Positions 1-64,000 of a stretch of 64,000 nt of DNA are shown here, piece by piece. The position numbers and the translations under genes were made by a program. Positions within the stretch are counted from its first letter, which is position 1. Each line of letters begins with the position of its first letter. The DNA lies in NCBI GenBank assembly GCA_965219455.1, contig OZ244744.1:544001-608000 (forward strand). The letters are read 5' to 3'. This DNA comes from Candidatus Latescibacterota bacterium. Lineage in GTDB: Bacteria; Latescibacterota; UBA2968; GCA-2709665. The notes below the pieces were generated by a model. The model did no database searches. It was given only the letters and a program-made list of their open reading frames with translations, and was not told the origin of the DNA.

Positions 1-659
1 GCATTTCCGGGATGGGCGCGCACAGCGCGGTTGCCCTGGGCCTGACGTACACCTTTTTCTGCGACGCCAAGACCTGGGGGATCACCGCCCTCGCCCACAT
101 CCCCCGGCTGGGAATGGCCATGCGGCCCGAACGACGTCGCCTGCTGGCGCCCGGCGTTCTCCTGGGAGCCCTCGGCGGCGCCCTTTCCGTGATCGCCTTC
201 ATTCTGTACCAGGGTTATTACGGTGTGGGCAGCTACAACTTCGGCGTGGTCAGCTTCAACGGCTCCGGCGACGGCGCCGTGGGAATCTGGCGATATACCG
301 CCGCCCGCATCCAGCAGGGAACCGCCGGCACAAGCTGGGACCGCGTCGGATTCTTCGGCATCGGCGCCGCCTTCACCGGCCTCCTCGTTTTCCTGCGATA
401 CCGCTTCCCGGGATTCCCCATCCATCCCATCGGCTTCACCATTTCCGCGTCCAACGTGCTTAGAAGCAGCGTCACCTCCATTTTCATCGCGTGGCTCACC
501 AAGGCACTTATACTGAGATTCGGCGGCCTCAACAGCTACAGGCGAATGACACCCCTTTTCCTGGGTATGTTCATGGGATATCTCGTCGGCGTGGGTCTGG
601 GGGTCGTCGCTGACGTCATCTGGTTCAACGGAGACGGGCACAAACTGAACGACTGGTAA
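1..659 (+). CDS. C-terminal part of a multi-pass membrane protein (DUF6785/DUF6784-like), truncated by the window start
   Basis: Hydrophobic ORF ending at TAA 657-659 with an RYRFPGFPIHPIGF...WLTKALILRFGG...PLFLGM motif; probably begins upstream of base 1. Confidence 0.6.
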   Translation, partial: ISGMGAHSAVALGLTYTFFCDAKTWGITALAHIPRLGMAMRPERRRLLAPGVLLGALGGALSVIAFILYQGYYGVGSYNFGVVSFNGSGDGAVGIWRYTAARIQQGTAGTSWDRVGFFGIGAAFTGLLVFLRYRFPGFPIHPIGFTISASNVLRSSVTSIFIAWLTKALILRFGGLNSYRRMTPLFLGMFMGYLVGVGLGVVADVIWFNGDGHKLNDW

Positions 660-774
660 CCACTGCCACAATTCCGATGCGTCGGAAGAAAAACGTGCTT
701 ATCTTCTGTCGGCAACCTCAATCAGCCCGGCGAAGCGATATAGCCGGCATTCTGGAGACCGGAAGGTGAATCCT

Positions 775-2335
775 ATGTCTTTCGACGTCCTCATCCGCAA
801 CGGCCTCGTGGTTGACGGGACCGGTGATCGGGAACCCTTCTTTGCGGATATCGCCATCCGGGGCGACCGGAATCGCCGCCGTGGGTCGTCTGGGGGATAC
901 CCGCGCGGAACGGGAGATCGATGCCCTTGGCCACGTGGTCTGCCCCGGGTTCGTCGACGTCCACGTGCATTGCGAACCCGCCTTGCTGACCGGAAGCGAC
1001 CGGTTTGCGGGCGTCGTACAGGGCATCACCACCCAGCTTCTTGCGCCGGACGGATTCGGATGGGCCCCGCTGCCTCCCGATCTGCGCAGCCAGATGTGGG
1101 AGTACACCCGGTTCGCCGCCGGCGCGGCGGACATCGAACTCACCTGGGAGACCATCGAGGACTACCTGAAGCTCTATCCCGGGAACAGCCCCTGCAACGT
1201 CTACCCGCAGGTGCCCCACTGCGCCGTGCGCCTCAACGTCTGCGGCTGGTCGGCGGGTCCGGCCACCGATTCGCAGATTGACGCCATGGCCGACCTCGTG
1301 CGGCAATGGATGGAAGCGGGCGCCGGCTGCCTCTGCCTGGGCCTGGACTACCAGCCCAGCGCCAATTCAGACCTGCACGAACTCGTCGAACTGTGCAAAG
1401 TGGCGGCGTCCTGCGGGGGCATCTACGCGGCGCACATCCGCAACCACATTCTCGGCCGGTCGGAGGCCTGGAAGGAAACCTTTGAGATCTTCCGGCGATC
1501 CGGCATTCCCGTTCACCTCTCACACGAACGGGCAGACGGGGAAGGCGCCGAGCTTCTCGAGATTGCCGAAAGGGAGGACGTCGACCTCAGCTTCGAGTCC
1601 TACCTCTACCCTGCCGGTATGTCGCACATGACCATCATGCTACCCGTCGAAGACCAGGTCGGCGCCCCTTCCGACGTGCTGGAACACCTGACGGATCCCG
1701 CGGTGAAGCAGCGAATCCTGCCCCATCTCCGGGGCTGGCTGGGCGCCTGCAATCAGGTGGTCGGCCACACCCGCTCGGGGCGCTACGTCGGCGCCACCCT
1801 CTCGGACCTGGCCGCCCGCGCAGGTGTCGCTCCGGAGGACTTCGCCTACGATCTCATCCTCGAGGAAGAGGGCCTGTCCACCTACGTCTTCCCGTGGCAG
1901 GACGCACCCGAAATTAACGAAACCACCATAAAAAACACCGTCACGCACCCACGAATGATGCTCGCGAGCGACGGCATCTACAACGTGCGCCATCCACACC
2001 CCCGGGGCTTCGGCTGTTTCGCACGCGTACCCGGCGTATTCGTCCGCGAAAAGAAATGGGTCTCTCTCGCGGCAGCCATCCATAAAATGAGCGGTTTCCC
2101 CGCCCGGCGGTTCGGCCTGTCCGACCGGGGCGAAATCGCCGCCGGTAAAGCCGCCGACATCGTGATCTTCGATCCACAGACCATAAACGCGACTGCCACG
2201 TTCGAGAACCCCAGAGGGGGCCCCGTGGGTATCCAATGTGTACTGGTCAACGGGAAGCCGGCGGTGGAGGGCGGCGCCCCAACCGGCGCGCTGCCGGGCC
2301 GTGTACTGCGTCGCAACGCATCGTCGTCGGGCTGA
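775..2335 (+). pseudogene. N-acyl-D-amino-acid deacylase family amidohydrolase with a +1 frameshift at ~871 (real or sequencing error)
   Basis: ATG 775 gives MSFDVLIRNGLVVDGTG...DIAIRGDR; after an extra A at 871 the next frame continues IAAVG...PGFVDVHVH, YAAHIR, ASDG..HPR.FG, ADIVIFDP. Confidence 0.8.
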
Positions 2336-2455
2336 TACGAGCCCAGTGTCCCGTCCCTGAAATGGATTGCCGGCAAAGCCCTCGGTCCGCCGGTCGTTAT
2401 CGCTATGTGCGTCGCAGGCTTTGTGGAACCTTCCGATTCGAAAGGACGCCCCGCC

Positions 2456-5400
2456 ATGCTCATATTTGCTGCTGTCTTCGTCCTGATTCTTCTCGCACTC
2501 CGGCCGAACCCCGCAAAGGCCGGCCCGGTCTTTCCACCGGCCCTGGACGATTCCGACGCGGACCGGCTGCGTCGAAATCTCCGACCGGTTCTTTCACTAT
2601 CGGAAAGTGAAATTCTGCGCCTCATTCCTGACCGCGCGGGCATCTACTTTGTGGACTGTCCCAACTGCGACGGCGGGGCCCAGGAGGGCCAGATCGATTG
2701 GGCAATCGAAGACCCGGACCGTGTCTTCTGCAAATTCTGCGGCCTCAGGTATCCCAACGAGAAATTCCCGGACACCCGGACCCTGAACGTCGTCAACCCC
2801 GTGGGTGAGACCCAGGAATATCCTTACTGGGAGGACGAATCCGGGTACAGGCATTTCTTTCAGGCCAAGGGCTGGTACCGGGCGCGGGCCTATTTCGCCA
2901 GCGCCGCGCACGACCTTGCCGCGCTCTATTCCGCGACCGGAGACCGATCTTTCGCCCGTCGGGCGGCCCTCATTCTGAACCGCTTCGCCGAAGTCTATCC
3001 GGGGTACTGCGTCCACCACGACCTGCCCTTCCGCCAGAAAATCATCTTCCCGGGCGACCAGGGGTTTCCCTATCCGGTTCAGGACTACCGCGCCTCCAAG
3101 TGGGACTGGTGGGCATACATGGACATTCCGGAGACACTGATCTACGCTTACGACCTCATCCGGGACAGCGGGGAACTGGACGAGACGATGATTCGGGGAA
3201 TCGAAGACGAATTCTTCCACGCGAGTGTGGCCTTCATACGGGGTTTTCCGCCGGCGCTCGGCAACATGGATCCCACGCTGCTGCGCGGCCTTGTCGCGGC
3301 AGGAAGGGTCCTGAATGAACCGGATTATATCCACGACGCGGTGGACCGTGTTGCCAGACTTGTCGCCGCTAACTTTTTCGTGGACGGCACATGGCGAGAG
3401 GCCGCGGTGTCCTATCACAATCAGACCATCGGCGGGCTGCAGCAGGTGATGGCGAGACTGAACGGTTACAGCGACCCGGACGGATACGTGCATCCCGTTG
3501 ACGGCGAACGTTATGACAATCTGGATCTGAACGCCCGTTTTCCCATATTGGAAAAGGCCAGCGGCATCCCGGAGCTTCTCCGCTATCCCAACGGACGTGT
3601 CGTTCCTACCCACGACACCTGGGCGAGGGGACAACGCGCCGCCCCGGAAACGTCGGGCCCCATGCTCCTTCCGGGCATGGGCCACGCCCGCCTGAATATG
3701 GGAAGGGGCGACGACCAGACCCAGACGTACCTCCATTTCTCCGGCGGATACGGCCACCAGCATGCCGATTTATTAAGCCTGACCCTCTACGCGCGCGGCC
3801 AGGAGCGCCTCAGCGACATCGGCTACACCCACACGCGCCACCGGTGCTGGACGATCAGCACGCTTTCGCACAACACGGTTGCCGTGGACGGCAAAGACCA
3901 GGCATTCGGCTCTGAAGATACACCCTCTGACGGCAACCTCCTGCTGTTCGTCCCGCACGGCGACACGTTTCAGGCCATCGAAGCCTCAGGCGACCGCGCC
4001 TATCCGGGCAGCACCTCGACCTACCGGCGGTTAATTATCCAGATCGGCCTCTCGTCCGAACAGACCTACGTGGTGGATCTGTTCAGGGTTGCGGGCGGCC
4101 ACCGCCACGAATACATCCTGGCGGGCGACGCGGACCACGAGGGCACCGTGGAAATCGACCTTCCCGCCGAGCCCCATGGGAAAACGCTGCTCCCGCCGGG
4201 CGTGACCGCCACCCTGCCGACAGGGGAAAGCGTCAAGGGTGACGCCGGGGGCCACAACCTGGGATATGCGTTCATCCGCGACGTGCAGCGCGCCGAAGTC
4301 ACCCGGCCGTGGAGCGCGACATTCACCAGCATGGCCGAGCCCGCGGGTTCGGTCCGCGTACACAGCCTGACCCACCCCGACGGAGACCTTTTCACCGCCC
4401 GGGCGCCCTCCATCCGCAATGCGGATGAGGACGACATCCGCCTCGACGGAATCACCATGCCGATGCTCGTCCATCGCCGCGAGGGAGAGAACCTCTCCAC
4501 CCTCTTCAGCACCGTCCTGGAACCCCAGGGTGACGGTCCCGCCATCGGCAGCGTGGAACGTCTGGACGTGGAAGGCGGTACGGACACGGATATCGCGCTC
4601 AGGATCGTCTCGGGCGACGTCACCGACCACGTCCTTTCCTCGATAGACGAAAACCGGACGCTCAAGACGGGAGACCTCAGCTTCCGCGGCCGCGTCGGCT
4701 TTGTCAGGGAGCGAAACGGCGAGGTCGAACAGATGATCCTGATCGGGGGCACGCTGCTCGAAAAAGGAAACCGAAAACTCGGCGGCCGGGGCACGCGCGC
4801 CGGCACCGTCCTCAAAACCAGGCGCAAGGCCGCGGGAGACGACGTCGACGGACTCCTCATCGATACCGATCTTCCAACCGGCGTGGACCTCGTGGGCCTT
4901 ACGGCCATTGTTTCGGACGGTGACGGATTCACGTACGGCCACAAAATCACAGGCATACAACACCCGGAAGACGGCGGCGCCTTGCTGGTACTTGAGGATG
5001 ACCCCGGGTATGAAATCACCGCTGAAGGCGGACGACTCCTGTTCTTTCCCGGACGCTCATGGACCGGCCCGGCGACCGTCGAAATCCCCACCGTGACCAG
5101 CCTGCGCATCAACACGTCCGACGTCAACGCCACCAGGACCGGCGACTGGATCAACCTGGTTTACAACGCGCCGTTCACGCCGCGCGACACGTCGGAAGAC
5201 GTGGTGTTTCAGGACAGACTCTGGATCAGCAACGCCTACTACCACTCTGGTATCCTCACCAGGGACCTCTGGAATTCATCCGACGGCATCAGTTGGCATC
5301 TCGTGAGCGAAGCCACACCGTATGACGGCTATAGCGAAATGGTGGCCTACAAGGACCGGATCTGGGCCGTAAAGGGAAGCGTCTGGAGCTCCCGAAACGG

Positions 5401-6001
5401 CGATGAATGGACCCGAGTACTGGATGAAACCCCCTTCGGCTCACGGGGATACGGCGAACTGGTGGTCCACCGCGACCGGATGTGGCAGCTTGGCAGCGGC
5501 AGCGACGTCTGGCACACCGGCGACGGCATCGCATGGACGCGGGCGACTGCCAACGCTCCGTACGGAGACCGGTCCGCGACCGCCGTGGCCGTGTACGACG
5601 ACAGGCTCTGGGTGATGGGGGGCCGCATGGTCCAACGCAACGACCCGCCCGAAAAGGGCTACTCCGACTTCACAACCCTCAATGACGTCTGGTGCTCGGA
5701 GGACGGCGTCAACTGGACCCGCGTACTCGAACGCGCCCCCTGGTCGCCGCGGATGTGGTTTATTTCGAAAGTCTACGCGGGTAGACTCTGGATCATCGGC
5801 GGGTACGACAACGCAAACTACGTCAACCTGGGGGACGTCTGGTACACCGAAAACGGACGGGAGTGGCACGAATTCAGACCCGATACCCGGTTTTCGCCTC
5901 GCCACGAATCCTCATGCTACGTGTTCCGGAACAGCCTCTGGGTTGTCGCGGGCAATACGTGGCCGCTGGTGAACGACGTCTGGCGGCTGACGTTGCCCTG
6001 A
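2456..6001 (+). CDS. Secreted heparinase II/III-like (polysaccharide lyase) protein with C-terminal Kelch-like beta-propeller repeats
   Basis: Signal-peptide-like N-terminus; HQHADLL, DIGY and SHNTVAVDG motifs; C-terminal repeats such as RLWVMGG, DVWCSEDGVNW, RLWIIGG. Confidence 0.7.
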   Translation: MLIFAAVFVLILLALRPNPAKAGPVFPPALDDSDADRLRRNLRPVLSLSESEILRLIPDRAGIYFVDCPNCDGGAQEGQIDWAIEDPDRVFCKFCGLRYPNEKFPDTRTLNVVNPVGETQEYPYWEDESGYRHFFQAKGWYRARAYFASAAHDLAALYSATGDRSFARRAALILNRFAEVYPGYCVHHDLPFRQKIIFPGDQGFPYPVQDYRASKWDWWAYMDIPETLIYAYDLIRDSGELDETMIRGIEDEFFHASVAFIRGFPPALGNMDPTLLRGLVAAGRVLNEPDYIHDAVDRVARLVAANFFVDGTWREAAVSYHNQTIGGLQQVMARLNGYSDPDGYVHPVDGERYDNLDLNARFPILEKASGIPELLRYPNGRVVPTHDTWARGQRAAPETSGPMLLPGMGHARLNMGRGDDQTQTYLHFSGGYGHQHADLLSLTLYARGQERLSDIGYTHTRHRCWTISTLSHNTVAVDGKDQAFGSEDTPSDGNLLLFVPHGDTFQAIEASGDRAYPGSTSTYRRLIIQIGLSSEQTYVVDLFRVAGGHRHEYILAGDADHEGTVEIDLPAEPHGKTLLPPGVTATLPTGESVKGDAGGHNLGYAFIRDVQRAEVTRPWSATFTSMAEPAGSVRVHSLTHPDGDLFTARAPSIRNADEDDIRLDGITMPMLVHRREGENLSTLFSTVLEPQGDGPAIGSVERLDVEGGTDTDIALRIVSGDVTDHVLSSIDENRTLKTGDLSFRGRVGFVRERNGEVEQMILIGGTLLEKGNRKLGGRGTRAGTVLKTRRKAAGDDVDGLLIDTDLPTGVDLVGLTAIVSDGDGFTYGHKITGIQHPEDGGALLVLEDDPGYEITAEGGRLLFFPGRSWTGPATVEIPTVTSLRINTSDVNATRTGDWINLVYNAPFTPRDTSEDVVFQDRLWISNAYYHSGILTRDLWNSSDGISWHLVSEATPYDGYSEMVAYKDRIWAVKGSVWSSRNGDEWTRVLDETPFGSRGYGELVVHRDRMWQLGSGSDVWHTGDGIAWTRATANAPYGDRSATAVAVYDDRLWVMGGRMVQRNDPPEKGYSDFTTLNDVWCSEDGVNWTRVLERAPWSPRMWFISKVYAGRLWIIGGYDNANYVNLGDVWYTENGREWHEFRPDTRFSPRHESSCYVFRNSLWVVAGNTWPLVNDVWRLTLP

Positions 6002-6081
6002 GCCGCGGTCGTTCGCCGCCGAGCCAACGCCCTGCCCGTCTTCGGACGAACAGAACTGAACGGACACACGCCGCCTCCATC

Positions 6082-6516
6082 ATGTCTCGCGTCAAACTCC
6101 GACTTCCCGGGACCTTTGCGTATGCCACCGATATCCGGCTTCGTGTCTCCGACATCAATTACGGCGGTCACATGGACAACAACGCCGTCCTGTCTCTCGT
6201 CCACGAGGCGCGGGTGCGTTTCCTGGAAAGCCACGGTTTCACTGAAATGGACGTGGACGGGGTCGGCATCATTATGGTCGACGCCGTCATACAGTACAAA
6301 TCCGAAGCCTTTTACGGCCAGACCCTGACCTTTCAGGTCGCGGTCGACGGCCTCAGCCGCATCGGATGTGACATCTTCTACCGCATAACGGACAAGAATA
6401 CGGACCGGGAAGTCGCGCGGGCCAAAACCGGAATCGCCTTTCTGGACGACGCCACCCGGAAGCCGGAGCGGATGCCCGAGAGATTCCGATCCCTGTTTGC
6501 GCCTGACGAATCTTGA
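6082..6516 (+). CDS. Acyl-CoA thioesterase (4HBT/YbgC-like hot-dog fold)
   Basis: RVSDINYGGHMDNN...HEARVRFL motif; ATG at 6082. Confidence 0.85.
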   Translation: MSRVKLRLPGTFAYATDIRLRVSDINYGGHMDNNAVLSLVHEARVRFLESHGFTEMDVDGVGIIMVDAVIQYKSEAFYGQTLTFQVAVDGLSRIGCDIFYRITDKNTDREVARAKTGIAFLDDATRKPERMPERFRSLFAPDES

Positions 6517-6541
6517 CAACCCTATAGCGATTTTATATATT
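6513..6541 (+). promoter_or_regulatory. sigma70-type promoter for tRNA-Leu
   Basis: TTGACA (6513-6518), 17 nt spacer, TATATT (6536-6541), about 48 nt upstream of the tRNA. Confidence 0.65.
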
Positions 6542-6588
6542 TTATCTCCGGTCTGCCTGGCACGACCCCGCAGGCCTCCGGATCAGAC

Positions 6589-6676
6589 GCCGAAGTGGTG
6601 GAATTGGTAGACGCGCTGCGTTCAGGGCGCAGTGAGCCTTGTGCTCGTGGGGGTTCGAGTCCCCCCTTCGGCACCA
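6589..6676 (+). tRNA. tRNA-Leu (anticodon CAG)
   Basis: GCCGAAG/CTTCGGC acceptor stem, D-loop GGAATTGGTAGAC, anticodon arm CTGCG-TTCAGGG-CGCAG, long variable arm, GGTTCGAGTCC T-loop, encoded CCA. Confidence 0.97.
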
Positions 6677-6718
6677 AAAAACAACGGGTTACGTCATTTT
6701 GGCGTAACCCGTTTTTGT
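6677..6718 (+). terminator. Intrinsic terminator after tRNA-Leu
   Basis: AACGGGTTACGTCA-TTT-TGGCGTAACCCGTT hairpin followed by a T run. Confidence 0.8.
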
Positions 6719-6867
6719 GCTTTGGAGACCATTTGTCCCGATGCCCCGCGGTATCTGGACTGCGAGCGCAATCCGCCGCCCGTACCGTCTTCAACGTGGG
6801 CAATTGTCGCCAGAGTTCTCCTCCGGTGTTACCTTCCGCCGTCCTGCGGTGTCTTTTTAGTTAAACC

Positions 6868-8226
6868 ATGGATAGACCGTCCACAGGCGCCCAGTTGGCC
6901 GATGCCGCACGTTCCGGCAATCTCGCCGCGTTCGAGACCCTCGTGGCGCGCCACGGGAACCGCCTCTTCCGCCAGGCGCTGGGATACCTGCACGCCGCCG
7001 AGGACGCACGGGACGCGCTCCAGGATGCATTCCTGACGTCATTCATCCGGCTCGATGCGCTGGAGGATCCTTCCCGTTTCCTGTCATGGGTCAGCCGGAT
7101 ACTTCGCAACATCTGCCTGAACAGGCTGAGGCAGAATCGCCGGCGTCTGGCCTCGATAGAGCCGGGTGGCGGGGCGACGGATCGGGATCAAGACGGTGAC
7201 GCACCGATCATCCGCAACGCGGCATTGCAGGCACTGCTTTCGCGACTGCCACGGAACAGCGTTCAGGCGTTCACGCTGCACTATCTGGACGGGTATTCCA
7301 TCCAGGACATAGCCTCTCTGGTCGGATCGACTCAGGGGGCCGTAAAGCAGCGCCTCTACAGGGCGCGCAAGCAACTTCAGGAGGAGGTCATCCGCATGGC
7401 ACGAGACGAAAGCAGCAGGAACGACCTGCCCGACGGGTTCGTCGAGCAGACCATTGCCCGTCTCCTTGAACAGGGAAGGACGGATCGATTGTACATGAGG
7501 ACGGACGCGGCGCGGGCACGATTCAGCGAAGCTCTTGAAGTATGTCCCGACCATCCCGACGCGATTATGGAACTGGGAACGACCGGCGACCCGATCAGGG
7601 TGCTGTCCGAGGAGGAGACGGCTACCCTGAAACGAGCCGCAAAGGCGCTGCCCAATTCAATAGAGGTCGCGTTGGCGCTCGCCACCGCGCGGCGGGCCGA
7701 CCCGGAAGAACAGGCCGGCGCGGTTGACGACTGCATGGCGTTGTGCGATACCCGGCTCGCGCAGGTCCCCGACGACATCGTCGCGCTTACCGCGAAAGCA
7801 CAGATGTTCCTGTGGAAGCGGGATTTCAAGGCCATGGAAGTGGTTTCCCGGCGCGCGGTCGATCTGGCTCCGAGAGACCAGAAGTGTCTGAACTACCTCG
7901 CATTGTCGCTTGCCCGGCAGAACCGATGGGACCAGGCCTATCCTGTCTATGAGACGATGTACGGACTGGACAAAAAGACCATCTGGGCGTACGTCGCACT
8001 CAGACAGATGGGTTCATATCTGGCATTTCACCTGGGAGATTGGGAACGGGCCGTGGGCATGCAGGAAAAGGTGTGGGATCTCACGGGCAGACCGAACGAA
8101 GCCGGCAACCTTATCTACTTCTACGGCCGCGCCGGGATGGCGCGGAAAGCCAAGGTGCTGTTCAGCAAAGTCCGGGACCACCGTCATCCCGCAAGGGTCT
8201 ACGATATCGTGGGGGACGCAAGTTGA
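6868..8226 (+). CDS. ECF-type sigma-70 factor with a C-terminal TPR-like extension
   Basis: Region 2 (DARDALQDAFL..SWVSRILRN) and region 4 (YLDGYSIQDIASLVGSTQGAVKQRLYRARKQL), then ~270 aa of helical TPR-like repeats. Confidence 0.85.
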   Translation: MDRPSTGAQLADAARSGNLAAFETLVARHGNRLFRQALGYLHAAEDARDALQDAFLTSFIRLDALEDPSRFLSWVSRILRNICLNRLRQNRRRLASIEPGGGATDRDQDGDAPIIRNAALQALLSRLPRNSVQAFTLHYLDGYSIQDIASLVGSTQGAVKQRLYRARKQLQEEVIRMARDESSRNDLPDGFVEQTIARLLEQGRTDRLYMRTDAARARFSEALEVCPDHPDAIMELGTTGDPIRVLSEEETATLKRAAKALPNSIEVALALATARRADPEEQAGAVDDCMALCDTRLAQVPDDIVALTAKAQMFLWKRDFKAMEVVSRRAVDLAPRDQKCLNYLALSLARQNRWDQAYPVYETMYGLDKKTIWAYVALRQMGSYLAFHLGDWERAVGMQEKVWDLTGRPNEAGNLIYFYGRAGMARKAKVLFSKVRDHRHPARVYDIVGDAS

Positions 8227-8267
8227 GTTATCTGCCGCAACCGGACAACCGGAGCATCCGCAATCGA

Positions 8268-9953
8268 TCAGGGTTGTTTCCGGGCGATATCGATGTTGAC
8301 CTCGAACGCGCTTGCGGGCACGGATATGCCCCAGTTCTCCAGAACTTCCGGATGGAATTCTCCGATAATGCCATAGCTCTTCCCGTCCACCCGGATCTCG
8401 CCCGCCCTCCCCGGCAGGAAGGTGGGATGCTCCCACGGCGTGAGGCTGTAATCAAATCCGAGGTAGTAGGCCAGCGCTTCGAGGTGGCTCTGAATCCCCG
8501 ATAGATTGGCTTCGGCGTGGGCTTCCAACGCGGAGAGTCGAATTTCGGTCCGGGTCCCATAGAGGTCGTCCGGCGCAATGACGGAGACCTCGCCCACTTC
8601 GAAGACGTGGTGGGGATAGAGGGCTTTTCGGCTGGCCCCCTCCACCCGGAGCAGCCCGGGCAGCAGGGCGTTGCGAACCGCACTGTAGTTCTCGGACATG
8701 GGGTTGGAGATCTCGACAATCACGGCGTCCGCGGCGCGCATGCGCACCGTCAGGTCAACGCTTGAGGAAAGAATGGGCAGGAAGAGTTCCTGGAATCCGC
8801 AGCCCACCATCAGGCCGCGGATGCGGTCGGCGAGGTCTTCGTCGGGCGCGGATTTGCCCACGGTAAAGTCATGCGGCATTTCGGGCTCGAAATGGTCGAA
8901 GCCCACGGCCACGATGACGTCTTCGATGAGGTCCACGGGATGAAGGACGTCGTCCCGGTATGGCGCCGGCCGCGCCCGGACACGGGTGCGGCCGAGCACG
9001 ATGTCCCGGTACCCCATGGCGGCCAGGGCGCCTTCGACGCTTCCGTTGTCGATGCCGCCGCCGATGACACGCCTCAAGTCGTCCAGCTCGACCTCAACCG
9101 ATTCCGTCATATCCAGAGGGCATTGGATTTCTCGCCCGCGCGGCGTATCGTATGGATAGATCGTGTTTACGGGCAGGATGCGGCCGCCGCGGTCCGCCAT
9201 GTTGGCGGCCATAATGGAAACGGAAAGCAGCACGGCGTCGAGCTCGGTGCCGGTGGCCTCACAGAAGAGAAACGTATCGCCGACCTCCACCTCGCCCGGG
9301 TTCCGGCTGTTGATCACGGGAGGCATGGAGAGGACTTTGCCCATGCTGTCGGTGATGAGCGGATACTTGTCCATGTCTTCGAGTAGATGCGCATACGTTT
9401 CACCGGTGGGGTGCTCGCTCATGATATCCCGAAGCGTCAACTCGGTTTCCATCCCCAGGGGGACAAAGCGGGCGGCGTCCGGATCGGCGGCGGCGTATTG
9501 GATAGGAAAGGCGATGTCGGAAGCGTCGTAAATGCCGATGGCCACGGTGCTTCGACCACGCCCGTATCCCTCCGCCAGTTTTTCCTGGGCTTCGATGAGT
9601 TGCTCGAGGGCCGCTTCGTCCACCGAAATCCCGTCACATGCGAAGGCGGCGACGTAGGGCCGGATACCTTTCAGTGCAGGGTCGACGTACAGTTCGAGTT
9701 CCGCCACGGGATCCTCGAAAAAAGTATAGAACGCGTGCCGGCCGTTCCGATGGCCCTTGAGCAGCCGGGCGACCCCTTCGGACGACCAGAGGTCCGGCCG
9801 GTTGGTATCCTTCAACTGGATCCTCAATCGGGATTCGTCCTCGACTTTAACCTCGGCTTTGACGGCCTCGAGGGCGCGTTCGAGTTCGGGCAGGTCGTAG
9901 GTATGACCGGCGAGTCGCTCGAGGTCTTTTCTGATGACGGTGATGGTGGGCAT
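8268..9953 (-). CDS. pheT: Phenylalanine--tRNA ligase beta subunit, archaeal/eukaryal (short) type
   Basis: 561 aa; NRPDLWSSEGVAR, LSMPPVINS, YRDDVLHPVDLIEDV, GEFHPEVLENW; no N-terminal OB-fold or C-terminal FDX-ACB domain; GAAGGAG RBS. Confidence 0.92.
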   Translation of the reverse strand: MPTITVIRKDLERLAGHTYDLPELERALEAVKAEVKVEDESRLRIQLKDTNRPDLWSSEGVARLLKGHRNGRHAFYTFFEDPVAELELYVDPALKGIRPYVAAFACDGISVDEAALEQLIEAQEKLAEGYGRGRSTVAIGIYDASDIAFPIQYAAADPDAARFVPLGMETELTLRDIMSEHPTGETYAHLLEDMDKYPLITDSMGKVLSMPPVINSRNPGEVEVGDTFLFCEATGTELDAVLLSVSIMAANMADRGGRILPVNTIYPYDTPRGREIQCPLDMTESVEVELDDLRRVIGGGIDNGSVEGALAAMGYRDIVLGRTRVRARPAPYRDDVLHPVDLIEDVIVAVGFDHFEPEMPHDFTVGKSAPDEDLADRIRGLMVGCGFQELFLPILSSSVDLTVRMRAADAVIVEISNPMSENYSAVRNALLPGLLRVEGASRKALYPHHVFEVGEVSVIAPDDLYGTRTEIRLSALEAHAEANLSGIQSHLEALAYYLGFDYSLTPWEHPTFLPGRAGEIRVDGKSYGIIGEFHPEVLENWGISVPASAFEVNIDIARKQP

Positions 9954-9994
9954 GCGTGCTCCTTCATCCGTACGCGGGGGATCCACTTCAGTCG

Positions 9995-11581
9995 TTACGT
10001 TGCCGTCGGCCTGTTTTCTCGTTCGTTTCGGATCAGGTCCAGGTCCGTGCTGAAGAGGTCGCGGATATCGTCAATTCCCAGGGCCACCATCGCCATACGG
10101 TCAATGCCCAGACCCCATGCAATGACGGGAACATCGACGCCGAGGGGGCGCGTGAGTTCGGGCCGGAAAAGGCCCGCGCCGCCGAATTCGATCCAGCCCA
10201 ACGAGGGGTGCCTGGCCTGAAGTTCTACCGAGGGCTCCGTGAACGGGAAATAATCCGGCACAAACCGACATTCCTCCGACTGCGCGATTTCCAGCGCGAA
10301 GAGCTTGAGCAGACCGAGCAGACTCCGGAAGTTGATGGTCTCACCCAGCACGATACCCTCCACCTGAAAAAAGTCCGCCGCATGGGTAGCGTCGACGTCG
10401 TCGTACCGGAAGCAGCGCGCCACGGCGAAATATTTCCCCGGGATATTCGGGCCGGACGCAAGCGTTCGGGCCGACAGCGCGGTACCCTGGCTGCGCAGGA
10501 TGAGACGGCGGGCGCGTCCCGGGCTGAATTCGTATCGCCAGCCGCGGGAGCCCGTGTCGCCACCGTTGGCGTGGGCCGCGGCCACGTTCGAAAAGAAGGG
10601 TTCTTCGATCGCTTTCGAACGGGTGGGTTCCTTTACGAAATAGGCGTCGTGGATATTTCGCGCGGCGTGGAACTGCGGCATGAACAGGGCATCCATGTTC
10701 CAGAATTCGGTTTCCACCAGGGGACCCTTCATTTCTTCAAAGCCCAGGGAGAGCAGTTTGCGCCGAACGCCGTCGAGATAGGCCCGGTAGGGGTGGTGGC
10801 GGCCGATTAGAATTCGCGGGGGTTTGATGCTGATGTCGTAACGGCGGAACGAGACGTTCTTCCAGTCGCCGGACTGGAGCATTTCCGGCGTCAGGCGGGA
10901 GACCTCTTCGCCGGTCAGCCTGGTTTCCAGAATGCGGCGAAGCGTCCGGACGCCCGACGGTGTGAGTTTGTACCTGCGCTCCAGGCGTTCGTCCACGCGG
11001 ACGGCTGCTTTGCCCTTGCCGCGTTTGCTCGTTTTTTGCCGGATATAGGTCTGTATTTCTTCTGTGAAGTCTGCGAGATTCAGGACGGCCTCGTCGCCGG
11101 CCTCCTGGAAGCGATGAAAAAGCCCGGGCATGAGCCTTTTCGTATAGAACGCGGCTTTTTCGGGATTGTCGATGCGGATGGCGGCGCCCTCCTGCCGGAT
11201 CGTGCCTTCGGCCTTCAGCCCACCGAAGGCACTGCCCCATTCTCCGCGATCGAAGCGCGTGTCTGCCTGGAGATCCTTGAGTGTGGGTGCGGGGTCTTTT
11301 CCTGCCCGCGTCAAAAGCGCGACTTCCGGCGTGGCGCCGATGCCGGCCTGGGCGACCCCCGATTCGGTGAGGCTGACGGTTGAGACCGAGGCTTCAGCGG
11401 CGACCTCGAGCAGGTTTTTGGAACGCAGCCATTCCACGGCGCGCCGGATCTGGCCGGGGCCGATGCCCGCGGCTTCCGGCAGGACGGCGTCGGCGATTTC
11501 GTGGTCCTCACCGCGTTCGAAGGCGCGCAACGTCTTGATTTCGAGGGCGTGAAGAGACGAAAGGTCGATCGGTTGATTCAC
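9995..11581 (-). CDS. pheS: Phenylalanine--tRNA ligase alpha subunit, archaeal/eukaryal (long N-terminus) type
   Basis: 528 aa from a GTG with GGGGAG RBS; LTPEMLQSGDWK, FWNMDALFMPQFHAAR, FRYDDVDATH, YFPFTEPS, GAGLFRPE, AWGLGIDR. Confidence 0.93.
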   Translation of the reverse strand: MNQPIDLSSLHALEIKTLRAFERGEDHEIADAVLPEAAGIGPGQIRRAVEWLRSKNLLEVAAEASVSTVSLTESGVAQAGIGATPEVALLTRAGKDPAPTLKDLQADTRFDRGEWGSAFGGLKAEGTIRQEGAAIRIDNPEKAAFYTKRLMPGLFHRFQEAGDEAVLNLADFTEEIQTYIRQKTSKRGKGKAAVRVDERLERRYKLTPSGVRTLRRILETRLTGEEVSRLTPEMLQSGDWKNVSFRRYDISIKPPRILIGRHHPYRAYLDGVRRKLLSLGFEEMKGPLVETEFWNMDALFMPQFHAARNIHDAYFVKEPTRSKAIEEPFFSNVAAAHANGGDTGSRGWRYEFSPGRARRLILRSQGTALSARTLASGPNIPGKYFAVARCFRYDDVDATHAADFFQVEGIVLGETINFRSLLGLLKLFALEIAQSEECRFVPDYFPFTEPSVELQARHPSLGWIEFGGAGLFRPELTRPLGVDVPVIAWGLGIDRMAMVALGIDDIRDLFSTDLDLIRNERENRPTAT

Positions 11582-11655
11582 TCGAATACTCCCTGGAATT
11601 GGGCGTCCGAAACTGGCGGACGTTGATGCGGCACAGGGTTTGGCACCCCCCGGCA

Positions 11656-11978
11656 AAAAAAAACCTTTCATCCCCTTAGGGACGAAAGGACGTGATATCT
11701 TCCGCGGTACCACCCTATTTGCGCCAGATAAGCGCCGCTTTGCGGGCGGCCATTACCGCCCCTCTCCGTTGTCGGCGAGAGTCACCGGCGCAGCCTACTA
11801 ACGGTTGCCGCGAGATCAGCCACACCTTCTTTCAGACCGGGGACTGAATCCTGCAACCGCATTCAGCGTTGCAGCTCGAGAGGGAACTTCGGCCGTTCAT
11901 GCCGCGAGGGCGCTTTCAGTCCGGGGCGCCCCCTCCCTTTCCGGTTGGGGACGGCTTACTTTCCTCCGTCATTGCTTT
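11656..11978 (-). promoter_or_regulatory. T-box riboswitch (Phe, UUC specifier) with terminator, upstream of pheS-pheT
   Basis: Minus strand: stem I with AGTA, AGGGA and CTGAA elements and specifier GAAG-TTC (plus 11884-11886); T-box AATAGGGTGGTACCGCG (plus 11703-11719); terminator CCTTTCGTCCC-TAAG-GGGATGAAAGG followed by a T run. Confidence 0.92.
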
Positions 11979-11985
11979 GGGTGAG

Positions 11986-12014
11986 ATAATAGGATATCGG
12001 AGGTAATCTGTCAA
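11986..12014 (-). promoter_or_regulatory. sigma70-type promoter of the T-box/pheST leader
   Basis: Minus strand TTGACA (plus 12009-12014), 17 nt spacer, TATTAT (plus 11986-11991), immediately before T-box stem I. Confidence 0.7.
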
Positions 12015-12105
12015 GTGTAAAGGAAGAAACCAGCAAACAGCAGTCAGCATACAGCGCAGACAGCGGCTATATCAATCGACCCATATCCGCGCCTATGTTG
12101 CAATT

Positions 12106-12131
12106 GTAGGGGCAACCCTTGTGGTTGCCCT
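12106..12131 (+). repeat. GTAG-type REP palindrome
   Basis: GTAG-GGGCAACC-CTTGT-GGTTGCCC-T; identical copy at 15687-15712. Confidence 0.8.
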
Positions 12132-12266
12132 TGTCTCGTCGCGGTGCCAGCCAAATCCACAGCGCGAATTGAAAATTTGCTATTTGAAACTCCGGATGTG
12201 TATCTTCTTTAAGTACGATTACCGATGAAACCGGTTGTTCGATTCCGATTCCTGCAGGAGCCTTCC

Positions 12267-15200
12267 GTGAAGGACCGACATGCACTTTTGCCGCGGTTTT
12301 CCATTTCGCGGCCGGTCACGGTGGCCATGTGCCTCGTGGCGCTGCTGGTGATTGGCAGCGTGTCGTACATGAAAATACGCCTGCAGGCCTTTCCTTCCGG
12401 ATGGGAGTGGAAGCGACTGTGGGTATGGGTCGACAGCCGGGACACGTCGCCCAAGGAGAACGACCAGGAAATCTGCCGGCTGTTCGAGACCTACCTGGGA
12501 ACGGTGAAAAATCTCAGGTCAATGCGTACATGGGCCGATAAAGACTGGGCGGATGCCAGTCTGAGGTTCCGCCCGGAGACCGATATGTCTCTGGCCTATA
12601 ACCAGGTAATGGACCGGCTGGACCGCCTGAAACTTGAATTACCCCCCGAGAAACGCGATCGGACAGGGGTATGGAAGTATAACGAAGAGACCGACCAGGA
12701 GATTATATGGATGGGGCTTGCCCCGCCGGCGGGTGTCGACGATATCCAGTCATTTATTGAAAACAAGGTGCAGCGACGTCTCGAACGAATCGACGGGGTG
12801 GCGAAAATCTCTTTCTGGGGGCGTTTCAGGAAGGAGATTATGGTGGTCGTGTTCCAGGAGCGCATGCGTTCGCTGGGCGTTCGACCCGCCGACGTGGTTC
12901 AAGCGTTGCAGGGAGAGAATTTCGCGCTGGCCGGCGGTTACGTACACGAGGGCGGCAAGAAGTATTTTATCCGCTCCCTGGCGCGGTATAAGGATATTGA
13001 TGAGATCCGGCGGATTCCCATCAGACGCTCGAACGGCCTGGGACCCGTCAGTGTGGCCGACGTCGGGGGCGTGCGATTCGGGAGACCGCCGGACCTGGGA
13101 TCGTGGCGAATCAATGGAAAGGAAGCCGTCGGACTGGATGTATACAAGGAGTCCAGCGCCAATGTGGTGGACGTGTCCAGCCTGGTGAAGGAGGAACTGG
13201 AACGGATCGACCGGGAAACCGGCGCGCAGTTCAATGTTATGTGGGACCAGGGAAGGGCGGTGCGGGATTCGATTGACAATATTCGCACGACTGCGATATG
13301 GGGCGCCCTATTTGCCTCCCTGATCCTGCTGTATTTCCTGCGCGCGATCCGGATGACGGCCCTCATCACCCTTTCGATTCCGCTGTGTATCATGATGACG
13401 ATTTCCGTGCTCTATTTTCTGGACTGGTCGCTGAATCTGCTCACGATGATGGGTCTGATGGTGGGGATGGGAATGGTGGTGGACAATGCGATTGTCATTG
13501 TGGAAAACATCTATCGGATGCGCGCAAAGGGAATGGATGTACGCGAGGCGTCCGTTGCCGGAGCCAGCGAGGTGGGCATGGCCATATCGATGGCGACGTT
13601 GACCACGGTTGTGGTTTTTATGCCGCTGATGTTCATGACCGGGGACATCGGGTTGACGTTTGAACTCACCAGGATCGGCATTCCGGTGGTCGTATCGCTG
13701 TTGGGGTCCCTGTTCGTGGCGCTGATCTTCATCCCCCTTGCCGCGAAGTTGCTCGGCAGGCGCGCCGCCACGGAAGATCCGAGGGCGATCCGGTGGCTGC
13801 GCCGCCGATACCACGGCGGTTTGAGATGGATTCTTGCACACCGGCGGGACGCGTCGCTGATCTTCATCATCCTGTTTGTTTCGGTCCTCTATCCGGCGTC
13901 GAACATAAAGAAGACAACCGGGCGCGCCCGTGTGAACAATGAGTTTTATATTCGTTTCACGGCCCCGCCGTTTTTCAAGCGGGCGGAGATGGAGCGGATT
14001 GCTACTCAGATCGAGGATTTCCTGGAAAACAAGCGGGAGACGTATCACATTGAAACGGTGCGGCTGGGTTACTGGCGACAACGCGGCTTTATCCGGGTCT
14101 ATCTAAAAGAAGAGCCGAACCGGGCGTGGTGGCAACAGTTCTACAGGAGCGTTCGAAAGAAGGCCGGTATCCCCGTAAAAGGTCGGATGACGCGGGCGGA
14201 GGTCATCGCCGACGTCAAGAAGCTCATTCCCCGGTTTGTGGGCGTGCGGGTGATGGTACAGACCCGCTGGAGCAGCGATCCCGGCGTTTCGGTCTATCTC
14301 TACGGCGAGGACATCGACGCACTGGCCGGGCTGTCCGAGGCCGTGCGACAACGGGTGGAGGCGATTCCGGACGTCGTGAGCGTGGACACCGACCTGGAGT
14401 TTGCGGAAAAAGAGGTGCAGGTGCTCATCAACAAGGAGCAGGCCCACGCATACGGGATTACGGCCCAGGCCGTGGGCCGTAGCATCTCATATCAATTGCG
14501 TGGCGTCAACCTGGCGCCGTATTACGAGGAGGACCGGAGGATTTCGGTCCGGCTGTTTATGGACGAAGACGACCGCCAGACGCTGGCGCAACTCAAGAGT
14601 TTCCCGTTTCGATCGAAAACCGGGACCCAGATTCCCCTTTCGGCGTTTGCCACGTTCAATATAGCGGACGGCAGTGGCACCATTCGACGTGAGGACGGGA
14701 AGATGCGGATGCGGGTGAGGGCGTACACGACTCAGGAGAATCTGAAAGGGCTGTGGGCCCAGATCGATCGGGCAATGGATAGTTTCGCCATGCCGCGGGG
14801 ATATTCCTGGAACAAGGGAGAGACCTATTCCAGGTTCCGGGAGACCGACGATACGATGTCGTTCGCAATCATGATGGCGATTACCTGCGTATTCCTGCTG
14901 ATGGGCGTGCTGTTCGAGTCGTTCGTTCTGCCGTTTGCGGTGTTGCTGTCAATCCCGTTCGCCTTTCTGGGGGTGTACTGGAGCCTGTTCCTCACGGATA
15001 CCGTGATGGGAAAAATGTCCCAAATGGGCATTATCCTGCTTATCGGCGTGGTGGTGAACAACGCGATCGTGCTGGTGGATATGATCAACCGGCTGAGGGT
15101 GAGCGGCATGAGCCGTGCGGAGGCGATCGAGGAGGCCGGATACAACCGGTTTCGGCCCATTCTGATGACAACCTTCACGACCATCTGCGGATTGTTCCCG

Positions 15201-15404
15201 ATGGCCGCGGGATCGGCGACCATGCTCGGAACGCCCTACGCCCCACTGGGCATCACCATGATCGGCGGGCTGGTTTCATCCACGATATTGACGCTCTTCG
15301 TGGTACCGCTGTTCTATACATATTTGGACGATCTACGCCATTTCCTGAAGGGGTTTGCAGGTACTATTCTCGCTTCGCGAAATGTTGGAAAATCGCGGGA
15401 GTAA
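12267..15404 (+). CDS. RND efflux transporter permease (AcrB/AcrD/AcrF family)
   Basis: ~1045 aa; FSISRPVTV, GMVVDNAIVIVENI, GVVVNNAIVLVD, RFRPILMT; GTG at 12267 with CAGGAG RBS. Confidence 0.92.
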   Translation: MKDRHALLPRFSISRPVTVAMCLVALLVIGSVSYMKIRLQAFPSGWEWKRLWVWVDSRDTSPKENDQEICRLFETYLGTVKNLRSMRTWADKDWADASLRFRPETDMSLAYNQVMDRLDRLKLELPPEKRDRTGVWKYNEETDQEIIWMGLAPPAGVDDIQSFIENKVQRRLERIDGVAKISFWGRFRKEIMVVVFQERMRSLGVRPADVVQALQGENFALAGGYVHEGGKKYFIRSLARYKDIDEIRRIPIRRSNGLGPVSVADVGGVRFGRPPDLGSWRINGKEAVGLDVYKESSANVVDVSSLVKEELERIDRETGAQFNVMWDQGRAVRDSIDNIRTTAIWGALFASLILLYFLRAIRMTALITLSIPLCIMMTISVLYFLDWSLNLLTMMGLMVGMGMVVDNAIVIVENIYRMRAKGMDVREASVAGASEVGMAISMATLTTVVVFMPLMFMTGDIGLTFELTRIGIPVVVSLLGSLFVALIFIPLAAKLLGRRAATEDPRAIRWLRRRYHGGLRWILAHRRDASLIFIILFVSVLYPASNIKKTTGRARVNNEFYIRFTAPPFFKRAEMERIATQIEDFLENKRETYHIETVRLGYWRQRGFIRVYLKEEPNRAWWQQFYRSVRKKAGIPVKGRMTRAEVIADVKKLIPRFVGVRVMVQTRWSSDPGVSVYLYGEDIDALAGLSEAVRQRVEAIPDVVSVDTDLEFAEKEVQVLINKEQAHAYGITAQAVGRSISYQLRGVNLAPYYEEDRRISVRLFMDEDDRQTLAQLKSFPFRSKTGTQIPLSAFATFNIADGSGTIRREDGKMRMRVRAYTTQENLKGLWAQIDRAMDSFAMPRGYSWNKGETYSRFRETDDTMSFAIMMAITCVFLLMGVLFESFVLPFAVLLSIPFAFLGVYWSLFLTDTVMGKMSQMGIILLIGVVVNNAIVLVDMINRLRVSGMSRAEAIEEAGYNRFRPILMTTFTTICGLFPMAAGSATMLGTPYAPLGITMIGGLVSSTILTLFVVPLFYTYLDDLRHFLKGFAGTILASRNVGKSRE

Positions 15405-15606
15405 AGGGTGGTTAACGGAGCCCATGCAGGAACCAGATAAAAGAAGGGTGATGATTGGTTGTGCGATGGATACGCCCATGTATTTCTCGTAAATTATTAT
15501 TATTTATGTTTTTACGCCCTTTTTCTTTCTCGCCAAAGGAAAAGGGCCAAAAAGAACGGCGCCGCTCGGCGCGGGGCCGAGGGTAATACTTGAGGGGTCA
15601 CAAGGC

Positions 15607-15712
15607 GGGCGGTTCGCGAACCGCCCCTACAAAAATCGGACATCCGTGATATTGAAATCGCCGCGTTACGCACAGCGATGGCATTTGTAGGGGCAACCCT
15701 TGTGGTTGCCCT
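15607..15712. repeat. Pair of oppositely oriented GTAG-type REP palindromes
   Basis: GGGCGGTTCGCGAACCGCCC-CTAC (15607-15630) and GTAG-GGGCAACCCTTGTGGTTGCCCT (15687-15712). Confidence 0.75.
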
Positions 15713-16065
15713 CGTCGCGGCGCGCATATCGCCGATTGACATCGCCGGTCCGTATCGCCAATCGCCTTCAGTTGACCGCTAATAGCTGCTCATACTCAGG
15801 AAGCCACGCGGGTTACCATCGCAGCACCATCCCAGAGCTCTACCAGAGCAGAGCGCGTGGTTCCGTCCATCGCCTCCGTCTTGGCATCCTCCTTCGCTGG
15901 TAGGGCACCAGAGATCGCGGGTCCACCGGCGATATTTGCGCTATGCATATGGCAGGCCCCGCGCCTGGCGGCGACTTTTGGTTCCTTTTGGTCGCGTCAA
16001 AAGGAACTCGCCGAAGGCAGGGAATCTGGGGAGAAGTGGTTTTTGTAATTTGCTACAATCAAGAG

Positions 16066-16102
16066 AAGAGGGTCGGGATTGAATCCCGACCCTCTTGTTT
16101 TT
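16066..16102. terminator. Hairpin, probably a terminator for the cox/cupin operon (possibly bidirectional)
   Basis: AAGAGGGTCGGGATT-G-AATCCCGACCCTCTT perfect inverted repeat followed by GTTTTT. Confidence 0.6.
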
Positions 16103-16136
16103 CAATTCAGGCTCTGCGACGCGGCGGTCTGCGTGT

Positions 16137-16502
16137 TTATCCGGGCTTGTCTTCCGGAGGTATGTAGCGGTTGCCCAGGTCCACGTAGTCTTCCCGGACG
16201 GGGCTGAAGATATCCAGCACAACGGCGGGGCCGTCCACCGCGACCGCGCGATGCGGTACATTGGGCGGAATGAGATAGGCGTCGTCCTTCTCAACCGTAC
16301 GGGTGACGTCGCCAATGGTGAGTTCGACCCGACCCTGGAGCATGATGCCGCCCTGCTCGTGCGGATGATGATGCAGCGGCACAACCGCGCCTTCGTCCAT
16401 TTCCAGCAGGGAGATCATGAGATTCTCGCCATAGGGCGCACGGATACGCACGCCGGGCGCCAGTTCGTTAACAGGGATGTCTTTCCAGTCGATGTGCGGC
16501 AT
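16137..16502 (-). CDS. Cupin domain protein
   Basis: VPLHHHPHEQGG and IPPNVPH cupin motifs; VLDIFSPVREDY. Confidence 0.85.
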   Translation of the reverse strand: MPHIDWKDIPVNELAPGVRIRAPYGENLMISLLEMDEGAVVPLHHHPHEQGGIMLQGRVELTIGDVTRTVEKDDAYLIPPNVPHRAVAVDGPAVVLDIFSPVREDYVDLGNRYIPPEDKPG

Positions 16503-16670
16503 GCAGAAACTCAAATTCTGGAAATGGAAGTAATATGTTTTTCGCTATTCAAAACTCAATGGAATCCTTTCGACACATATCGACGTTATGTTCATCTAAA
16601 ACAGCAACTTTTCTTCCCGCCCGTTCGGATTCCCGGCCGGTATCACCGGCGCGGTCACGGGCGACAATCC

Positions 16671-17180
16671 CTACCGGCCGGCGCCCGGCCTTTTGCCGCG
16701 GAGATAGTCCCGCAGGATGCCGTGCTTTACCGTTTCGCCAGGAGCGGCATTGGCCTCGGCCTCGATGGCGCCGAAGAGCTTACGAGTCATCATTTTCGAG
16801 ACGCTCAGGTGCAACCGCTGGCCCACCGCCGCAACGGGACCGCCCAGTTGGACGTTGCCGCTGTAAGATACCTGCGTACCCTCGCCCTCGGCGGCGAGAT
16901 CGATACTGCCCTCACCCTTGACGAACCCGGTCTTGCCCTTCGCGTCGACCATCATGCGATAGCATTCGGGAGGGTTCAGGTCTTCCAGGCGAACCGTGCC
17001 GCTGTAACTGCCCTTGATTGGACCGACGCCCGCGTTGATCTCCAATTCGTACATGTTCTCATCGACCCTTTTCAGTTTCCTGGCGCCGGGTATGCACCTG
17101 GCGAGGGCATCGGGATCGGTGAGCATTTCGAAGACCCGTTCCCGCGGCGCGCTGATCGTATGCGTGCCCTGGATTTTCAA
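16671..17180 (-). CDS. coxG: CoxG/SRPBCC-family accessory protein
   Basis: APRERVFEMLTDPDALARCIPG, VGPIKG, GGPVAAVGQRL; located downstream of coxSLM. Confidence 0.85.
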   Translation of the reverse strand: MKIQGTHTISAPRERVFEMLTDPDALARCIPGARKLKRVDENMYELEINAGVGPIKGSYSGTVRLEDLNPPECYRMMVDAKGKTGFVKGEGSIDLAAEGEGTQVSYSGNVQLGGPVAAVGQRLHLSVSKMMTRKLFGAIEAEANAAPGETVKHGILRDYLRGKRPGAGR

Positions 17181-17285
17181 AAGCGCCTCCTCCGCGCTTC
17201 CGGTGGGGTACGTACGCGCAAGCGCGCGCCCGACTTGCGGTTGCGTCGACGGCGCGCTTGCATCGAACCAATGGACTCGGGCTTG

Positions 17286-18152
17286 TCAGGCCGCCCGTTC
17301 CGCGGCCAGGGTGAGCGCCTGGCGGGTAAAGACTCTTGCCAGATGGGCACGATAGTCGCCCGACGCGTGATGGTCTTCCTGGAACTCTTCAACGCCTTCA
17401 GCGGCTTTATCCGCAGCCGCGGAAATGGTCTCGCTGTTCAGCGGCCCCCCCTGGAGCGCGGCTTCAACGGCCGAGGCCCTGTAGGCCACCGGGGATACGC
17501 CCGTGATGCCGATGCCGACCGAGGCGCAGCTGCCGTTGTCCGGCGTAACCTGAGCGGCAACGCCGCAGATGGCGAATCCCGAGGCGGACTGGTGCATCTT
17601 GACGTATGCGCCGCCGGAGTTGGCCGGCGGTGTGGCGACACGGATCCGGGTAAGGATTTCGTCGTCGTCGATGGCGGTGGTGAGCAGATCTTCGAAGAAA
17701 TCGCCGATGGCAACGCTCCGCTCGCCCCCGGGGCCCGAGATGTCGAGTACGGCGTTCAACGCCAGCATCGTGGCGGGCCAGTCCGACGCGGGGTCCGCGT
17801 GGACCAGGCTGCCGCCAACCGTGCCGCGATTGCGCACCTGGACGTCTCCGATGGCCGAGGCGGTTTCCGGGAGCAGGCCGCACCTGGATTTCAGCAGCCG
17901 GTGGCTTTCTACCGCGTAGTGCGTCGCCAGAGCGCCGATCGAGATGGTTTCGTTGCCGGCGACGACCTTCCTCAGACCCGTGATGCCGCCCAGGTCGATG
18001 AGGGTTGCCGGCGCGGCAAACCGCAGTTTCATCAGCGGAATGAGGCTGTGGCCGCCCGCCAGGATCTTCGCGTCGTCTCCGTGTTCCTGAAGCAGGCTGA
18101 GCGCTTTCCTCAGGGTCTTCGGCGCATGATAGTCGAATGGGCTTGGAATCAT
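17286..18152 (-). CDS. coxM: Molybdenum hydroxylase FAD-binding medium subunit (CoxM-like)
   Basis: FDYHAP, AGGHSLIPLMKLR, IGDVQVRNRGTVGGS, HADPASD. Confidence 0.9.
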   Translation of the reverse strand: MIPSPFDYHAPKTLRKALSLLQEHGDDAKILAGGHSLIPLMKLRFAAPATLIDLGGITGLRKVVAGNETISIGALATHYAVESHRLLKSRCGLLPETASAIGDVQVRNRGTVGGSLVHADPASDWPATMLALNAVLDISGPGGERSVAIGDFFEDLLTTAIDDDEILTRIRVATPPANSGGAYVKMHQSASGFAICGVAAQVTPDNGSCASVGIGITGVSPVAYRASAVEAALQGGPLNSETISAAADKAAEGVEEFQEDHHASGDYRAHLARVFTRQALTLAAERAA

Positions 18153-18241
18153 TATAATTTCTCCAGGTATCGAAATGTTTGAACGTCCGCGCGCGCGCGT
18201 CATCCGGTCTTCCGTGCCCCCCGATGGGCCGGGAAGACAAC

Positions 18242-20572
18242 CTAACCCTGCATCAGCTTCCAGAGTTTTTCGGGACGCAACGGCATGTCGATATGACGTA
18301 CGCCGAATGGCTTGAGCGCATCGACCACCGCGTTGACGATGCACGGCGTTGAGCCGATGGTACCGGCCTCTCCCACGCCCTTGACACCCATGGGGTTCAC
18401 GGGGGAAGGCGTAACCGTGTTGTCCAGTTCGAAGCGCGGGAGGTTGTGCGCCTTGGGCAGGGCATAGTCCATGAACGACCCCGTGAGCATCTGGCCGCTC
18501 TCGTCGTAAATGGCTTCTTCGTAAAGCGCCTGGCCCAGGCCCTGGGCGATGCCCCCGTGGATCTGACCCTCGACGATCATCGGGTTGATGATCTTGCCGC
18601 AGTCGTCAACCGCGATATAGCGCAGGATGTCCACCTCGCCGGTGTCTCCGTCCACTGCCACGATGGCAATATGGGTGCCAAACGGGTAGGTGAAATTGGA
18701 GGGTTCGAAGAAGTGGGTGGCAGCCATGCCCGGTTCGGTATCCGGCGGCAGATTCACGCCCCCGTGGGCGGCCATCGATATATCCATAAGGGTCACGCCC
18801 TGGTCTGGCGACCCCTTGACGCCGTATTTGCCGTCTTCCAAGACGATGTCCTGGGGACTGCTCTCCAGGAGGTGCGCGGCGATATCGATGGCCTTATCTT
18901 TAATTTTTTCCATGGCCATCACCATGGCCGTACCGCCCACCGCCGTCGCTCGGGAGCCGAACGTGCCGATGCCGTATTGAACGGCTTCGGTATCGCCGTG
19001 GATGATGCGGACATCGTCGATGTCCACCCCCAGTCCGTCGGCGATGAGTTGCGCAAACGTGGTTTCCTGGCCCTGGCCGTGGGGCGATACACCGGTGAGA
19101 ACGGTGACCGTGCCCGTGGGGTCCACGCGCACGGTGCCACTCTCCCATCCTCCGGCCGGCATGGCCGCCGAGGGCCCCATGCCACAGATTTCCACGTAGG
19201 TTGAAAAGCCGATGCCCAGGTACCGGCCCTGTCCGCGGGACTCTTCCTGTTCCTTCCTGAAACCCTCGTAGTCGATCTTCTTGAGCGCCTTGTTCAGGGC
19301 AACGTCGTAGTCGCCGCTGTCGTACGCGACGGCCGTCCCGGTCGTAAACGGGAACTCGTCTTTGCCGATGAAGTTCTTGCGGCGGACCTCAAGTGGATCC
19401 ATGTCCAGATCGAAGGCCACGCAGTCCAGCATGCGTTCGACGAGGTAGGTGGCTTCCGGCCTTCCCGCGCCACGGTACGCATCGGTGGACATCTTGTTGG
19501 TGAAGGCGGCGGTGAGTTCCATGGAGACGTTCTGGAACCTGTAACAGCCGCAGAGCATCAACCCCGTAAGGGTCGGGATGGCGGGGGTCAGCAGTTGATA
19601 GTAGGCGCCCACGTCGGCCTGCACCGAGTATTTCAGGCCCAGGATGGTCCCGTCGTTCTTAACGGGGATTTCCACGTCGCCGATCTGGTCGCGTCCGTGG
19701 ATCGTATGCAGGAAATTCTCCCGTCGGCTTTCGATCCACTTCACCGGCTTCTTGAGCTGGATCGCGAGGTACCCCACCAGGGCTTCCTCGGCGTACACGT
19801 TCAGCTTGCAGCCGAAGCCGCCGCCCACTTCGGGGGCGATCACCTGGACGAGTTGTTCTGGCCGGTTGAGAATCACGGACAACTGGGTCTTGAGCAGATG
19901 CGGGATCTGGGTGGAGGACCAGACCGTGAGTTTGCCGTCGCCGGGCTGAAATCGTGCGACCACGCCCCGGGTCTCCAGCGGGTTCGGCACCAGGCGCTGG
20001 TGGTCGAAGCGCTGTTTGACCACGCGGTCGGCCTGGTTGAAGGCGTCGTCGATGTCGCCGCCGGCAATGGCCCAGGTGAAGGCCTGATTGCTGCCGAACT
20101 GTTCGTGCAGGAGCGGCGCGTCGTCCTTGAGCGCGGCCTCCGCGGAGTTAACCGCGTCGAGCGGGTCGTAGTCGACCTCGATGAGTTCGGCCGCGTCCGT
20201 GGCGGTATACGGGCTGTCGGCCACGACCGCCACTACGGGCTCCCCTACGAACCGCACTTTGTCGTGGGCCAGAACCGGATGCTCCGGGACCTGGATGCCC
20301 GGAAAGGCCTCGGGATCGGTGGTGGCGCAGGGAACGGTGCCTATATTGTCTTTGAGATCGTCGCCGGTAACCACGGCGACCACACCCGGGTGGTCAGCGG
20401 CGGCGGTGGTGTCGATGCTCCGGATGTGCGCGTGTCCGTACGGGCTGCGGTGGACGGCCACATGCAGCGTTCCTGGCAGTTGGATGTCGTCTACGTACTG
20501 CGCAAGGCCCTGGATCAACCGGGGATCTTCCCTGCGCTTGATTCTGGCGCCTACGGATTTGCTGACAGGCAT
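18242..20572 (-). CDS. coxL: Molybdenum hydroxylase large subunit, form II CoxL-like
   Basis: RREDPRL, VGGGFG, AYRGAGRPEA (form II signature, not AYXCSFR), HGQGQET, GTFGSR, KGVGEAG. Confidence 0.9.
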   Translation of the reverse strand: MPVSKSVGARIKRREDPRLIQGLAQYVDDIQLPGTLHVAVHRSPYGHAHIRSIDTTAAADHPGVVAVVTGDDLKDNIGTVPCATTDPEAFPGIQVPEHPVLAHDKVRFVGEPVVAVVADSPYTATDAAELIEVDYDPLDAVNSAEAALKDDAPLLHEQFGSNQAFTWAIAGGDIDDAFNQADRVVKQRFDHQRLVPNPLETRGVVARFQPGDGKLTVWSSTQIPHLLKTQLSVILNRPEQLVQVIAPEVGGGFGCKLNVYAEEALVGYLAIQLKKPVKWIESRRENFLHTIHGRDQIGDVEIPVKNDGTILGLKYSVQADVGAYYQLLTPAIPTLTGLMLCGCYRFQNVSMELTAAFTNKMSTDAYRGAGRPEATYLVERMLDCVAFDLDMDPLEVRRKNFIGKDEFPFTTGTAVAYDSGDYDVALNKALKKIDYEGFRKEQEESRGQGRYLGIGFSTYVEICGMGPSAAMPAGGWESGTVRVDPTGTVTVLTGVSPHGQGQETTFAQLIADGLGVDIDDVRIIHGDTEAVQYGIGTFGSRATAVGGTAMVMAMEKIKDKAIDIAAHLLESSPQDIVLEDGKYGVKGSPDQGVTLMDISMAAHGGVNLPPDTEPGMAATHFFEPSNFTYPFGTHIAIVAVDGDTGEVDILRYIAVDDCGKIINPMIVEGQIHGGIAQGLGQALYEEAIYDESGQMLTGSFMDYALPKAHNLPRFELDNTVTPSPVNPMGVKGVGEAGTIGSTPCIVNAVVDALKPFGVRHIDMPLRPEKLWKLMQG

Positions 20573-20585
20573 GGAAGACCTCCTT

Positions 20586-21050
20586 TTAGGATCTCATTTT
20601 CCGGGCGGCGTACTGGACGGCGTCCACAATGTGCTGGTACCCGGTGCAGCGGCAGAGGTTGCCCTCGATGCCGCGTCGGATCTGCGCCTCGGTGGGCCGT
20701 GGGTTGCGCTCCAGCAACTGGTGGGCGGCGATAATCATCCCCGGCGTGCAGAAACCGCACTGCAGGCCGTGACACTCCCAGAAGCCCTCCTGGACGGGGT
20801 GAAGTTCGCCGTTTTCGGCCAGGCCTTCGATGGTGGTGATTTCGGCGCCGTTCGCCTGTACCGCGAGCAATGTACAGGATTTCACCGCCTGCCCGTTTAG
20901 CATCACGGTGCAGGCGCCGCAGAGGCTGGTTTCGCAGCCTACGTGGGTGCCGGTCAGGCCGACGACGTCGCGCAGATAATGTACAAGCAGCAGCCTGGGT
21001 TCCACGTTTTGGCTGTGGCGCTCGCCGTTAATTGTGACTTCCACGTTCAC
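20586..21050 (-). CDS. coxS: [2Fe-2S] small subunit (CoxS-like)
   Basis: [27 protein letters not shown]. Confidence 0.92.
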
Positions 21051-21382
21051 GGGCGACCTCCTTTTTGTGTGTTTTCCGATGTCGCGGTCCCGTTACCGGT
21101 TTCCCGTACGGGACGGGTTTGGCATAATTAGCGGGGATGAAAATACGCATAATCTATATACCTGCGCAAGCGGATTCTATCGAGCCGCCGGAAAGGCGCG
21201 TTGAAACGGCATTGCTCAGCTATGGACGGGGTCGATAGACTTGCCTTTTTCAACTCGCGTCTTTAATATTGTACCCATGGTGCGGATGTGGAATCCGGTT
21301 TCGCAGGCCGGATCGCTTGAGGTCACTCAGGTCGCTCCATCGTCTGTTTTGTTTTCGTACGCATCCTTCAGGGGAACGAAAA

Positions 21383-22009
21383 ATGGATCCGCGACTTTAT
21401 TACGTGGCTGACCCGATGTGTTCGTGGTGCTGGGGTTTTCGGCCGGTGCTGCAGGAGGTGGTGGCGGCACTGCCGGAAATCGTGCCGGTGGTATACGTGA
21501 TGGGCGGGCTGGCGAAGGATTCGGACGACACGATGCCGGAAGCAACCCGCGCGTACGTGCAGCGGAACTGGCGGGACGTCACGGCAACGACGGGGGCGGA
21601 ATTCAACTGGGACTTCTGGAGTAAATGCAAACCCCGCCGGTCGACCTACCCCGCCTGCCGTGCGGTGCTGGCGGCAAGGGCGCAGCGGGAAGACGCCGTT
21701 CCGGATCTGTTCGACGCCATCCAGCGGGCGTATTACGAGGAGGCCGGGAACCCCTCGGATTTGGAAACGCTGACCCAGGTTGCCGGGACGCTTTCGCCGC
21801 CTCTGGACGTGGACCGGTTTGATCGTGACATCAGGTCGCCGGAGATCGAAGCGCAATTGCAGGAGGGCTTCAACCTTCGCCGCTCAATGGGCGTACGGGA
21901 GTTTCCAAGCGTGGTCGTAAAGCGGGGCGACGCGCAGATGGACATCGTCCGCGGATGGGCGAACGCTCAGACCACATTGGCGCGGCTGGAAACCGCGCTG
22001 GACGGTTAG
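21383..22009 (+). CDS. DsbA-family thioredoxin-fold protein
   Basis: DPMCSWCWGF CxxC motif; RSTYPACRAV; GVREFPS. Confidence 0.85.
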   Translation: MDPRLYYVADPMCSWCWGFRPVLQEVVAALPEIVPVVYVMGGLAKDSDDTMPEATRAYVQRNWRDVTATTGAEFNWDFWSKCKPRRSTYPACRAVLAARAQREDAVPDLFDAIQRAYYEEAGNPSDLETLTQVAGTLSPPLDVDRFDRDIRSPEIEAQLQEGFNLRRSMGVREFPSVVVKRGDAQMDIVRGWANAQTTLARLETALDG

Positions 22010-22078
22010 ACGTGAGACGCGAGCAACACGACGTGAGGTGCGATGCCATTGAATCTACATTCTAAGGAGGATGTTGAC

Positions 22079-22519
22079 ATGGGCGAGAGCGAGTCGATTA
22101 CGCAGGAGCAGATGAACGAGTTTCTGTTTTCGCAGGTTGTGCTGATGTTTCAGGGTGCGGCCTGGCAGCACATGGGCAAGGTGATGAACCCCGCGACCAA
22201 TAAGGTGGAACGTGACCTTGCCCAGGCGAAGCACTCGATTGATATGCTGGGCATGCTGGAGGCCAAGACAAAGGGCAATTTGAGCGATAACGAGCAGAAG
22301 TTCTTGGAGCACGCCCTTTACGAGTTGAGAATGAACTATATCGACGAGGCTAACAAGGGACCGGACGAGGCCGAAGCGCCCGCGGCCGACGCAGAAGCAC
22401 CCGCGGAGGAAAACGGCGGCGACGCGGCCGAAGCCGCTGAAGCAGAAGCGCCGAAGGACGAGGCGTCCGCGGAGGCGAAGGAGGAGGAATCCGGAGACGC
22501 GAAGGAGGAATCGGATTGA
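22079..22519 (+). CDS. DUF1844-like protein with an acidic tail
   Basis: DLAQAKHSIDMLGMLEAKTKGNLSDNE...LYELRMNY motif; AAGGAGG RBS. Confidence 0.8.
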   Translation: MGESESITQEQMNEFLFSQVVLMFQGAAWQHMGKVMNPATNKVERDLAQAKHSIDMLGMLEAKTKGNLSDNEQKFLEHALYELRMNYIDEANKGPDEAEAPAADAEAPAEENGGDAAEAAEAEAPKDEASAEAKEEESGDAKEESD

Positions 22520-23013
22520 AGCGTTCTCTCCTTCCCTTCTCCGTCCTGGTCCTGTTCTGGCTGGGCGGATGCGCTTACTATTCAACATCGGCCACCGGCG
22601 GGTCGGGTTTTCGCTCGGTGGCCGTTCCGCTGATGGAAAACGAGAGCCTGGAGCCGGAAATCCAGCAGGCGCTCACGGACAGCCTGATCCAGGCGTTCCT
22701 GCAGGATGCGGCGCTGCGCGTGATGGACGAGGACCGTGCGGACATTGTGCTTCGCGGTACGATCGTGGAGGTGCGGGACGACCCGTTTACGTACCGCGGC
22801 CAGGCCGAGCAGTACCAGATATCGGTCTTTCTGGACGTCAGTTGCTATGATGCAAAAAACAAGAAGCTGCTGTGGGAGGAGAAACGCCTGAAGGGATACG
22901 GCATCTACAACGCCGCCGGACAGCGCGAAGAGGCTCGCCTGGAGGGCCTCGGCGCGGCGTTCGAGATCCTGACGCGGGACATCGTGGACCAGACGCAGGT
23001 TGGTGGCTGGTAG
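22516..23013 (+). CDS. LptE-like lipoprotein
   Basis: Lipobox LGGC; VAVPLMENESLEP...LTDSLIQAF...ADIVLRGTI pattern. Confidence 0.7.
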   Translation: MKRSLLPFSVLVLFWLGGCAYYSTSATGGSGFRSVAVPLMENESLEPEIQQALTDSLIQAFLQDAALRVMDEDRADIVLRGTIVEVRDDPFTYRGQAEQYQISVFLDVSCYDAKNKKLLWEEKRLKGYGIYNAAGQREEARLEGLGAAFEILTRDIVDQTQVGGW

Positions 23014-23042
23014 AGATACCATCGAGGGCGCAAACAGGGGAA

Positions 23043-23256
23043 CATGGATATACAGGATAGGCAGGATAAAGGCAAGAGACCAGAAAAGCGGTACAAGCAT
23101 TCAGACGGGGCAAAGCAGGACACGGGCTGTGGTGGATGACGAGGCAGGTATGGGGGCTAAGAAGACGTACTGAACCGGTGGGAAATCTCCATGCGCATGT
23201 TTAACTGGTTTTTGCGACTTTTGTGATTCTCATCCTGTATATCCTGTCCATCCATG
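23043..23256. repeat. CAGGAT-nonamer inverted pair L1/R1
   Basis: Left arm CATGGATATACAGGATAGGCAGGATAAA (23043-23070); right arm CATCCTGTATATCCTGTCCATCCATG (23231-23256). Confidence 0.9.
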
Positions 23257-23304
23257 TAGGTCGTTGTTGGTAGCAAGAGACCATAGAGAGTAGATGCAGG
23301 GAAA

Positions 23305-23642
23305 CATGTATAGACAGGATAGGCAGGATAAAGGCAAAAAACGACTGTGATTCGTGTGATTATAATGATGGGCTGTGATTAAAGGCAAAAGCGGCGGAGA
23401 AGCGAGAAACTATGGATATATAGGATGAAGACCAAAACCCGACGATCGCGCGAACCGAAATCCCACCCTACCCACCCAGTCCATTCCTGCACTTTAATCG
23501 AACTAATCGCAAGCATTCAACAGTGGGTCACGTGGTGAATCGGATTTCGCTCGTCTTCCTGCCCGCGCATCTGCCTTAGTCACAGTAATCATAGTCTAAT
23601 CACGGTAATCACAGTCTATCCTGCTCATCCTGTCCATCCATG
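23305..23642. repeat. Composite MITE-like element: CAGGAT arms plus inner TGATT-nonamer arms
   Basis: L arm 23305-23332, then GACTGTGATTCGTGTGATT...; right side AATCATAGTCTAATCACGGTAATCACAGTC plus R arm 23617-23642; homologous to 47298-47656. Confidence 0.85.
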
Positions 23643-23679
23643 TAAATTGTCGTTAAACGACATCAATGAAACCTTACCC

Positions 23680-26208
23680 ATGAACGAAGCAGCGGCGAGA
23701 ATCAAGATCAACAAACTGCTCGAGGCGGCCGGGTGGCGGTTCTTCGATGAAGACGGCAAGCCGGGCAACATTCGCGTCGAACAGAAGGTCGTCATGAAGC
23801 ACGAGGATCTGGACGCTTTGGGCGACGATTTCGAGAATGCGACCGGTCGGATCGATTTCCTCCTCCTGAACGAGAAGGGCTTCCCGCTCGTCGTTCTGGA
23901 GGCCAAGTCCGAGGACAAGAATCCTCTTGTGGGAAAGGAACAGGCCCGGAAATACGCCCGTTCGCAGAACTGCCGCTTCGTTATCCTCTCCAACGGAAAT
24001 CTGCACTACTTCTGGGACCTCGACCGTGGTAATCCATACCTTGTCACATCCTTCCCCACGCCGGAGTCCGTAACCGGCTATAACAAAGTCCAACCCAACA
24101 CGCAGCGCCTGGTCGATGAGCGGGTCCGCGAGGACTACATTGTGCTCACCCAGCGGCCGAACTATGCTTCGGAAGCCGCCTGGAAAAACGAAGCCGAGCG
24201 CCCCGGCTTTATCAAATCCAATAAACTGAGTTTACTCCGCCCCTACCAACTCCGGGCCGTTCATGCTCTGCAGCGGGCGGTGAGAGACGGCAGAGACAGG
24301 TTTCTGTTCGAAATGGCCACGGGTACGGGCAAGACGCTCGTCGCCGCAGCGGTCATCAAGCTCTTTATGCGCTCGGGCAACGCATCCCGAGTCCTGTTTC
24401 TCGTGGACCGGCTGGAACTCGAGGAGCAGGCTCGCAAGGTCTTCTCCGCCCTGCTCTCGGCGGACTTCCAGACGGTGGTGTACAAAGAGCGGCGCGACGA
24501 CTGGCGCTCGGCGGAAATCGTCGTCACCACGGTCCAGTCGCTGCTGTTCAACAACAAGTATCAGGCTCTCTTCTCCCCTACCGACTTCGACCTCGTCATC
24601 TCGGACGAAGCGCACCGGTCCATCGGCGGAAATGCCAGGTCCGTATTCGACTATTTCGTGGGGTACAAACTGGGCCTGACCGCGACCCCCCGGGACTATC
24701 TCAAGGGATTCGACGAAACGCGTCCTGACACGCGGGACCCGCGCGAAGCCGAACGCCGCTTGCTCCTGGACACCTACCGCACCTTCGGGTGTGAAAGCGG
24801 ACAGCCCACGTTCAAGTACTCCCTGCTCGACGGCGTTAAGGACGGCTATCTGATCAACCCGACGGTTGTGGATGCACGCACAAAGGTGACGACCGAATTG
24901 CTCTCGGAACAGGGATTCGTCGTTTCCTTTACGGACGACGAGGGAGAAGAGCAGGAAGAGGCCTACAAAAAGCGTGAATTTGAGAAGCGCTTCTTTTCCG
25001 ACGCGACCAACCAGATCTTCTGCAAGACATTCCTGGAGAACGCGCTGCGGGACCCCGTCAGCGGCGAAGTCGGCAAGTCCATCATATTTGCGGTCAGCCA
25101 GAAACACGCGTCAACATTGACTCAAATCCTCAATGCGATGGCCCACATGATGTTTCCGGACAAATACCAGTCGAACTTCGCAGTGCAGGTCACGTCGCAG
25201 ATCGCGGATGCCCAGCGGTTTACCGTGAATTTCAGTAACAACAACCTGCTCGGATCGGGGAACTTTCTTCCCGCGTACCTTACGAGTAAAGCGCGGGTCT
25301 GCGTAACCGTTGGCATGATGACCACCGGGTACGACTGTACCGACATTTTGAACCTGGGACTGTTCCGCCCCATCTTCTCTCCCACCGACTTCATCCAGAT
25401 CAAGGGACGCGGTACGCGAAAACACAGCTTCCTTGAGCAGTTGCTCGATCCGGCCTTGGCGGAACGCGTAGATGAGCCCGATAAGATTGCGTTCAAACTG
25501 TTCGATTTCTTCGCCAACTGCGAATACTTCGAAACGGAGTTCAACTACGACGAAGTCTTGGGACTGCCTGTCTATCAGGATGGTGAAGAACGTGAGGGCG
25601 CGGAATCTCCCGGGGCCGACGCGGGCGCCTACGAATATCTGGGCAGGGACATCCTGTCCACGATCAAGGTCGAGGCCGTCGGTTCGGAAGGGATGAAGAT
25701 CGACCGCATGTTCTTCGAGAAATTCGAGGATACCGTGCGGAAGGACGACGTCATCGCCGCGGCCGTCGAGGCCGGTCAGTGGGACCGGGTGATCGATTAC
25801 GTCAACCAGGAGGTTTTCGACCGTCCCGAAGAGTACTATACTCTTGAAAAGCTGCGCCGGGCAGCGGCCGTGGACCGCCGCATCACCCTCAGGGAGATTC
25901 TGGAGAAGGTATTCGGGCTGATCCCGCGATTTAAATCCAGGGACGAAATGCTGGAAGAGGAATTCGCGAAGTTCGTGGCCGACTACACGCCGGAGGAAGT
26001 CGAGTCCATCCCCGCGATCAAGAACTACTTCAAGGCGTACGTGACCAGCGACCAGATCCGCCACATCATTGAAAAACGGGACTACACCGGCCTGGCCACG
26101 AACCCCGTTCTCTCAATGCAGGACCTCCGCGCAGTCCCGGAGAAATACCGCGAACTCGTCCCTGAATACGTCAAGGACTTTGTACCGTTAAACCAGTTCG
26201 CCGCTTAG
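23680..26208 (+). CDS. hsdR: Type I restriction enzyme R subunit (HsdR)
   Basis: N-terminal IDFLL...VLEAK...QARKYA nuclease motif; MATGTGKT, LFLVDR, DEAHRS, LTATP, TGYD, QIKGRGTR. Confidence 0.9.
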   Translation: MNEAAARIKINKLLEAAGWRFFDEDGKPGNIRVEQKVVMKHEDLDALGDDFENATGRIDFLLLNEKGFPLVVLEAKSEDKNPLVGKEQARKYARSQNCRFVILSNGNLHYFWDLDRGNPYLVTSFPTPESVTGYNKVQPNTQRLVDERVREDYIVLTQRPNYASEAAWKNEAERPGFIKSNKLSLLRPYQLRAVHALQRAVRDGRDRFLFEMATGTGKTLVAAAVIKLFMRSGNASRVLFLVDRLELEEQARKVFSALLSADFQTVVYKERRDDWRSAEIVVTTVQSLLFNNKYQALFSPTDFDLVISDEAHRSIGGNARSVFDYFVGYKLGLTATPRDYLKGFDETRPDTRDPREAERRLLLDTYRTFGCESGQPTFKYSLLDGVKDGYLINPTVVDARTKVTTELLSEQGFVVSFTDDEGEEQEEAYKKREFEKRFFSDATNQIFCKTFLENALRDPVSGEVGKSIIFAVSQKHASTLTQILNAMAHMMFPDKYQSNFAVQVTSQIADAQRFTVNFSNNNLLGSGNFLPAYLTSKARVCVTVGMMTTGYDCTDILNLGLFRPIFSPTDFIQIKGRGTRKHSFLEQLLDPALAERVDEPDKIAFKLFDFFANCEYFETEFNYDEVLGLPVYQDGEEREGAESPGADAGAYEYLGRDILSTIKVEAVGSEGMKIDRMFFEKFEDTVRKDDVIAAAVEAGQWDRVIDYVNQEVFDRPEEYYTLEKLRRAAAVDRRITLREILEKVFGLIPRFKSRDEMLEEEFAKFVADYTPEEVESIPAIKNYFKAYVTSDQIRHIIEKRDYTGLATNPVLSMQDLRAVPEKYRELVPEYVKDFVPLNQFAA

Positions 26209-26237
26209 CCTCTTTAATTCAAAAAGCCGGAACTTAC

Positions 26238-26648
26238 ATGGATAAACAGGATGGACAGGATAAAAGGCTCGCACACGCCGACACCACCCGTAGGATTATC
26301 GGCTGCGCGATGCAGGTGATCAATGAGCTTGGGAGCGGCTTCCTGGAATCCGTTTATGAGAAGGCGATGACCGTCGCGTTAACCGACGACGGTGTGTCGC
26401 ACGAAGTACAGCAGCCCATTGACGTGCGTTTTCGCGGCAGAACCGTTGGCGACTTCGTCGCGGATATCCTGGTCGAAGACCGGGTCATCGTGGAACTGAA
26501 AGCCGTCAATTCGCTTACCGGCGAGCACGAAGCCCAGGTCATCAACTATCTAAATGCGACGGGGATCCCTGTGGGATTGTTGATCAACTTCGGGAAACCG
26601 AAACTGGAGTTTAAGCGGTTCACACGAACACGGAAAACACAAAATTAA
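26238..26648 (+). CDS. GxxExxY protein (PD-(D/E)XK superfamily)
   Basis: LGSGFLESVYE (GxxExxY), ADILVEDRVIVELKAV, HEAQVINYL, GLLINFG; the first 9 codons are a repeat arm. Confidence 0.93.
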   Translation: MDKQDGQDKRLAHADTTRRIIGCAMQVINELGSGFLESVYEKAMTVALTDDGVSHEVQQPIDVRFRGRTVGDFVADILVEDRVIVELKAVNSLTGEHEAQVINYLNATGIPVGLLINFGKPKLEFKRFTRTRKTQN

Positions 26649-26649
26649 A

Positions 26650-26962
26650 CATGGATGCACAGGATAGGCAGGATAAAATCAACACCCGCAATCAGGTGAA
26701 AAAGGCCCAACCATATGGGTGAAGCAGTGGTCAAGTGTAATGCACGCGTTCAACACCGTCGCTCCGAGCGTAGGCGTAGGCGCCAGAAGATCTCTCGTAA
26801 GGACCGTATCTGGCTCTTGCATGTATGCCCGGTCGAATTGGTCGGACTTACCGTTTCGAAATTATACTGAACACGCTGTCTATCTCCAAAGGGTCCGGTG
26901 AGAATATGCAGGGTCCGGCATTTGTGTTTTTGAATTCATCCTGTTTATCCTGTTCATCCATG
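26650..26962. repeat. CAGGAT-nonamer inverted pair L4/R3 directly after the GxxExxY stop
   Basis: CATGGATGCACAGGATAGGCAGGATAAA (26650-26677) and CATCCTGTTTATCCTGTTCATCCATG (26937-26962). Confidence 0.9.
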
Positions 26963-27011
26963 TAAGTTTGAGGTTGGTAGCGAAAGACCATTGAGGGCGC
27001 GAACAGGGGAA

Positions 27012-28990
<1,979 letters not shown>

Positions 28991-29208
28991 CATGGATATA
29001 CAGGATAGACAGGATAAAGGCGGAAAGCCTAGAAAAGCGGTACGTACTCAGACGGAACAGAAGTAGAATCGCAGTTAACTGCAAGGCAGTATGCAGCAGC
29101 AAGCTCTGGGTAAAGAAAATACCCGCAACGGCAGGAATTGTTGATGCGCTGGCTGAACCTGATGTTTTGGGTTTGGGGTCTTTATCCTGTGCATCCTGTA
29201 CATCCATG
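28991..29208. repeat. CAGGAT-nonamer inverted pair L5/R4 (L5 is the intron target)
   Basis: CATGGATATACAGGATAGACAGGATAAA (28991-29018) and TTTATCCTGTGCATCCTGTACATCCATG (29181-29208). Confidence 0.9.
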
Positions 29209-29224
29209 TAAGTTGGGGTTTCTT

Positions 29225-31801
29225 ATGCTCGATAGCGAAACAAAACGCCGTATAGATACGGCTCGTGACATCCTGGTCGGTAAGGTGCCCGATCCGAAGA
29301 GCCAGGTCGAGCAGATTACGATCGCGTTGATCTACAAGTTCATGGACGACATGGACGCCGCGAGCGAAGAACTCGGGGGCACGCGGAGGTTCTTCGCCGG
29401 CGAGTTCGCCCGTTTCGGTTGGCCGAAGCTCATGCGTTCCGGCCTCGGCGGTCACGAGATGCTCGGCCTTTATGCCGAGGCGATTGACAGGATGCCTGAG
29501 AACCCGGGCATCCCGCCGCTTTTCCGCGATATCTTCAACAACGCGTACCTCCCCTATCGCGACCCGGAGACGCTCCGAGCTTTCCTTAAGATCATCGACG
29601 AATTCACCTACGACCACAGCGAGCGGCTCGGCGACGCCTTCGAATACCTGCTCTCGGTCCTCGGATCACAGGGCGACGCCGGGCAGTTCCGGACCCCACG
29701 CCATATCATCGACTTCATCGTTGCGGTCCTTGACCCGAAGAAGAGCGAAACCGTCCTCGACCCGGCCTGCGGCACCGCCGGGTTTCTGATTTCGTCGTAC
29801 AAGCATATCCTGGCGGACAATGCCGACGACAAGGGAATTGTTACCCTTACACCCGACGAACGAGAAAGACTCACGGCCAACTTGCAGGGCTATGACATCT
29901 CGCCGGATATGGTCCGCCTGTCGCTGGTAAACATGTACCTGCACGGCTTCCAGGACCCGCACATCTTCGAATACGACACCCTCACCAGTGAAGAACGCTG
30001 GACCGAGTACGCAGACGTGATTCTGGCCAATCCGCCGTTCATGTCGCCGAAGGGCGGCATCCGCCCGCACAACCGCTTTTCGGTGAAATCGAAACGGAGC
30101 GAAGTGCTGTTCGTGGACTACATGGCCGAACATCTCACGCCAGCCGGCCGCGCCGGGATCATTGTCCCGGAGGGCATCATCTTCCAGAGCCAGAACGCCC
30201 ACAAACAGTTGCGCAAGATGCTGGTGGAGGAATACCTGGTGGCCGTCGTCTCCCTCCCCGCAGGTGTCTTTAACCCCTACTCCGGCGTCAAGACATCCAT
30301 CCTCATCCTCGACAAATCCCTGGCGAAGAGGACCGACCACATCGCCTTCTTCAAAGTCGAAAACGACGGCTTCGACCTCGGCGCCCAACGCAGACCGATT
30401 GACAAGAACGACCTGCCGCAGACGCAACAGGCGGCGAAAGAATACATGGAAAATGTGGGGAACATGGATGGACAGGATGGGCAGGATAAAGACGAACCAC
30501 CCCCCTCTCCCGATGAGTCGGTCCTGGAGCAACTCATCCAGCAAGGGGCGGCGCTCATCGTCGAAAAAACAAAAATCGCGGATGGTGGGGAATACAACCT
30601 GAGTGGGGAGAGGTATAGGGAGACAACAAGGATCAGTAGTGCGGTCCCTTTTGTATCAATCGGCGAGATTTGTATTGTCAACCCGCCCAAATCTGAGCTC
30701 ACGGCGTTTCCAACGGATACAACAGTCTCATTTGTGCCGATGTCAGACATCAACGAGAACCAAATCACATTCGTCGCAAAGCAGCAGAAAATTCTAGGTC
30801 AGGTTGGTGCCAGCTACACTTACTTCGCAGACAATGATGTCTTGGTATCAAAGGTGACGCCATGTTTTGAAAACGGCAAAGCTGGGATTGCGAGAAATTT
30901 GAAAAATGGAATTGGATTCGGTTCCAGCGAATTCTACGTGATTCGAGCGTCTGAAGAGGTGCTTCCGGAGTGGGTCTATTATTGCGTTACACATGCGTCA
31001 TTTCGACAAGCCGGTATCGATAATATGACAGGAACAGGTGGACTTCAGCGTGTGCCGCGAAAGTTCATTGAGGATTTCCAAATCCCCCTCCCGTCAATTC
31101 AGTTGCAGCGAGAGATCGTGTCGGAGATCGAGGGTTATCAGCGGGTGATCGACGGCGCGCGCACAGTGATCGACAACTACCGGCCGCATATTCCCATCGA
31201 TCCCGACTGGCCGATGGTGGAGGTCCGTGAAATTTGTACTGTGAATCCCCGAAGATCGGAACTGGCTTCACTTAACGGCACAATATCCGTTTCTTTCGTA
31301 CCAATGGCCGATCTGGGCACCAACACCATGTATTTTGCAAGCCGACAATTCAAAAGTCTTGAGGATGTTGGGGCTAGCTATACTTATTTTAGGGACAATG
31401 ACGTCCTTCTCGCAAAAGTAACGCCGTGTTTTGAGAACGGTAAAGCGGGGATCGCGAACGGCTTGAGGAACGGTATTGGATTCGGCTCAAGCGAATTCTA
31501 TGTGCTTAGACCAACCCACATTGTACTCGCCGAATGGATATTTCTATGCGTCGCTACTGCCACATTTCGTAAATGGGCGACACCGCAAATGACTGGAACC
31601 GGCGGATTGCAGCGCGTGCCAAAAGCCGTATTGGAGAGCTACAGAATTCCCCTACCCTCCCGTGAGATTCAGAAAGGAATCGTCTCGGAAATCAAGAGCG
31701 AACAGGCACTCTTGGATTCAAACCGGACGTTGGTGAATCGGATGGAGAAGAGGATTCGGGCGGCCATCGGGAGGGTGTGGGGAGACGGGAGACAAAGATA
31801 A
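29225..31801 (+). CDS. Fused type I methyltransferase-specificity subunit (HsdM-HsdS)
   Basis: GQFRTPRH, DPACGTAGFL, NPPF methylase motifs, then two TRD repeats each ending IPLP; single ORF. Confidence 0.9.
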   Translation: MLDSETKRRIDTARDILVGKVPDPKSQVEQITIALIYKFMDDMDAASEELGGTRRFFAGEFARFGWPKLMRSGLGGHEMLGLYAEAIDRMPENPGIPPLFRDIFNNAYLPYRDPETLRAFLKIIDEFTYDHSERLGDAFEYLLSVLGSQGDAGQFRTPRHIIDFIVAVLDPKKSETVLDPACGTAGFLISSYKHILADNADDKGIVTLTPDERERLTANLQGYDISPDMVRLSLVNMYLHGFQDPHIFEYDTLTSEERWTEYADVILANPPFMSPKGGIRPHNRFSVKSKRSEVLFVDYMAEHLTPAGRAGIIVPEGIIFQSQNAHKQLRKMLVEEYLVAVVSLPAGVFNPYSGVKTSILILDKSLAKRTDHIAFFKVENDGFDLGAQRRPIDKNDLPQTQQAAKEYMENVGNMDGQDGQDKDEPPPSPDESVLEQLIQQGAALIVEKTKIADGGEYNLSGERYRETTRISSAVPFVSIGEICIVNPPKSELTAFPTDTTVSFVPMSDINENQITFVAKQQKILGQVGASYTYFADNDVLVSKVTPCFENGKAGIARNLKNGIGFGSSEFYVIRASEEVLPEWVYYCVTHASFRQAGIDNMTGTGGLQRVPRKFIEDFQIPLPSIQLQREIVSEIEGYQRVIDGARTVIDNYRPHIPIDPDWPMVEVREICTVNPRRSELASLNGTISVSFVPMADLGTNTMYFASRQFKSLEDVGASYTYFRDNDVLLAKVTPCFENGKAGIANGLRNGIGFGSSEFYVLRPTHIVLAEWIFLCVATATFRKWATPQMTGTGGLQRVPKAVLESYRIPLPSREIQKGIVSEIKSEQALLDSNRTLVNRMEKRIRAAIGRVWGDGRQR

Positions 31802-32100
31802 ACTGGACGAGTATCTCAAGGCTCTACATTGACGTGAATACGTCCGATTCGAAAGAGCAAGTCCAGGGAACGAAATAGGATAGAATTGAAAATAGATCGA
31901 GTGAACATGGATCATTTTAGGGAAAACTTAATCTTGTAGAATTCATTAGACATAAAGCTTAATATTGCCAAATCCGCATCTTTGGCGGAGCAAAATCGAA
32001 ATGTACATCGGTTTCGGATCTTTCAATTTGCATCGTTTGGAACTCCAACAATCGTTGTCCCGCGTGACGTCTTCTTGACTATTCTTCGGGAGTTCTTAAA

Positions 32101-33237
32101 ATGCCTATCGACGATAATCTCCTTGAACAGCTACTTCATGAGGAAGAAGGATCTGCGCTAGATTTTAAGCGCGATCAATACCCTTTTGAAGGACCAGATC
32201 GCAACGCAAAGGGTGAATTAATAAAGGACATCCTCGCGTTTGCAAATGCCTGGCGTAGGACCACCGCATTTATACTCATTGGAGTAGATGAAGTAAAGGG
32301 TGGACGTAGCAAAATTGTCGGTGTCAATAAACACTTGGACGATGCCAAGTTGCATCAGTTTGTAAATTCAAAGACTCAGCGGCCTGTGGAATTCTCGTAT
32401 CAACCGTTTCACACTAAGGATGGAGAAATAGGAGTGATAGAGATTCCAATACAAAAACGTCCTTTCTATCTAAAGAAGCAGTTTGGCAAAGTAACACCCA
32501 ACTCAGTTTACAAGAGGGACGGCAGTTCGACTGCGATTGCGACCCCCGACGAAGTTGCAACGATGGGTGCTGAACAACACATTGGCGGAATTCCTCAACT
32601 CGCTCTTCACTGGGCGGATATAGATAGACGTGCCATTCTGTCGTCGCCACTCAGCGTAAGTACGCTGATTCTCGATCCTCAACTGCCTGACGATACATTT
32701 GAAAATCCGAACGCGCTTGCCTTCGATTTCCGAAACAACCGTAATTTCTATAAAGAAGCAATTCGGTATGCTTTCGATATGTCGTTTATGAGACCCTTCG
32801 GACTGCAGCTGTGTAATCAAAGTCCGGTTGTCGCGAGACGCGTGCGGTTTGTTGGATCGATAAACAAAGGAGAAACACGCTCGGTCCTTGATCATAGGAA
32901 TCATCCGACGCGTCCATATCGGAATCCCGCTGACCCAAGGAGATTTTCTGTCGTTCCGCTTGCACAGCAGCTCAGGAACACACCAGACCCTTACGTTCAG
33001 GAACTTCCGAACAGATGGGATATTACAATTGACTTTGGGGATGTGCGCCCTCGCGACGAAGTTTGGACGAGCAGTGAACTGCTAATTGGATCAATCGGAG
33101 GGGTAACCACATTGAAGGGCGAGTTACGGGGTGACAACCTACCGGAACCCATTTTGTGCGCGCTCGAAATCAACTTCGAGGTCAAGCGAAGACCGATGGA
33201 GGTGTCGGATGTCGAACCGTGTTTGGATGACCAATAA
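32101..33237 (+). CDS. AlbA_2/Schlafen-like domain protein with an unknown C-terminal domain
   Basis: EEGSALDFKRDQY...IKDILAFANA...ILIGVDE. Confidence 0.8.
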   Translation: MPIDDNLLEQLLHEEEGSALDFKRDQYPFEGPDRNAKGELIKDILAFANAWRRTTAFILIGVDEVKGGRSKIVGVNKHLDDAKLHQFVNSKTQRPVEFSYQPFHTKDGEIGVIEIPIQKRPFYLKKQFGKVTPNSVYKRDGSSTAIATPDEVATMGAEQHIGGIPQLALHWADIDRRAILSSPLSVSTLILDPQLPDDTFENPNALAFDFRNNRNFYKEAIRYAFDMSFMRPFGLQLCNQSPVVARRVRFVGSINKGETRSVLDHRNHPTRPYRNPADPRRFSVVPLAQQLRNTPDPYVQELPNRWDITIDFGDVRPRDEVWTSSELLIGSIGGVTTLKGELRGDNLPEPILCALEINFEVKRRPMEVSDVEPCLDDQ

Positions 33238-33432
33238 AACCACGTTGAATAGGTCGTTGCAAGGCGCGAAAGATCGAGCGGTTCGAGGAGAAAACTCAGG
33301 CGGAAATTAAGCGGGTGTGGTGAGCCGGGGAAAACGACTTTTGTGATAACGGATTGAGATGATGAAGGGGCAGGAAACGGTTGAATTTGGGATGACGGGT
33401 ATATTTCGGTGTGAGGCGTTGAAGAGGGACAA

Positions 33433-34419
33433 ATGACGAGAAAGAGAAGATCGCCAGTTAGGACACGATTGCTTCAGAACTCACGCGAGGCGGCCCTGAA
33501 CGCAGTTCAGACTTTTAACAATCCACTCACCACATTCAAGGCCGAGACGTTCATCGTGCTAATGAATATTGCTTGGATGTACCTACTGCATGCCTTCTAC
33601 CGACGCGAGGGAGTTGAATATCGTTATTACACCAAGGGACCGAAGCGACGCAAATTCGACCGGACCAAATCAGGTGCGTTCAAATACTGGCAGCTTGAGC
33701 GCTGCCTCAATGACGACGCCTGTCCGTTGGACAGGCCAACCAAGCTTAACCTTAGATTTCTCATTGGGTTGCGCCATGAAATAGAACATCATCAATCTGC
33801 CGGCGCCGACGAGCGATTCTCTGGACGGTATCTTGCATGCTGCCTCAACTACGAGCGATACATTTGCGAATTGTTCGGCGAGCGGCATTCCCTTGATGCG
33901 GCTGTCGCCATTACGCTCCAGTTCCGCGACCTCACCAACACGTCCGTACCTCAAAAGGCCGAGGTCCCTTTGGCTGCGAACGTCGCTAAGTACATTCAAG
34001 AGTTTGATGCAGGTCTGTCCGACGAAGAGTTAAAATCTCCGCACTTTCGCCGGCGTTTTCTCTTTGTACCGTCGGTAACAGGAAAAAAAGCCCAAGCCGA
34101 TGAGATAATCGAGTTCGTGCCGTTCAATTCCGAACTCGGGAATGCAATCAGAGAAGTGCATCAGCGTGTACTGTTGAAAGAAACCGAGCGCCCAAAACAT
34201 CTGCCTAGCCAGATTGTCGCGTTGATGAAACAAGAAGGGTGCACCGGTTTCAAAATGCACCACCACACGCAGTTATGGAAGAAAATGGACGCGAAAAATT
34301 CCGGAAAGGGCTATGGTGTAATGGTCGCACGCGCTTGGTATTGGTACGACCGATGGGTAGAGGAAGTCCGGAAGCACTGCGTAGAGAATGAGGAGTTGTA
34401 CACTCAGCCAAATGACTAG
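33433..34419 (+). CDS. DUF3644-like (HEPN-related) protein
   Basis: SREAALNAVQTFNNP..FKAETFIVLMNIAW.YLLHA; LRHEIEH fits R-x4-H. Confidence 0.75.
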   Translation: MTRKRRSPVRTRLLQNSREAALNAVQTFNNPLTTFKAETFIVLMNIAWMYLLHAFYRREGVEYRYYTKGPKRRKFDRTKSGAFKYWQLERCLNDDACPLDRPTKLNLRFLIGLRHEIEHHQSAGADERFSGRYLACCLNYERYICELFGERHSLDAAVAITLQFRDLTNTSVPQKAEVPLAANVAKYIQEFDAGLSDEELKSPHFRRRFLFVPSVTGKKAQADEIIEFVPFNSELGNAIREVHQRVLLKETERPKHLPSQIVALMKQEGCTGFKMHHHTQLWKKMDAKNSGKGYGVMVARAWYWYDRWVEEVRKHCVENEELYTQPND

Positions 34420-35485
34420 GTTGACGCTGGATAACTGCGAACCGGACTAGAAACCATCCTAGCAATTTTCCGCTTGTAGTCAAAGTACTGCGAGGTATGT
34501 CAAAAGCAGAAAATTCGCCAATGAGACGTCGTATTGATGAACGAGACTATAAAGACGCTTGAAGAATTCATCGCGTGGACGGAGAAATTGGACGGCCGGA
34601 TGCTTCTCTACCGCGGGCTTGCAGACGCGGATTGGAGGGTCGAGTCGTCAGCTTTGCGCAGACTAAGGGTATCGTCGGAAGCCCCCCCACCGATCGCGTT
34701 CCAAAACTACACGAAACAACTTCTGGACAACGCAAGCCTGCAAGGATTTCGATATCAACGTGACCGGGAAATGTCCGACCTGGAACTGCTCGCCGAACTG
34801 CAGCACTATGGCGCAGCAACGTGCCTAATTGACTTTACCGAGAATTCTCTAATTGCTCTCTGGTTTGCGTGTCGCGAAGAATTGAAAAAGGACGCAAAGG
34901 TTGTCGCTATGCCAACGGAAGATCCGGATAAATTTCGCACTGTGACCTATGAACATTCGAAACGACCTATTTTGCAATTCCTCAATAAGGGAAACCTGTG
35001 GCAGTGGACACCCAGCAGCCTGAACAACCGGATCGTAGCGCAACTGTCGGTGTTTGTATTTGGTGAAGGCGCGATACAGGAGAATCTGTACGACGAGATT
35101 GGGATTGAAGCGGAAGCCAAGCCGAGCATAAAGGCTACTTTGGAGAGATCATTTGGTTTGAACGAACAACGTGTTTTCAGCGATCTCTCAGGCTTTGCTC
35201 TCAATAACGCGCATGACAGGCCCTATAACAATTATACGGCAGAGGATTTCTTCTATTGGGGTTTGAATTATCATCAGCAAGGGCAACTCAAAAACGCAAT
35301 AGAATATTACGGGAAGGCAATCGTGCTCGATCCCAGATCCGTCGTATCATACGACAATCGGGGTAGTGCGAAGAGTGCGTTGGGCGACCATAAGGCTGCC
35401 ATATCTGACTTCGATAGGGCAATTGAAATCTATCCGCAATCCGCCGATGCGTTCTACAATCGTGGAAACTCGAAGCGCGCGCTAG

Positions 35486-37369
35486 GCCTTAAACAAGCGT
35501 GACCAGTGAAATTTTTCTAGTCCAAGAGACCGGAAAGGCCTACCGTTGTTGGAGATAGATGGATTGTGCTAGAAATCATCACTCCAACGCAGGAGACCTT
35601 TCCGGTGAAAAGAATATCGGTTGATGACAGCCGCAGGAATCGTGCTCGTCGCAAACGCAAAGTGGCCGCCCGCCACGGTCGAGCGGGGCATTGGCAGGCC
35701 CAGCGCCGGCCCATGTTCAGTCCTGGCAAAGTGCACTACGAGGTAGGCGCCTACACCGACGCGATGAGTTACGGAGGCATCGGCGCCGTGCATCGCCTGG
35801 TCACCAAGCTGGGTCTGCCCAAGCGCATCGACGCGTCACTGTCCTTGTTGAAGGTGCATCTGCCCTATCATGAGTCGGACCACGTACTAAACATCACATA
35901 CAACGTGTTATGCGGCGGCACGCGCCTGGAGGATATCGAGCGTTTGCGAAGTGACGGGGCCTACATGAATGCCCTGGGCGCCAAGTTGATTCCCGATCCG
36001 ACCACGGCGGGTGACTTTTGCCGACGCTTCTCGGAACGGGACATCGTCGAACTGATGGCGTGCATCAACGCGGTGCGATCCTCCTTGTGGGCATCGCGTG
36101 GCCGCAAATTGCTTGGTGACATCACCTATATCGATGTGGACGGCACAAACGTGCCCACGTATGGCAAGCGCAAGAGGGGTATGGACATCTCTTACCAGGG
36201 CATCTGGGGCTACCATCCGCTGGTGATCTCACTTTCCAACACGAAGGAAGTGCTCTTCCTGGTCAACCGACCGGGGAATGTGCCCAGCCACACCGGTGCG
36301 GCACAGTGGATCGACGCGGCCATCGACCTGGTGCAGCCCCACGCCAAGCGCATCTGTGTGCGTGGCGACACCGACTTTTTCTTGACTCGACATCTTGATC
36401 GCTGGGCCAAAAGCGTCGACTTCATCTTCGGGATGGACGCCAACGCGGCGATGCGTTCCCGTGCCGAGGCCCTCGACGAGGCACAATGGCAGCCCCTGCA
36501 ACGCAAACCCCGTTATCACACCGTGACCGACCAGAAGCGGAAGCGCAATCAGCCCCACGAGAAACAGCGCATCGTCCACAAGCGGGCCTACGCCAACCTG
36601 GTGCTGAACCACGAACACGTGGCCGAGTTCAACTACCAACCCACGCGCTGTAAACGTGGGTATCGCGTCGTGGTCCTGCGCAAGAACATCAGCAAAATGA
36701 AGGGCGACCTTGTCCTGTTCGACGAATGCCGTTATTTCTTCTATATCACGACACGCACGGACGTGACCCCCCAAGAGATCGTCGCCTGCGCCAACCAACG
36801 CTGCGATCAGGAGAACGTCATCGAGCAACTCAAAAACGGCGTCAACGCCTTGCGCGTGCCCCTGTATGACCTGGTCAGCAACTGGGCCTATATGGTCATC
36901 GCCGCCCTGGCCTGGAACCTCAAATCCTGGTTTGCCATGATGATGCACAGACACCGTGATCGACAGCAGTACGTCTGCATGGAATTCCGGCGCTTCATCC
37001 ACAGCATTATCTTGATTCCCTGCCACGTCATCCAACGCGCGCGCACCACCACGTTACGGCTCATCGGCTATCAACCCACCCTCGATCGCCTCTTCAGCAC
37101 CTGGCGTATCATTGAACGCACCGGATTTGGATAACACCAATGCAGCACCACCGATGACACACAAACGCGGCGCCATCCCCACACCCCTCAACGGACCGGT
37201 GTGTCCACCACGCGTCTCAACGCCACTTCGGATACTCAATTTACCATAGCGACCACGACAAACACGGCCCTAAAAACCATCCAAAACGCCAATTCCATAT
37301 AAATCGACACCAACGCCTCAACACAAACACAAATCACTGTGGCGCACACGATACTCGCTTATTTTAGGG
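35486..37369 (+). mobile_element. IS1380-family insertion sequence
   Basis: Imperfect terminal IRs GCCTTAAACAAGCG / CGCTTATTTTAGGG; CTAG target duplication at 35482-35485 and 37370-37373. Confidence 0.88.
35566..37134 (+). CDS. IS1380-family DDE transposase
   Basis: IPDPTTAGDFCRRF, IDVDGT, GYHPL, VRGDTDF, RCDQENVIEQLK; exact start uncertain. Confidence 0.9.
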   Translation: MLEIITPTQETFPVKRISVDDSRRNRARRKRKVAARHGRAGHWQAQRRPMFSPGKVHYEVGAYTDAMSYGGIGAVHRLVTKLGLPKRIDASLSLLKVHLPYHESDHVLNITYNVLCGGTRLEDIERLRSDGAYMNALGAKLIPDPTTAGDFCRRFSERDIVELMACINAVRSSLWASRGRKLLGDITYIDVDGTNVPTYGKRKRGMDISYQGIWGYHPLVISLSNTKEVLFLVNRPGNVPSHTGAAQWIDAAIDLVQPHAKRICVRGDTDFFLTRHLDRWAKSVDFIFGMDANAAMRSRAEALDEAQWQPLQRKPRYHTVTDQKRKRNQPHEKQRIVHKRAYANLVLNHEHVAEFNYQPTRCKRGYRVVVLRKNISKMKGDLVLFDECRYFFYITTRTDVTPQEIVACANQRCDQENVIEQLKNGVNALRVPLYDLVSNWAYMVIAALAWNLKSWFAMMMHRHRDRQQYVCMEFRRFIHSIILIPCHVIQRARTTTLRLIGYQPTLDRLFSTWRIIERTGFG

Positions 37370-38074
37370 CTAGGTCAACATAAGGGCGCAATCGCCGACT
37401 ACGATAGGGCCATCGAAATCAATCCCAAATTCGCCGATGCATATGTTAACCGAGGGAGTGTAAAGGGCCAAATGGGCGATCATAACGGGGCCATTGCAGA
37501 CTGCGACAAAGCGCTCAAAATCTATCCCCAATCGGATGTGGCATTCGATAATCGAGGTAGTGCCAAGCTCGAATTGGGCAACTATCAAGGGGCCATTGCA
37601 GACTACGACAAATCGCTTGAAATCAACCCTCTATCCCCAGCGACTTACTACAACCGTGGGAATGTCAAGCGCACAATAGGTGATTATCAGGGGGCAATTT
37701 TGGACTACGACAAATCGCTTGAAATCGAATCGAGATCCGTCGCCACATACAACAACCGCGCAATTGCAAAAAAAGCCATTGCCGACCTGGCCGGTGCGGA
37801 AGCGGATATCGAAAGGGCGAGGCAAATCAGTGGGAATCGCCAACCACCAAAGCCGTGATGCATTTTCGGCGAATCATTCGGTCCTAGCCGAGATGAAGCG
37901 AAGCCTTCCGAAAAGGAAATCAGCCTCCCATTCGGCAGCGCAAAAAGGACGGAATTCGCGCGATTTATATCTGAAAATGGGACTCACGAGCAATTTCGGC
38001 ATTTTGGCGACCTTTAGCGGGTCGTAAGTGAGTGAGTCACATTGGAACGGATCCAAAACAAGACGTGAGAATCC

Positions 38075-38986
38075 ATGGATTGCGTGTTAACGAACATAAA
38101 TCTGCTTGATGCCGACCAAAGGACGAAGTTCCGAGGTCGAGCACATAGAATTATGGCGGCCCGAAAGTGGTGTCACCGCTCCTACCACGAACATCCCGTC
38201 CAACAAGATTTGTTCGCGGAAGCGGAGGCCATCGCCGCGTGGAATATCGTCACGTGCTGTTATTCTGGCATCGAGCAGGCAATGAAATGCCTTTTGAAGA
38301 TGCAAGGTACATTTATCGACAAGCATCCACGTGAGGGTGGTCATCGCCATCATGATATAGGGAAGCTCTTTAAGGTTCTTGCCTATGAAGAGCAGGAAAT
38401 TCTCCGTGTTTCGTACGTCACATATCGTTCGCTCCATAATTACATTCCCCCGGAGACCGTCGATTGCTTTCTGGATGGTATTGATGAAGGTTACCAAGCG
38501 TGGCGATATTTCCTCCTTGATGGTCGACAACCAGAGGAATGGCCGAAGACCCATCCCGGCGCTATGCTCGAAATCTGGTCTGCACTGTCGGATATCATCT
38601 GTGCGAGGGTTTTCCGAAATCACGGACTTCATACGGTGAAACGCCGGATCGAGTTTTATCTTGAAAAAAAGACCAAGCATGATGTGTGGATTAAACACAT
38701 AAATACTGGAATTGGCAAATGTGAGATAAAGGATATGAACCGTTGGTTCCATAGCCACGATAACATAAAGATCAACGCTTTTGCTGATCTCTTTTATTGC
38801 CATGGCAATAATAAGCTTGATCGCGTAAATGTGCTGGCTTCCACCATGCAGGTTTTACGTTCGATGGTTGACATTGTACAGCAACGAAAAAACGACAATG
38901 ATTTTACCTATTTTCTGCACCGAGCCCAAACCAGCAGGATTGTTTGGAATCCAAACGACAATTGCTTCGAGACAGCCTCGCGGTAG
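38075..38986 (+). CDS. Hypothetical protein, possibly HEPN-like
   Basis: 303 aa low-GC ORF with IEQAMKCLL...HHDIGKLF...WRY, resembling HEPN-class patterns. Confidence 0.5.
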   Translation: MDCVLTNINLLDADQRTKFRGRAHRIMAARKWCHRSYHEHPVQQDLFAEAEAIAAWNIVTCCYSGIEQAMKCLLKMQGTFIDKHPREGGHRHHDIGKLFKVLAYEEQEILRVSYVTYRSLHNYIPPETVDCFLDGIDEGYQAWRYFLLDGRQPEEWPKTHPGAMLEIWSALSDIICARVFRNHGLHTVKRRIEFYLEKKTKHDVWIKHINTGIGKCEIKDMNRWFHSHDNIKINAFADLFYCHGNNKLDRVNVLASTMQVLRSMVDIVQQRKNDNDFTYFLHRAQTSRIVWNPNDNCFETASR

Positions 38987-39282
38987 ATCCACATTATGAT
39001 CCAGTGTACGTAGGTATAAATGTGTCCCATTATTGAAGGGGTCCATCTACAAAGTCTTAGCCTTGAAATGCGCAAAGAGGCCTTGCCATCTAGCCAATTC
39101 ACGGAGATGCTCATCAAAATCCGTTACGATATTAGGTTAAACGTCGAAGTTGAGAAAAGATGCAAAGTTTGGAAGAATACGCGAACAATGCAGATTTGAA
39201 TGAACAGCAATTCTGCACCCACGCCTACTGCTTGCATTAACGAAAGCATATGCTCTGTCTGCTGCAATCATCGAGGTGAAAC

Positions 39283-40941
39283 GTGAGAACCAAATATCTT
39301 AAAAAATTTCCACCGCCGCTACTTGATGATCTTGTTTGCGGTCGTTGGCTACCGATCGTGGGCGCCGGAATGTCGAAAAATGCCGTTCTGGCCGCTGGGA
39401 ACACCATGCCGCTTTGGCAAGAGCTTGGCGAGAAACTTGCTGAAGAAATACAAGGTTTTGAATATGAATCGCCAATAGATGCAATTTCTGCTTTTGATCA
39501 TGAGTTTCGCCGACCAAAACTGATCGAGAAACTGACCGAATTGCTTCACATTTACGACGCTAAGCCTGGTGACGCGCATCGCACGTTTTGCGATGTTCCA
39601 TTCGATATCGTCTGCACGACCAATTTTGATTTTTTCCTCGAAAGACAATATGAACTTACTCCACGGCCTTGTACTTCGCTTGTTGAGGAAGATCAGCTTT
39701 CCGTAAATCTACAAGGTTCGAGTATCGCTCTGTTAAAGTTACACGGGGACCTAAACCACCCAAATCGCTTGGTTGTCACTGAGGAAGATTACGATGCATT
39801 CCTTGAACGCTACCCCGTACTCGCAACATATCTGGCAAATCTTTTAATCACTCGAACTCCTGTCCTAATCGGTTACAGTATGAGCGACCCGGATTTTAGG
39901 CAGTTGTGGCAAATCGTTGAAGAAAGACTTGGTAAGGCACGACGGCTGGCATACGCGTTATGCGTTGGCGTCTCGTCGACTGAAGTAGCGCGATTTCATC
40001 GTCGAGGTGTAAAGGTAATCAACTTGTCGAAAAATAGAAAAAGATCAGGGCAAGTTCTCTCGGAAACCTTTGACGAGTTGAATAAGTATTGGCAGGAGAA
40101 AAATCCTATCGGAAGTCAGTTGAAAGAAGAAGAATCTCCAGAGCAGTTTACTCTTCAGAAAAAAGCTGTGACTAGGCTTTGCTTTTTTGCCATCCCCCTT
40201 TCAGCGCGTCCTTTTTATCTCGCGAATGTGTTCCCGCTGGTTGAAGAGGTAGGACTCGCACCAATAACGGCAGATCCCAACACCTCTCCTGGTGGGAATA
40301 TCTTTGCGACGATCGATGCTTTGGTTAGCCGAGCATCACTTATCGTAGTTGACACTTCAAGTGAGTATGCCGTGGCCGAGGCCCGGAGGACAATTGCACG
40401 CGAAAAACCCGTTAAAGTACTGGTAGTTGCCCAAGAAGGCACCTCTACGCCATTCGATATGACTGGTATGGAGATTCTCTACAGACCAGACTTAACCTCA
40501 CGTGACGTGGGCAAATTTCTCGACGAATTCTTAGTGCGACTTACGGCAACTCTTGAAGAAATACAGCCGAAGCTAGCCGACGAGAGGCATCGCTCGCTGC
40601 AATCTGAAGAAATACAGCCGAAGCTAGCCGGAGAAAGGCATCGCTTACTAAAATCCAACGAGTACAGAGCTGCGGTCATTTCCGCAATTACACATCTAGA
40701 GACGGTGTTGAGGAGACGGCTTGACGTGGCAGAAACTACAGATAGAGGGTTTGTATCCGTGACCAATATGATCAACATCGCAAAACGGCGCGAATTACTT
40801 GGTAAGTTTGCCGTCGACCAGGTGTTGCGATGGCTAGAGATGCGCAATCAAGTGGTGCATAGCGATATCTCAGTAAGCCCGACTATGGCTAAAAGGATTG
40901 TACACGGAGTCGACGAAATAACCAGAGAACTACTCCCATAG
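39283..40941 (+). CDS. SIR2-like domain protein with a possible C-terminal HEPN-like domain
   Basis: IVGAGMS, TTNFD, KLHGD, IGYSMSDP (SIR2_2 pattern); C-terminal MRNQVVH fits R-x4-H. Confidence 0.82.
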   Translation: MRTKYLKKFPPPLLDDLVCGRWLPIVGAGMSKNAVLAAGNTMPLWQELGEKLAEEIQGFEYESPIDAISAFDHEFRRPKLIEKLTELLHIYDAKPGDAHRTFCDVPFDIVCTTNFDFFLERQYELTPRPCTSLVEEDQLSVNLQGSSIALLKLHGDLNHPNRLVVTEEDYDAFLERYPVLATYLANLLITRTPVLIGYSMSDPDFRQLWQIVEERLGKARRLAYALCVGVSSTEVARFHRRGVKVINLSKNRKRSGQVLSETFDELNKYWQEKNPIGSQLKEEESPEQFTLQKKAVTRLCFFAIPLSARPFYLANVFPLVEEVGLAPITADPNTSPGGNIFATIDALVSRASLIVVDTSSEYAVAEARRTIAREKPVKVLVVAQEGTSTPFDMTGMEILYRPDLTSRDVGKFLDEFLVRLTATLEEIQPKLADERHRSLQSEEIQPKLAGERHRLLKSNEYRAAVISAITHLETVLRRRLDVAETTDRGFVSVTNMINIAKRRELLGKFAVDQVLRWLEMRNQVVHSDISVSPTMAKRIVHGVDEITRELLP

Positions 40942-41029
40942 AATCGTGAAACGAAGGTTTTTCCGTTTTTATACCTTGCGTCCTGTTCCTCCTTGTTTAA
41001 CGGTTTTGGTTTTGACCCGTTCTTGCGGT

Positions 41030-41057
41030 TTTATCCTGTTCATCCTGTCCATCCATG
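41030..41057 (-). repeat. CAGGAT-nonamer right arm R5
   Basis: TTTATCCTGTTCATCCTGTCCATCCATG. Confidence 0.9.
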
Positions 41058-41122
41058 TAGGTCGATTTGGGTTTACGAAGTTGTCGAATCCATATGAATC
41101 CATGTTGGGAAGGAGGTCCGTG

Positions 41123-41407
41123 ATGCCATTTATCGATGTCGTCCCGCCGGAGAGGGCCACCGGCCTGTTGAAGAAGCTGTACGATGCGGCCATCAGGCGA
41201 ACCGGACGGATCTGGGGAATTGTCTCTATCCTGAGCCCGAATCCGCCGGCGATGAAGGCTTCGCTGGATTTCTACGGCACGTTGATGCACGGCCCCTCCC
41301 CCCTCAGCCGCGCGCGGCGGGAGATGCTCGCCGTCGTGGTCTCGGACGCGAACCACTGCGTGTACTGAATAGGCGCGCACGCCCACGACTGTCACGGATC
41401 GCCTTAA
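41123..41407 (+). pseudogene. Truncated 5' duplicate of the AhpD-like selenoprotein gene
   Basis: Closely similar to the gene at 44107 up to base 41389, including the in-frame TGA at 41366-41368, then diverges and stops at TAA 41405-41407. Confidence 0.85.
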
Positions 41408-41632
41408 TCAGGCCAGCCGTGATCGCCATAATGGAGCCACTTGGAAGTGGCAATCTTGGTGTCTGTGGCATGGATTTCGGTGAGCGGTAGCTTTCGCCTT
41501 CAAGGATGACGCGATAAGCGCCGTGTTTGAGGCGGTCGAGCGTGGCGGCACTGAGTAGTCGATTTGGGGAGGCGTGCCCCTATTCGGGGAAATCGAGGTT
41601 TGAGGTGCCGATGGTGGCGGCACCATTACCGG

Positions 41633-42748
41633 CTAATCGTCTGGCCAGATGTCTTCCAGTATAATGCGTGATCCCTTTCGTATACCGTTCACCCTGACCT
41701 GGGAAGCCCACAAAGGGCGTACAATGTCGTTCATCATGCCATCGGGCACTTCTATGATATGTGCCTCTCTGCCTTCTCCGATGATCTTGATTCTGTTTCT
41801 CGCATCGCTCGTCGCGTCTGCGTATCGCAGTACCCCTCTCAACTCGACCGGTTCGGTTTCGAATTCTTTCAATTCTTCATGAACTGGAAGTGGCGGAAAT
41901 TCAGACGCGGGCGTAGAAACGTCTACGAAGCGTTCCGTGCCGTTTCTCAGTGACGTCAGACCTACCTGGCGGATCCGCTCCCCGTCCGGGGCAATCTTCC
42001 TTGAAAGACCAATGAAGTTCCTGAAGTACGCAGGGTCGGATATGCGATTCCGAATCTCTGAAATTCTGGATTGGCTTACCATCTCCATTAAGTCCATGAA
42101 TTCATCCAGTACGTCATTTGTGGTTAATACCCCTGGCAGAAATAGCTGCCCTGTTGGACGGCCTAACTTCAAAGTCACGGCAAAACTCGCGGCCCTTGGC
42201 GTAGAAACGAACAGTTCGTAGTTTTGTGCTATATCCTTTTTAGGTCGCCCTCTTTCCCTGAATGGCTCTTTGCTGCGGCGTTCTACGATACGTTGAATAA
42301 TCTTTGATGAGTTTTCCACGCGCCCAAAAACCTCACCTTGACTCACCATACCCAGACCCACATGCTGTCCGGAAAGACTCAACTGGATTTCGCCCTCTCC
42401 CAGTGATATTCCCCTTAGTTCAAGGTGCCGCCTGAAATTGATCTGCTCCAACAGGTCGCGCAGTTCCTCCGCAATCTGCGAATCCGGCTCACCAGCGAGG
42501 GCTTTGCTGGCTAACTGTTCTGCCAGTCGCGGTTTGTTGCAATCCAAAGCAAGCCACCCTGCACTACGGTGTAGTATCGAGTAAGTCGGCTCCACCGGCT
42601 CCAACATCCCACCAAGGGCCTTGAGCTCCAAATCCAATGCCTGGTCAAACAACTCCTCTGATCGCTTTTGGTTTCCTCGACGCCGTTCTTGATCGGCGAA
42701 AAAAGCCGCTTCCATGGCTTCGTCGTGGTATTTATCAACGGCACTCAT
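41633..42748 (-). CDS. Hypothetical protein with a TPR-like helical N-terminus
   Basis: 371 aa ORF (HDEAM...YSILHRSAGWLALDC); its start overlaps the end of the repaired upstream gene. Confidence 0.65.
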   Translation of the reverse strand: MSAVDKYHDEAMEAAFFADQERRRGNQKRSEELFDQALDLELKALGGMLEPVEPTYSILHRSAGWLALDCNKPRLAEQLASKALAGEPDSQIAEELRDLLEQINFRRHLELRGISLGEGEIQLSLSGQHVGLGMVSQGEVFGRVENSSKIIQRIVERRSKEPFRERGRPKKDIAQNYELFVSTPRAASFAVTLKLGRPTGQLFLPGVLTTNDVLDEFMDLMEMVSQSRISEIRNRISDPAYFRNFIGLSRKIAPDGERIRQVGLTSLRNGTERFVDVSTPASEFPPLPVHEELKEFETEPVELRGVLRYADATSDARNRIKIIGEGREAHIIEVPDGMMNDIVRPLWASQVRVNGIRKGSRIILEDIWPDD

Positions 42749-43270
42749 TTTTTCTTACCTCTGCGATCGGCGCCCCGAATTCTACGACGATAACGTAAAT
42801 TTCCAATTTAGGATCATCCGGCCGGTCCGTTTGTCGCAACTTTTCATTTACTCTTTTCTAATGATTCGATTGTCGCCTTTGCGAATACCCGATATTTCCA
42901 GACCGGCTTTATTCGCGAAACCCTCATCGGACGTCTTCCCCATCCAATAATCAAAACCTGTCCCCTTCCGGGATTGCCGGACAATTTCATACCCGGTTAT
43001 CGCCTTCGCGATCAATACTGCAACCCCCACGGCGCCGTACTCCGTAGCATTCTCCGGATCGTTCCATGTCAAACGAGACTGCTCAGTAATACACGGCCAA
43101 ACAACGGCATAGCAGTTCTTATGGTAACCTCGGACTGTAAGTGCCACACCATGCTCATGTCCCTGAGACTCCATACAAACGCCACCAACTTCGGCCAAGG
43201 CTGCACCAACTGCCGGTGAGATCGCAGTTATGGAGCCTTTACCTAACTCATTCAAATCCAGCATTTTCAA
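42736..43270 (-). pseudogene. Small PD-(D/E)XK-like hypothetical gene with an apparent frameshift near 42853
   Basis: GTGFDYWMG...GLEISGI motif; stops at RIIRKE*, but the alternative frame continues RVNEKLRQTD...IYVIVVEFGAPIAEVRKNECR* and overlaps the next start. Confidence 0.55.
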
Positions 43271-44006
43271 ATTCCGTGACCATGTAACCTACCAAGGATG
43301 CCTGTTGGAGACGACGTCCGTAACCGGACGATTCTGTTGTCACCGACCGATGGTCTTTGAGTTATATTCACGAGCCGAGCAAACGAGAAGCAATAGTGCT
43401 ATACTACAAGAATCACAGTTAACCTGAGAACATTCTGAAATCCAAAGGAGAGGGGGCTAATGTCAAGAGGCCGGCTTACAGGCACTTCAACATGTCGCGA
43501 GGGACCCCGCGCGGATACAGACGAGACCGCAGGGAAGGAATGGGCTAATTAATCCCGTAACCTGACATCCGTACTTAAATCGCGATACGCGATAACAGGT
43601 CTGCTTTTGCGCCGGCAGCAAAGATGAATGGAAGTCACGTCAATGTCAACTGTGGAAATGACCGGCGATATCTCATTAGGTCGTGTCTCAAATAAGAGTA
43701 TAGGCGATTACGTTAATCGTGAATCGGTACTGCACAGAAGTATCTTCGATATGGTGGTACAATACAGAGTCGCAAAGCAGACCAAACCCAATACTGCACA
43801 TAAGTATAGTATATTTAAAGCGATTGTCAAGGCGTCGATGGATGATCTGAACCTGGCAATTAGAATAATCACAGCTTGATCTGGTTTTGCGGGTCCGTTT
43901 TTCTTTTTAACCTATCCATCCTTTTTCAACGGTTTTGGTTTGCCGCATTTTTTGTGTCTTTTGTGCTTTTTGTGGCTTTCTCTGTTTTCGTTTTTTCCTG
44001 CGGTTC

Positions 44007-44065
44007 CATCCTGCTCATCCTGCCTGCCTGTGCGTGTGGCACGCACGCAGACAGGTCCATCCATG
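44007..44065 (-). repeat. CAGGAT right arm R6, split by a 33-nt palindromic insert
   Basis: CATCCTGCTCATCCTG-[CCTGCCTGTGCGTGTGGCACGCACGCAGACAGG 44023-44055]-TCCATCCATG. Confidence 0.85.
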
Positions 44066-44106
44066 TGAGTTGTTTTTGGTTTGATTGCCGAGAGGGAGGT
44101 CGCGCG

Positions 44107-44718
44107 ATGCCGTATATCGATGTCATCCCGCCAGATAAGGCCACCGGCCTGTTGAAGAAGCTGTACGACGACGCTATGTCCCGCGGCGGGCGGATTTGGG
44201 GCATTATCTCCATCATGAGCCTCAACCCCCCCGCCATGAAGGCTTCGCTGGATTTCTATGGCGTTCTGATGCACGGCCCCTCCCCTCTCAGCCGCGCGCG
44301 GCGGGAGATGCTGGCCGTTGTGGTATCAACCACGAATCACTGCGTGTACTGAATACGCGCGCACGCCCACGACCTCCGTGCCGAGGTCGCCAGCGATTTT
44401 GGAGTTGAGGACGACGACGAGGCCGACCGGCTGGTCCATCAGTTGGCCGCGGACTGGCGCGGGGCTGACCTGCCCCCCGCCGACCGCGCACTGTGCGCCT
44501 TCGCGGAAAAGCTCAGCCTGGATCCGCGGGCTGCAACGGCGGAGGATATAGACGGTTTGCGCGGGCACGGCTTCGACGATCAGGGCATCCACGACGCGAC
44601 CCAGATCATCGGCTTTTTCAACTATATCAACCGCGTGGCCGATGCGCTCGGCGTCGAACCCGAATCCTTCACTAAAGCGTGGGAAGAATCCGGCGAAGAT
44701 CCGCAAAGCGAAGTATGA
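44107..44718 (+). CDS. AhpD/carboxymuconolactone-decarboxylase-like peroxidase-related protein, probable selenoprotein (CxxU)
   Basis: LSRARREMLAVVVS..NHCVY-TGA(44350-44352)-IRAH continues in frame to FFNYINRVADALGV; SECIS-like hairpin CGACCTC-CGTGCC-GAGGTCG at 44370-44389. Confidence 0.85.
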
Positions 44719-44891
44719 AACATGGATGCACAGGATAAGAACCGGGAAACCCAAATCCCGATTTTCACGTAAACCACAGTATTGGCGCGAATCCGTGGTG
44801 CGGATGAAGTCTTGGAGGGCAGATAACGGGCGGGGTGTGAATGGGTGAGATATCAGGGAGGACGACAGATAGCTGAGTGGTCAATCAGGCA

Positions 44892-45182
44892 TCATTCGTG
44901 AAAAGCGAGGCGCTCAACGCGAATCTCATCGGCCTTCTGCATTGCCTGAGCAAGATCGTAGGCCGCCTGCATCCGGTACCACGTTTGTGCGCCTCCGCCG
45001 AAGGCTTTGTCCAGACGAATCGCCATCTCGGGTGAAATGCCGGTCCGGCCATGCACGATATCGGACAGATGTTTGCGGGCGACACCGAGTTTTTTTGCGG
45101 CTGCAGCAACGCTCAGACCAAGCGGTTCCAGGCAATCGTAACGCACCGACAGTCCAGGATGCGGCGGATTTTTCATCGGCAT
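44892..45182 (-). CDS. higA: HigA-family antitoxin (HTH), no cognate toxin seen
   Basis: MKNPPHPG..., [36 protein letters not shown]. Confidence 0.88.
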
Positions 45183-45318
45183 TTTCTCCTCCTAACGACA
45201 ATGAGTGAAAGATAACGCATCTCCTCGCGGAATCAAAATCCCACATGCTTCATCGGCTGGACAGATGTACTCTCCAGATATTTCGCTGATCCTTTTCTCC
45301 GACAGCCGAAGCATGAAA

Positions 45319-47297
<1,979 letters not shown>

Positions 47298-47656
47298 CAT
47301 GGATGTACAGGATAGGCAGGACAAGGACCAAAAACGACTATGATTCGTGTGACTATAACGATGGGCTGTGATTCGAGGCAAGAGCGGCGAAGCGCGGGGC
47401 ATGGATGTTTAAGATGGCCGTTGCGGTTAACACGACGCACCTGATATCCGCTGTAGCCCTTCCGCTACCACGCGCCCTGATCATAGAAAATTCAGTCCAG
47501 TCACGGTAACCGCAGAACGAGACTGCTTTTTGCCGTGTTTCAGATGGCAAATCGGATTTCGCTCGCCTTTCCTGTCCGCCCATCTGCCTTGGCCGCGGCA
47601 ATCATAGTTTAATCATAGTAATCACATTATTGTCCTGTTCATCCTGTCTAACCATA
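47298..47656. repeat. Composite MITE-like element (homolog of 23305-23642)
   Basis: L arm 47298-47325 plus ACGACTATGATTCGTGTGACTATAACGATGGGCTGTGATT; right end CGGATTTCGCTCG...AATCATAGTTTAATCATAGTAATCAC plus R arm 47631-47656. Confidence 0.85.
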
Positions 47657-47776
47657 GTTTGATGGATTTTTTTTATTTTGGGAATTTACCGTGAATCCAT
47701 GACGGCGTTCGGGCGTCTGTTTATTAGCAGCCTGTTGACAATGCATCCACCGGGGCCAGCCGGTTTCATGGTTATA

Positions 47777-47803
47777 TTATCCTGTCCATCCTGTATATCC
47801 ATG
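47777..47803 (-). repeat. CAGGAT right arm R8
   Basis: TTATCCTGTCCATCCTGTATATCCATG, immediately followed by the TTAA IS target. Confidence 0.88.
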
Positions 47804-47807
47804 TTAA

Positions 47808-49488
47808 CCCCAATTATTCACAAAAAAGGTAGTTTCCTTACCCAAGTCATTGTGTTATATTATGGTTAGCCAAATAACCAAATAACAATGAACTTGGAGG
47901 AAACTACCGTGGAAGTTCAAGATAATCAACTCGCACTTCCTTTCGCAAGTGTTTCGGGCAAGCAGGTGGAAGCCGTCTTCGATGGCGGTGTGCTCACCAG
48001 CGATATCGGGTTGATGCTGCTTCGAGAGGTGGCGTCCAGAATCGGCATCCTGTCTCGGATCGTCGAGGCGTTAACGGACCGTCGGCATCCAAGTTATGTG
48101 GATCACACGATGGTGGACCTGATCAGCCAGCGTGTCTTTCAGATCGCGTGCGCGTATGAAGATGCGAACGATTGCAATGTGTTGCGCGAGGACCCTGCGT
48201 TCAAGGCGGCCTGTGATCGGTTGCCGATATCAGGGGCGCCGTTGGCCAGCCAACCCACGATGAGTCGATTGGAAAACGGGATTCGTCGCAGGGACTTATA
48301 TCGTATTGCCGAGGCCCTTGTGGACGGATTTATCGCGTCCTACGATAGGCCTCCCGACGCGGTCGTTCTGGATATCGATGACACCGATGACGAGGTTCAC
48401 GGCAAGCAACAGTTGTCGTTGTTCAATGGCTATTACGATGAACGCTGTTACTGTCCCTTGCACATTTATGAAGGCCGGACAGGAAGACTGATCACGACGC
48501 TGCTGCGTCCGGGCGCCCGTCCTACCGGCAAACAGATTGTCAGCATTCTTAAGCGACTGGTGAAAATCCTTCGTGAGGCGTGGCCGGACGTGCGACTCTT
48601 TTTGCGTGGCGATGGCCATTTTTCCTGTCCTGAGGTCCACGACTTTTGCGACGAGCAAGACGTGTATTTTGTGCTGGGACAGACGGGCAATGCCAGGCTT
48701 GCACAACGGGGACACGCGTTGATCGAGCAGGCAAAGGCCCAGTATCGGGAAACCGGACAGCCCGTGCAGTTATTTACCTGTTTCGCTTACCAGGCAGATA
48801 CTTGGGCCGTGCCAAGGCGCATCATCTACAAAGCTGAAATCACCGCTTCCGGACAAGCCAATACACGCTTTGTCGTCACCAACCTGAAAAGTAGCCAGCC
48901 CTCATTCATCTACAAAACCGTCTATAGCGCGCGCGGCAGGATGGAAAACTTCATCAAGAATCACAAAACCTTCCTCCATTCCGATCGTACCTCCTGTCAC
49001 ACCTTCGAAGCCAATCACTTCCGTCTCTTCCTGCATAGTGCCGCTTATGTCTTGATGCAGACCCTTACCGAAAAAGGACTCCGGGCGACCCAATGGACGC
49101 ACGCCCAGTTTAATACCATTCAGAATCGCATTCTCAAAGTCGCCGGGAGAGTGTCCGAACTCAAAACCAAAATCAAACTCCATTTGCCAACATCATTTCC
49201 CTTGAAACACCTCTATGACACCATCCTCTGTAATTTGGCAAAGGCATATCCATAACGCCGTTTCACCACCGCCGATCCATCCCTTTCTCATCGCCACCAA
49301 GTAAGACCAAGGCATCCGTCTGTCCTTTCCAACCACAAATCAAAGCACTCGACACCCCTCAATGCTGACGGCACACCCAAAATTACTCATCATCGCGTCA
49401 CCAACACGTCATTCGACTATTTTCCCTTCTACAGATCACTTTCTACTTCCAAAAACACTGTTCCGTTCAGTTTCATGAATTAGTCAGG
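47808..49488 (+). mobile_element. IS1380-family insertion sequence (second, distinct type)
   Basis: Imperfect IRs CCCCAATTATTCA / TGAATTAGTCAGG; TTAA duplication at 47804-47807 and 49489-49492. Confidence 0.85.
47909..49255 (+). CDS. IS1380-family transposase
   Basis: FDGGVLTSD, YEDAND, LASQPTMSRLEN, LDIDDTDD, RGDGHF, YSARGRMENFIK. Confidence 0.92.
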   Translation: MEVQDNQLALPFASVSGKQVEAVFDGGVLTSDIGLMLLREVASRIGILSRIVEALTDRRHPSYVDHTMVDLISQRVFQIACAYEDANDCNVLREDPAFKAACDRLPISGAPLASQPTMSRLENGIRRRDLYRIAEALVDGFIASYDRPPDAVVLDIDDTDDEVHGKQQLSLFNGYYDERCYCPLHIYEGRTGRLITTLLRPGARPTGKQIVSILKRLVKILREAWPDVRLFLRGDGHFSCPEVHDFCDEQDVYFVLGQTGNARLAQRGHALIEQAKAQYRETGQPVQLFTCFAYQADTWAVPRRIIYKAEITASGQANTRFVVTNLKSSQPSFIYKTVYSARGRMENFIKNHKTFLHSDRTSCHTFEANHFRLFLHSAAYVLMQTLTEKGLRATQWTHAQFNTIQNRILKVAGRVSELKTKIKLHLPTSFPLKHLYDTILCNLAKAYP

Positions 49489-49522
49489 TTAATTCTTCGA
49501 ATCGGAAATGCGGGAGCCGGTG

Positions 49523-49708
49523 ATGAGCAGACAGTTGACGGCATTTATCGAGCGGGTCGGCGACGGGTATGTCGCGCTCTGCCCCGAGTTGGACATCGCG
49601 AGCCAGGGGAACACGATAGCCGAATCGAAGGAAAACCTGAAGAAAGAACTGGAATCGTTCCTCGAGACGGCGTCAATTGCAGAGATCAAATTCCGGCTGC
49701 GCGAGTGA
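49523..49708 (+). CDS. HicB-family antitoxin (short), no intact HicA seen
   Basis: GYVALCPELDIASQGNTIAESKENLK. Confidence 0.8.
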   Translation: MSRQLTAFIERVGDGYVALCPELDIASQGNTIAESKENLKKELESFLETASIAEIKFRLRE

Positions 49709-49782
49709 GTCTACACGACGAGGATAGAGGGCAGGGATTGTCCAGGTGCATTGATGGCGATCCTAACGACAACAGCATGTGA

Positions 49783-49810
49783 CATGGTTGAACAGGATAG
49801 TCAGGATTAA
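49783..49810 (+). repeat. CAGGAT left arm L9
   Basis: CATGGTTGAACAGGATAGTCAGGATTAA. Confidence 0.75.
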
Positions 49811-49855
49811 AACCACAATTCCACAAACGATGTCGGTTGTTTCCTGTTGTTTTTG

Positions 49856-49907
49856 TTGACAGGTATTTTTTTATTGACTATAATGATCATAGTCATAACT
49901 ATAGTCA
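49856..49907 (+). promoter_or_regulatory. Consensus sigma70 promoter with overlapping operator palindromes for phd-vapC
   Basis: TTGACA (49856-49861), 17 nt, TATAAT (49879-49884); TGACTAT...ATAGTCA inverted repeat (49875-49895) plus TAACTATAGTCA. Confidence 0.8.
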
Positions 49908-49929
49908 TTTACTTGGCCGAGGGGAGAGC

Positions 49930-50157
49930 ATGAATTCCATTTCAAAGAGCAAGCTGAAAGCCAACATGCTCCGCATCTTTCGCGAGCTTGAGAAATCCGG
50001 CGAAGAACTGATTGTCACGGATCGCGGTCGCCAGGTGTTGCGCATTCAGCCTGTATCGAAAAAGAAGACCGTGGACGACGTGTTTGCCGCGCTTCGGAGC
50101 CGGGTCGTCTTTCGCGAAAACGCGGGTCCGGCCGTCGGTCGAGAGAAAGGACCGTGA
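49930..50157 (+). CDS. Phd/YefM-family antitoxin
   Basis: ISKSKLKANMLRIFRELEKSGEELIVTDRG; overlaps the vapC start. Confidence 0.85.
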   Translation: MNSISKSKLKANMLRIFRELEKSGEELIVTDRGRQVLRIQPVSKKKTVDDVFAALRSRVVFRENAGPAVGREKGP

Positions 50158-50537
50158 TGCTCCTCCTGGACACGTCGCCCCTGCTGTTCTGGACCCTGGA
50201 CCCCGATCGGCTGTCTGCAGCCGCGGCGCAGGCTGTATCGGATGCAGGTCAAATCGCCGTCAGTGCGGTATCGATTTGGGAAATCGGTACCAAAGTTAAG
50301 AAAGAACAACTGGTTATGCCGATATCGGTCCGCGAATATACCGATAGACTCGAGCAGATCGACCGCTTCGAAATCCTGCCCGTCTGCGCGCGGACCCTGA
50401 TCCGGAGCGTCGAGCTCGACTGGGACCATCGCGACCCTGCCGATCGGATCATTGTCGCAACCGCCAGCCTGAACGCCTGCCCCATCGTCACCTCCGATTC
50501 AATAATCCAGGCGTTCTATTCACAGACCATCTGGTAA
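50154..50537 (+). CDS. vapC: VapC-family PIN-domain toxin
   Basis: LLLDTS, VSAVSIWEI, HRDPADRIIVATA, IVTSD. Confidence 0.9.
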   Translation: MMLLLDTSPLLFWTLDPDRLSAAAAQAVSDAGQIAVSAVSIWEIGTKVKKEQLVMPISVREYTDRLEQIDRFEILPVCARTLIRSVELDWDHRDPADRIIVATASLNACPIVTSDSIIQAFYSQTIW

Positions 50538-50583
50538 ACCTGGATTGACGACGCCCCACCATCGAGAGCAACACCCAACTTTA

Positions 50584-50858
50584 CATGGATGCACAGGATA
50601 AAGACCAAGAATCGAAACGTCGCGCAGATCGCGATTACATCCTGTCCACCGTGTCCAACCGGTTTCCCTAATCACACAAAATACATTAATCGCGTGACCT
50701 ATGACTAATTGACAGTATACCCTTTAGATCCACGTTTGTCGGTGTTGGTTTGAGAACTTCCCGTGTGTCCGCAACGGCTCCGGGAAGTCTTCTTTTCAGC
50801 AGAGTTAATCAGCGAACGCCGGTCTTGCAGTTCATGGTTTCCGTCCTGTTCATCCATG
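50584..50858. repeat. Degenerate CAGGAT pair L10/R10 closing the accessory region
   Basis: CATGGATGCACAGGATAAA (50584-50602) and GTCCTGTTCATCCATG (50843-50858); TGATT-arm relic TAATCACAGTCGTT at 50875-50888. Confidence 0.75.
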
Positions 50859-50933
50859 TAAGCCGCGCGTGCCTTAATCACAGTCGTTCTTTTCCCCTTT
50901 TCACCTGGGAATTCACGAGGTATATTCAAAGCG

Positions 50934-51392
50934 ATGACAACGCGAGATTTTACCGCAACCACGTTCGTCGTTCAGGACGGCAGGACGTTGTTGCTATTCC
51001 ATAAACGGCTTCGCCTGTGGCTTCCGCCGGGCGGACATATCGATGAGGACGAACTGCCGTGCGATGCGGCGGTCCGTGAAGTGCGGGAGGAGTGTGGGCT
51101 GGAGGTGGCCCTGCTCTCGCCCCGGTACCCGATGGGGACGGTGGAGGTGCTGAGCCGGCCCGAATGTATCTTGCTGGAACAGATCTCGGCCGATCACCAG
51201 CACATCGACCTGATCTATTTCGCGCGGGTGACCGGGGGCAGTCTGAAGGTGGCGGCCTCCGAGGCTGAGGGATACCGCTGGTGCGCCCCCGAGGACCTGG
51301 AGGAAGAAACGATCGCGGAAGACATACAGCGGCTGGGAAAAATGGCGATCGAGGCCGTGGAAACCCGAGGAACAAGCACACGCGACGTGTAA
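50934..51392 (+). CDS. NUDIX hydrolase
   Basis: PGGHIDEDELPCDAAVREVREECGL Nudix box; HQHIDLIY. Confidence 0.9.
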   Translation: MTTRDFTATTFVVQDGRTLLLFHKRLRLWLPPGGHIDEDELPCDAAVREVREECGLEVALLSPRYPMGTVEVLSRPECILLEQISADHQHIDLIYFARVTGGSLKVAASEAEGYRWCAPEDLEEETIAEDIQRLGKMAIEAVETRGTSTRDV

Positions 51393-51470
51393 TCGATGGA
51401 TATGAACCGTTTGAGATTGCCCGATCAAGGGCGTTGATGGGTCCTGGTTGAAGCGCTCGAGAGGAACGAC

Positions 51471-52418
51471 ATGCCGTTGGCCAACGCGGTGGTGGACGAT
51501 ATCCTGGAACTGATCGGCGAGACGCCGATGGTGCGGCTGAACCGGCTCGTGGAACCGGGCATGGCCGAGGTGGCCGTTAAAATCGAGGCCGCCAACCCCG
51601 TGGCTTCGGTGAAGGACCGGATTGCGGATGCGATGATCGAGGCGGCGGAACGGGACGGCAGCCTGAAGCCGGGCATGACAATCGTGGAGCCGACCAGCGG
51701 GAATACGGGCATCGGCCTGGCGCTGGTGGCGGCGGCGAAGGGATACCGGCTGGTCCTGACGATGCCGGATTCCATGAGCCGCGAAAGGCGGGATCTCTTG
51801 CAGAGCTTCGGCGCCGACGTGGTGTTGACGCCGGGCGCGAAGGACATGCAGGGCGCGGTGGACGAGGCGGAGCGTATCGTGCAGGAGGACCCCGCCGAGA
51901 CGTTCATGCCGCAGCAGTTCGCCAATCCGGCGAATCCGGAGGTGCACCGCCGCACAACCGCGCGTGAGATCCTGGAATCGGTGGAGGGGCGGCTGGACGC
52001 GTTCGTGGCCGGCGTGGGAACGGGCGGCACCATCACGGGGGTGGGCGAGGTGCTGAAGGCCGAACTGCCCGGGATGCTGGTCGTTGCGGTGGAACCGCAG
52101 CGGTCCAACGTGCTGTCCGGCGGAGCGCCCGGGCTTCACGATATCCAGGGCATCGGCCCGGGATTCGTTCCCGGGGTCCTGAACATGGAGATCTACGATC
52201 GCGTAATCTGCGCGACCGAGGCCGATGCGTTCGAGACCTCCAGGCGGCTGGCGGCCGAGGAGGGAATCCTGAGCGGTATATCGGCGGGTGCGAATGTCTG
52301 GGCCGCGCTTCGGGTGGCGGAGGAGTTGGGCGAAGGCCGGCGCGTGGCCACGGTGATCTGCGACTCGGCGGAACGATATTTCAGCGTGCCGGGTTTCATG
52401 GAACACGATGAGACCTGA
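51471..52418 (+). CDS. cysK: Cysteine synthase A
   Basis: SVKDR PLP lysine, EPTSGNTGIGLA, GVGTGGT, IQGIGPGF. Confidence 0.92.
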   Translation: MPLANAVVDDILELIGETPMVRLNRLVEPGMAEVAVKIEAANPVASVKDRIADAMIEAAERDGSLKPGMTIVEPTSGNTGIGLALVAAAKGYRLVLTMPDSMSRERRDLLQSFGADVVLTPGAKDMQGAVDEAERIVQEDPAETFMPQQFANPANPEVHRRTTAREILESVEGRLDAFVAGVGTGGTITGVGEVLKAELPGMLVVAVEPQRSNVLSGGAPGLHDIQGIGPGFVPGVLNMEIYDRVICATEADAFETSRRLAAEEGILSGISAGANVWAALRVAEELGEGRRVATVICDSAERYFSVPGFMEHDET

Positions 52419-52542
52419 CCGCCAGGTCCCTGAACGGGCGCGGATTTCGACCGTTCCCCGAACCGTTCGACCTTCGGATTTCGATCGACCTTATGAACTG
52501 GCGCGTCGGAAAGTGCCGGTTCCCTGATTTAAGGAGATTTTG

Positions 52543-53691
52543 ATGCCCATCGACCCCCAACCCTCGTGGCGTGATGGTATACGCAGCCTCCATCCGGATG
52601 AATTCGGGAGTCTGTGCGAACTGGTCGGCACCGTGTTCCGGCCCGGCCTGGCGGAGGAATACCCGCACTTTTACACGCCGGCGCACGCCGGGGAAATGCG
52701 GGTGGTGGTGGTGGATGGGCGGGTCGTGTCGCACATTGGTGCGCTGCGGCGGAACGCGTCCATATTCGGATGCACGGCGCGCGCGTCGTCTCTGGGCGGG
52801 GTGGCCACGTACGAAGAACACCGCGGCAGCGGCTACGCGACCGCCCTGTTCGAGGACACGATGCGGGTCTGCAGGGAGGACGGGGTGGACTTCATGCTGG
52901 TATCCGGGTATCGCAAGATGTACCACCGGTTCGGGTGCCGCTACGTCGGGCGCGACTGGAACTTCTCGCTCACGGCGGAACGAGCCGGAGATTTCGACGA
53001 CGACGGCGTGGAACTCATCGAGGCCTCCCCGGACGACGTGCCCGAGATGGCTTCGGTCTACCGGGGGGAGCCCGTGCGGTGGATACGGCCCCCTTCCGAC
53101 TACGCCCATGCCTTCAACGGCTTTGTCATGAACCGCCCGGCGCTGGTGTTCAAAGTGTGTGAAGCCGGGATGATGCGGGGATACATGATCGTGCAGCAGC
53201 CCAGCGACGGCGACGACAGGATACCGGTGCAGGAGGCCGCGGGAGACCGGCGGTGTCTGACTGGCGCCCTGGGCAAGCTGATCCGGACGCTGGGCCTCCG
53301 GGCGCTCAGCCTCCACGTAATGGGCTGCGATCGGTGGTTTCAGGATTGCCTTCAGGCCAGAGGACTGACCGGTGCGCCGGCCAATTCGTCCGGGACGGTC
53401 ACGCTGATCAATTTCGTCCAGTTCATGGAGCGGATGCGGCCCTATTTCGCGGAGGTGGTGGGAGAGACGGAGGCCCGGAGCCTGGTCTTTCAGGAGCAGG
53501 GAGATGAAATGATCTTCAACTATGGTGGCGACCGCGTGGTGGCGCCCGACCAGGGGGCGGCGGTGCAGTTGATTTTCGGTACGCTGGATAGGGCCGAAGA
53601 GGCGCTGCTGAAATCCGGAGGCCGGGCAGGCGAGGTTCTGGCGGAGGTGTTTCCGATTCCGGCCCTGTGGTACGGCGTGAACTATCTATAA
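52543..53691 (+). CDS. GNAT acetyltransferase (Eis-like)
   Basis: LGGVATYEEHRGSGYA motif A; MYHRFG. Confidence 0.75.
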   Translation: MPIDPQPSWRDGIRSLHPDEFGSLCELVGTVFRPGLAEEYPHFYTPAHAGEMRVVVVDGRVVSHIGALRRNASIFGCTARASSLGGVATYEEHRGSGYATALFEDTMRVCREDGVDFMLVSGYRKMYHRFGCRYVGRDWNFSLTAERAGDFDDDGVELIEASPDDVPEMASVYRGEPVRWIRPPSDYAHAFNGFVMNRPALVFKVCEAGMMRGYMIVQQPSDGDDRIPVQEAAGDRRCLTGALGKLIRTLGLRALSLHVMGCDRWFQDCLQARGLTGAPANSSGTVTLINFVQFMERMRPYFAEVVGETEARSLVFQEQGDEMIFNYGGDRVVAPDQGAAVQLIFGTLDRAEEALLKSGGRAGEVLAEVFPIPALWYGVNYL

Positions 53692-53836
53692 CTGCATTGG
53701 CTGCAGCACGCCACGGGCGCAGTTCGCGATCATTCCCGGCCCCGGTCGAGCAGGACCGGGGCTCTTTGCATGGTGCAATTCCGGGTTCGCGAAGATGTCG
53801 AGTCGTCCTGGTCGGGGACGGCCGGGATGCCGAAGC

Positions 53837-54646
53837 TCAACTGGCGGCGAGGGTCGGCCGCTGGGTGCGGTACGGCGGTTCCAGCACGGCGCGCTGTTGA
53901 GGCGTGAATTCCTCCAGAACCTCCTCAACGCCCTGCGGCACGTGGACTCTAGAATAGGTCAGCGGTCCCGGCGCGTACTTGTACAGAATGGAACGACGCT
54001 GGTGTTCGGCCGCCCAGGGCATCGTGCCGTGCGTTAGGGCTTCGGTGAAAATAACGGCCGAGCCGGCCTTCGCTTCCACCTGCCGCACCACGCCGATGTT
54101 TCTATCCAGAAGGGCGACGCCCCGCGGGGTCGGGTAGTTGGATTTGTGGCTCCCTGGAATGCAGGCGAATCCCCCGTCTCCCGGGCCGCAGTCGGTAAGG
54201 ATCCAGGATACAACGCTAAGGCCGCAACGCATCTTGCCATTGTGAAACTGGTAGAAATGGGTCAGGTCATCCGTGGTGCCGCCGCCGTGAAGCACGTGTC
54301 CTTCGGTTCCCTTGCGCATCATGATTCCATAAAGGTGATCCAGGCGGAAACCCTCCCGCAGCAGTTCGTTGAGATACGGTACGATAACGGGATGAGCCAG
54401 GAGATCCCTGAAGGGTTGGCACCAGGGCTTCGGCCACGTCAGCATGTCGCCGAGATCGCCACGACCCTGCTCACCCTTAAGCGTCCTGGATTTACCCGAG
54501 AGGGATTGTTCTCCCGACCGTTCACGAATGCGGTCGACGTTCCGGTCTATGGCTTCGTTGCATGCGGCGACCTCTGCTGAGGAGAGGGCGTTCTCAACGA
54601 CGAGATAGCCATTGAGATCAAAAAAATATCTCTCTTCGTCGTCCAT
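53837..54646 (-). CDS. Phytanoyl-CoA dioxygenase (PhyH) family protein
   Basis: FDLNGYLVV, LHGG, IPGSHK, AGSAVIFTEALTHG, RRSILYKY. Confidence 0.85.
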   Translation of the reverse strand: MDDEERYFFDLNGYLVVENALSSAEVAACNEAIDRNVDRIRERSGEQSLSGKSRTLKGEQGRGDLGDMLTWPKPWCQPFRDLLAHPVIVPYLNELLREGFRLDHLYGIMMRKGTEGHVLHGGGTTDDLTHFYQFHNGKMRCGLSVVSWILTDCGPGDGGFACIPGSHKSNYPTPRGVALLDRNIGVVRQVEAKAGSAVIFTEALTHGTMPWAAEHQRRSILYKYAPGPLTYSRVHVPQGVEEVLEEFTPQQRAVLEPPYRTQRPTLAAS

Positions 54647-54793
54647 TGCGGTCTCCTTTTCCGGTTTGGAGGCAGAAATTCCACCACCCCCTGACGTCCC
54701 TTATTCCCATGCCCTTTTTCTTGTATCGCCCAAGAAATAGGTTGTCGAAGTGACCTGTCGAAACAGTCCTTTCTGAGCGAGCCCCCGTTCCGT

Positions 54794-55066
54794 TTATGTG
54801 CGAGATACGCCGAGAATGTCGTCCAGCTTCTCCGACACGTCTGCGGGGATGTCGACGCTCACGCCTTCGTCGTACTGGCGTCTCCAGTTCGTCAGGTGGG
54901 ACTCGCCGATGTGGACGGAGATCGGTTCGCCACCCGGCCACCGCGTGAATGCGAGGCGCTTCACCCTTCCGGCAATCAGCTCCTGCTGGATGCAATTCAG
55001 GATGCGCGCATCGGGGAGGTCGCACTGAAAACCCCGGAAGGCGACCTGTACCGGAGAAATGTCCAT
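54794..55066 (-). CDS. Hypothetical protein
   Basis: 90 aa ORF with plausible start and codon usage; co-oriented with the PhyH gene. Confidence 0.5.
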   Translation of the reverse strand: MDISPVQVAFRGFQCDLPDARILNCIQQELIAGRVKRLAFTRWPGGEPISVHIGESHLTNWRRQYDEGVSVDIPADVSEKLDDILGVSRT

Positions 55067-55383
55067 GATTTCGGTTTCCGTTAGTGCGTCGGGTCGTAGA
55101 ATTCGCTGTCTGTTCGAACGACTTGCGGCAAAAGATAGCTATGTGTATGTGCGCATACAAGAAAATTGTGCGCGGTAAGCGGATGGCGCGCAATTCCGGA
55201 CCTGGGACGGGTCCCGCGCCGGCAGCGCGTGTTCCGGTTGACAGGCCGGAATGCGGAGGCGTATACTGGACACCGACGGAATCTCGGAAGAAATCCAGGG
55301 AACATCGCGGTACCGCATGGTTCCTGAAGGCGGACCCCCGCAGCGGGCGGTCCATCCATTAACCACGGCAAAAGGAGTACCCT

Positions 55384-56322
55384 ATGGTTCTTCTCGGCAG
55401 CGGTGAATACCAGTATGAGGAACGATCCGATTGGGCGCGTCTGCCCGACGGCTGGCGATTTAAAGAGGTGGTGGATATGGTGGTGGATTCAAACGACCGG
55501 GTGTACGTGTTCAACCGGGGAGAACATCCGGTCATCGTGTTCGACCGGGATGGGCAATTTCTGGCCTCCTGGGGCGAGGGCCTGTTCGTGCGCCCCCACG
55601 GCCTGACCCTGGGTCCAGACGGGAGGTTGTATTGCGTGGATGACCAGGGGCACTGTGTTCGTAAGTGCACCCTCGACGGCGAGGTGTTGATGGTCATCGG
55701 CACACCCGGGCGGGGCGCCCCGGCCCAGAGCGGACTGCCGTTCAACCAGCCCACCAAGGTGGCCTTCGATCCGGCGACGGGAGATCTCTTTGTCTCGGAC
55801 GGTTACGGCAACGCGCGGGTACACAAGTATACCGCCGACGGCGAACATCTGTTCTCGTGGGGAGACTACGGAACGGATCCCGGGCAGTTCAACCTGGTGC
55901 ACAGCGTCTGCACGGACAGCCACGGATCGGTCTATATCGCCGACCGGGAGAACCACCGCGTTCAGGTGTTCGACGCCCAGGGAAACTATCTCACACAGTG
56001 GAACAATCTTCACCGACCCTGTGGCCTGCATATTGACGACGACCTCGTCTACGTCGGACAACTCCCCACGCAACTCGACGTTAATGCGACCTATCCGAAC
56101 GTGGGCTCATGCGTGAGCATACATGATCTGACGGGCAGGCGCCTGGCCAGGCTGGGAGACCCACTGGCCGGCGAGGGTCCCGGCCAGTTCACGGCTCCGC
56201 ACGGGTTGGCCGTGGATTCGCGAGGGGACATCTACGTTGGAGAAGTGTCCTGGAGCGCGTTCGGTTCACAGCTGGATCCACCCAGAGAAATGCGCAGTTT
56301 CCGCAAACTGGTCCGCGTCTGA
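55384..56322 (+). CDS. NHL-repeat protein (peptidyl-alpha-hydroxyglycine lyase-like)
   Basis: FVRPHGL, FNQPT.VA, SDGYGNARVHK, YIADRENHRVQVFD, FTAPHGLAVD; AAGGAG RBS. Confidence 0.85.
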   Translation: MVLLGSGEYQYEERSDWARLPDGWRFKEVVDMVVDSNDRVYVFNRGEHPVIVFDRDGQFLASWGEGLFVRPHGLTLGPDGRLYCVDDQGHCVRKCTLDGEVLMVIGTPGRGAPAQSGLPFNQPTKVAFDPATGDLFVSDGYGNARVHKYTADGEHLFSWGDYGTDPGQFNLVHSVCTDSHGSVYIADRENHRVQVFDAQGNYLTQWNNLHRPCGLHIDDDLVYVGQLPTQLDVNATYPNVGSCVSIHDLTGRRLARLGDPLAGEGPGQFTAPHGLAVDSRGDIYVGEVSWSAFGSQLDPPREMRSFRKLVRV

Positions 56323-56361
56323 CGCCAACTGCCGACACCCGAAGAGCGCATTGGCCCGCCC

Positions 56362-57600
56362 ATGCCGACCCTGATCAAATCGAAGCTACTCATCGCCGAC
56401 CCCGACGCACCACCCATACTTGGCGGTATCGTGATACTCGACGGCGAGCGCGTTCTGGGCGCGGGAGCGCCGTCGATCCTGAACGTGGATCCAACGTGGG
56501 AAACGCTGGACTGGTCTTCGTGGACGGTGATGCCGGCCCTGATAGACTCCCATGCCCACATTACGGCCAACAACCGCTTCCGCGTTCCGCTGAACGCCCA
56601 CTTCGAACTGGATCCGACAACCGCGGTCCTGCGTGGGGCGATGAACCTCAGGAGCGACCTGGCCACCGGGGTGACGACGATGCGGACACTTGGAGATCGT
56701 CCGGGCGTCGAAAAGCCGTTTCAGGAGGCGATCGAACGAAAAGAGACGGTGGGACCCCGGCTGAGGGTATGTGTACGGGCGCTGCGTCCGACGAAGGGCA
56801 CAGCGCCCTTTCTGTCTTTTCCGGCCGACGGCCATGCGGAACTGGACGTCCGGATCCGTGAGAACGCGTCGCAGGGTGCGGATTGGACGAAACTGTTTAT
56901 CACCAACGTGAGAGAAGGCGATACGTTCGCGGACTATCTCCGCGGAGACCTTACGGACGTGGCGGCCTACTCCCGAAAGGAGATCGAGGCGGCCATCGGC
57001 GTCTCGCATAACCTGGGGATCCCGGTTGCCGCCCACGCGATCGGCGGGCCGGCCATGCGGTGGGCGATGGCGGCCGGGATCGACAGTATCGAACACGCCA
57101 ATCTGCTCGAGGCCGAGGACGTGGAAGGGTTCGTGAAGTCCGGCGCGTACCTGAGCGATCCCAATCTTCAACTGTTCTTCGACCGGGAGGTCGGATTCGA
57201 ATCCTTCGAGACCTGGCGCCTGGATTGGTGGCGGCGCCGCGTGGAGCGTGCAAGGGAACGCACGTCGCGCTACCTGCCGGAAGCCGTAGATGCCGGGGTG
57301 CAGGTCTGCCTGGGAACGGACAGCACCCACGCGACGTTGTGGCGGGAGGCCAGAGCGCTTGCGGACCTCGGCGTTTCAACCGCCGACGCGATCAGGGCCG
57401 TGACGACGAATACGGCCCGGATGCTGGGTATGTCGGATCGGCTGGGGCGGCTCGCGCCCGGCTACCTGGCGGACGTGATCGCCGTGGAAGGAAACCCCCT
57501 GGATGAAGTGGCGCATTTGCGGGAGGTCCGACGCGTGATGAAAGCCGGCGAACGAGTCGAGAACCTCCTGTCCGGTGCGAGTTCGGTGTTTACCGATTAG
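56362..57600 (+). CDS. Metal-dependent amidohydrolase
   Basis: MPALIDSHAH, GVTTMRTLG, VAAHA, SIEH, GTDS, ADVIAVEGNPL. Confidence 0.85.
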   Translation: MPTLIKSKLLIADPDAPPILGGIVILDGERVLGAGAPSILNVDPTWETLDWSSWTVMPALIDSHAHITANNRFRVPLNAHFELDPTTAVLRGAMNLRSDLATGVTTMRTLGDRPGVEKPFQEAIERKETVGPRLRVCVRALRPTKGTAPFLSFPADGHAELDVRIRENASQGADWTKLFITNVREGDTFADYLRGDLTDVAAYSRKEIEAAIGVSHNLGIPVAAHAIGGPAMRWAMAAGIDSIEHANLLEAEDVEGFVKSGAYLSDPNLQLFFDREVGFESFETWRLDWWRRRVERARERTSRYLPEAVDAGVQVCLGTDSTHATLWREARALADLGVSTADAIRAVTTNTARMLGMSDRLGRLAPGYLADVIAVEGNPLDEVAHLREVRRVMKAGERVENLLSGASSVFTD

Positions 57601-58119
57601 CGCTGTAAAGTGCGCATGGTCCGCGTATGCCGAGGTGGCCGGCTGAGGAAGCGCCGTAAAGGCCGCGCGTTGCTCCGCGGCTCTGAGATCCAGTTTCTTC
57701 TGATGGCGCAGGAACCGGTTCTTCTCGAACAAGCTCACCGCTTGTGCCGTGTCCATGGGTTCGCTCTCACGTCATTCAATCACAATCGAAGAATGCACGG
57801 TTCGAGATTTAACCAAAAGGGGCCGAATTCTTCGGAATTGTTTTATGAAAACCCGGTACTTGCATTCACCCTTCTATTGGAAGGATCTTTCCGTACGACC
57901 CTGCCGCTCTGAAAACCGTTTTCAGTGAGCGGCGTCGGAATGGACGGGAGAGGACGCGCGGAGCCCCGTAGAATGGGGCGCCGCTGTTTTTTGTCTTGTC
58001 GGAACGGTGTTTGCTTCATTCTATTGCCGGAAATCGGCTTGATTCGACGAAACACAAGACGGAACAGGATATTTAGGGAGACATTGTACAGTAAATCGGC
58101 GTCTCCACGCGGACAGCCA

Positions 58120-58274
58120 GGTGGTTCAAGAACCGCCCCTACGAGAGTTATGCATCCGCGAATTGACATCGCCACGCAGTATCGCTGTCCGCTGCATTCT
58201 TCTCCCGATATCGAGGGCTTCCAGCCCTCGAAGCGCCGTCACTGCACACGTAGGGGCGACTCTGAGAGTCGCCC
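58120..58274. repeat. Pair of oppositely oriented GTAG-type REP palindromes
   Basis: GGTGGTTCAAGAACCGCCC-CTAC (58120-58142) and GTAG-GGGCGACTCTGAGAGTCGCCC (58250-58274). Confidence 0.7.
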
Positions 58275-58405
58275 ATATAGCGGCGTTGATATGGGCAAAT
58301 GACAACGCCAGGCCGTATTGCAAGCCGGTTCAAGCTGACAGCTGAACGCTGACTGCTGACAGCTTGTTTTGGGCATCCGTCCACTTCAGTAAGGAAAACG
58401 AAAAT

Positions 58406-59095
58406 ATGCAAGCGGTGGCCCGGCGCAGGGGAATCGACGGTGTCGCGGATGTGGATCTGCCGCGGGAAAAACTGGAACGGCTTGGCGCCGAAGCGCTGAG
58501 GCACGAGGAATTGCTGGCGGTCCTTCTTCGGACGGGGTATGAAGGCAAGAATGTGCTGGAGGTTGCCGGGGAGATTCTGAAACAGCATTCACCGCAAGCG
58601 CTCATGGGGATGGGACTGGCGGAACTGACGGCTATCAAGGGCATTGGAAGGGCGAAGGCCGCGGGCCTTGTCGCCGGGTTCGAACTGTCAAGACGGGCAT
58701 TGAACCAGGGGATGGGCATCGAACCTTCCATCACGAAACCGTCCGACGCAGTGGGGCTGCTCGCGGAATTCAAGGATCGCAGAAGAGAGCATTTCGTTGC
58801 GGTCTTTCTGAATGCCCGGAATCAGGTCATCTGCAGAGAGGAGGTCTCGGTGGGATCGCTGAACGCGTCGCTGGTTCATCCTCGCGAGGTATTTTTTCCC
58901 GCCGTGGGCTCGTCCGCGGCCAGCGTCATCCTGGCGCACAACCACCCGTCGGGTGACGTGACGCCGAGCAGGGAGGACATTGAACTGACCCGCCGGATGG
59001 TGCAGGCCGGCGAGATAATGGGCATCGAGGTACTGGACCACATCATTCTGGGCGCGGAGCGGTTCCTGAGCATGAAGGAGGCGGAACTGTTCTGA
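58406..59095 (+). CDS. radC: RadC (JAB/MPN domain) protein
   Basis: PREKL...ELLAVLLRTG, KGIGRAKA, VHPREVF, AHNHPSGD..PS.ED, LDHII. Confidence 0.93.
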   Translation: MQAVARRRGIDGVADVDLPREKLERLGAEALRHEELLAVLLRTGYEGKNVLEVAGEILKQHSPQALMGMGLAELTAIKGIGRAKAAGLVAGFELSRRALNQGMGIEPSITKPSDAVGLLAEFKDRRREHFVAVFLNARNQVICREEVSVGSLNASLVHPREVFFPAVGSSAASVILAHNHPSGDVTPSREDIELTRRMVQAGEIMGIEVLDHIILGAERFLSMKEAELF

Positions 59096-59354
59096 CAAAA
59101 TGGAAACGGAAGCGTCGATACAGGGGTCGGAACGCAGCGTGGCCTGACCCCTGCCCGAAACCCGCGCCTTTATCCCGTCCAAGGGCCGCCGGATGCGGGG
59201 CGTGCCGGTCCGGACGCGCACGGCGGGATTGTGTTCTGTTTCGCATGACCGCACACCTTGCGTTATATTGTCACCGAAGGTACCGTGGTTCTTTCCGCAA
59301 GGTTTCCGTGCGGCGCGATGACCGATTGCCGCCACCCGGCCGGGGAGGTGTGTT

Positions 59355-60128
59355 TTGGCCGTGATCACACTGACAACGGATTTCGGGCTTCACGATGCGT
59401 ACGTGGCCGCGACGAAGGGGGCGATGCTCGCTGTCTCGCCGGATGTCTCGCTGGTGGACGTCTCCCATCAGATCCCTCCACAGGACGTGGCCTCGGGTGC
59501 CTATATCCTGTTCAGTGCATACCGCTATTTCCCGGCGGGAACCGTTCATCTTGCAGTCGTCGATCCGGGCGTGGGAAGCGCCCGCCGCGCGATTGCGGTG
59601 GAAACGCCGGATTACCGGTTTGTCGGACCCGACAACGGATTGTTCAGCGGGGTGTTCCAGCGAGAGCGGAAGTGGAATGTCGTTGAGATCAGGAATGCGG
59701 CGTTTTTCAGATCCACCGTGAGCCCCACCTTTCACGGCCGGGATATCTTCGGCCCGGTCGCAGCGCATCTTTGCAGCGGAGTCCCGGTGGCCAAACTGGG
59801 GCCACCGGTTACCGATCCGATTCGCCTGGATTTCTGGACGGTTCAGGAGCGCGACGATGTGGTTGAAGGGCGGATCGTACACGTCGATCGTTTCGGAAAT
59901 GCGATCAGCAATGTTGGCAGGCGGCGCGTGGGTGACGGCGAGGTCCGCGTCCGTGTCGGAGAAAACCTGTTTGAAGGTATCTGCCGCACGTACACAGACG
60001 TTCCTGAGGGCGAGGCGCTGGTGTTATACGGAAGCGAGGATACGCTGGAGATTGCGATAAACAGAGGCAACGCAGCGGGAAAATTGGGGTTACGGCGAGG
60101 CGATCGGGTAACCGTGGATCTCACATAA
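59355..60128 (+). CDS. SAM hydroxide adenosyltransferase/chlorinase family (DUF62)
   Basis: ITLTTDFG, VVDPGVGS.R, GPDNG, TFHGRDIFGP, VDRFGN. Confidence 0.9.
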   Translation: MAVITLTTDFGLHDAYVAATKGAMLAVSPDVSLVDVSHQIPPQDVASGAYILFSAYRYFPAGTVHLAVVDPGVGSARRAIAVETPDYRFVGPDNGLFSGVFQRERKWNVVEIRNAAFFRSTVSPTFHGRDIFGPVAAHLCSGVPVAKLGPPVTDPIRLDFWTVQERDDVVEGRIVHVDRFGNAISNVGRRRVGDGEVRVRVGENLFEGICRTYTDVPEGEALVLYGSEDTLEIAINRGNAAGKLGLRRGDRVTVDLT

Positions 60129-60149
60129 CACTAAAAATCCGCATTTCTG

Positions 60150-60842
60150 TCAGGGCAGTAGTTCGAGCAGGTCCGACAGGCGGTTCAATTCGTGGTCCGG
60201 GCGTTCCTCGGGGGTTCGCGGGCGCTGGTTTTTTTGTCTGCCGAAACACAGGCGCGCGGTGCGCATTCCCAGGCGTTTGGACGCTGCGATTTCCGAATTC
60301 AGTTTGTCCCCGACCGAGAGAAACCGCGCGGGTGGAAGCCCGAGACTGCGAGCCGCCCGTCGTAGCGCCTGGTCTTTCAGGGGAACGCGTCGGTCGTCGT
60401 GAAAGAAAAGCGTGCCATCTTCCTGGTCAAAATAGGCGCATAGCCCGAGGCGGCGTATTTTCTGGCGCTGCCGCTCAGGGCGGCCGGTCGTCACAAGGCA
60501 GATCCGGTACTTCCTGGCCACGAGCTCATCCAGCGTCGGGAACGTGTCCGGAAAGGGCGTAATGTCTTCCACCTGGACCCGGTTGTAGGCCGAAAGCGCG
60601 CGTTCCACAACGTCGGCGGACAATTCGTGGCGGCGGGCGATTTCTCGAATGGAGTCGGAGGAACTGAATCGGTCAACCAGTTCCGCCTGCAGGTGATGCA
60701 GCACCGACGCGGTAGAATCCGGGAGGGCCTCCGCAAGTGTTTCAGCCGCACGGCGGCGCGCCGGTTCGGTCAACTGACCGGTGCAGTCGTACAGGGTGTC
60801 GTCCAGGTCGAAGATGACGGCTTCAATCCGGTGCCGAGCCAT
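60150..60842 (-). CDS. HAD-family hydrolase
   Basis: IFDLDDTL, LVTTG, VGDKLNSEI. Confidence 0.85.
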   Translation of the reverse strand: MARHRIEAVIFDLDDTLYDCTGQLTEPARRRAAETLAEALPDSTASVLHHLQAELVDRFSSSDSIREIARRHELSADVVERALSAYNRVQVEDITPFPDTFPTLDELVARKYRICLVTTGRPERQRQKIRRLGLCAYFDQEDGTLFFHDDRRVPLKDQALRRAARSLGLPPARFLSVGDKLNSEIAASKRLGMRTARLCFGRQKNQRPRTPEERPDHELNRLSDLLELLP

Positions 60843-62799
60843 TGCCCAACTCCCCGTAGTCCGGCACTTCCAACCCGCAATAGATCCGGCATACGGCGTC
60901 TGCCACCCTGTCCGGATTGTGGCTGATAAAGTCTCCCGCACGGCGGCTCTTCACCTCAGACGTATAGTCCTCCAGAAGATCCGTAACCGTGCAGGTTACC
61001 AGACGACGGATCTCATCGGGATCGCACGACACGGGTTCTTTGCCATCGTTAAGGTAGGCATTCAACACCCGCCGCCATTCCCGGCCTCCGGGCCGGTGGA
61101 ATGCTTCCGGATCCTGCACAAGCATGTGGTCCAGGAAGCCGTTATGCCTTTCCTGGAAGTGGCGCAGGATGGCGCGGAGATGATCCGATGCGCTAAATCT
61201 GTCGGTCTGCCCCGGCTGGGTCACAATGTTGCAGACGTAGAAGGTCTTTCCGTGGTGACGGGCGCACAGGGCCCGCCTGATGTCCGGAACGAGCAGATTC
61301 GTAATCACGCTCGTGAACAGGCTGCCGGGGCCGAGCACGACAATGTCCGCGTCCGCGATGGCCTGCACGGCGCCACGCGGCGCACGGGCTTCGTTCCTGG
61401 CAGGGCAAAATTCCATTCCGGGCCTGCCGTGAACCTCGACCTGGCCCGTTTGGGAATCGTCTTTTCGATAGAGGGCGCCGTCCGAATGTTGCAATTCCCG
61501 AAGGATCTCGCTGTTGGCGACAAGGTACGCGTGTTTCAAAGGGGGTTTGCCGGTCTTGCGCACCATCCACTCTGTATACCGCTGTTCGCCATTCTCGAGT
61601 TCGGCGCAAATGTCCACGTTCTGGTTGGTGGCGGGAAAGACCTCCCCGCGTATACGCAGCATATCGCCGGCTGTCTGGATGGCTTTCTGGAAATCCCCGA
61701 GCTGCTGGGTTAACGCGGCGATCAGGAAGTTGCCAATATTGTCGTTTCGGAAGATCCCGGCTTCCCGCTCACTATCCGGAAACCTGTGTTGGAAAACCCG
61801 GGTGAGTCCATGGGAGACCCGCCGCCGATCGGCGAGCGCGGTGAGTGCGTTGCGGATGTCGCCGGGCGGTTGCACACCCAGATTCCAGCGTATGCGCCCC
61901 GATGACGCCCCGGTGTCGGTAACCGCCACCACGGCCGTGGGGCTGTCCGTATAGGTCTGGATGCCGCGCAACACGATGGGAAGCCCGGTGCCGCCGCCGA
62001 GCGCGGCCACTTTCAGCCGACGCCGGTCCTTGTCCATTCGGGCCAAATGGATCAGGGTTGACAACTGAGGGAGGAGCCGGATCTGGTGGGTTGGCCTGTC
62101 GCCCTCTCCGGGTTCTTCCTCGGCGTATCTTCCACGTCGCATCCAGACCGTTGTACATCCGAGACGGTTGCCCGCCCGGATCTCATCCTTAGCCCGGTCG
62201 CCCACGCAGACAACTTCCTCGGGAGAGAATTTATGGTCTTTGATGAGCTCGGCGAACCAGTAGTCGTGAGAAGGCGGACCCTGGTTGACAATTCTGTGGA
62301 AATAGGGCGCAATGTTCAGAAGGTCAATCTTGTTTTTCTGCCGTAGAGTTCTTCCGAATGTTACCAGAAAAAGCTGGCAGCCCGCGCCGCGAAGTTCCTG
62401 GAGGGTCAGGACCGCGCCTGGAAAAAGCTTAACATCTTCAACGGCCTCGCTGTTGTATACGTATTCGAGCTCCGCCACGAAGGCTTCGATGGAATCGGTG
62501 TCTTCCAGGCTTCGATGGTTGGGACGCTGTCTGTTGATATAGGCGGCGAGTCGATCGGGTTTGTCGCGCTGGAGGGCTTTTGCGATGTCGTAGAAGGCGA
62601 AATAATACGGAGACGAAGAATAATACGGCCCATGCCGCAGTTCCAGGTCGTTGATTCGGCTGAGGGCGTAGGATTCGGAGGCGAAAAATCCATGGACGTA
62701 CAGATGGCGGGCGACCCGTTTTCGGGCGGCCTGAACCAGTGGATCCAGATCGAAGAGCGTACCGTCCAGATCGAAAATGATCGCGCGGGTGTTTTTCAT
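60823..62799 (-). CDS. HAD hydrolase fused to a YvcK/GlmR (CofD-like) domain
   Basis: N-terminal FDLDGTL...VGDR; C-terminal ALGGGTGL, DTGASSGRIR, PPGDIRN, LGPGSLFTSV, NIVTQPGQT. Confidence 0.85.
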   Translation of the reverse strand: MKNTRAIIFDLDGTLFDLDPLVQAARKRVARHLYVHGFFASESYALSRINDLELRHGPYYSSSPYYFAFYDIAKALQRDKPDRLAAYINRQRPNHRSLEDTDSIEAFVAELEYVYNSEAVEDVKLFPGAVLTLQELRGAGCQLFLVTFGRTLRQKNKIDLLNIAPYFHRIVNQGPPSHDYWFAELIKDHKFSPEEVVCVGDRAKDEIRAGNRLGCTTVWMRRGRYAEEEPGEGDRPTHQIRLLPQLSTLIHLARMDKDRRRLKVAALGGGTGLPIVLRGIQTYTDSPTAVVAVTDTGASSGRIRWNLGVQPPGDIRNALTALADRRRVSHGLTRVFQHRFPDSEREAGIFRNDNIGNFLIAALTQQLGDFQKAIQTAGDMLRIRGEVFPATNQNVDICAELENGEQRYTEWMVRKTGKPPLKHAYLVANSEILRELQHSDGALYRKDDSQTGQVEVHGRPGMEFCPARNEARAPRGAVQAIADADIVVLGPGSLFTSVITNLLVPDIRRALCARHHGKTFYVCNIVTQPGQTDRFSASDHLRAILRHFQERHNGFLDHMLVQDPEAFHRPGGREWRRVLNAYLNDGKEPVSCDPDEIRRLVTCTVTDLLEDYTSEVKSRRAGDFISHNPDRVADAVCRIYCGLEVPDYGELGNGSAPD

Positions 62800-62960
62800 G
62801 GATGTCGATTGGGAGGGGGCGTGGCCATGCAGATGGGGGGAGACGGAAACAGCGGGTTTCGCGGACCATCCACGGACGATCACGTCGAATGTGAGAATGT
62901 ATTGTTAACAGGCTGCTTATGCAAGGCATTTTTCATCATTCCAATGGTGGCGAGACGAAA

Positions 62961-63740
62961 ATGGACGCTTTCAAACGCTTACTTCAATCCCTCCGGGAAT
63001 CCGTACTCGGGTTCGTATACCCCCCGCACTGTCTGCTGTGCCGAACGCCGCTGGACGAATCAGACGGTCTATGCCACGCGTGCTGGGAGACACTGGGCAT
63101 CATCAATGGCCCGCGGTGCGGCCGTTGCGGATGTCCCGGGCATTCCTATCCATGCGTGAACTGCGCGGACAAGGATTTCGTATTTTCCCGGTTGTATGCG
63201 CTCACGCCGTTCAGTCAATCGGTGCAGCGTCTGGTTCACATGTTGAAATACCAGGGCCAGACCGTCGCCGGTCAGACCCTGGGCCGTGCATTGGGGCGGA
63301 TGCTGGCGGGTGAACCGCTTACGGCGGCCCGGCCGGTCGTGGTGCCCGTGCCCCTTCACGGGAGCAGGCTGCGGGAACGGGGCTACAACCAGAGTGTGTT
63401 GATTGCCCGGGCCCTGGCACGGGTGATGGATGTGTCCGTTGAGGAACGGGCGCTGAAGCGTGTACGTGCCACGGACACCCAGACGACCCTGGATTCGGCG
63501 GAACGCGGCGCGAATATGGAAGGGGCCTTCCGCGGACGCCGGAACGATCTGGTCAGAGACCGCCAGGTTCTGCTCGTGGACGATGTGGTTACCACGGGGG
63601 CCACGGCCAATGCATGCGCCGCGGCGCTGCTGGAAGCGGGCGCATCCGAAGTCGTCGTGGCGGCCTTGGCATGTCCGTACTTTGACGCGAAAAAAACGGG
63701 TGCCAGGGTGGACGACCCGGGCTCCCACCTTTTCATCTAA
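62961..63740 (+). CDS. comF: ComF-family phosphoribosyltransferase-like competence protein
   Basis: Zn-ribbon CxxC pairs, VPVPLH..RLRERGYNQS, LLVDDVVTTGAT. Confidence 0.9.
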   Translation: MDAFKRLLQSLRESVLGFVYPPHCLLCRTPLDESDGLCHACWETLGIINGPRCGRCGCPGHSYPCVNCADKDFVFSRLYALTPFSQSVQRLVHMLKYQGQTVAGQTLGRALGRMLAGEPLTAARPVVVPVPLHGSRLRERGYNQSVLIARALARVMDVSVEERALKRVRATDTQTTLDSAERGANMEGAFRGRRNDLVRDRQVLLVDDVVTTGATANACAAALLEAGASEVVVAALACPYFDAKKTGARVDDPGSHLFI

Positions 63741-63776
63741 CGCGTTGATTCCAAACACTTTGACAAAAAAAACAGC

Positions 63777-63805
63777 TTGACACTAAGCGAGGGATGTCTT
63801 AAATT
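63777..63805 (+). promoter_or_regulatory. Putative sigma70 promoter for a gene beyond the window
   Basis: TTGACA (63777-63782), 17 nt, TAAATT (63800-63805). Confidence 0.45.
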
Positions 63806-63952
63806 TACTCTTTCCCAACCGGTAGTTTTTCGGGTAGGAAGCCGTGCAAACGGACCCCATCCGTGCGACAATTCATGCGTTACAATCGGACCTCGTGTTC
63901 TGTCCCGGAAATAGATTGCCTAAATTCGGCCGCGGAGTCGCCCGGCTGGCAT

Positions 63953-63993
63953 CCCTTCGACAAGCTCAGGGCGGCGCCTTCGACAGGCTCAGG
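63953..63993 (+). repeat. Tandem CTTCGACARGCTCAGG repeat units
   Basis: CCCTTCGACAAGCTCAGGG (63953-63971) and CCTTCGACAGGCTCAGG (63977-63993); may continue past the window end. Confidence 0.65.
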
Positions 63994-64000
63994 AACCGGC

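Follow-up and report, generated by a model that had tools for sequence, protein, structure and literature searches.

The window, a stretch of 64,000 nucleotides from a Candidatus Latescibacterota genome, carries downstream of lptE an island in which type I restriction-modification genes, a GxxExxY protein gene, two group II introns, insertion-sequence genes and small cassettes are interspersed with short arms built on the word CAGGAT, oriented as left (plus-strand) or right (minus-strand) arms:

22995..23041, plus strand: 3' end of lptE and 29 nt behind it (repeat family D3)
23042..23071, plus strand: left arm with the tip ACATGGAT, two nnnCAGGAT units and AAA, 29 nt past the lptE stop (nhmmer E 1e-07)
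23227..23258, minus strand: right arm, partner of 23042 in an element of 217 nt (nhmmer E 1.2e-06)
23304..23333, plus strand: left arm, ATGTAT variant (nhmmer E 1.4e-06)
23617..23644, minus strand: right arm immediately 5' of the hsdR-like gene (nhmmer E 1.5e-06)
23647..26208, plus strand: type I restriction subunit R-like gene (Pfam ResIII and HSDR_N; PADLOC REase_I, E 3e-56)
26235..26264, plus strand: left arm supplying the GxxExxY start codon (ATG, 26238) (nhmmer E 1.2e-07)
26238..26648, plus strand: GxxExxY protein gene, 136 aa, PD-(D/E)XK fold (PF13366, E 2e-41; TIGR04256)
26649..26678, plus strand: left arm, 1 nt past the GxxExxY stop (nhmmer E 8e-08)
26933..26964, minus strand: right arm, partner of 26649 in an element of 316 nt (nhmmer E 1.5e-06)
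27005..28990, minus strand: group II intron whose insertion point is the very tip of left arm 28990 (Rfam RF02003 and RF00029)
27169-28539, minus strand: reverse transcriptase/maturase ORF of the intron (RVT_1 and GIIM; TIGR04416)
28990..29019, plus strand: left arm, 5' exon of the minus-strand intron (nhmmer E 7e-08)
29177..29210, minus strand: right arm, 14 nt 5' of the methylase start codon (nhmmer E 6e-08)
29225..31801, plus strand: fused type I methylase-specificity gene, hsdM-hsdS-like (Pfam N6_Mtase and Methylase_S)
30461..30490, plus strand: left arm in frame within the methylase-specificity ORF (nhmmer E 4e-08)
41028..41059, minus strand: right arm 5' of a truncated CMD-like cassette (nhmmer E 9e-08; synteny blocks)
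44007..44066, minus strand: right arm, interrupted, 5' of a CMD-like cassette (nhmmer E 2.4)
44720..44745, plus strand: left arm with one CAGGAT unit, directly following the CMD-like cassette's stop (nhmmer E 0.04)
45317..47297, minus strand: group II intron, second copy identical to the first, again at an arm tip (repeat, Rfam and boundary analysis)
47297..47326, plus strand: left arm, 5' exon of the second intron copy (nhmmer E 8e-07)
47628..47658, minus strand: degenerate right arm, partner of 47297 (nhmmer E 8e-05)
47775..47805, minus strand: right arm 5' of an insertion-sequence transposase gene (nhmmer E 1.6e-07)
47888-49255: insertion-sequence transposase gene, DDE_Tnp_1_4 (Pfam)
49782..49811, plus strand: left arm, ATGGTT variant, 5' of the Phd/PIN pair (nhmmer E 2e-06)
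49837-50537: Phd/PIN toxin-antitoxin pair (Pfam)
50582..50606, plus strand: left arm with a single CAGGAT unit, 3' of the PIN gene (nhmmer E 0.03)
50844..50860, minus strand: degenerate right arm, the last before conserved synteny restarts at 50919 (nhmmer E 0.46; synteny)

The strict pattern CAGGATRNNCAGGAT, with at most one mismatch, matches the window 16 times where 0.08 matches would be expected, and 0 of 100 shuffles attain 16. A profile built from 26 arms and searched with nhmmer at E<=10 recovered, with offsets of at most 4 nt, all 19 arms (10 left and 9 right) that a sequence-only reading had pointed out, and it had no other match in the window, so that the absence of arms from 1-23000 and beyond 50900 claimed by that reading is confirmed. 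All 19 are present, but four of them (44720, 50582, 50844 and 44007) are weaker than described, being single-unit, degenerate or interrupted. The six facing left/right pairs also reappear in the profile coordinates (23042-23258, 23304-23644, 26649-26964, 28990-29210, 47297-47658 and 50582-50860). A scan of the 5.84-Mb genome, a step that the earlier reading had proposed, showed the arms to be clustered, as 16 of the 30 strict matches fall within the 28-kb arm region of the window.

Several features of the island deserve a closer description. The R-like gene is EcoAI-like by NCBIfam at a score below the cut-off, and its start codon is uncertain (TTG at 23647 or an ATG further downstream); in the methylase-specificity product, PADLOC assigns residues 4-465 to MTase_I and the part from residue 474 to Specificity_I. 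The interior of the element at 23304 opens with GTGATTA-type periodic repeats. Copies of about 45 nt similar to the lptE 3' end and the 29 nt behind it form the right-to-left-arm spacers at 23259-23303 and 26965-27004, and the same spacer is present in loci L009/L131. Arm 44007 is split by a short palindrome of roughly 20-35 nt, an insertion also present in the arms at 1529629 and 2362342 of the genome, and the orthologues of arm 44720 in loci L001-L004 are full arms.

Comparison of the locus across relatives, also proposed by the sequence-only reading, indicates that arms mark the borders of swappable toxin-antitoxin and defence cassettes, in an array common to the genus. Blocks of homology with four relatives stop at arms (23073, 41106 and 44737), the arm at 41028..41059 is the right border of an 18-kb block missing from relatives, and arms separate toxin-antitoxin cassettes in L001-L004. 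HicAB, HigAB, Phd-PIN and CMD-like cassettes and the methylase/specificity junction are all bracketed alike, and arms and cassettes are found in both orientations. At the methylase/specificity linker, the in-frame arm encodes NMDGQDGQDK, and this peptide occupies the same place in five of seven homologues from other genomes (alignment A1), while locus L031 has a complete hairpin in frame at this junction; by reading, the arm consensus is stop-free in five of the six frames. The group II intron has an arm as 5' exon in 7/7 near-identical copies, and the arm tip is its homing site.

Beyond this genome, the exact motif (21 specified bases) occurs in at least 119 stretches of contigs taken from one genome per species, in many phyla according to the record titles, against about 0.3 stretches expected by chance at uniform composition. 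Adjacent left-to-right pairs in these loci span 59-158 nt in 51 of 66 cases; the arms are the halves of a palindromic element, usually a hairpin of that length, found in many bacterial phyla. Their neighbours, 273 ORFs, are ordinary genes, among which only the type I restriction-modification system known from the window (10 of the 119 loci) and GxxExxY recur. No Rfam family matches the arms or palindromes, no target-site duplication or empty site defining an arm-delimited insertion was detected, and no published description of the gene-plus-arms design was found in the literature.

The GxxExxY protein of the window possesses the catalytic residues D76, E86 and K88, invariant in 36 of 36 sequences, and its AlphaFold model (mean pLDDT 87), with Cas4 and lambda exonuclease as the nearest folds, predicts a PD-(D/E)XK core of the Cas4/lambda-exonuclease kind. 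The gene, previously described as single and bracketed by arms, is indeed alone in the window with arms on both sides, but the genome holds four. Short-period arms lie near all 11 GxxExxY genes whose flanks were read, namely the window gene, the three others of this genome and seven that relatives carry in type I restriction-modification or lptE loci. The CAGGAT core accompanies GxxExxY copies that are 75-100% identical, and the cores CACGAAG, CACAAAAG, GTGATTA and CGCGAAA accompany copies that are 38-48% identical. Metagenome relatives with at least 62% identity have CAGGAT arms in 22 of 22 cases, in one fixed layout and mostly with the arm ATG as start codon, a count biased towards such arms because the single search pattern was itself encoded by the arm. 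On the protein tree, arm type changes 16 times, compared with 20.5 times on average after shuffling, and 0 of 200 shuffles reach 16, which bears out the suggested co-variation of arm sequence with GxxExxY phylogeny; co-inheritance alone would equally be able to yield it. GxxExxY is present in 6 of the 124 arm loci examined, each time at most 30 nt from an arm. In close restriction-modification orthologues, the junction always opens with a left arm and closes with a right arm, with GxxExxY in the loop in the window and in genome G011 and a loop free of it in G012 and G001. These observations support the view that the gene and its arms descend together as a single unit.

The variable triplets of the two arms of one palindrome pair no better than those of random arm pairs (30 pairs), which points to constraint on the core words rather than on a perfect stem. 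In orthologous arms from up to five species, differences affect 8 of 551 core positions, 41 of 174 triplet positions and 50 of 261 edge positions, which puts the rate of change in the cores about 13-16 times below that of their neighbours; for this count, arms were picked by a core-based profile and the window copies 44720, 50582 and 44007 were excluded. Since the cognate gene is missing from 11 of 14 further species of the same genus, this conservation suggests another reader of the cores, or gene conversion.

The sequence-only reading had also proposed that GxxExxY may drive the spread of the arms, and this part was not borne out, the results matching an outcome that the reading itself had named as refuting. 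Of 27 arm-bearing genomes, 9 have a cognate gene (4 of 17 relatives and 5 of 10 distant ones), and the G011 copy is broken and the G049 copy has an internal stop. The arm-rich genomes G041 (133 arms), G012 (86 arms) and G047 (21 arms, one contig) have no cognate gene, and G008 (24 arms, one contig) has no GxxExxY match at all, although absence is weak evidence in those distant genomes that are incomplete bins. Two recent bursts could be resolved, in G012 and G041; what multiplied in each was a larger repeat that contains the arm within it. The REPIN-like reading is partly supported, in that gene and arms form one unit, with GxxExxY at most a putative driver.

In REPIN-RAYT systems, hairpin-forming REP doublets are accompanied by REP-associated tyrosine transposases (Bertels and Rainey 2011, PMC3116915). 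The present family resembles them in its short extragenic repeats arranged as inverted doublets able to form hairpins, in a small nuclease-type gene of one or two copies flanked by its own repeat type, in tens to more than 100 gene-less copies per genome and in a repeat type that co-varies with the gene clade. It differs in that the gene encodes a PD-(D/E)XK protein (PF13366) and not an HUH Y1 transposase (the two weak Y1_Tnp matches of the source genome are not near arms), in that the arms are core words phased at 7 to 10 nt with free spacers instead of one palindromic REP and are common to several phyla, and in that two thirds of the examined arm-bearing genomes have no cognate gene. A strict version, with GxxExxY multiplying in trans all arms of a genome as proposed for RAYT and REPIN, is improbable. 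Five of the ten distant genomes (G042, G043, G045, G046 and G049) do have one or two cognate genes against 30-141 arms, and the flanking of the gene by its own repeat type, as for RAYT genes, and the clustering of arm type on the protein tree would also fit; yet this version is at odds with the gene-less arm-rich genomes, with bursts that copy units not ending at arms, with the fact that just one of the four GxxExxY genes of the source genome is near CAGGAT arms and with the position of about half of the strict arms as singles elsewhere in the genome. Equally little weight falls on terminal inverted repeats of miniature elements (reviewed in PMC10969869) moved by a DDE transposase, for example IS5- or IS1380-like. 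Such elements would explain the discrete pair lengths that recur in G041 (about 202 nt and 148 nt), the TAG on either side of a 249-nt repeat in G012, the AATT often found beside compact hairpins and the two DDE transposase genes that Pfam recognizes in the island. However, the arm is internal and not terminal in both multi-copy families, AATT is itself palindromic and need not be a target duplication, and no transposase recurs beside arms in the 119 loci or is enclosed by a left-to-right pair, the island's insertion sequence lying between a right and a left arm and so outside the element.

That the arms are binding sites or recombination joints of another factor, with GxxExxY just one of several small cargo genes between arms, next to toxin-antitoxin pairs and restriction-modification subunits, and the co-variation a product of joint inheritance or transfer, seems doubtful to us but deserves serious attention. 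The 18 of 27 arm-bearing genomes without a cognate gene, the slow cores in a genus that mostly lacks it, the non-complementary triplets, which fit protein sites better than a stem, and the equal bracketing of other cassettes all speak for it, but no candidate factor was found (the 273 neighbouring ORFs contain no recurrent transposase or integrase), passive cargo would hardly be expected to show the fixed GxxExxY layout that recurs across several clades whose arm words differ, and the toxin-antitoxin cassettes have no comparable arm-type specificity. An integron-like array, in which arm pairs would be attC-type sites for a tyrosine recombinase, is very improbable. Like integrons and CALINs, the locus has small promoter-poor cassettes, including toxin-antitoxin pairs, split by imperfect palindromes of attC length (59-158 nt), and a group II intron beside them, as described for attC-targeting IIC introns (PMC3001079, PMC1702495), but the genome has no integron integrase (the best TIGR02249 match reaches 88.9 bits, with a cut-off of 265, and maps outside the locus), arms and cassettes have mixed orientations, no Rfam family matches, and the same palindromes stand singly between housekeeping genes in many phyla.

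Two further known systems share part of the design. Rickettsia palindromic elements are short palindromic repeats that lie in intergenic DNA and also, in frame, within protein-coding genes, whose products thereby gain an extra peptide segment. The arms are likewise intergenic and, in the methylase-specificity gene, in frame, but they are unrelated in sequence, are not confined to one genus, have a 9-nt period and occur together with a nuclease gene. A small ORF can also lie between the inverted ends of intervening sequences in 23S rRNA genes. The likeness lies in a small ORF enclosed by the two halves of a long inverted repeat within a transcription unit, and the difference in the paired arms, which here have no compensatory changes at variable positions. 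ORFs are documented for the large 23S intervening sequences (PMC10053308).

Our current working hypothesis, to which we assign a probability of roughly 0.45, is that the arms are recognition modules of widespread hairpin-shaped selfish repeats whose full-length form is the GxxExxY cassette, and that they serve here as portable joints. An arm consists of the tip, one to three core words phased at 9 bp (nnnCAGGAT; about 15 in exceptional cases) and an inner end rich in A, and two inverted arms form an element, with a loop between them that ranges from 5 to several hundred nt. The full-length form would comprise a left arm that provides the start codon, the ORF, a second left arm, a loop and a right arm, and the far commoner gene-less hairpins and single arms would be its derivatives. 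The PD-(D/E)XK nuclease may recognize the phased core words and copy its own cassette beside existing arms or into their loop, a homing-like behaviour comparable to that of the resident group II intron, which is demonstrably located at arm tips. Recombination between the direct left arms would then remove the ORF and leave a gene-less hairpin, and arms could persist and multiply without the nuclease, by horizontal transfer with cassettes such as type I restriction-modification systems, by riding inside other small repeats and by arm-arm recombination. In the window, the arms would act as portable joints at cassette borders, and the lptE-to-NUDIX interval, a cassette array throughout the genus, would have grown here to 28 kb through the acquisition between arms of a restriction-modification system, candidate defence genes, two introns and two insertion sequences. 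Together, our results show a repeat family that travels with GxxExxY without clearly depending on it.

The arms are halves of a palindromic repeat, each made of a tip and 9-bp-phased CAGGAT core words separated by variable triplets, and are called left or right according to their orientation. An nhmmer-type profile trained on 26 arms gave 48 hits in the genome at E ≤ 10. Its 19 hits in the window coincide exactly with the 10 left and 9 right positions listed by the sequence-only reading, with none elsewhere in the window. Four of these arms turn out weaker than that reading had them: 44720 and 50582 hold one unit each, 50844 has degenerated, and a small palindrome breaks up 44007. The six facing left/right pairs that it had claimed are confirmed by profile positions and sequence, as is the bracketing of the window's one GxxExxY gene by arms. 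A strict double-core pattern matched 16 times in the window versus 0.08 expected, a count reached in 0 of 100 shuffles, and the whole-genome motif scan proposed as a check returned 30 matches of an equally strict expression in 5.84 Mb (one contig), 16 of which fall inside the 28-kb region.

A GC-rich palindrome of roughly 20 to 35 nt occupies the same insertion point inside CAGGAT arms at 44020-44055 of the window, at 1529629 and 2362342 of the genome, and near 1687 of the comparison locus L009; it looks like a second, tiny arm-targeting hairpin element. Further hexamers recur in the same genome at other fixed spacings (GCTGAC/ATCAGC at 7 nt, CAAAAG at 10 nt), and several periodic-word families therefore coexist in it.

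The genes of the island and of its flanks, from left to right, are as follows.

Left flank: DsbA-like, DUF1844, and LptE genes
Left part of the island: type I restriction R-like gene, then GxxExxY (26238..26648, plus strand)
Next rightward: group II intron, then fused methylase-specificity gene
32101-40941: candidate defense genes in a block absent from relatives, namely, Schlafen/AlbA_2 (PDC-S50), DUF3644 (PDC-S19, E 5e-132), FRG-TPR (PDC-S15), SIR2_2 (ThsA-like), and a 303-aa ORF without a family
Then: two insertion-sequence transposases and two CMD-like cassettes
Right end of the island: second, identical intron and a Phd/PIN pair
Right flank: NUDIX-like gene and cysK

The flanks are syntenic with four other species of the genus at 81 to 87% identity, and the same interval in one comparison locus (L001) measures about 4 kb and holds HicAB, CMD-like, HigAB, HicB, and Phd-PIN cassettes with arms between them. 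The sequence-only reading had the arms delimit an accessory region, and this is right because homology blocks with relatives terminate at arms (window 23073, 41106, and 44737) and because the segment missing from four relatives, 23.1 to 41.1 kb, is bracketed by a left arm at 23042 and a right arm at 41059. A sequence similar to the 3' end of lptE and the bases after it, about 45 nt long, recurs at 22995-23041, 23259-23303, and 26965-27004, where it separates a right from a left arm; it has the look of an attachment site duplicated by serial insertions beside lptE. Contigs from a public metatranscriptome's RNA library, a coverage that, being contig data only, cannot be assigned to this organism, span 27167-28997 (the intron) and 35520-36812 (one insertion sequence) and leave the restriction and GxxExxY genes uncovered.

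The arm family extends far beyond this locus. A pattern with 18 specified bases was found in 14/14 further genomes of the genus (5 to 86 copies each), in one of two sister-genus genomes, and in one of 16 genomes of another genus; the reversed control pattern had no match in any genome scanned in this way. When one genome per species was scanned with a motif of 21 specified bases, at least 119 stretches matched, and the 85 record titles listed include Latescibacterota, Acidobacteriota, Chloroflexota, Verrucomicrobiota, Planctomycetota, Gemmatimonadota, Gamma-, Beta-, and Deltaproteobacteria, Elusimicrobiota, Armatimonadota, Nitrospinota, and Bacteroidetes. The element is usually compact and palindromic; 28 of the 66 adjacent left-to-right pairs in these loci measure at most 77 nt and 51 at most 158 nt (range of the 51, 59 to 158 nt). 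Pfam annotation of 273 ORFs lying no more than 250 nt from an arm shows ordinary genes of all sorts. Only two neighbors recur: the same restriction-modification system (10 of 119 loci, among the matches listed) and GxxExxY, which is present in 6 of the 124 loci examined and lies within 30 nt of an arm every time. Rfam assigned no family to the arms, either in the window at the gathering threshold or at E ≤ 0.1 in five hairpin loci, whose sole hit was a spurious microRNA model. In locus L130 (genome G015), the 9-nt unit AGACAGGAT is repeated in tandem about 15 times at 3324-3476, directly upstream of a GxxExxY gene, and the unit number is therefore highly variable.

The GxxExxY protein of the window scores 141 bits against PF13366 (cutoff, 22) and 142 bits against TIGR04256 (cutoff, 35), and the residues E37, Y40, D76, E86, and K88 of its GxxExxY and D-E-K motifs do not vary among 36 sequences. 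Its structure model (mean pLDDT, 87) has Cas4 and lambda exonuclease as closest folds, and the PDB yielded no sequence relative with a solved structure. The sole plausible start codon of the ORF is an ATG located in the arm at 26235, and the first nine residues are predicted to be disordered.

The genome contains four PF13366 genes, and the three outside the window also have short-period arms, each with another core word. In relatives, the copies located between the R and methylase-specificity (M) genes have CACGAAG, CACAAAAG, or GTGATTA arms when their identity to the window protein is 40 to 47%, and those that are 75 to 77% identical (genomes G009 and G015) carry CAGGAT arms. In a sample of 80 metagenome relatives, which is biased because one of the six search patterns was arm-encoded, CAGGAT arms accompany 22/22 genes at ≥62% identity, usually with one left arm at the start codon, another 4 to 8 nt past the stop, and a right arm about 70 to 80 nt farther on; 19 of the 58 more distant relatives have CAGGAT arms, and the rest have other words with periods of 8 to 10 nt. 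The covariation proposed as a check was found, in that arm type clusters on the protein tree of 36 sequences (16 changes are needed, where shuffled labels average 20.5 and none of 200 shuffles gets that low), a clustering that can arise from relatedness alone. The gene and the arms are one unit by descent.

Within genomes, the arms are largely independent of the gene. Arms are present in 17 of 41 related genomes, and a cognate gene at ≥75% identity is found only in G000, G009, and G015 and, broken, in G011. GxxExxY hits are absent altogether from G008 (24 arms on one contig) and G003 (5 arms), and the sole GxxExxY gene of G012, which has 86 arms, is 42% identical and away from arms; in family f2, some GxxExxY occurs in 13 of 19 genomes and arms occur in one of 19. 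Ten distant genomes, picked for having arms and including some incomplete bins, comprise five with one or two cognate genes at 58 to 71% identity (G042, G043, G045, G046, and G049, with an internal stop in the case of G049) and five without (G041, 133 arms; G047, 21; G048, 29; G044, 7; and G050, 5). Two recent bursts were also observed. In G012, one species of the genus (L132-L151), a 249-nt repeat with near-palindromic ends and TAG on both sides has reached many copies and carries a single CAGGAT arm close to its left end; the window's genome has just two near-full copies of it. In the Terriglobia genome G041 (L232-L243), a 202-nt arm pair is the center of a longer multicopy repeat with conserved flanks of at least 45 nt on each side. 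The sequence-only reading proposed that GxxExxY may drive arm spread and named equally abundant arms in genomes lacking GxxExxY as evidence to the contrary. Such arms are what we observed in G041 and G012 (no cognate gene) and in G008 (no hit); the association and covariation stand, and the driving role is not supported, given a cognate gene in 9 of 27 arm-bearing genomes overall and bursts that amplify larger units.

Comparison of the stretch between the R and M genes in four genomes with methylases 90 to 100% identical shows what changes around the arms.

Contents of the R-M junction in four genomes
Window: GxxExxY, hairpin, and intron
G011: CACAAAAG words, GxxExxY as two overlapping matches (frameshift likely), and hairpin
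G012: an ORF-free stretch of about 400 nt
G001: ORF-less intron and mixed periodic words

In all four, a left arm follows immediately on the R stop codon, and a right arm closes the junction about 15 to 25 nt ahead of the M start. These outer arms do not change, and turnover takes place in the loop. The restriction-modification system itself was rejected as vehicle or driver, as its methylase occurs in 4 of 14 further same-genus genomes, all with arms, and in 9 of 16 genomes of genus g6, of which one of 16 has arms, with no correlation.

A group II intron also uses the arm tip as a landing site. All seven full copies of a family that is ≥99.7% identical directly follow an arm tip, with 3' exons that bear no relation to one another. 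Insertion on the 3' side of an inverted repeat, without constraint on the 3' exon, is the pattern of a group IIC-like intron, and the Rfam hits are RF02003 and RF00029; PMC1702495 places IIC introns downstream of terminators or other inverted repeats. A second subfamily, 87 to 89% identical to the window's intron and located outside the window (genome 1948930, 2846937, 4658364, and 4792995), always follows a different short-period word ending CAGCTGTYA-like, which suggests that intron lineages were retargeted to different arm families. The intron at the junction of G001, a related species (L248, 3013-3770), is an ORF-less derivative of about 750 nt that retains the 5' and 3' RNA domains and sits at the arm tip.

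Arms also enter coding sequence. The arm at 30461 is in frame within the methylase-specificity ORF, precisely where the MTase_I part gives way to Specificity_I, and in alignment A1 the peptide that it encodes is found at the same place in five of seven methylase homologs of other genomes, three of which have one arm there and two a full hairpin; locus L031 has another complete hairpin in frame inside the methylase domain. By our own reading, the arm consensus is stop-free in five of six frames. Rickettsia palindromic elements are likewise palindromic repeats inserted in frame in ORFs and read through; the likeness is one of behavior only, the sequence being unrelated to the arms, which are hence not members.

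The core words are the constrained part of the arm. Orthologous arms were compared in four sets covering up to five species; the profile that had located them was core-based, and the truncated or interrupted window copies were set aside. Pairwise differences amount to 8/551 in cores, 41/174 in triplets, and 50/261 in edges. The core words themselves are therefore kept, by selection or gene conversion, in a genus mostly without the cognate nuclease. The variable triplets of 30 paired arms are no more complementary than those of random arm pairs, and an RNA stem around each cistron or a perfect hairpin was rejected on this count. Arms resemble GGA-rich protein-binding RNA motifs, an identity that we dismissed on the grounds that the cores of sister arm families lack GGA and that arms occur on both strands. 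Several single arms lie 20 to 60 nt upstream of gene starts, and others lie after stop codons or face each other, so a promoter or 5' UTR element was not retained.

We favor, at a probability of roughly 0.45, a proposed mechanism in which the nuclease would read phased core words and copy its own cassette beside existing arms. The phased words would be the recognition modules, the cassette would be added next to arms already in place, and arms would outlive the nuclease and then serve as joints for cassette exchange. Its main rival, which we hold to be less likely, is that another factor reads the arms and that GxxExxY is cargo. A strict REPIN-like model appears improbable. Like REPIN-RAYT systems, the arms form inverted doublets able to fold into hairpins (six pairs in the window and 66 in the 119 loci listed), but the flanked gene is PF13366/TIGR04256 rather than an HUH Y1 (IS200-like) transposase, and arm populations mostly have no cognate gene in the same genome. 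RAYT was looked for as well, and PF01797 (Y1_Tnp) gave two weak hits, both at 1.91-1.92 Mb and away from arms.

We give similarly little credit to an ordinary DDE-mobilized miniature element: no transposase lies between arm pairs, none recurs near arms among the matches listed, and the TAG-flanked repeat of G012, 249 nt long, has its arm internal. An integron-like system, which the cassettes with arms between them might evoke, is very improbable, as no integron integrase was found (best TIGR02249 hit, outside the window, 88.9 bits versus a cutoff of 265) and as arm orientations are mixed, whereas attC sites in integrons and CALINs are uniform in orientation. Public-read contigs contain many joints at arms, with short sides of 21 to 31 letters at 90% likeness; other copies of the arm or other organisms are their most likely source, and they are therefore evidence neither of excision nor of cassette exchange here. 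Beyond the favored reading, it is conceivable, though on balance doubtful, that GxxExxY proteins are sequence-programmed nucleases with a specificity spelled by the phased words of their own arms. Gene and arms would then constitute an undescribed cross-phylum class of selfish nuclease-repeat elements, and gene-less arms would be retained as universal joints exchanging defense genes, toxin-antitoxin pairs, and restriction specificity domains, a recombinase-free counterpart of the integron.

Literature searches on GxxExxY, PDDEXK_3, PF13366, and TIGR04256 returned an annotation mention and a fold survey and nothing on function or repeats, and a search on the arm words returned primers only. A passage of PMC3424549 describes PDDEXK_3 as of unknown function with many horizontal transfers. 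For this very large family, the phased-word hairpin arms are a first concrete substrate to test. The window contributes the independence of arms from the gene at the genome level, the conservation of cores without the gene, intron homing, the lptE cassette array, and the in-frame arm. In environmental genomes, arms account for many spurious short ORFs and in-frame insertions, and they mark growth points of defense islands and the joins between restriction specificity domains and methylases. If it is true that the nuclease reads the cores, the arms and their gene would represent a compact programmable DNA-recognition system and a new nuclease-repeat replicator beside REPIN-RAYT.
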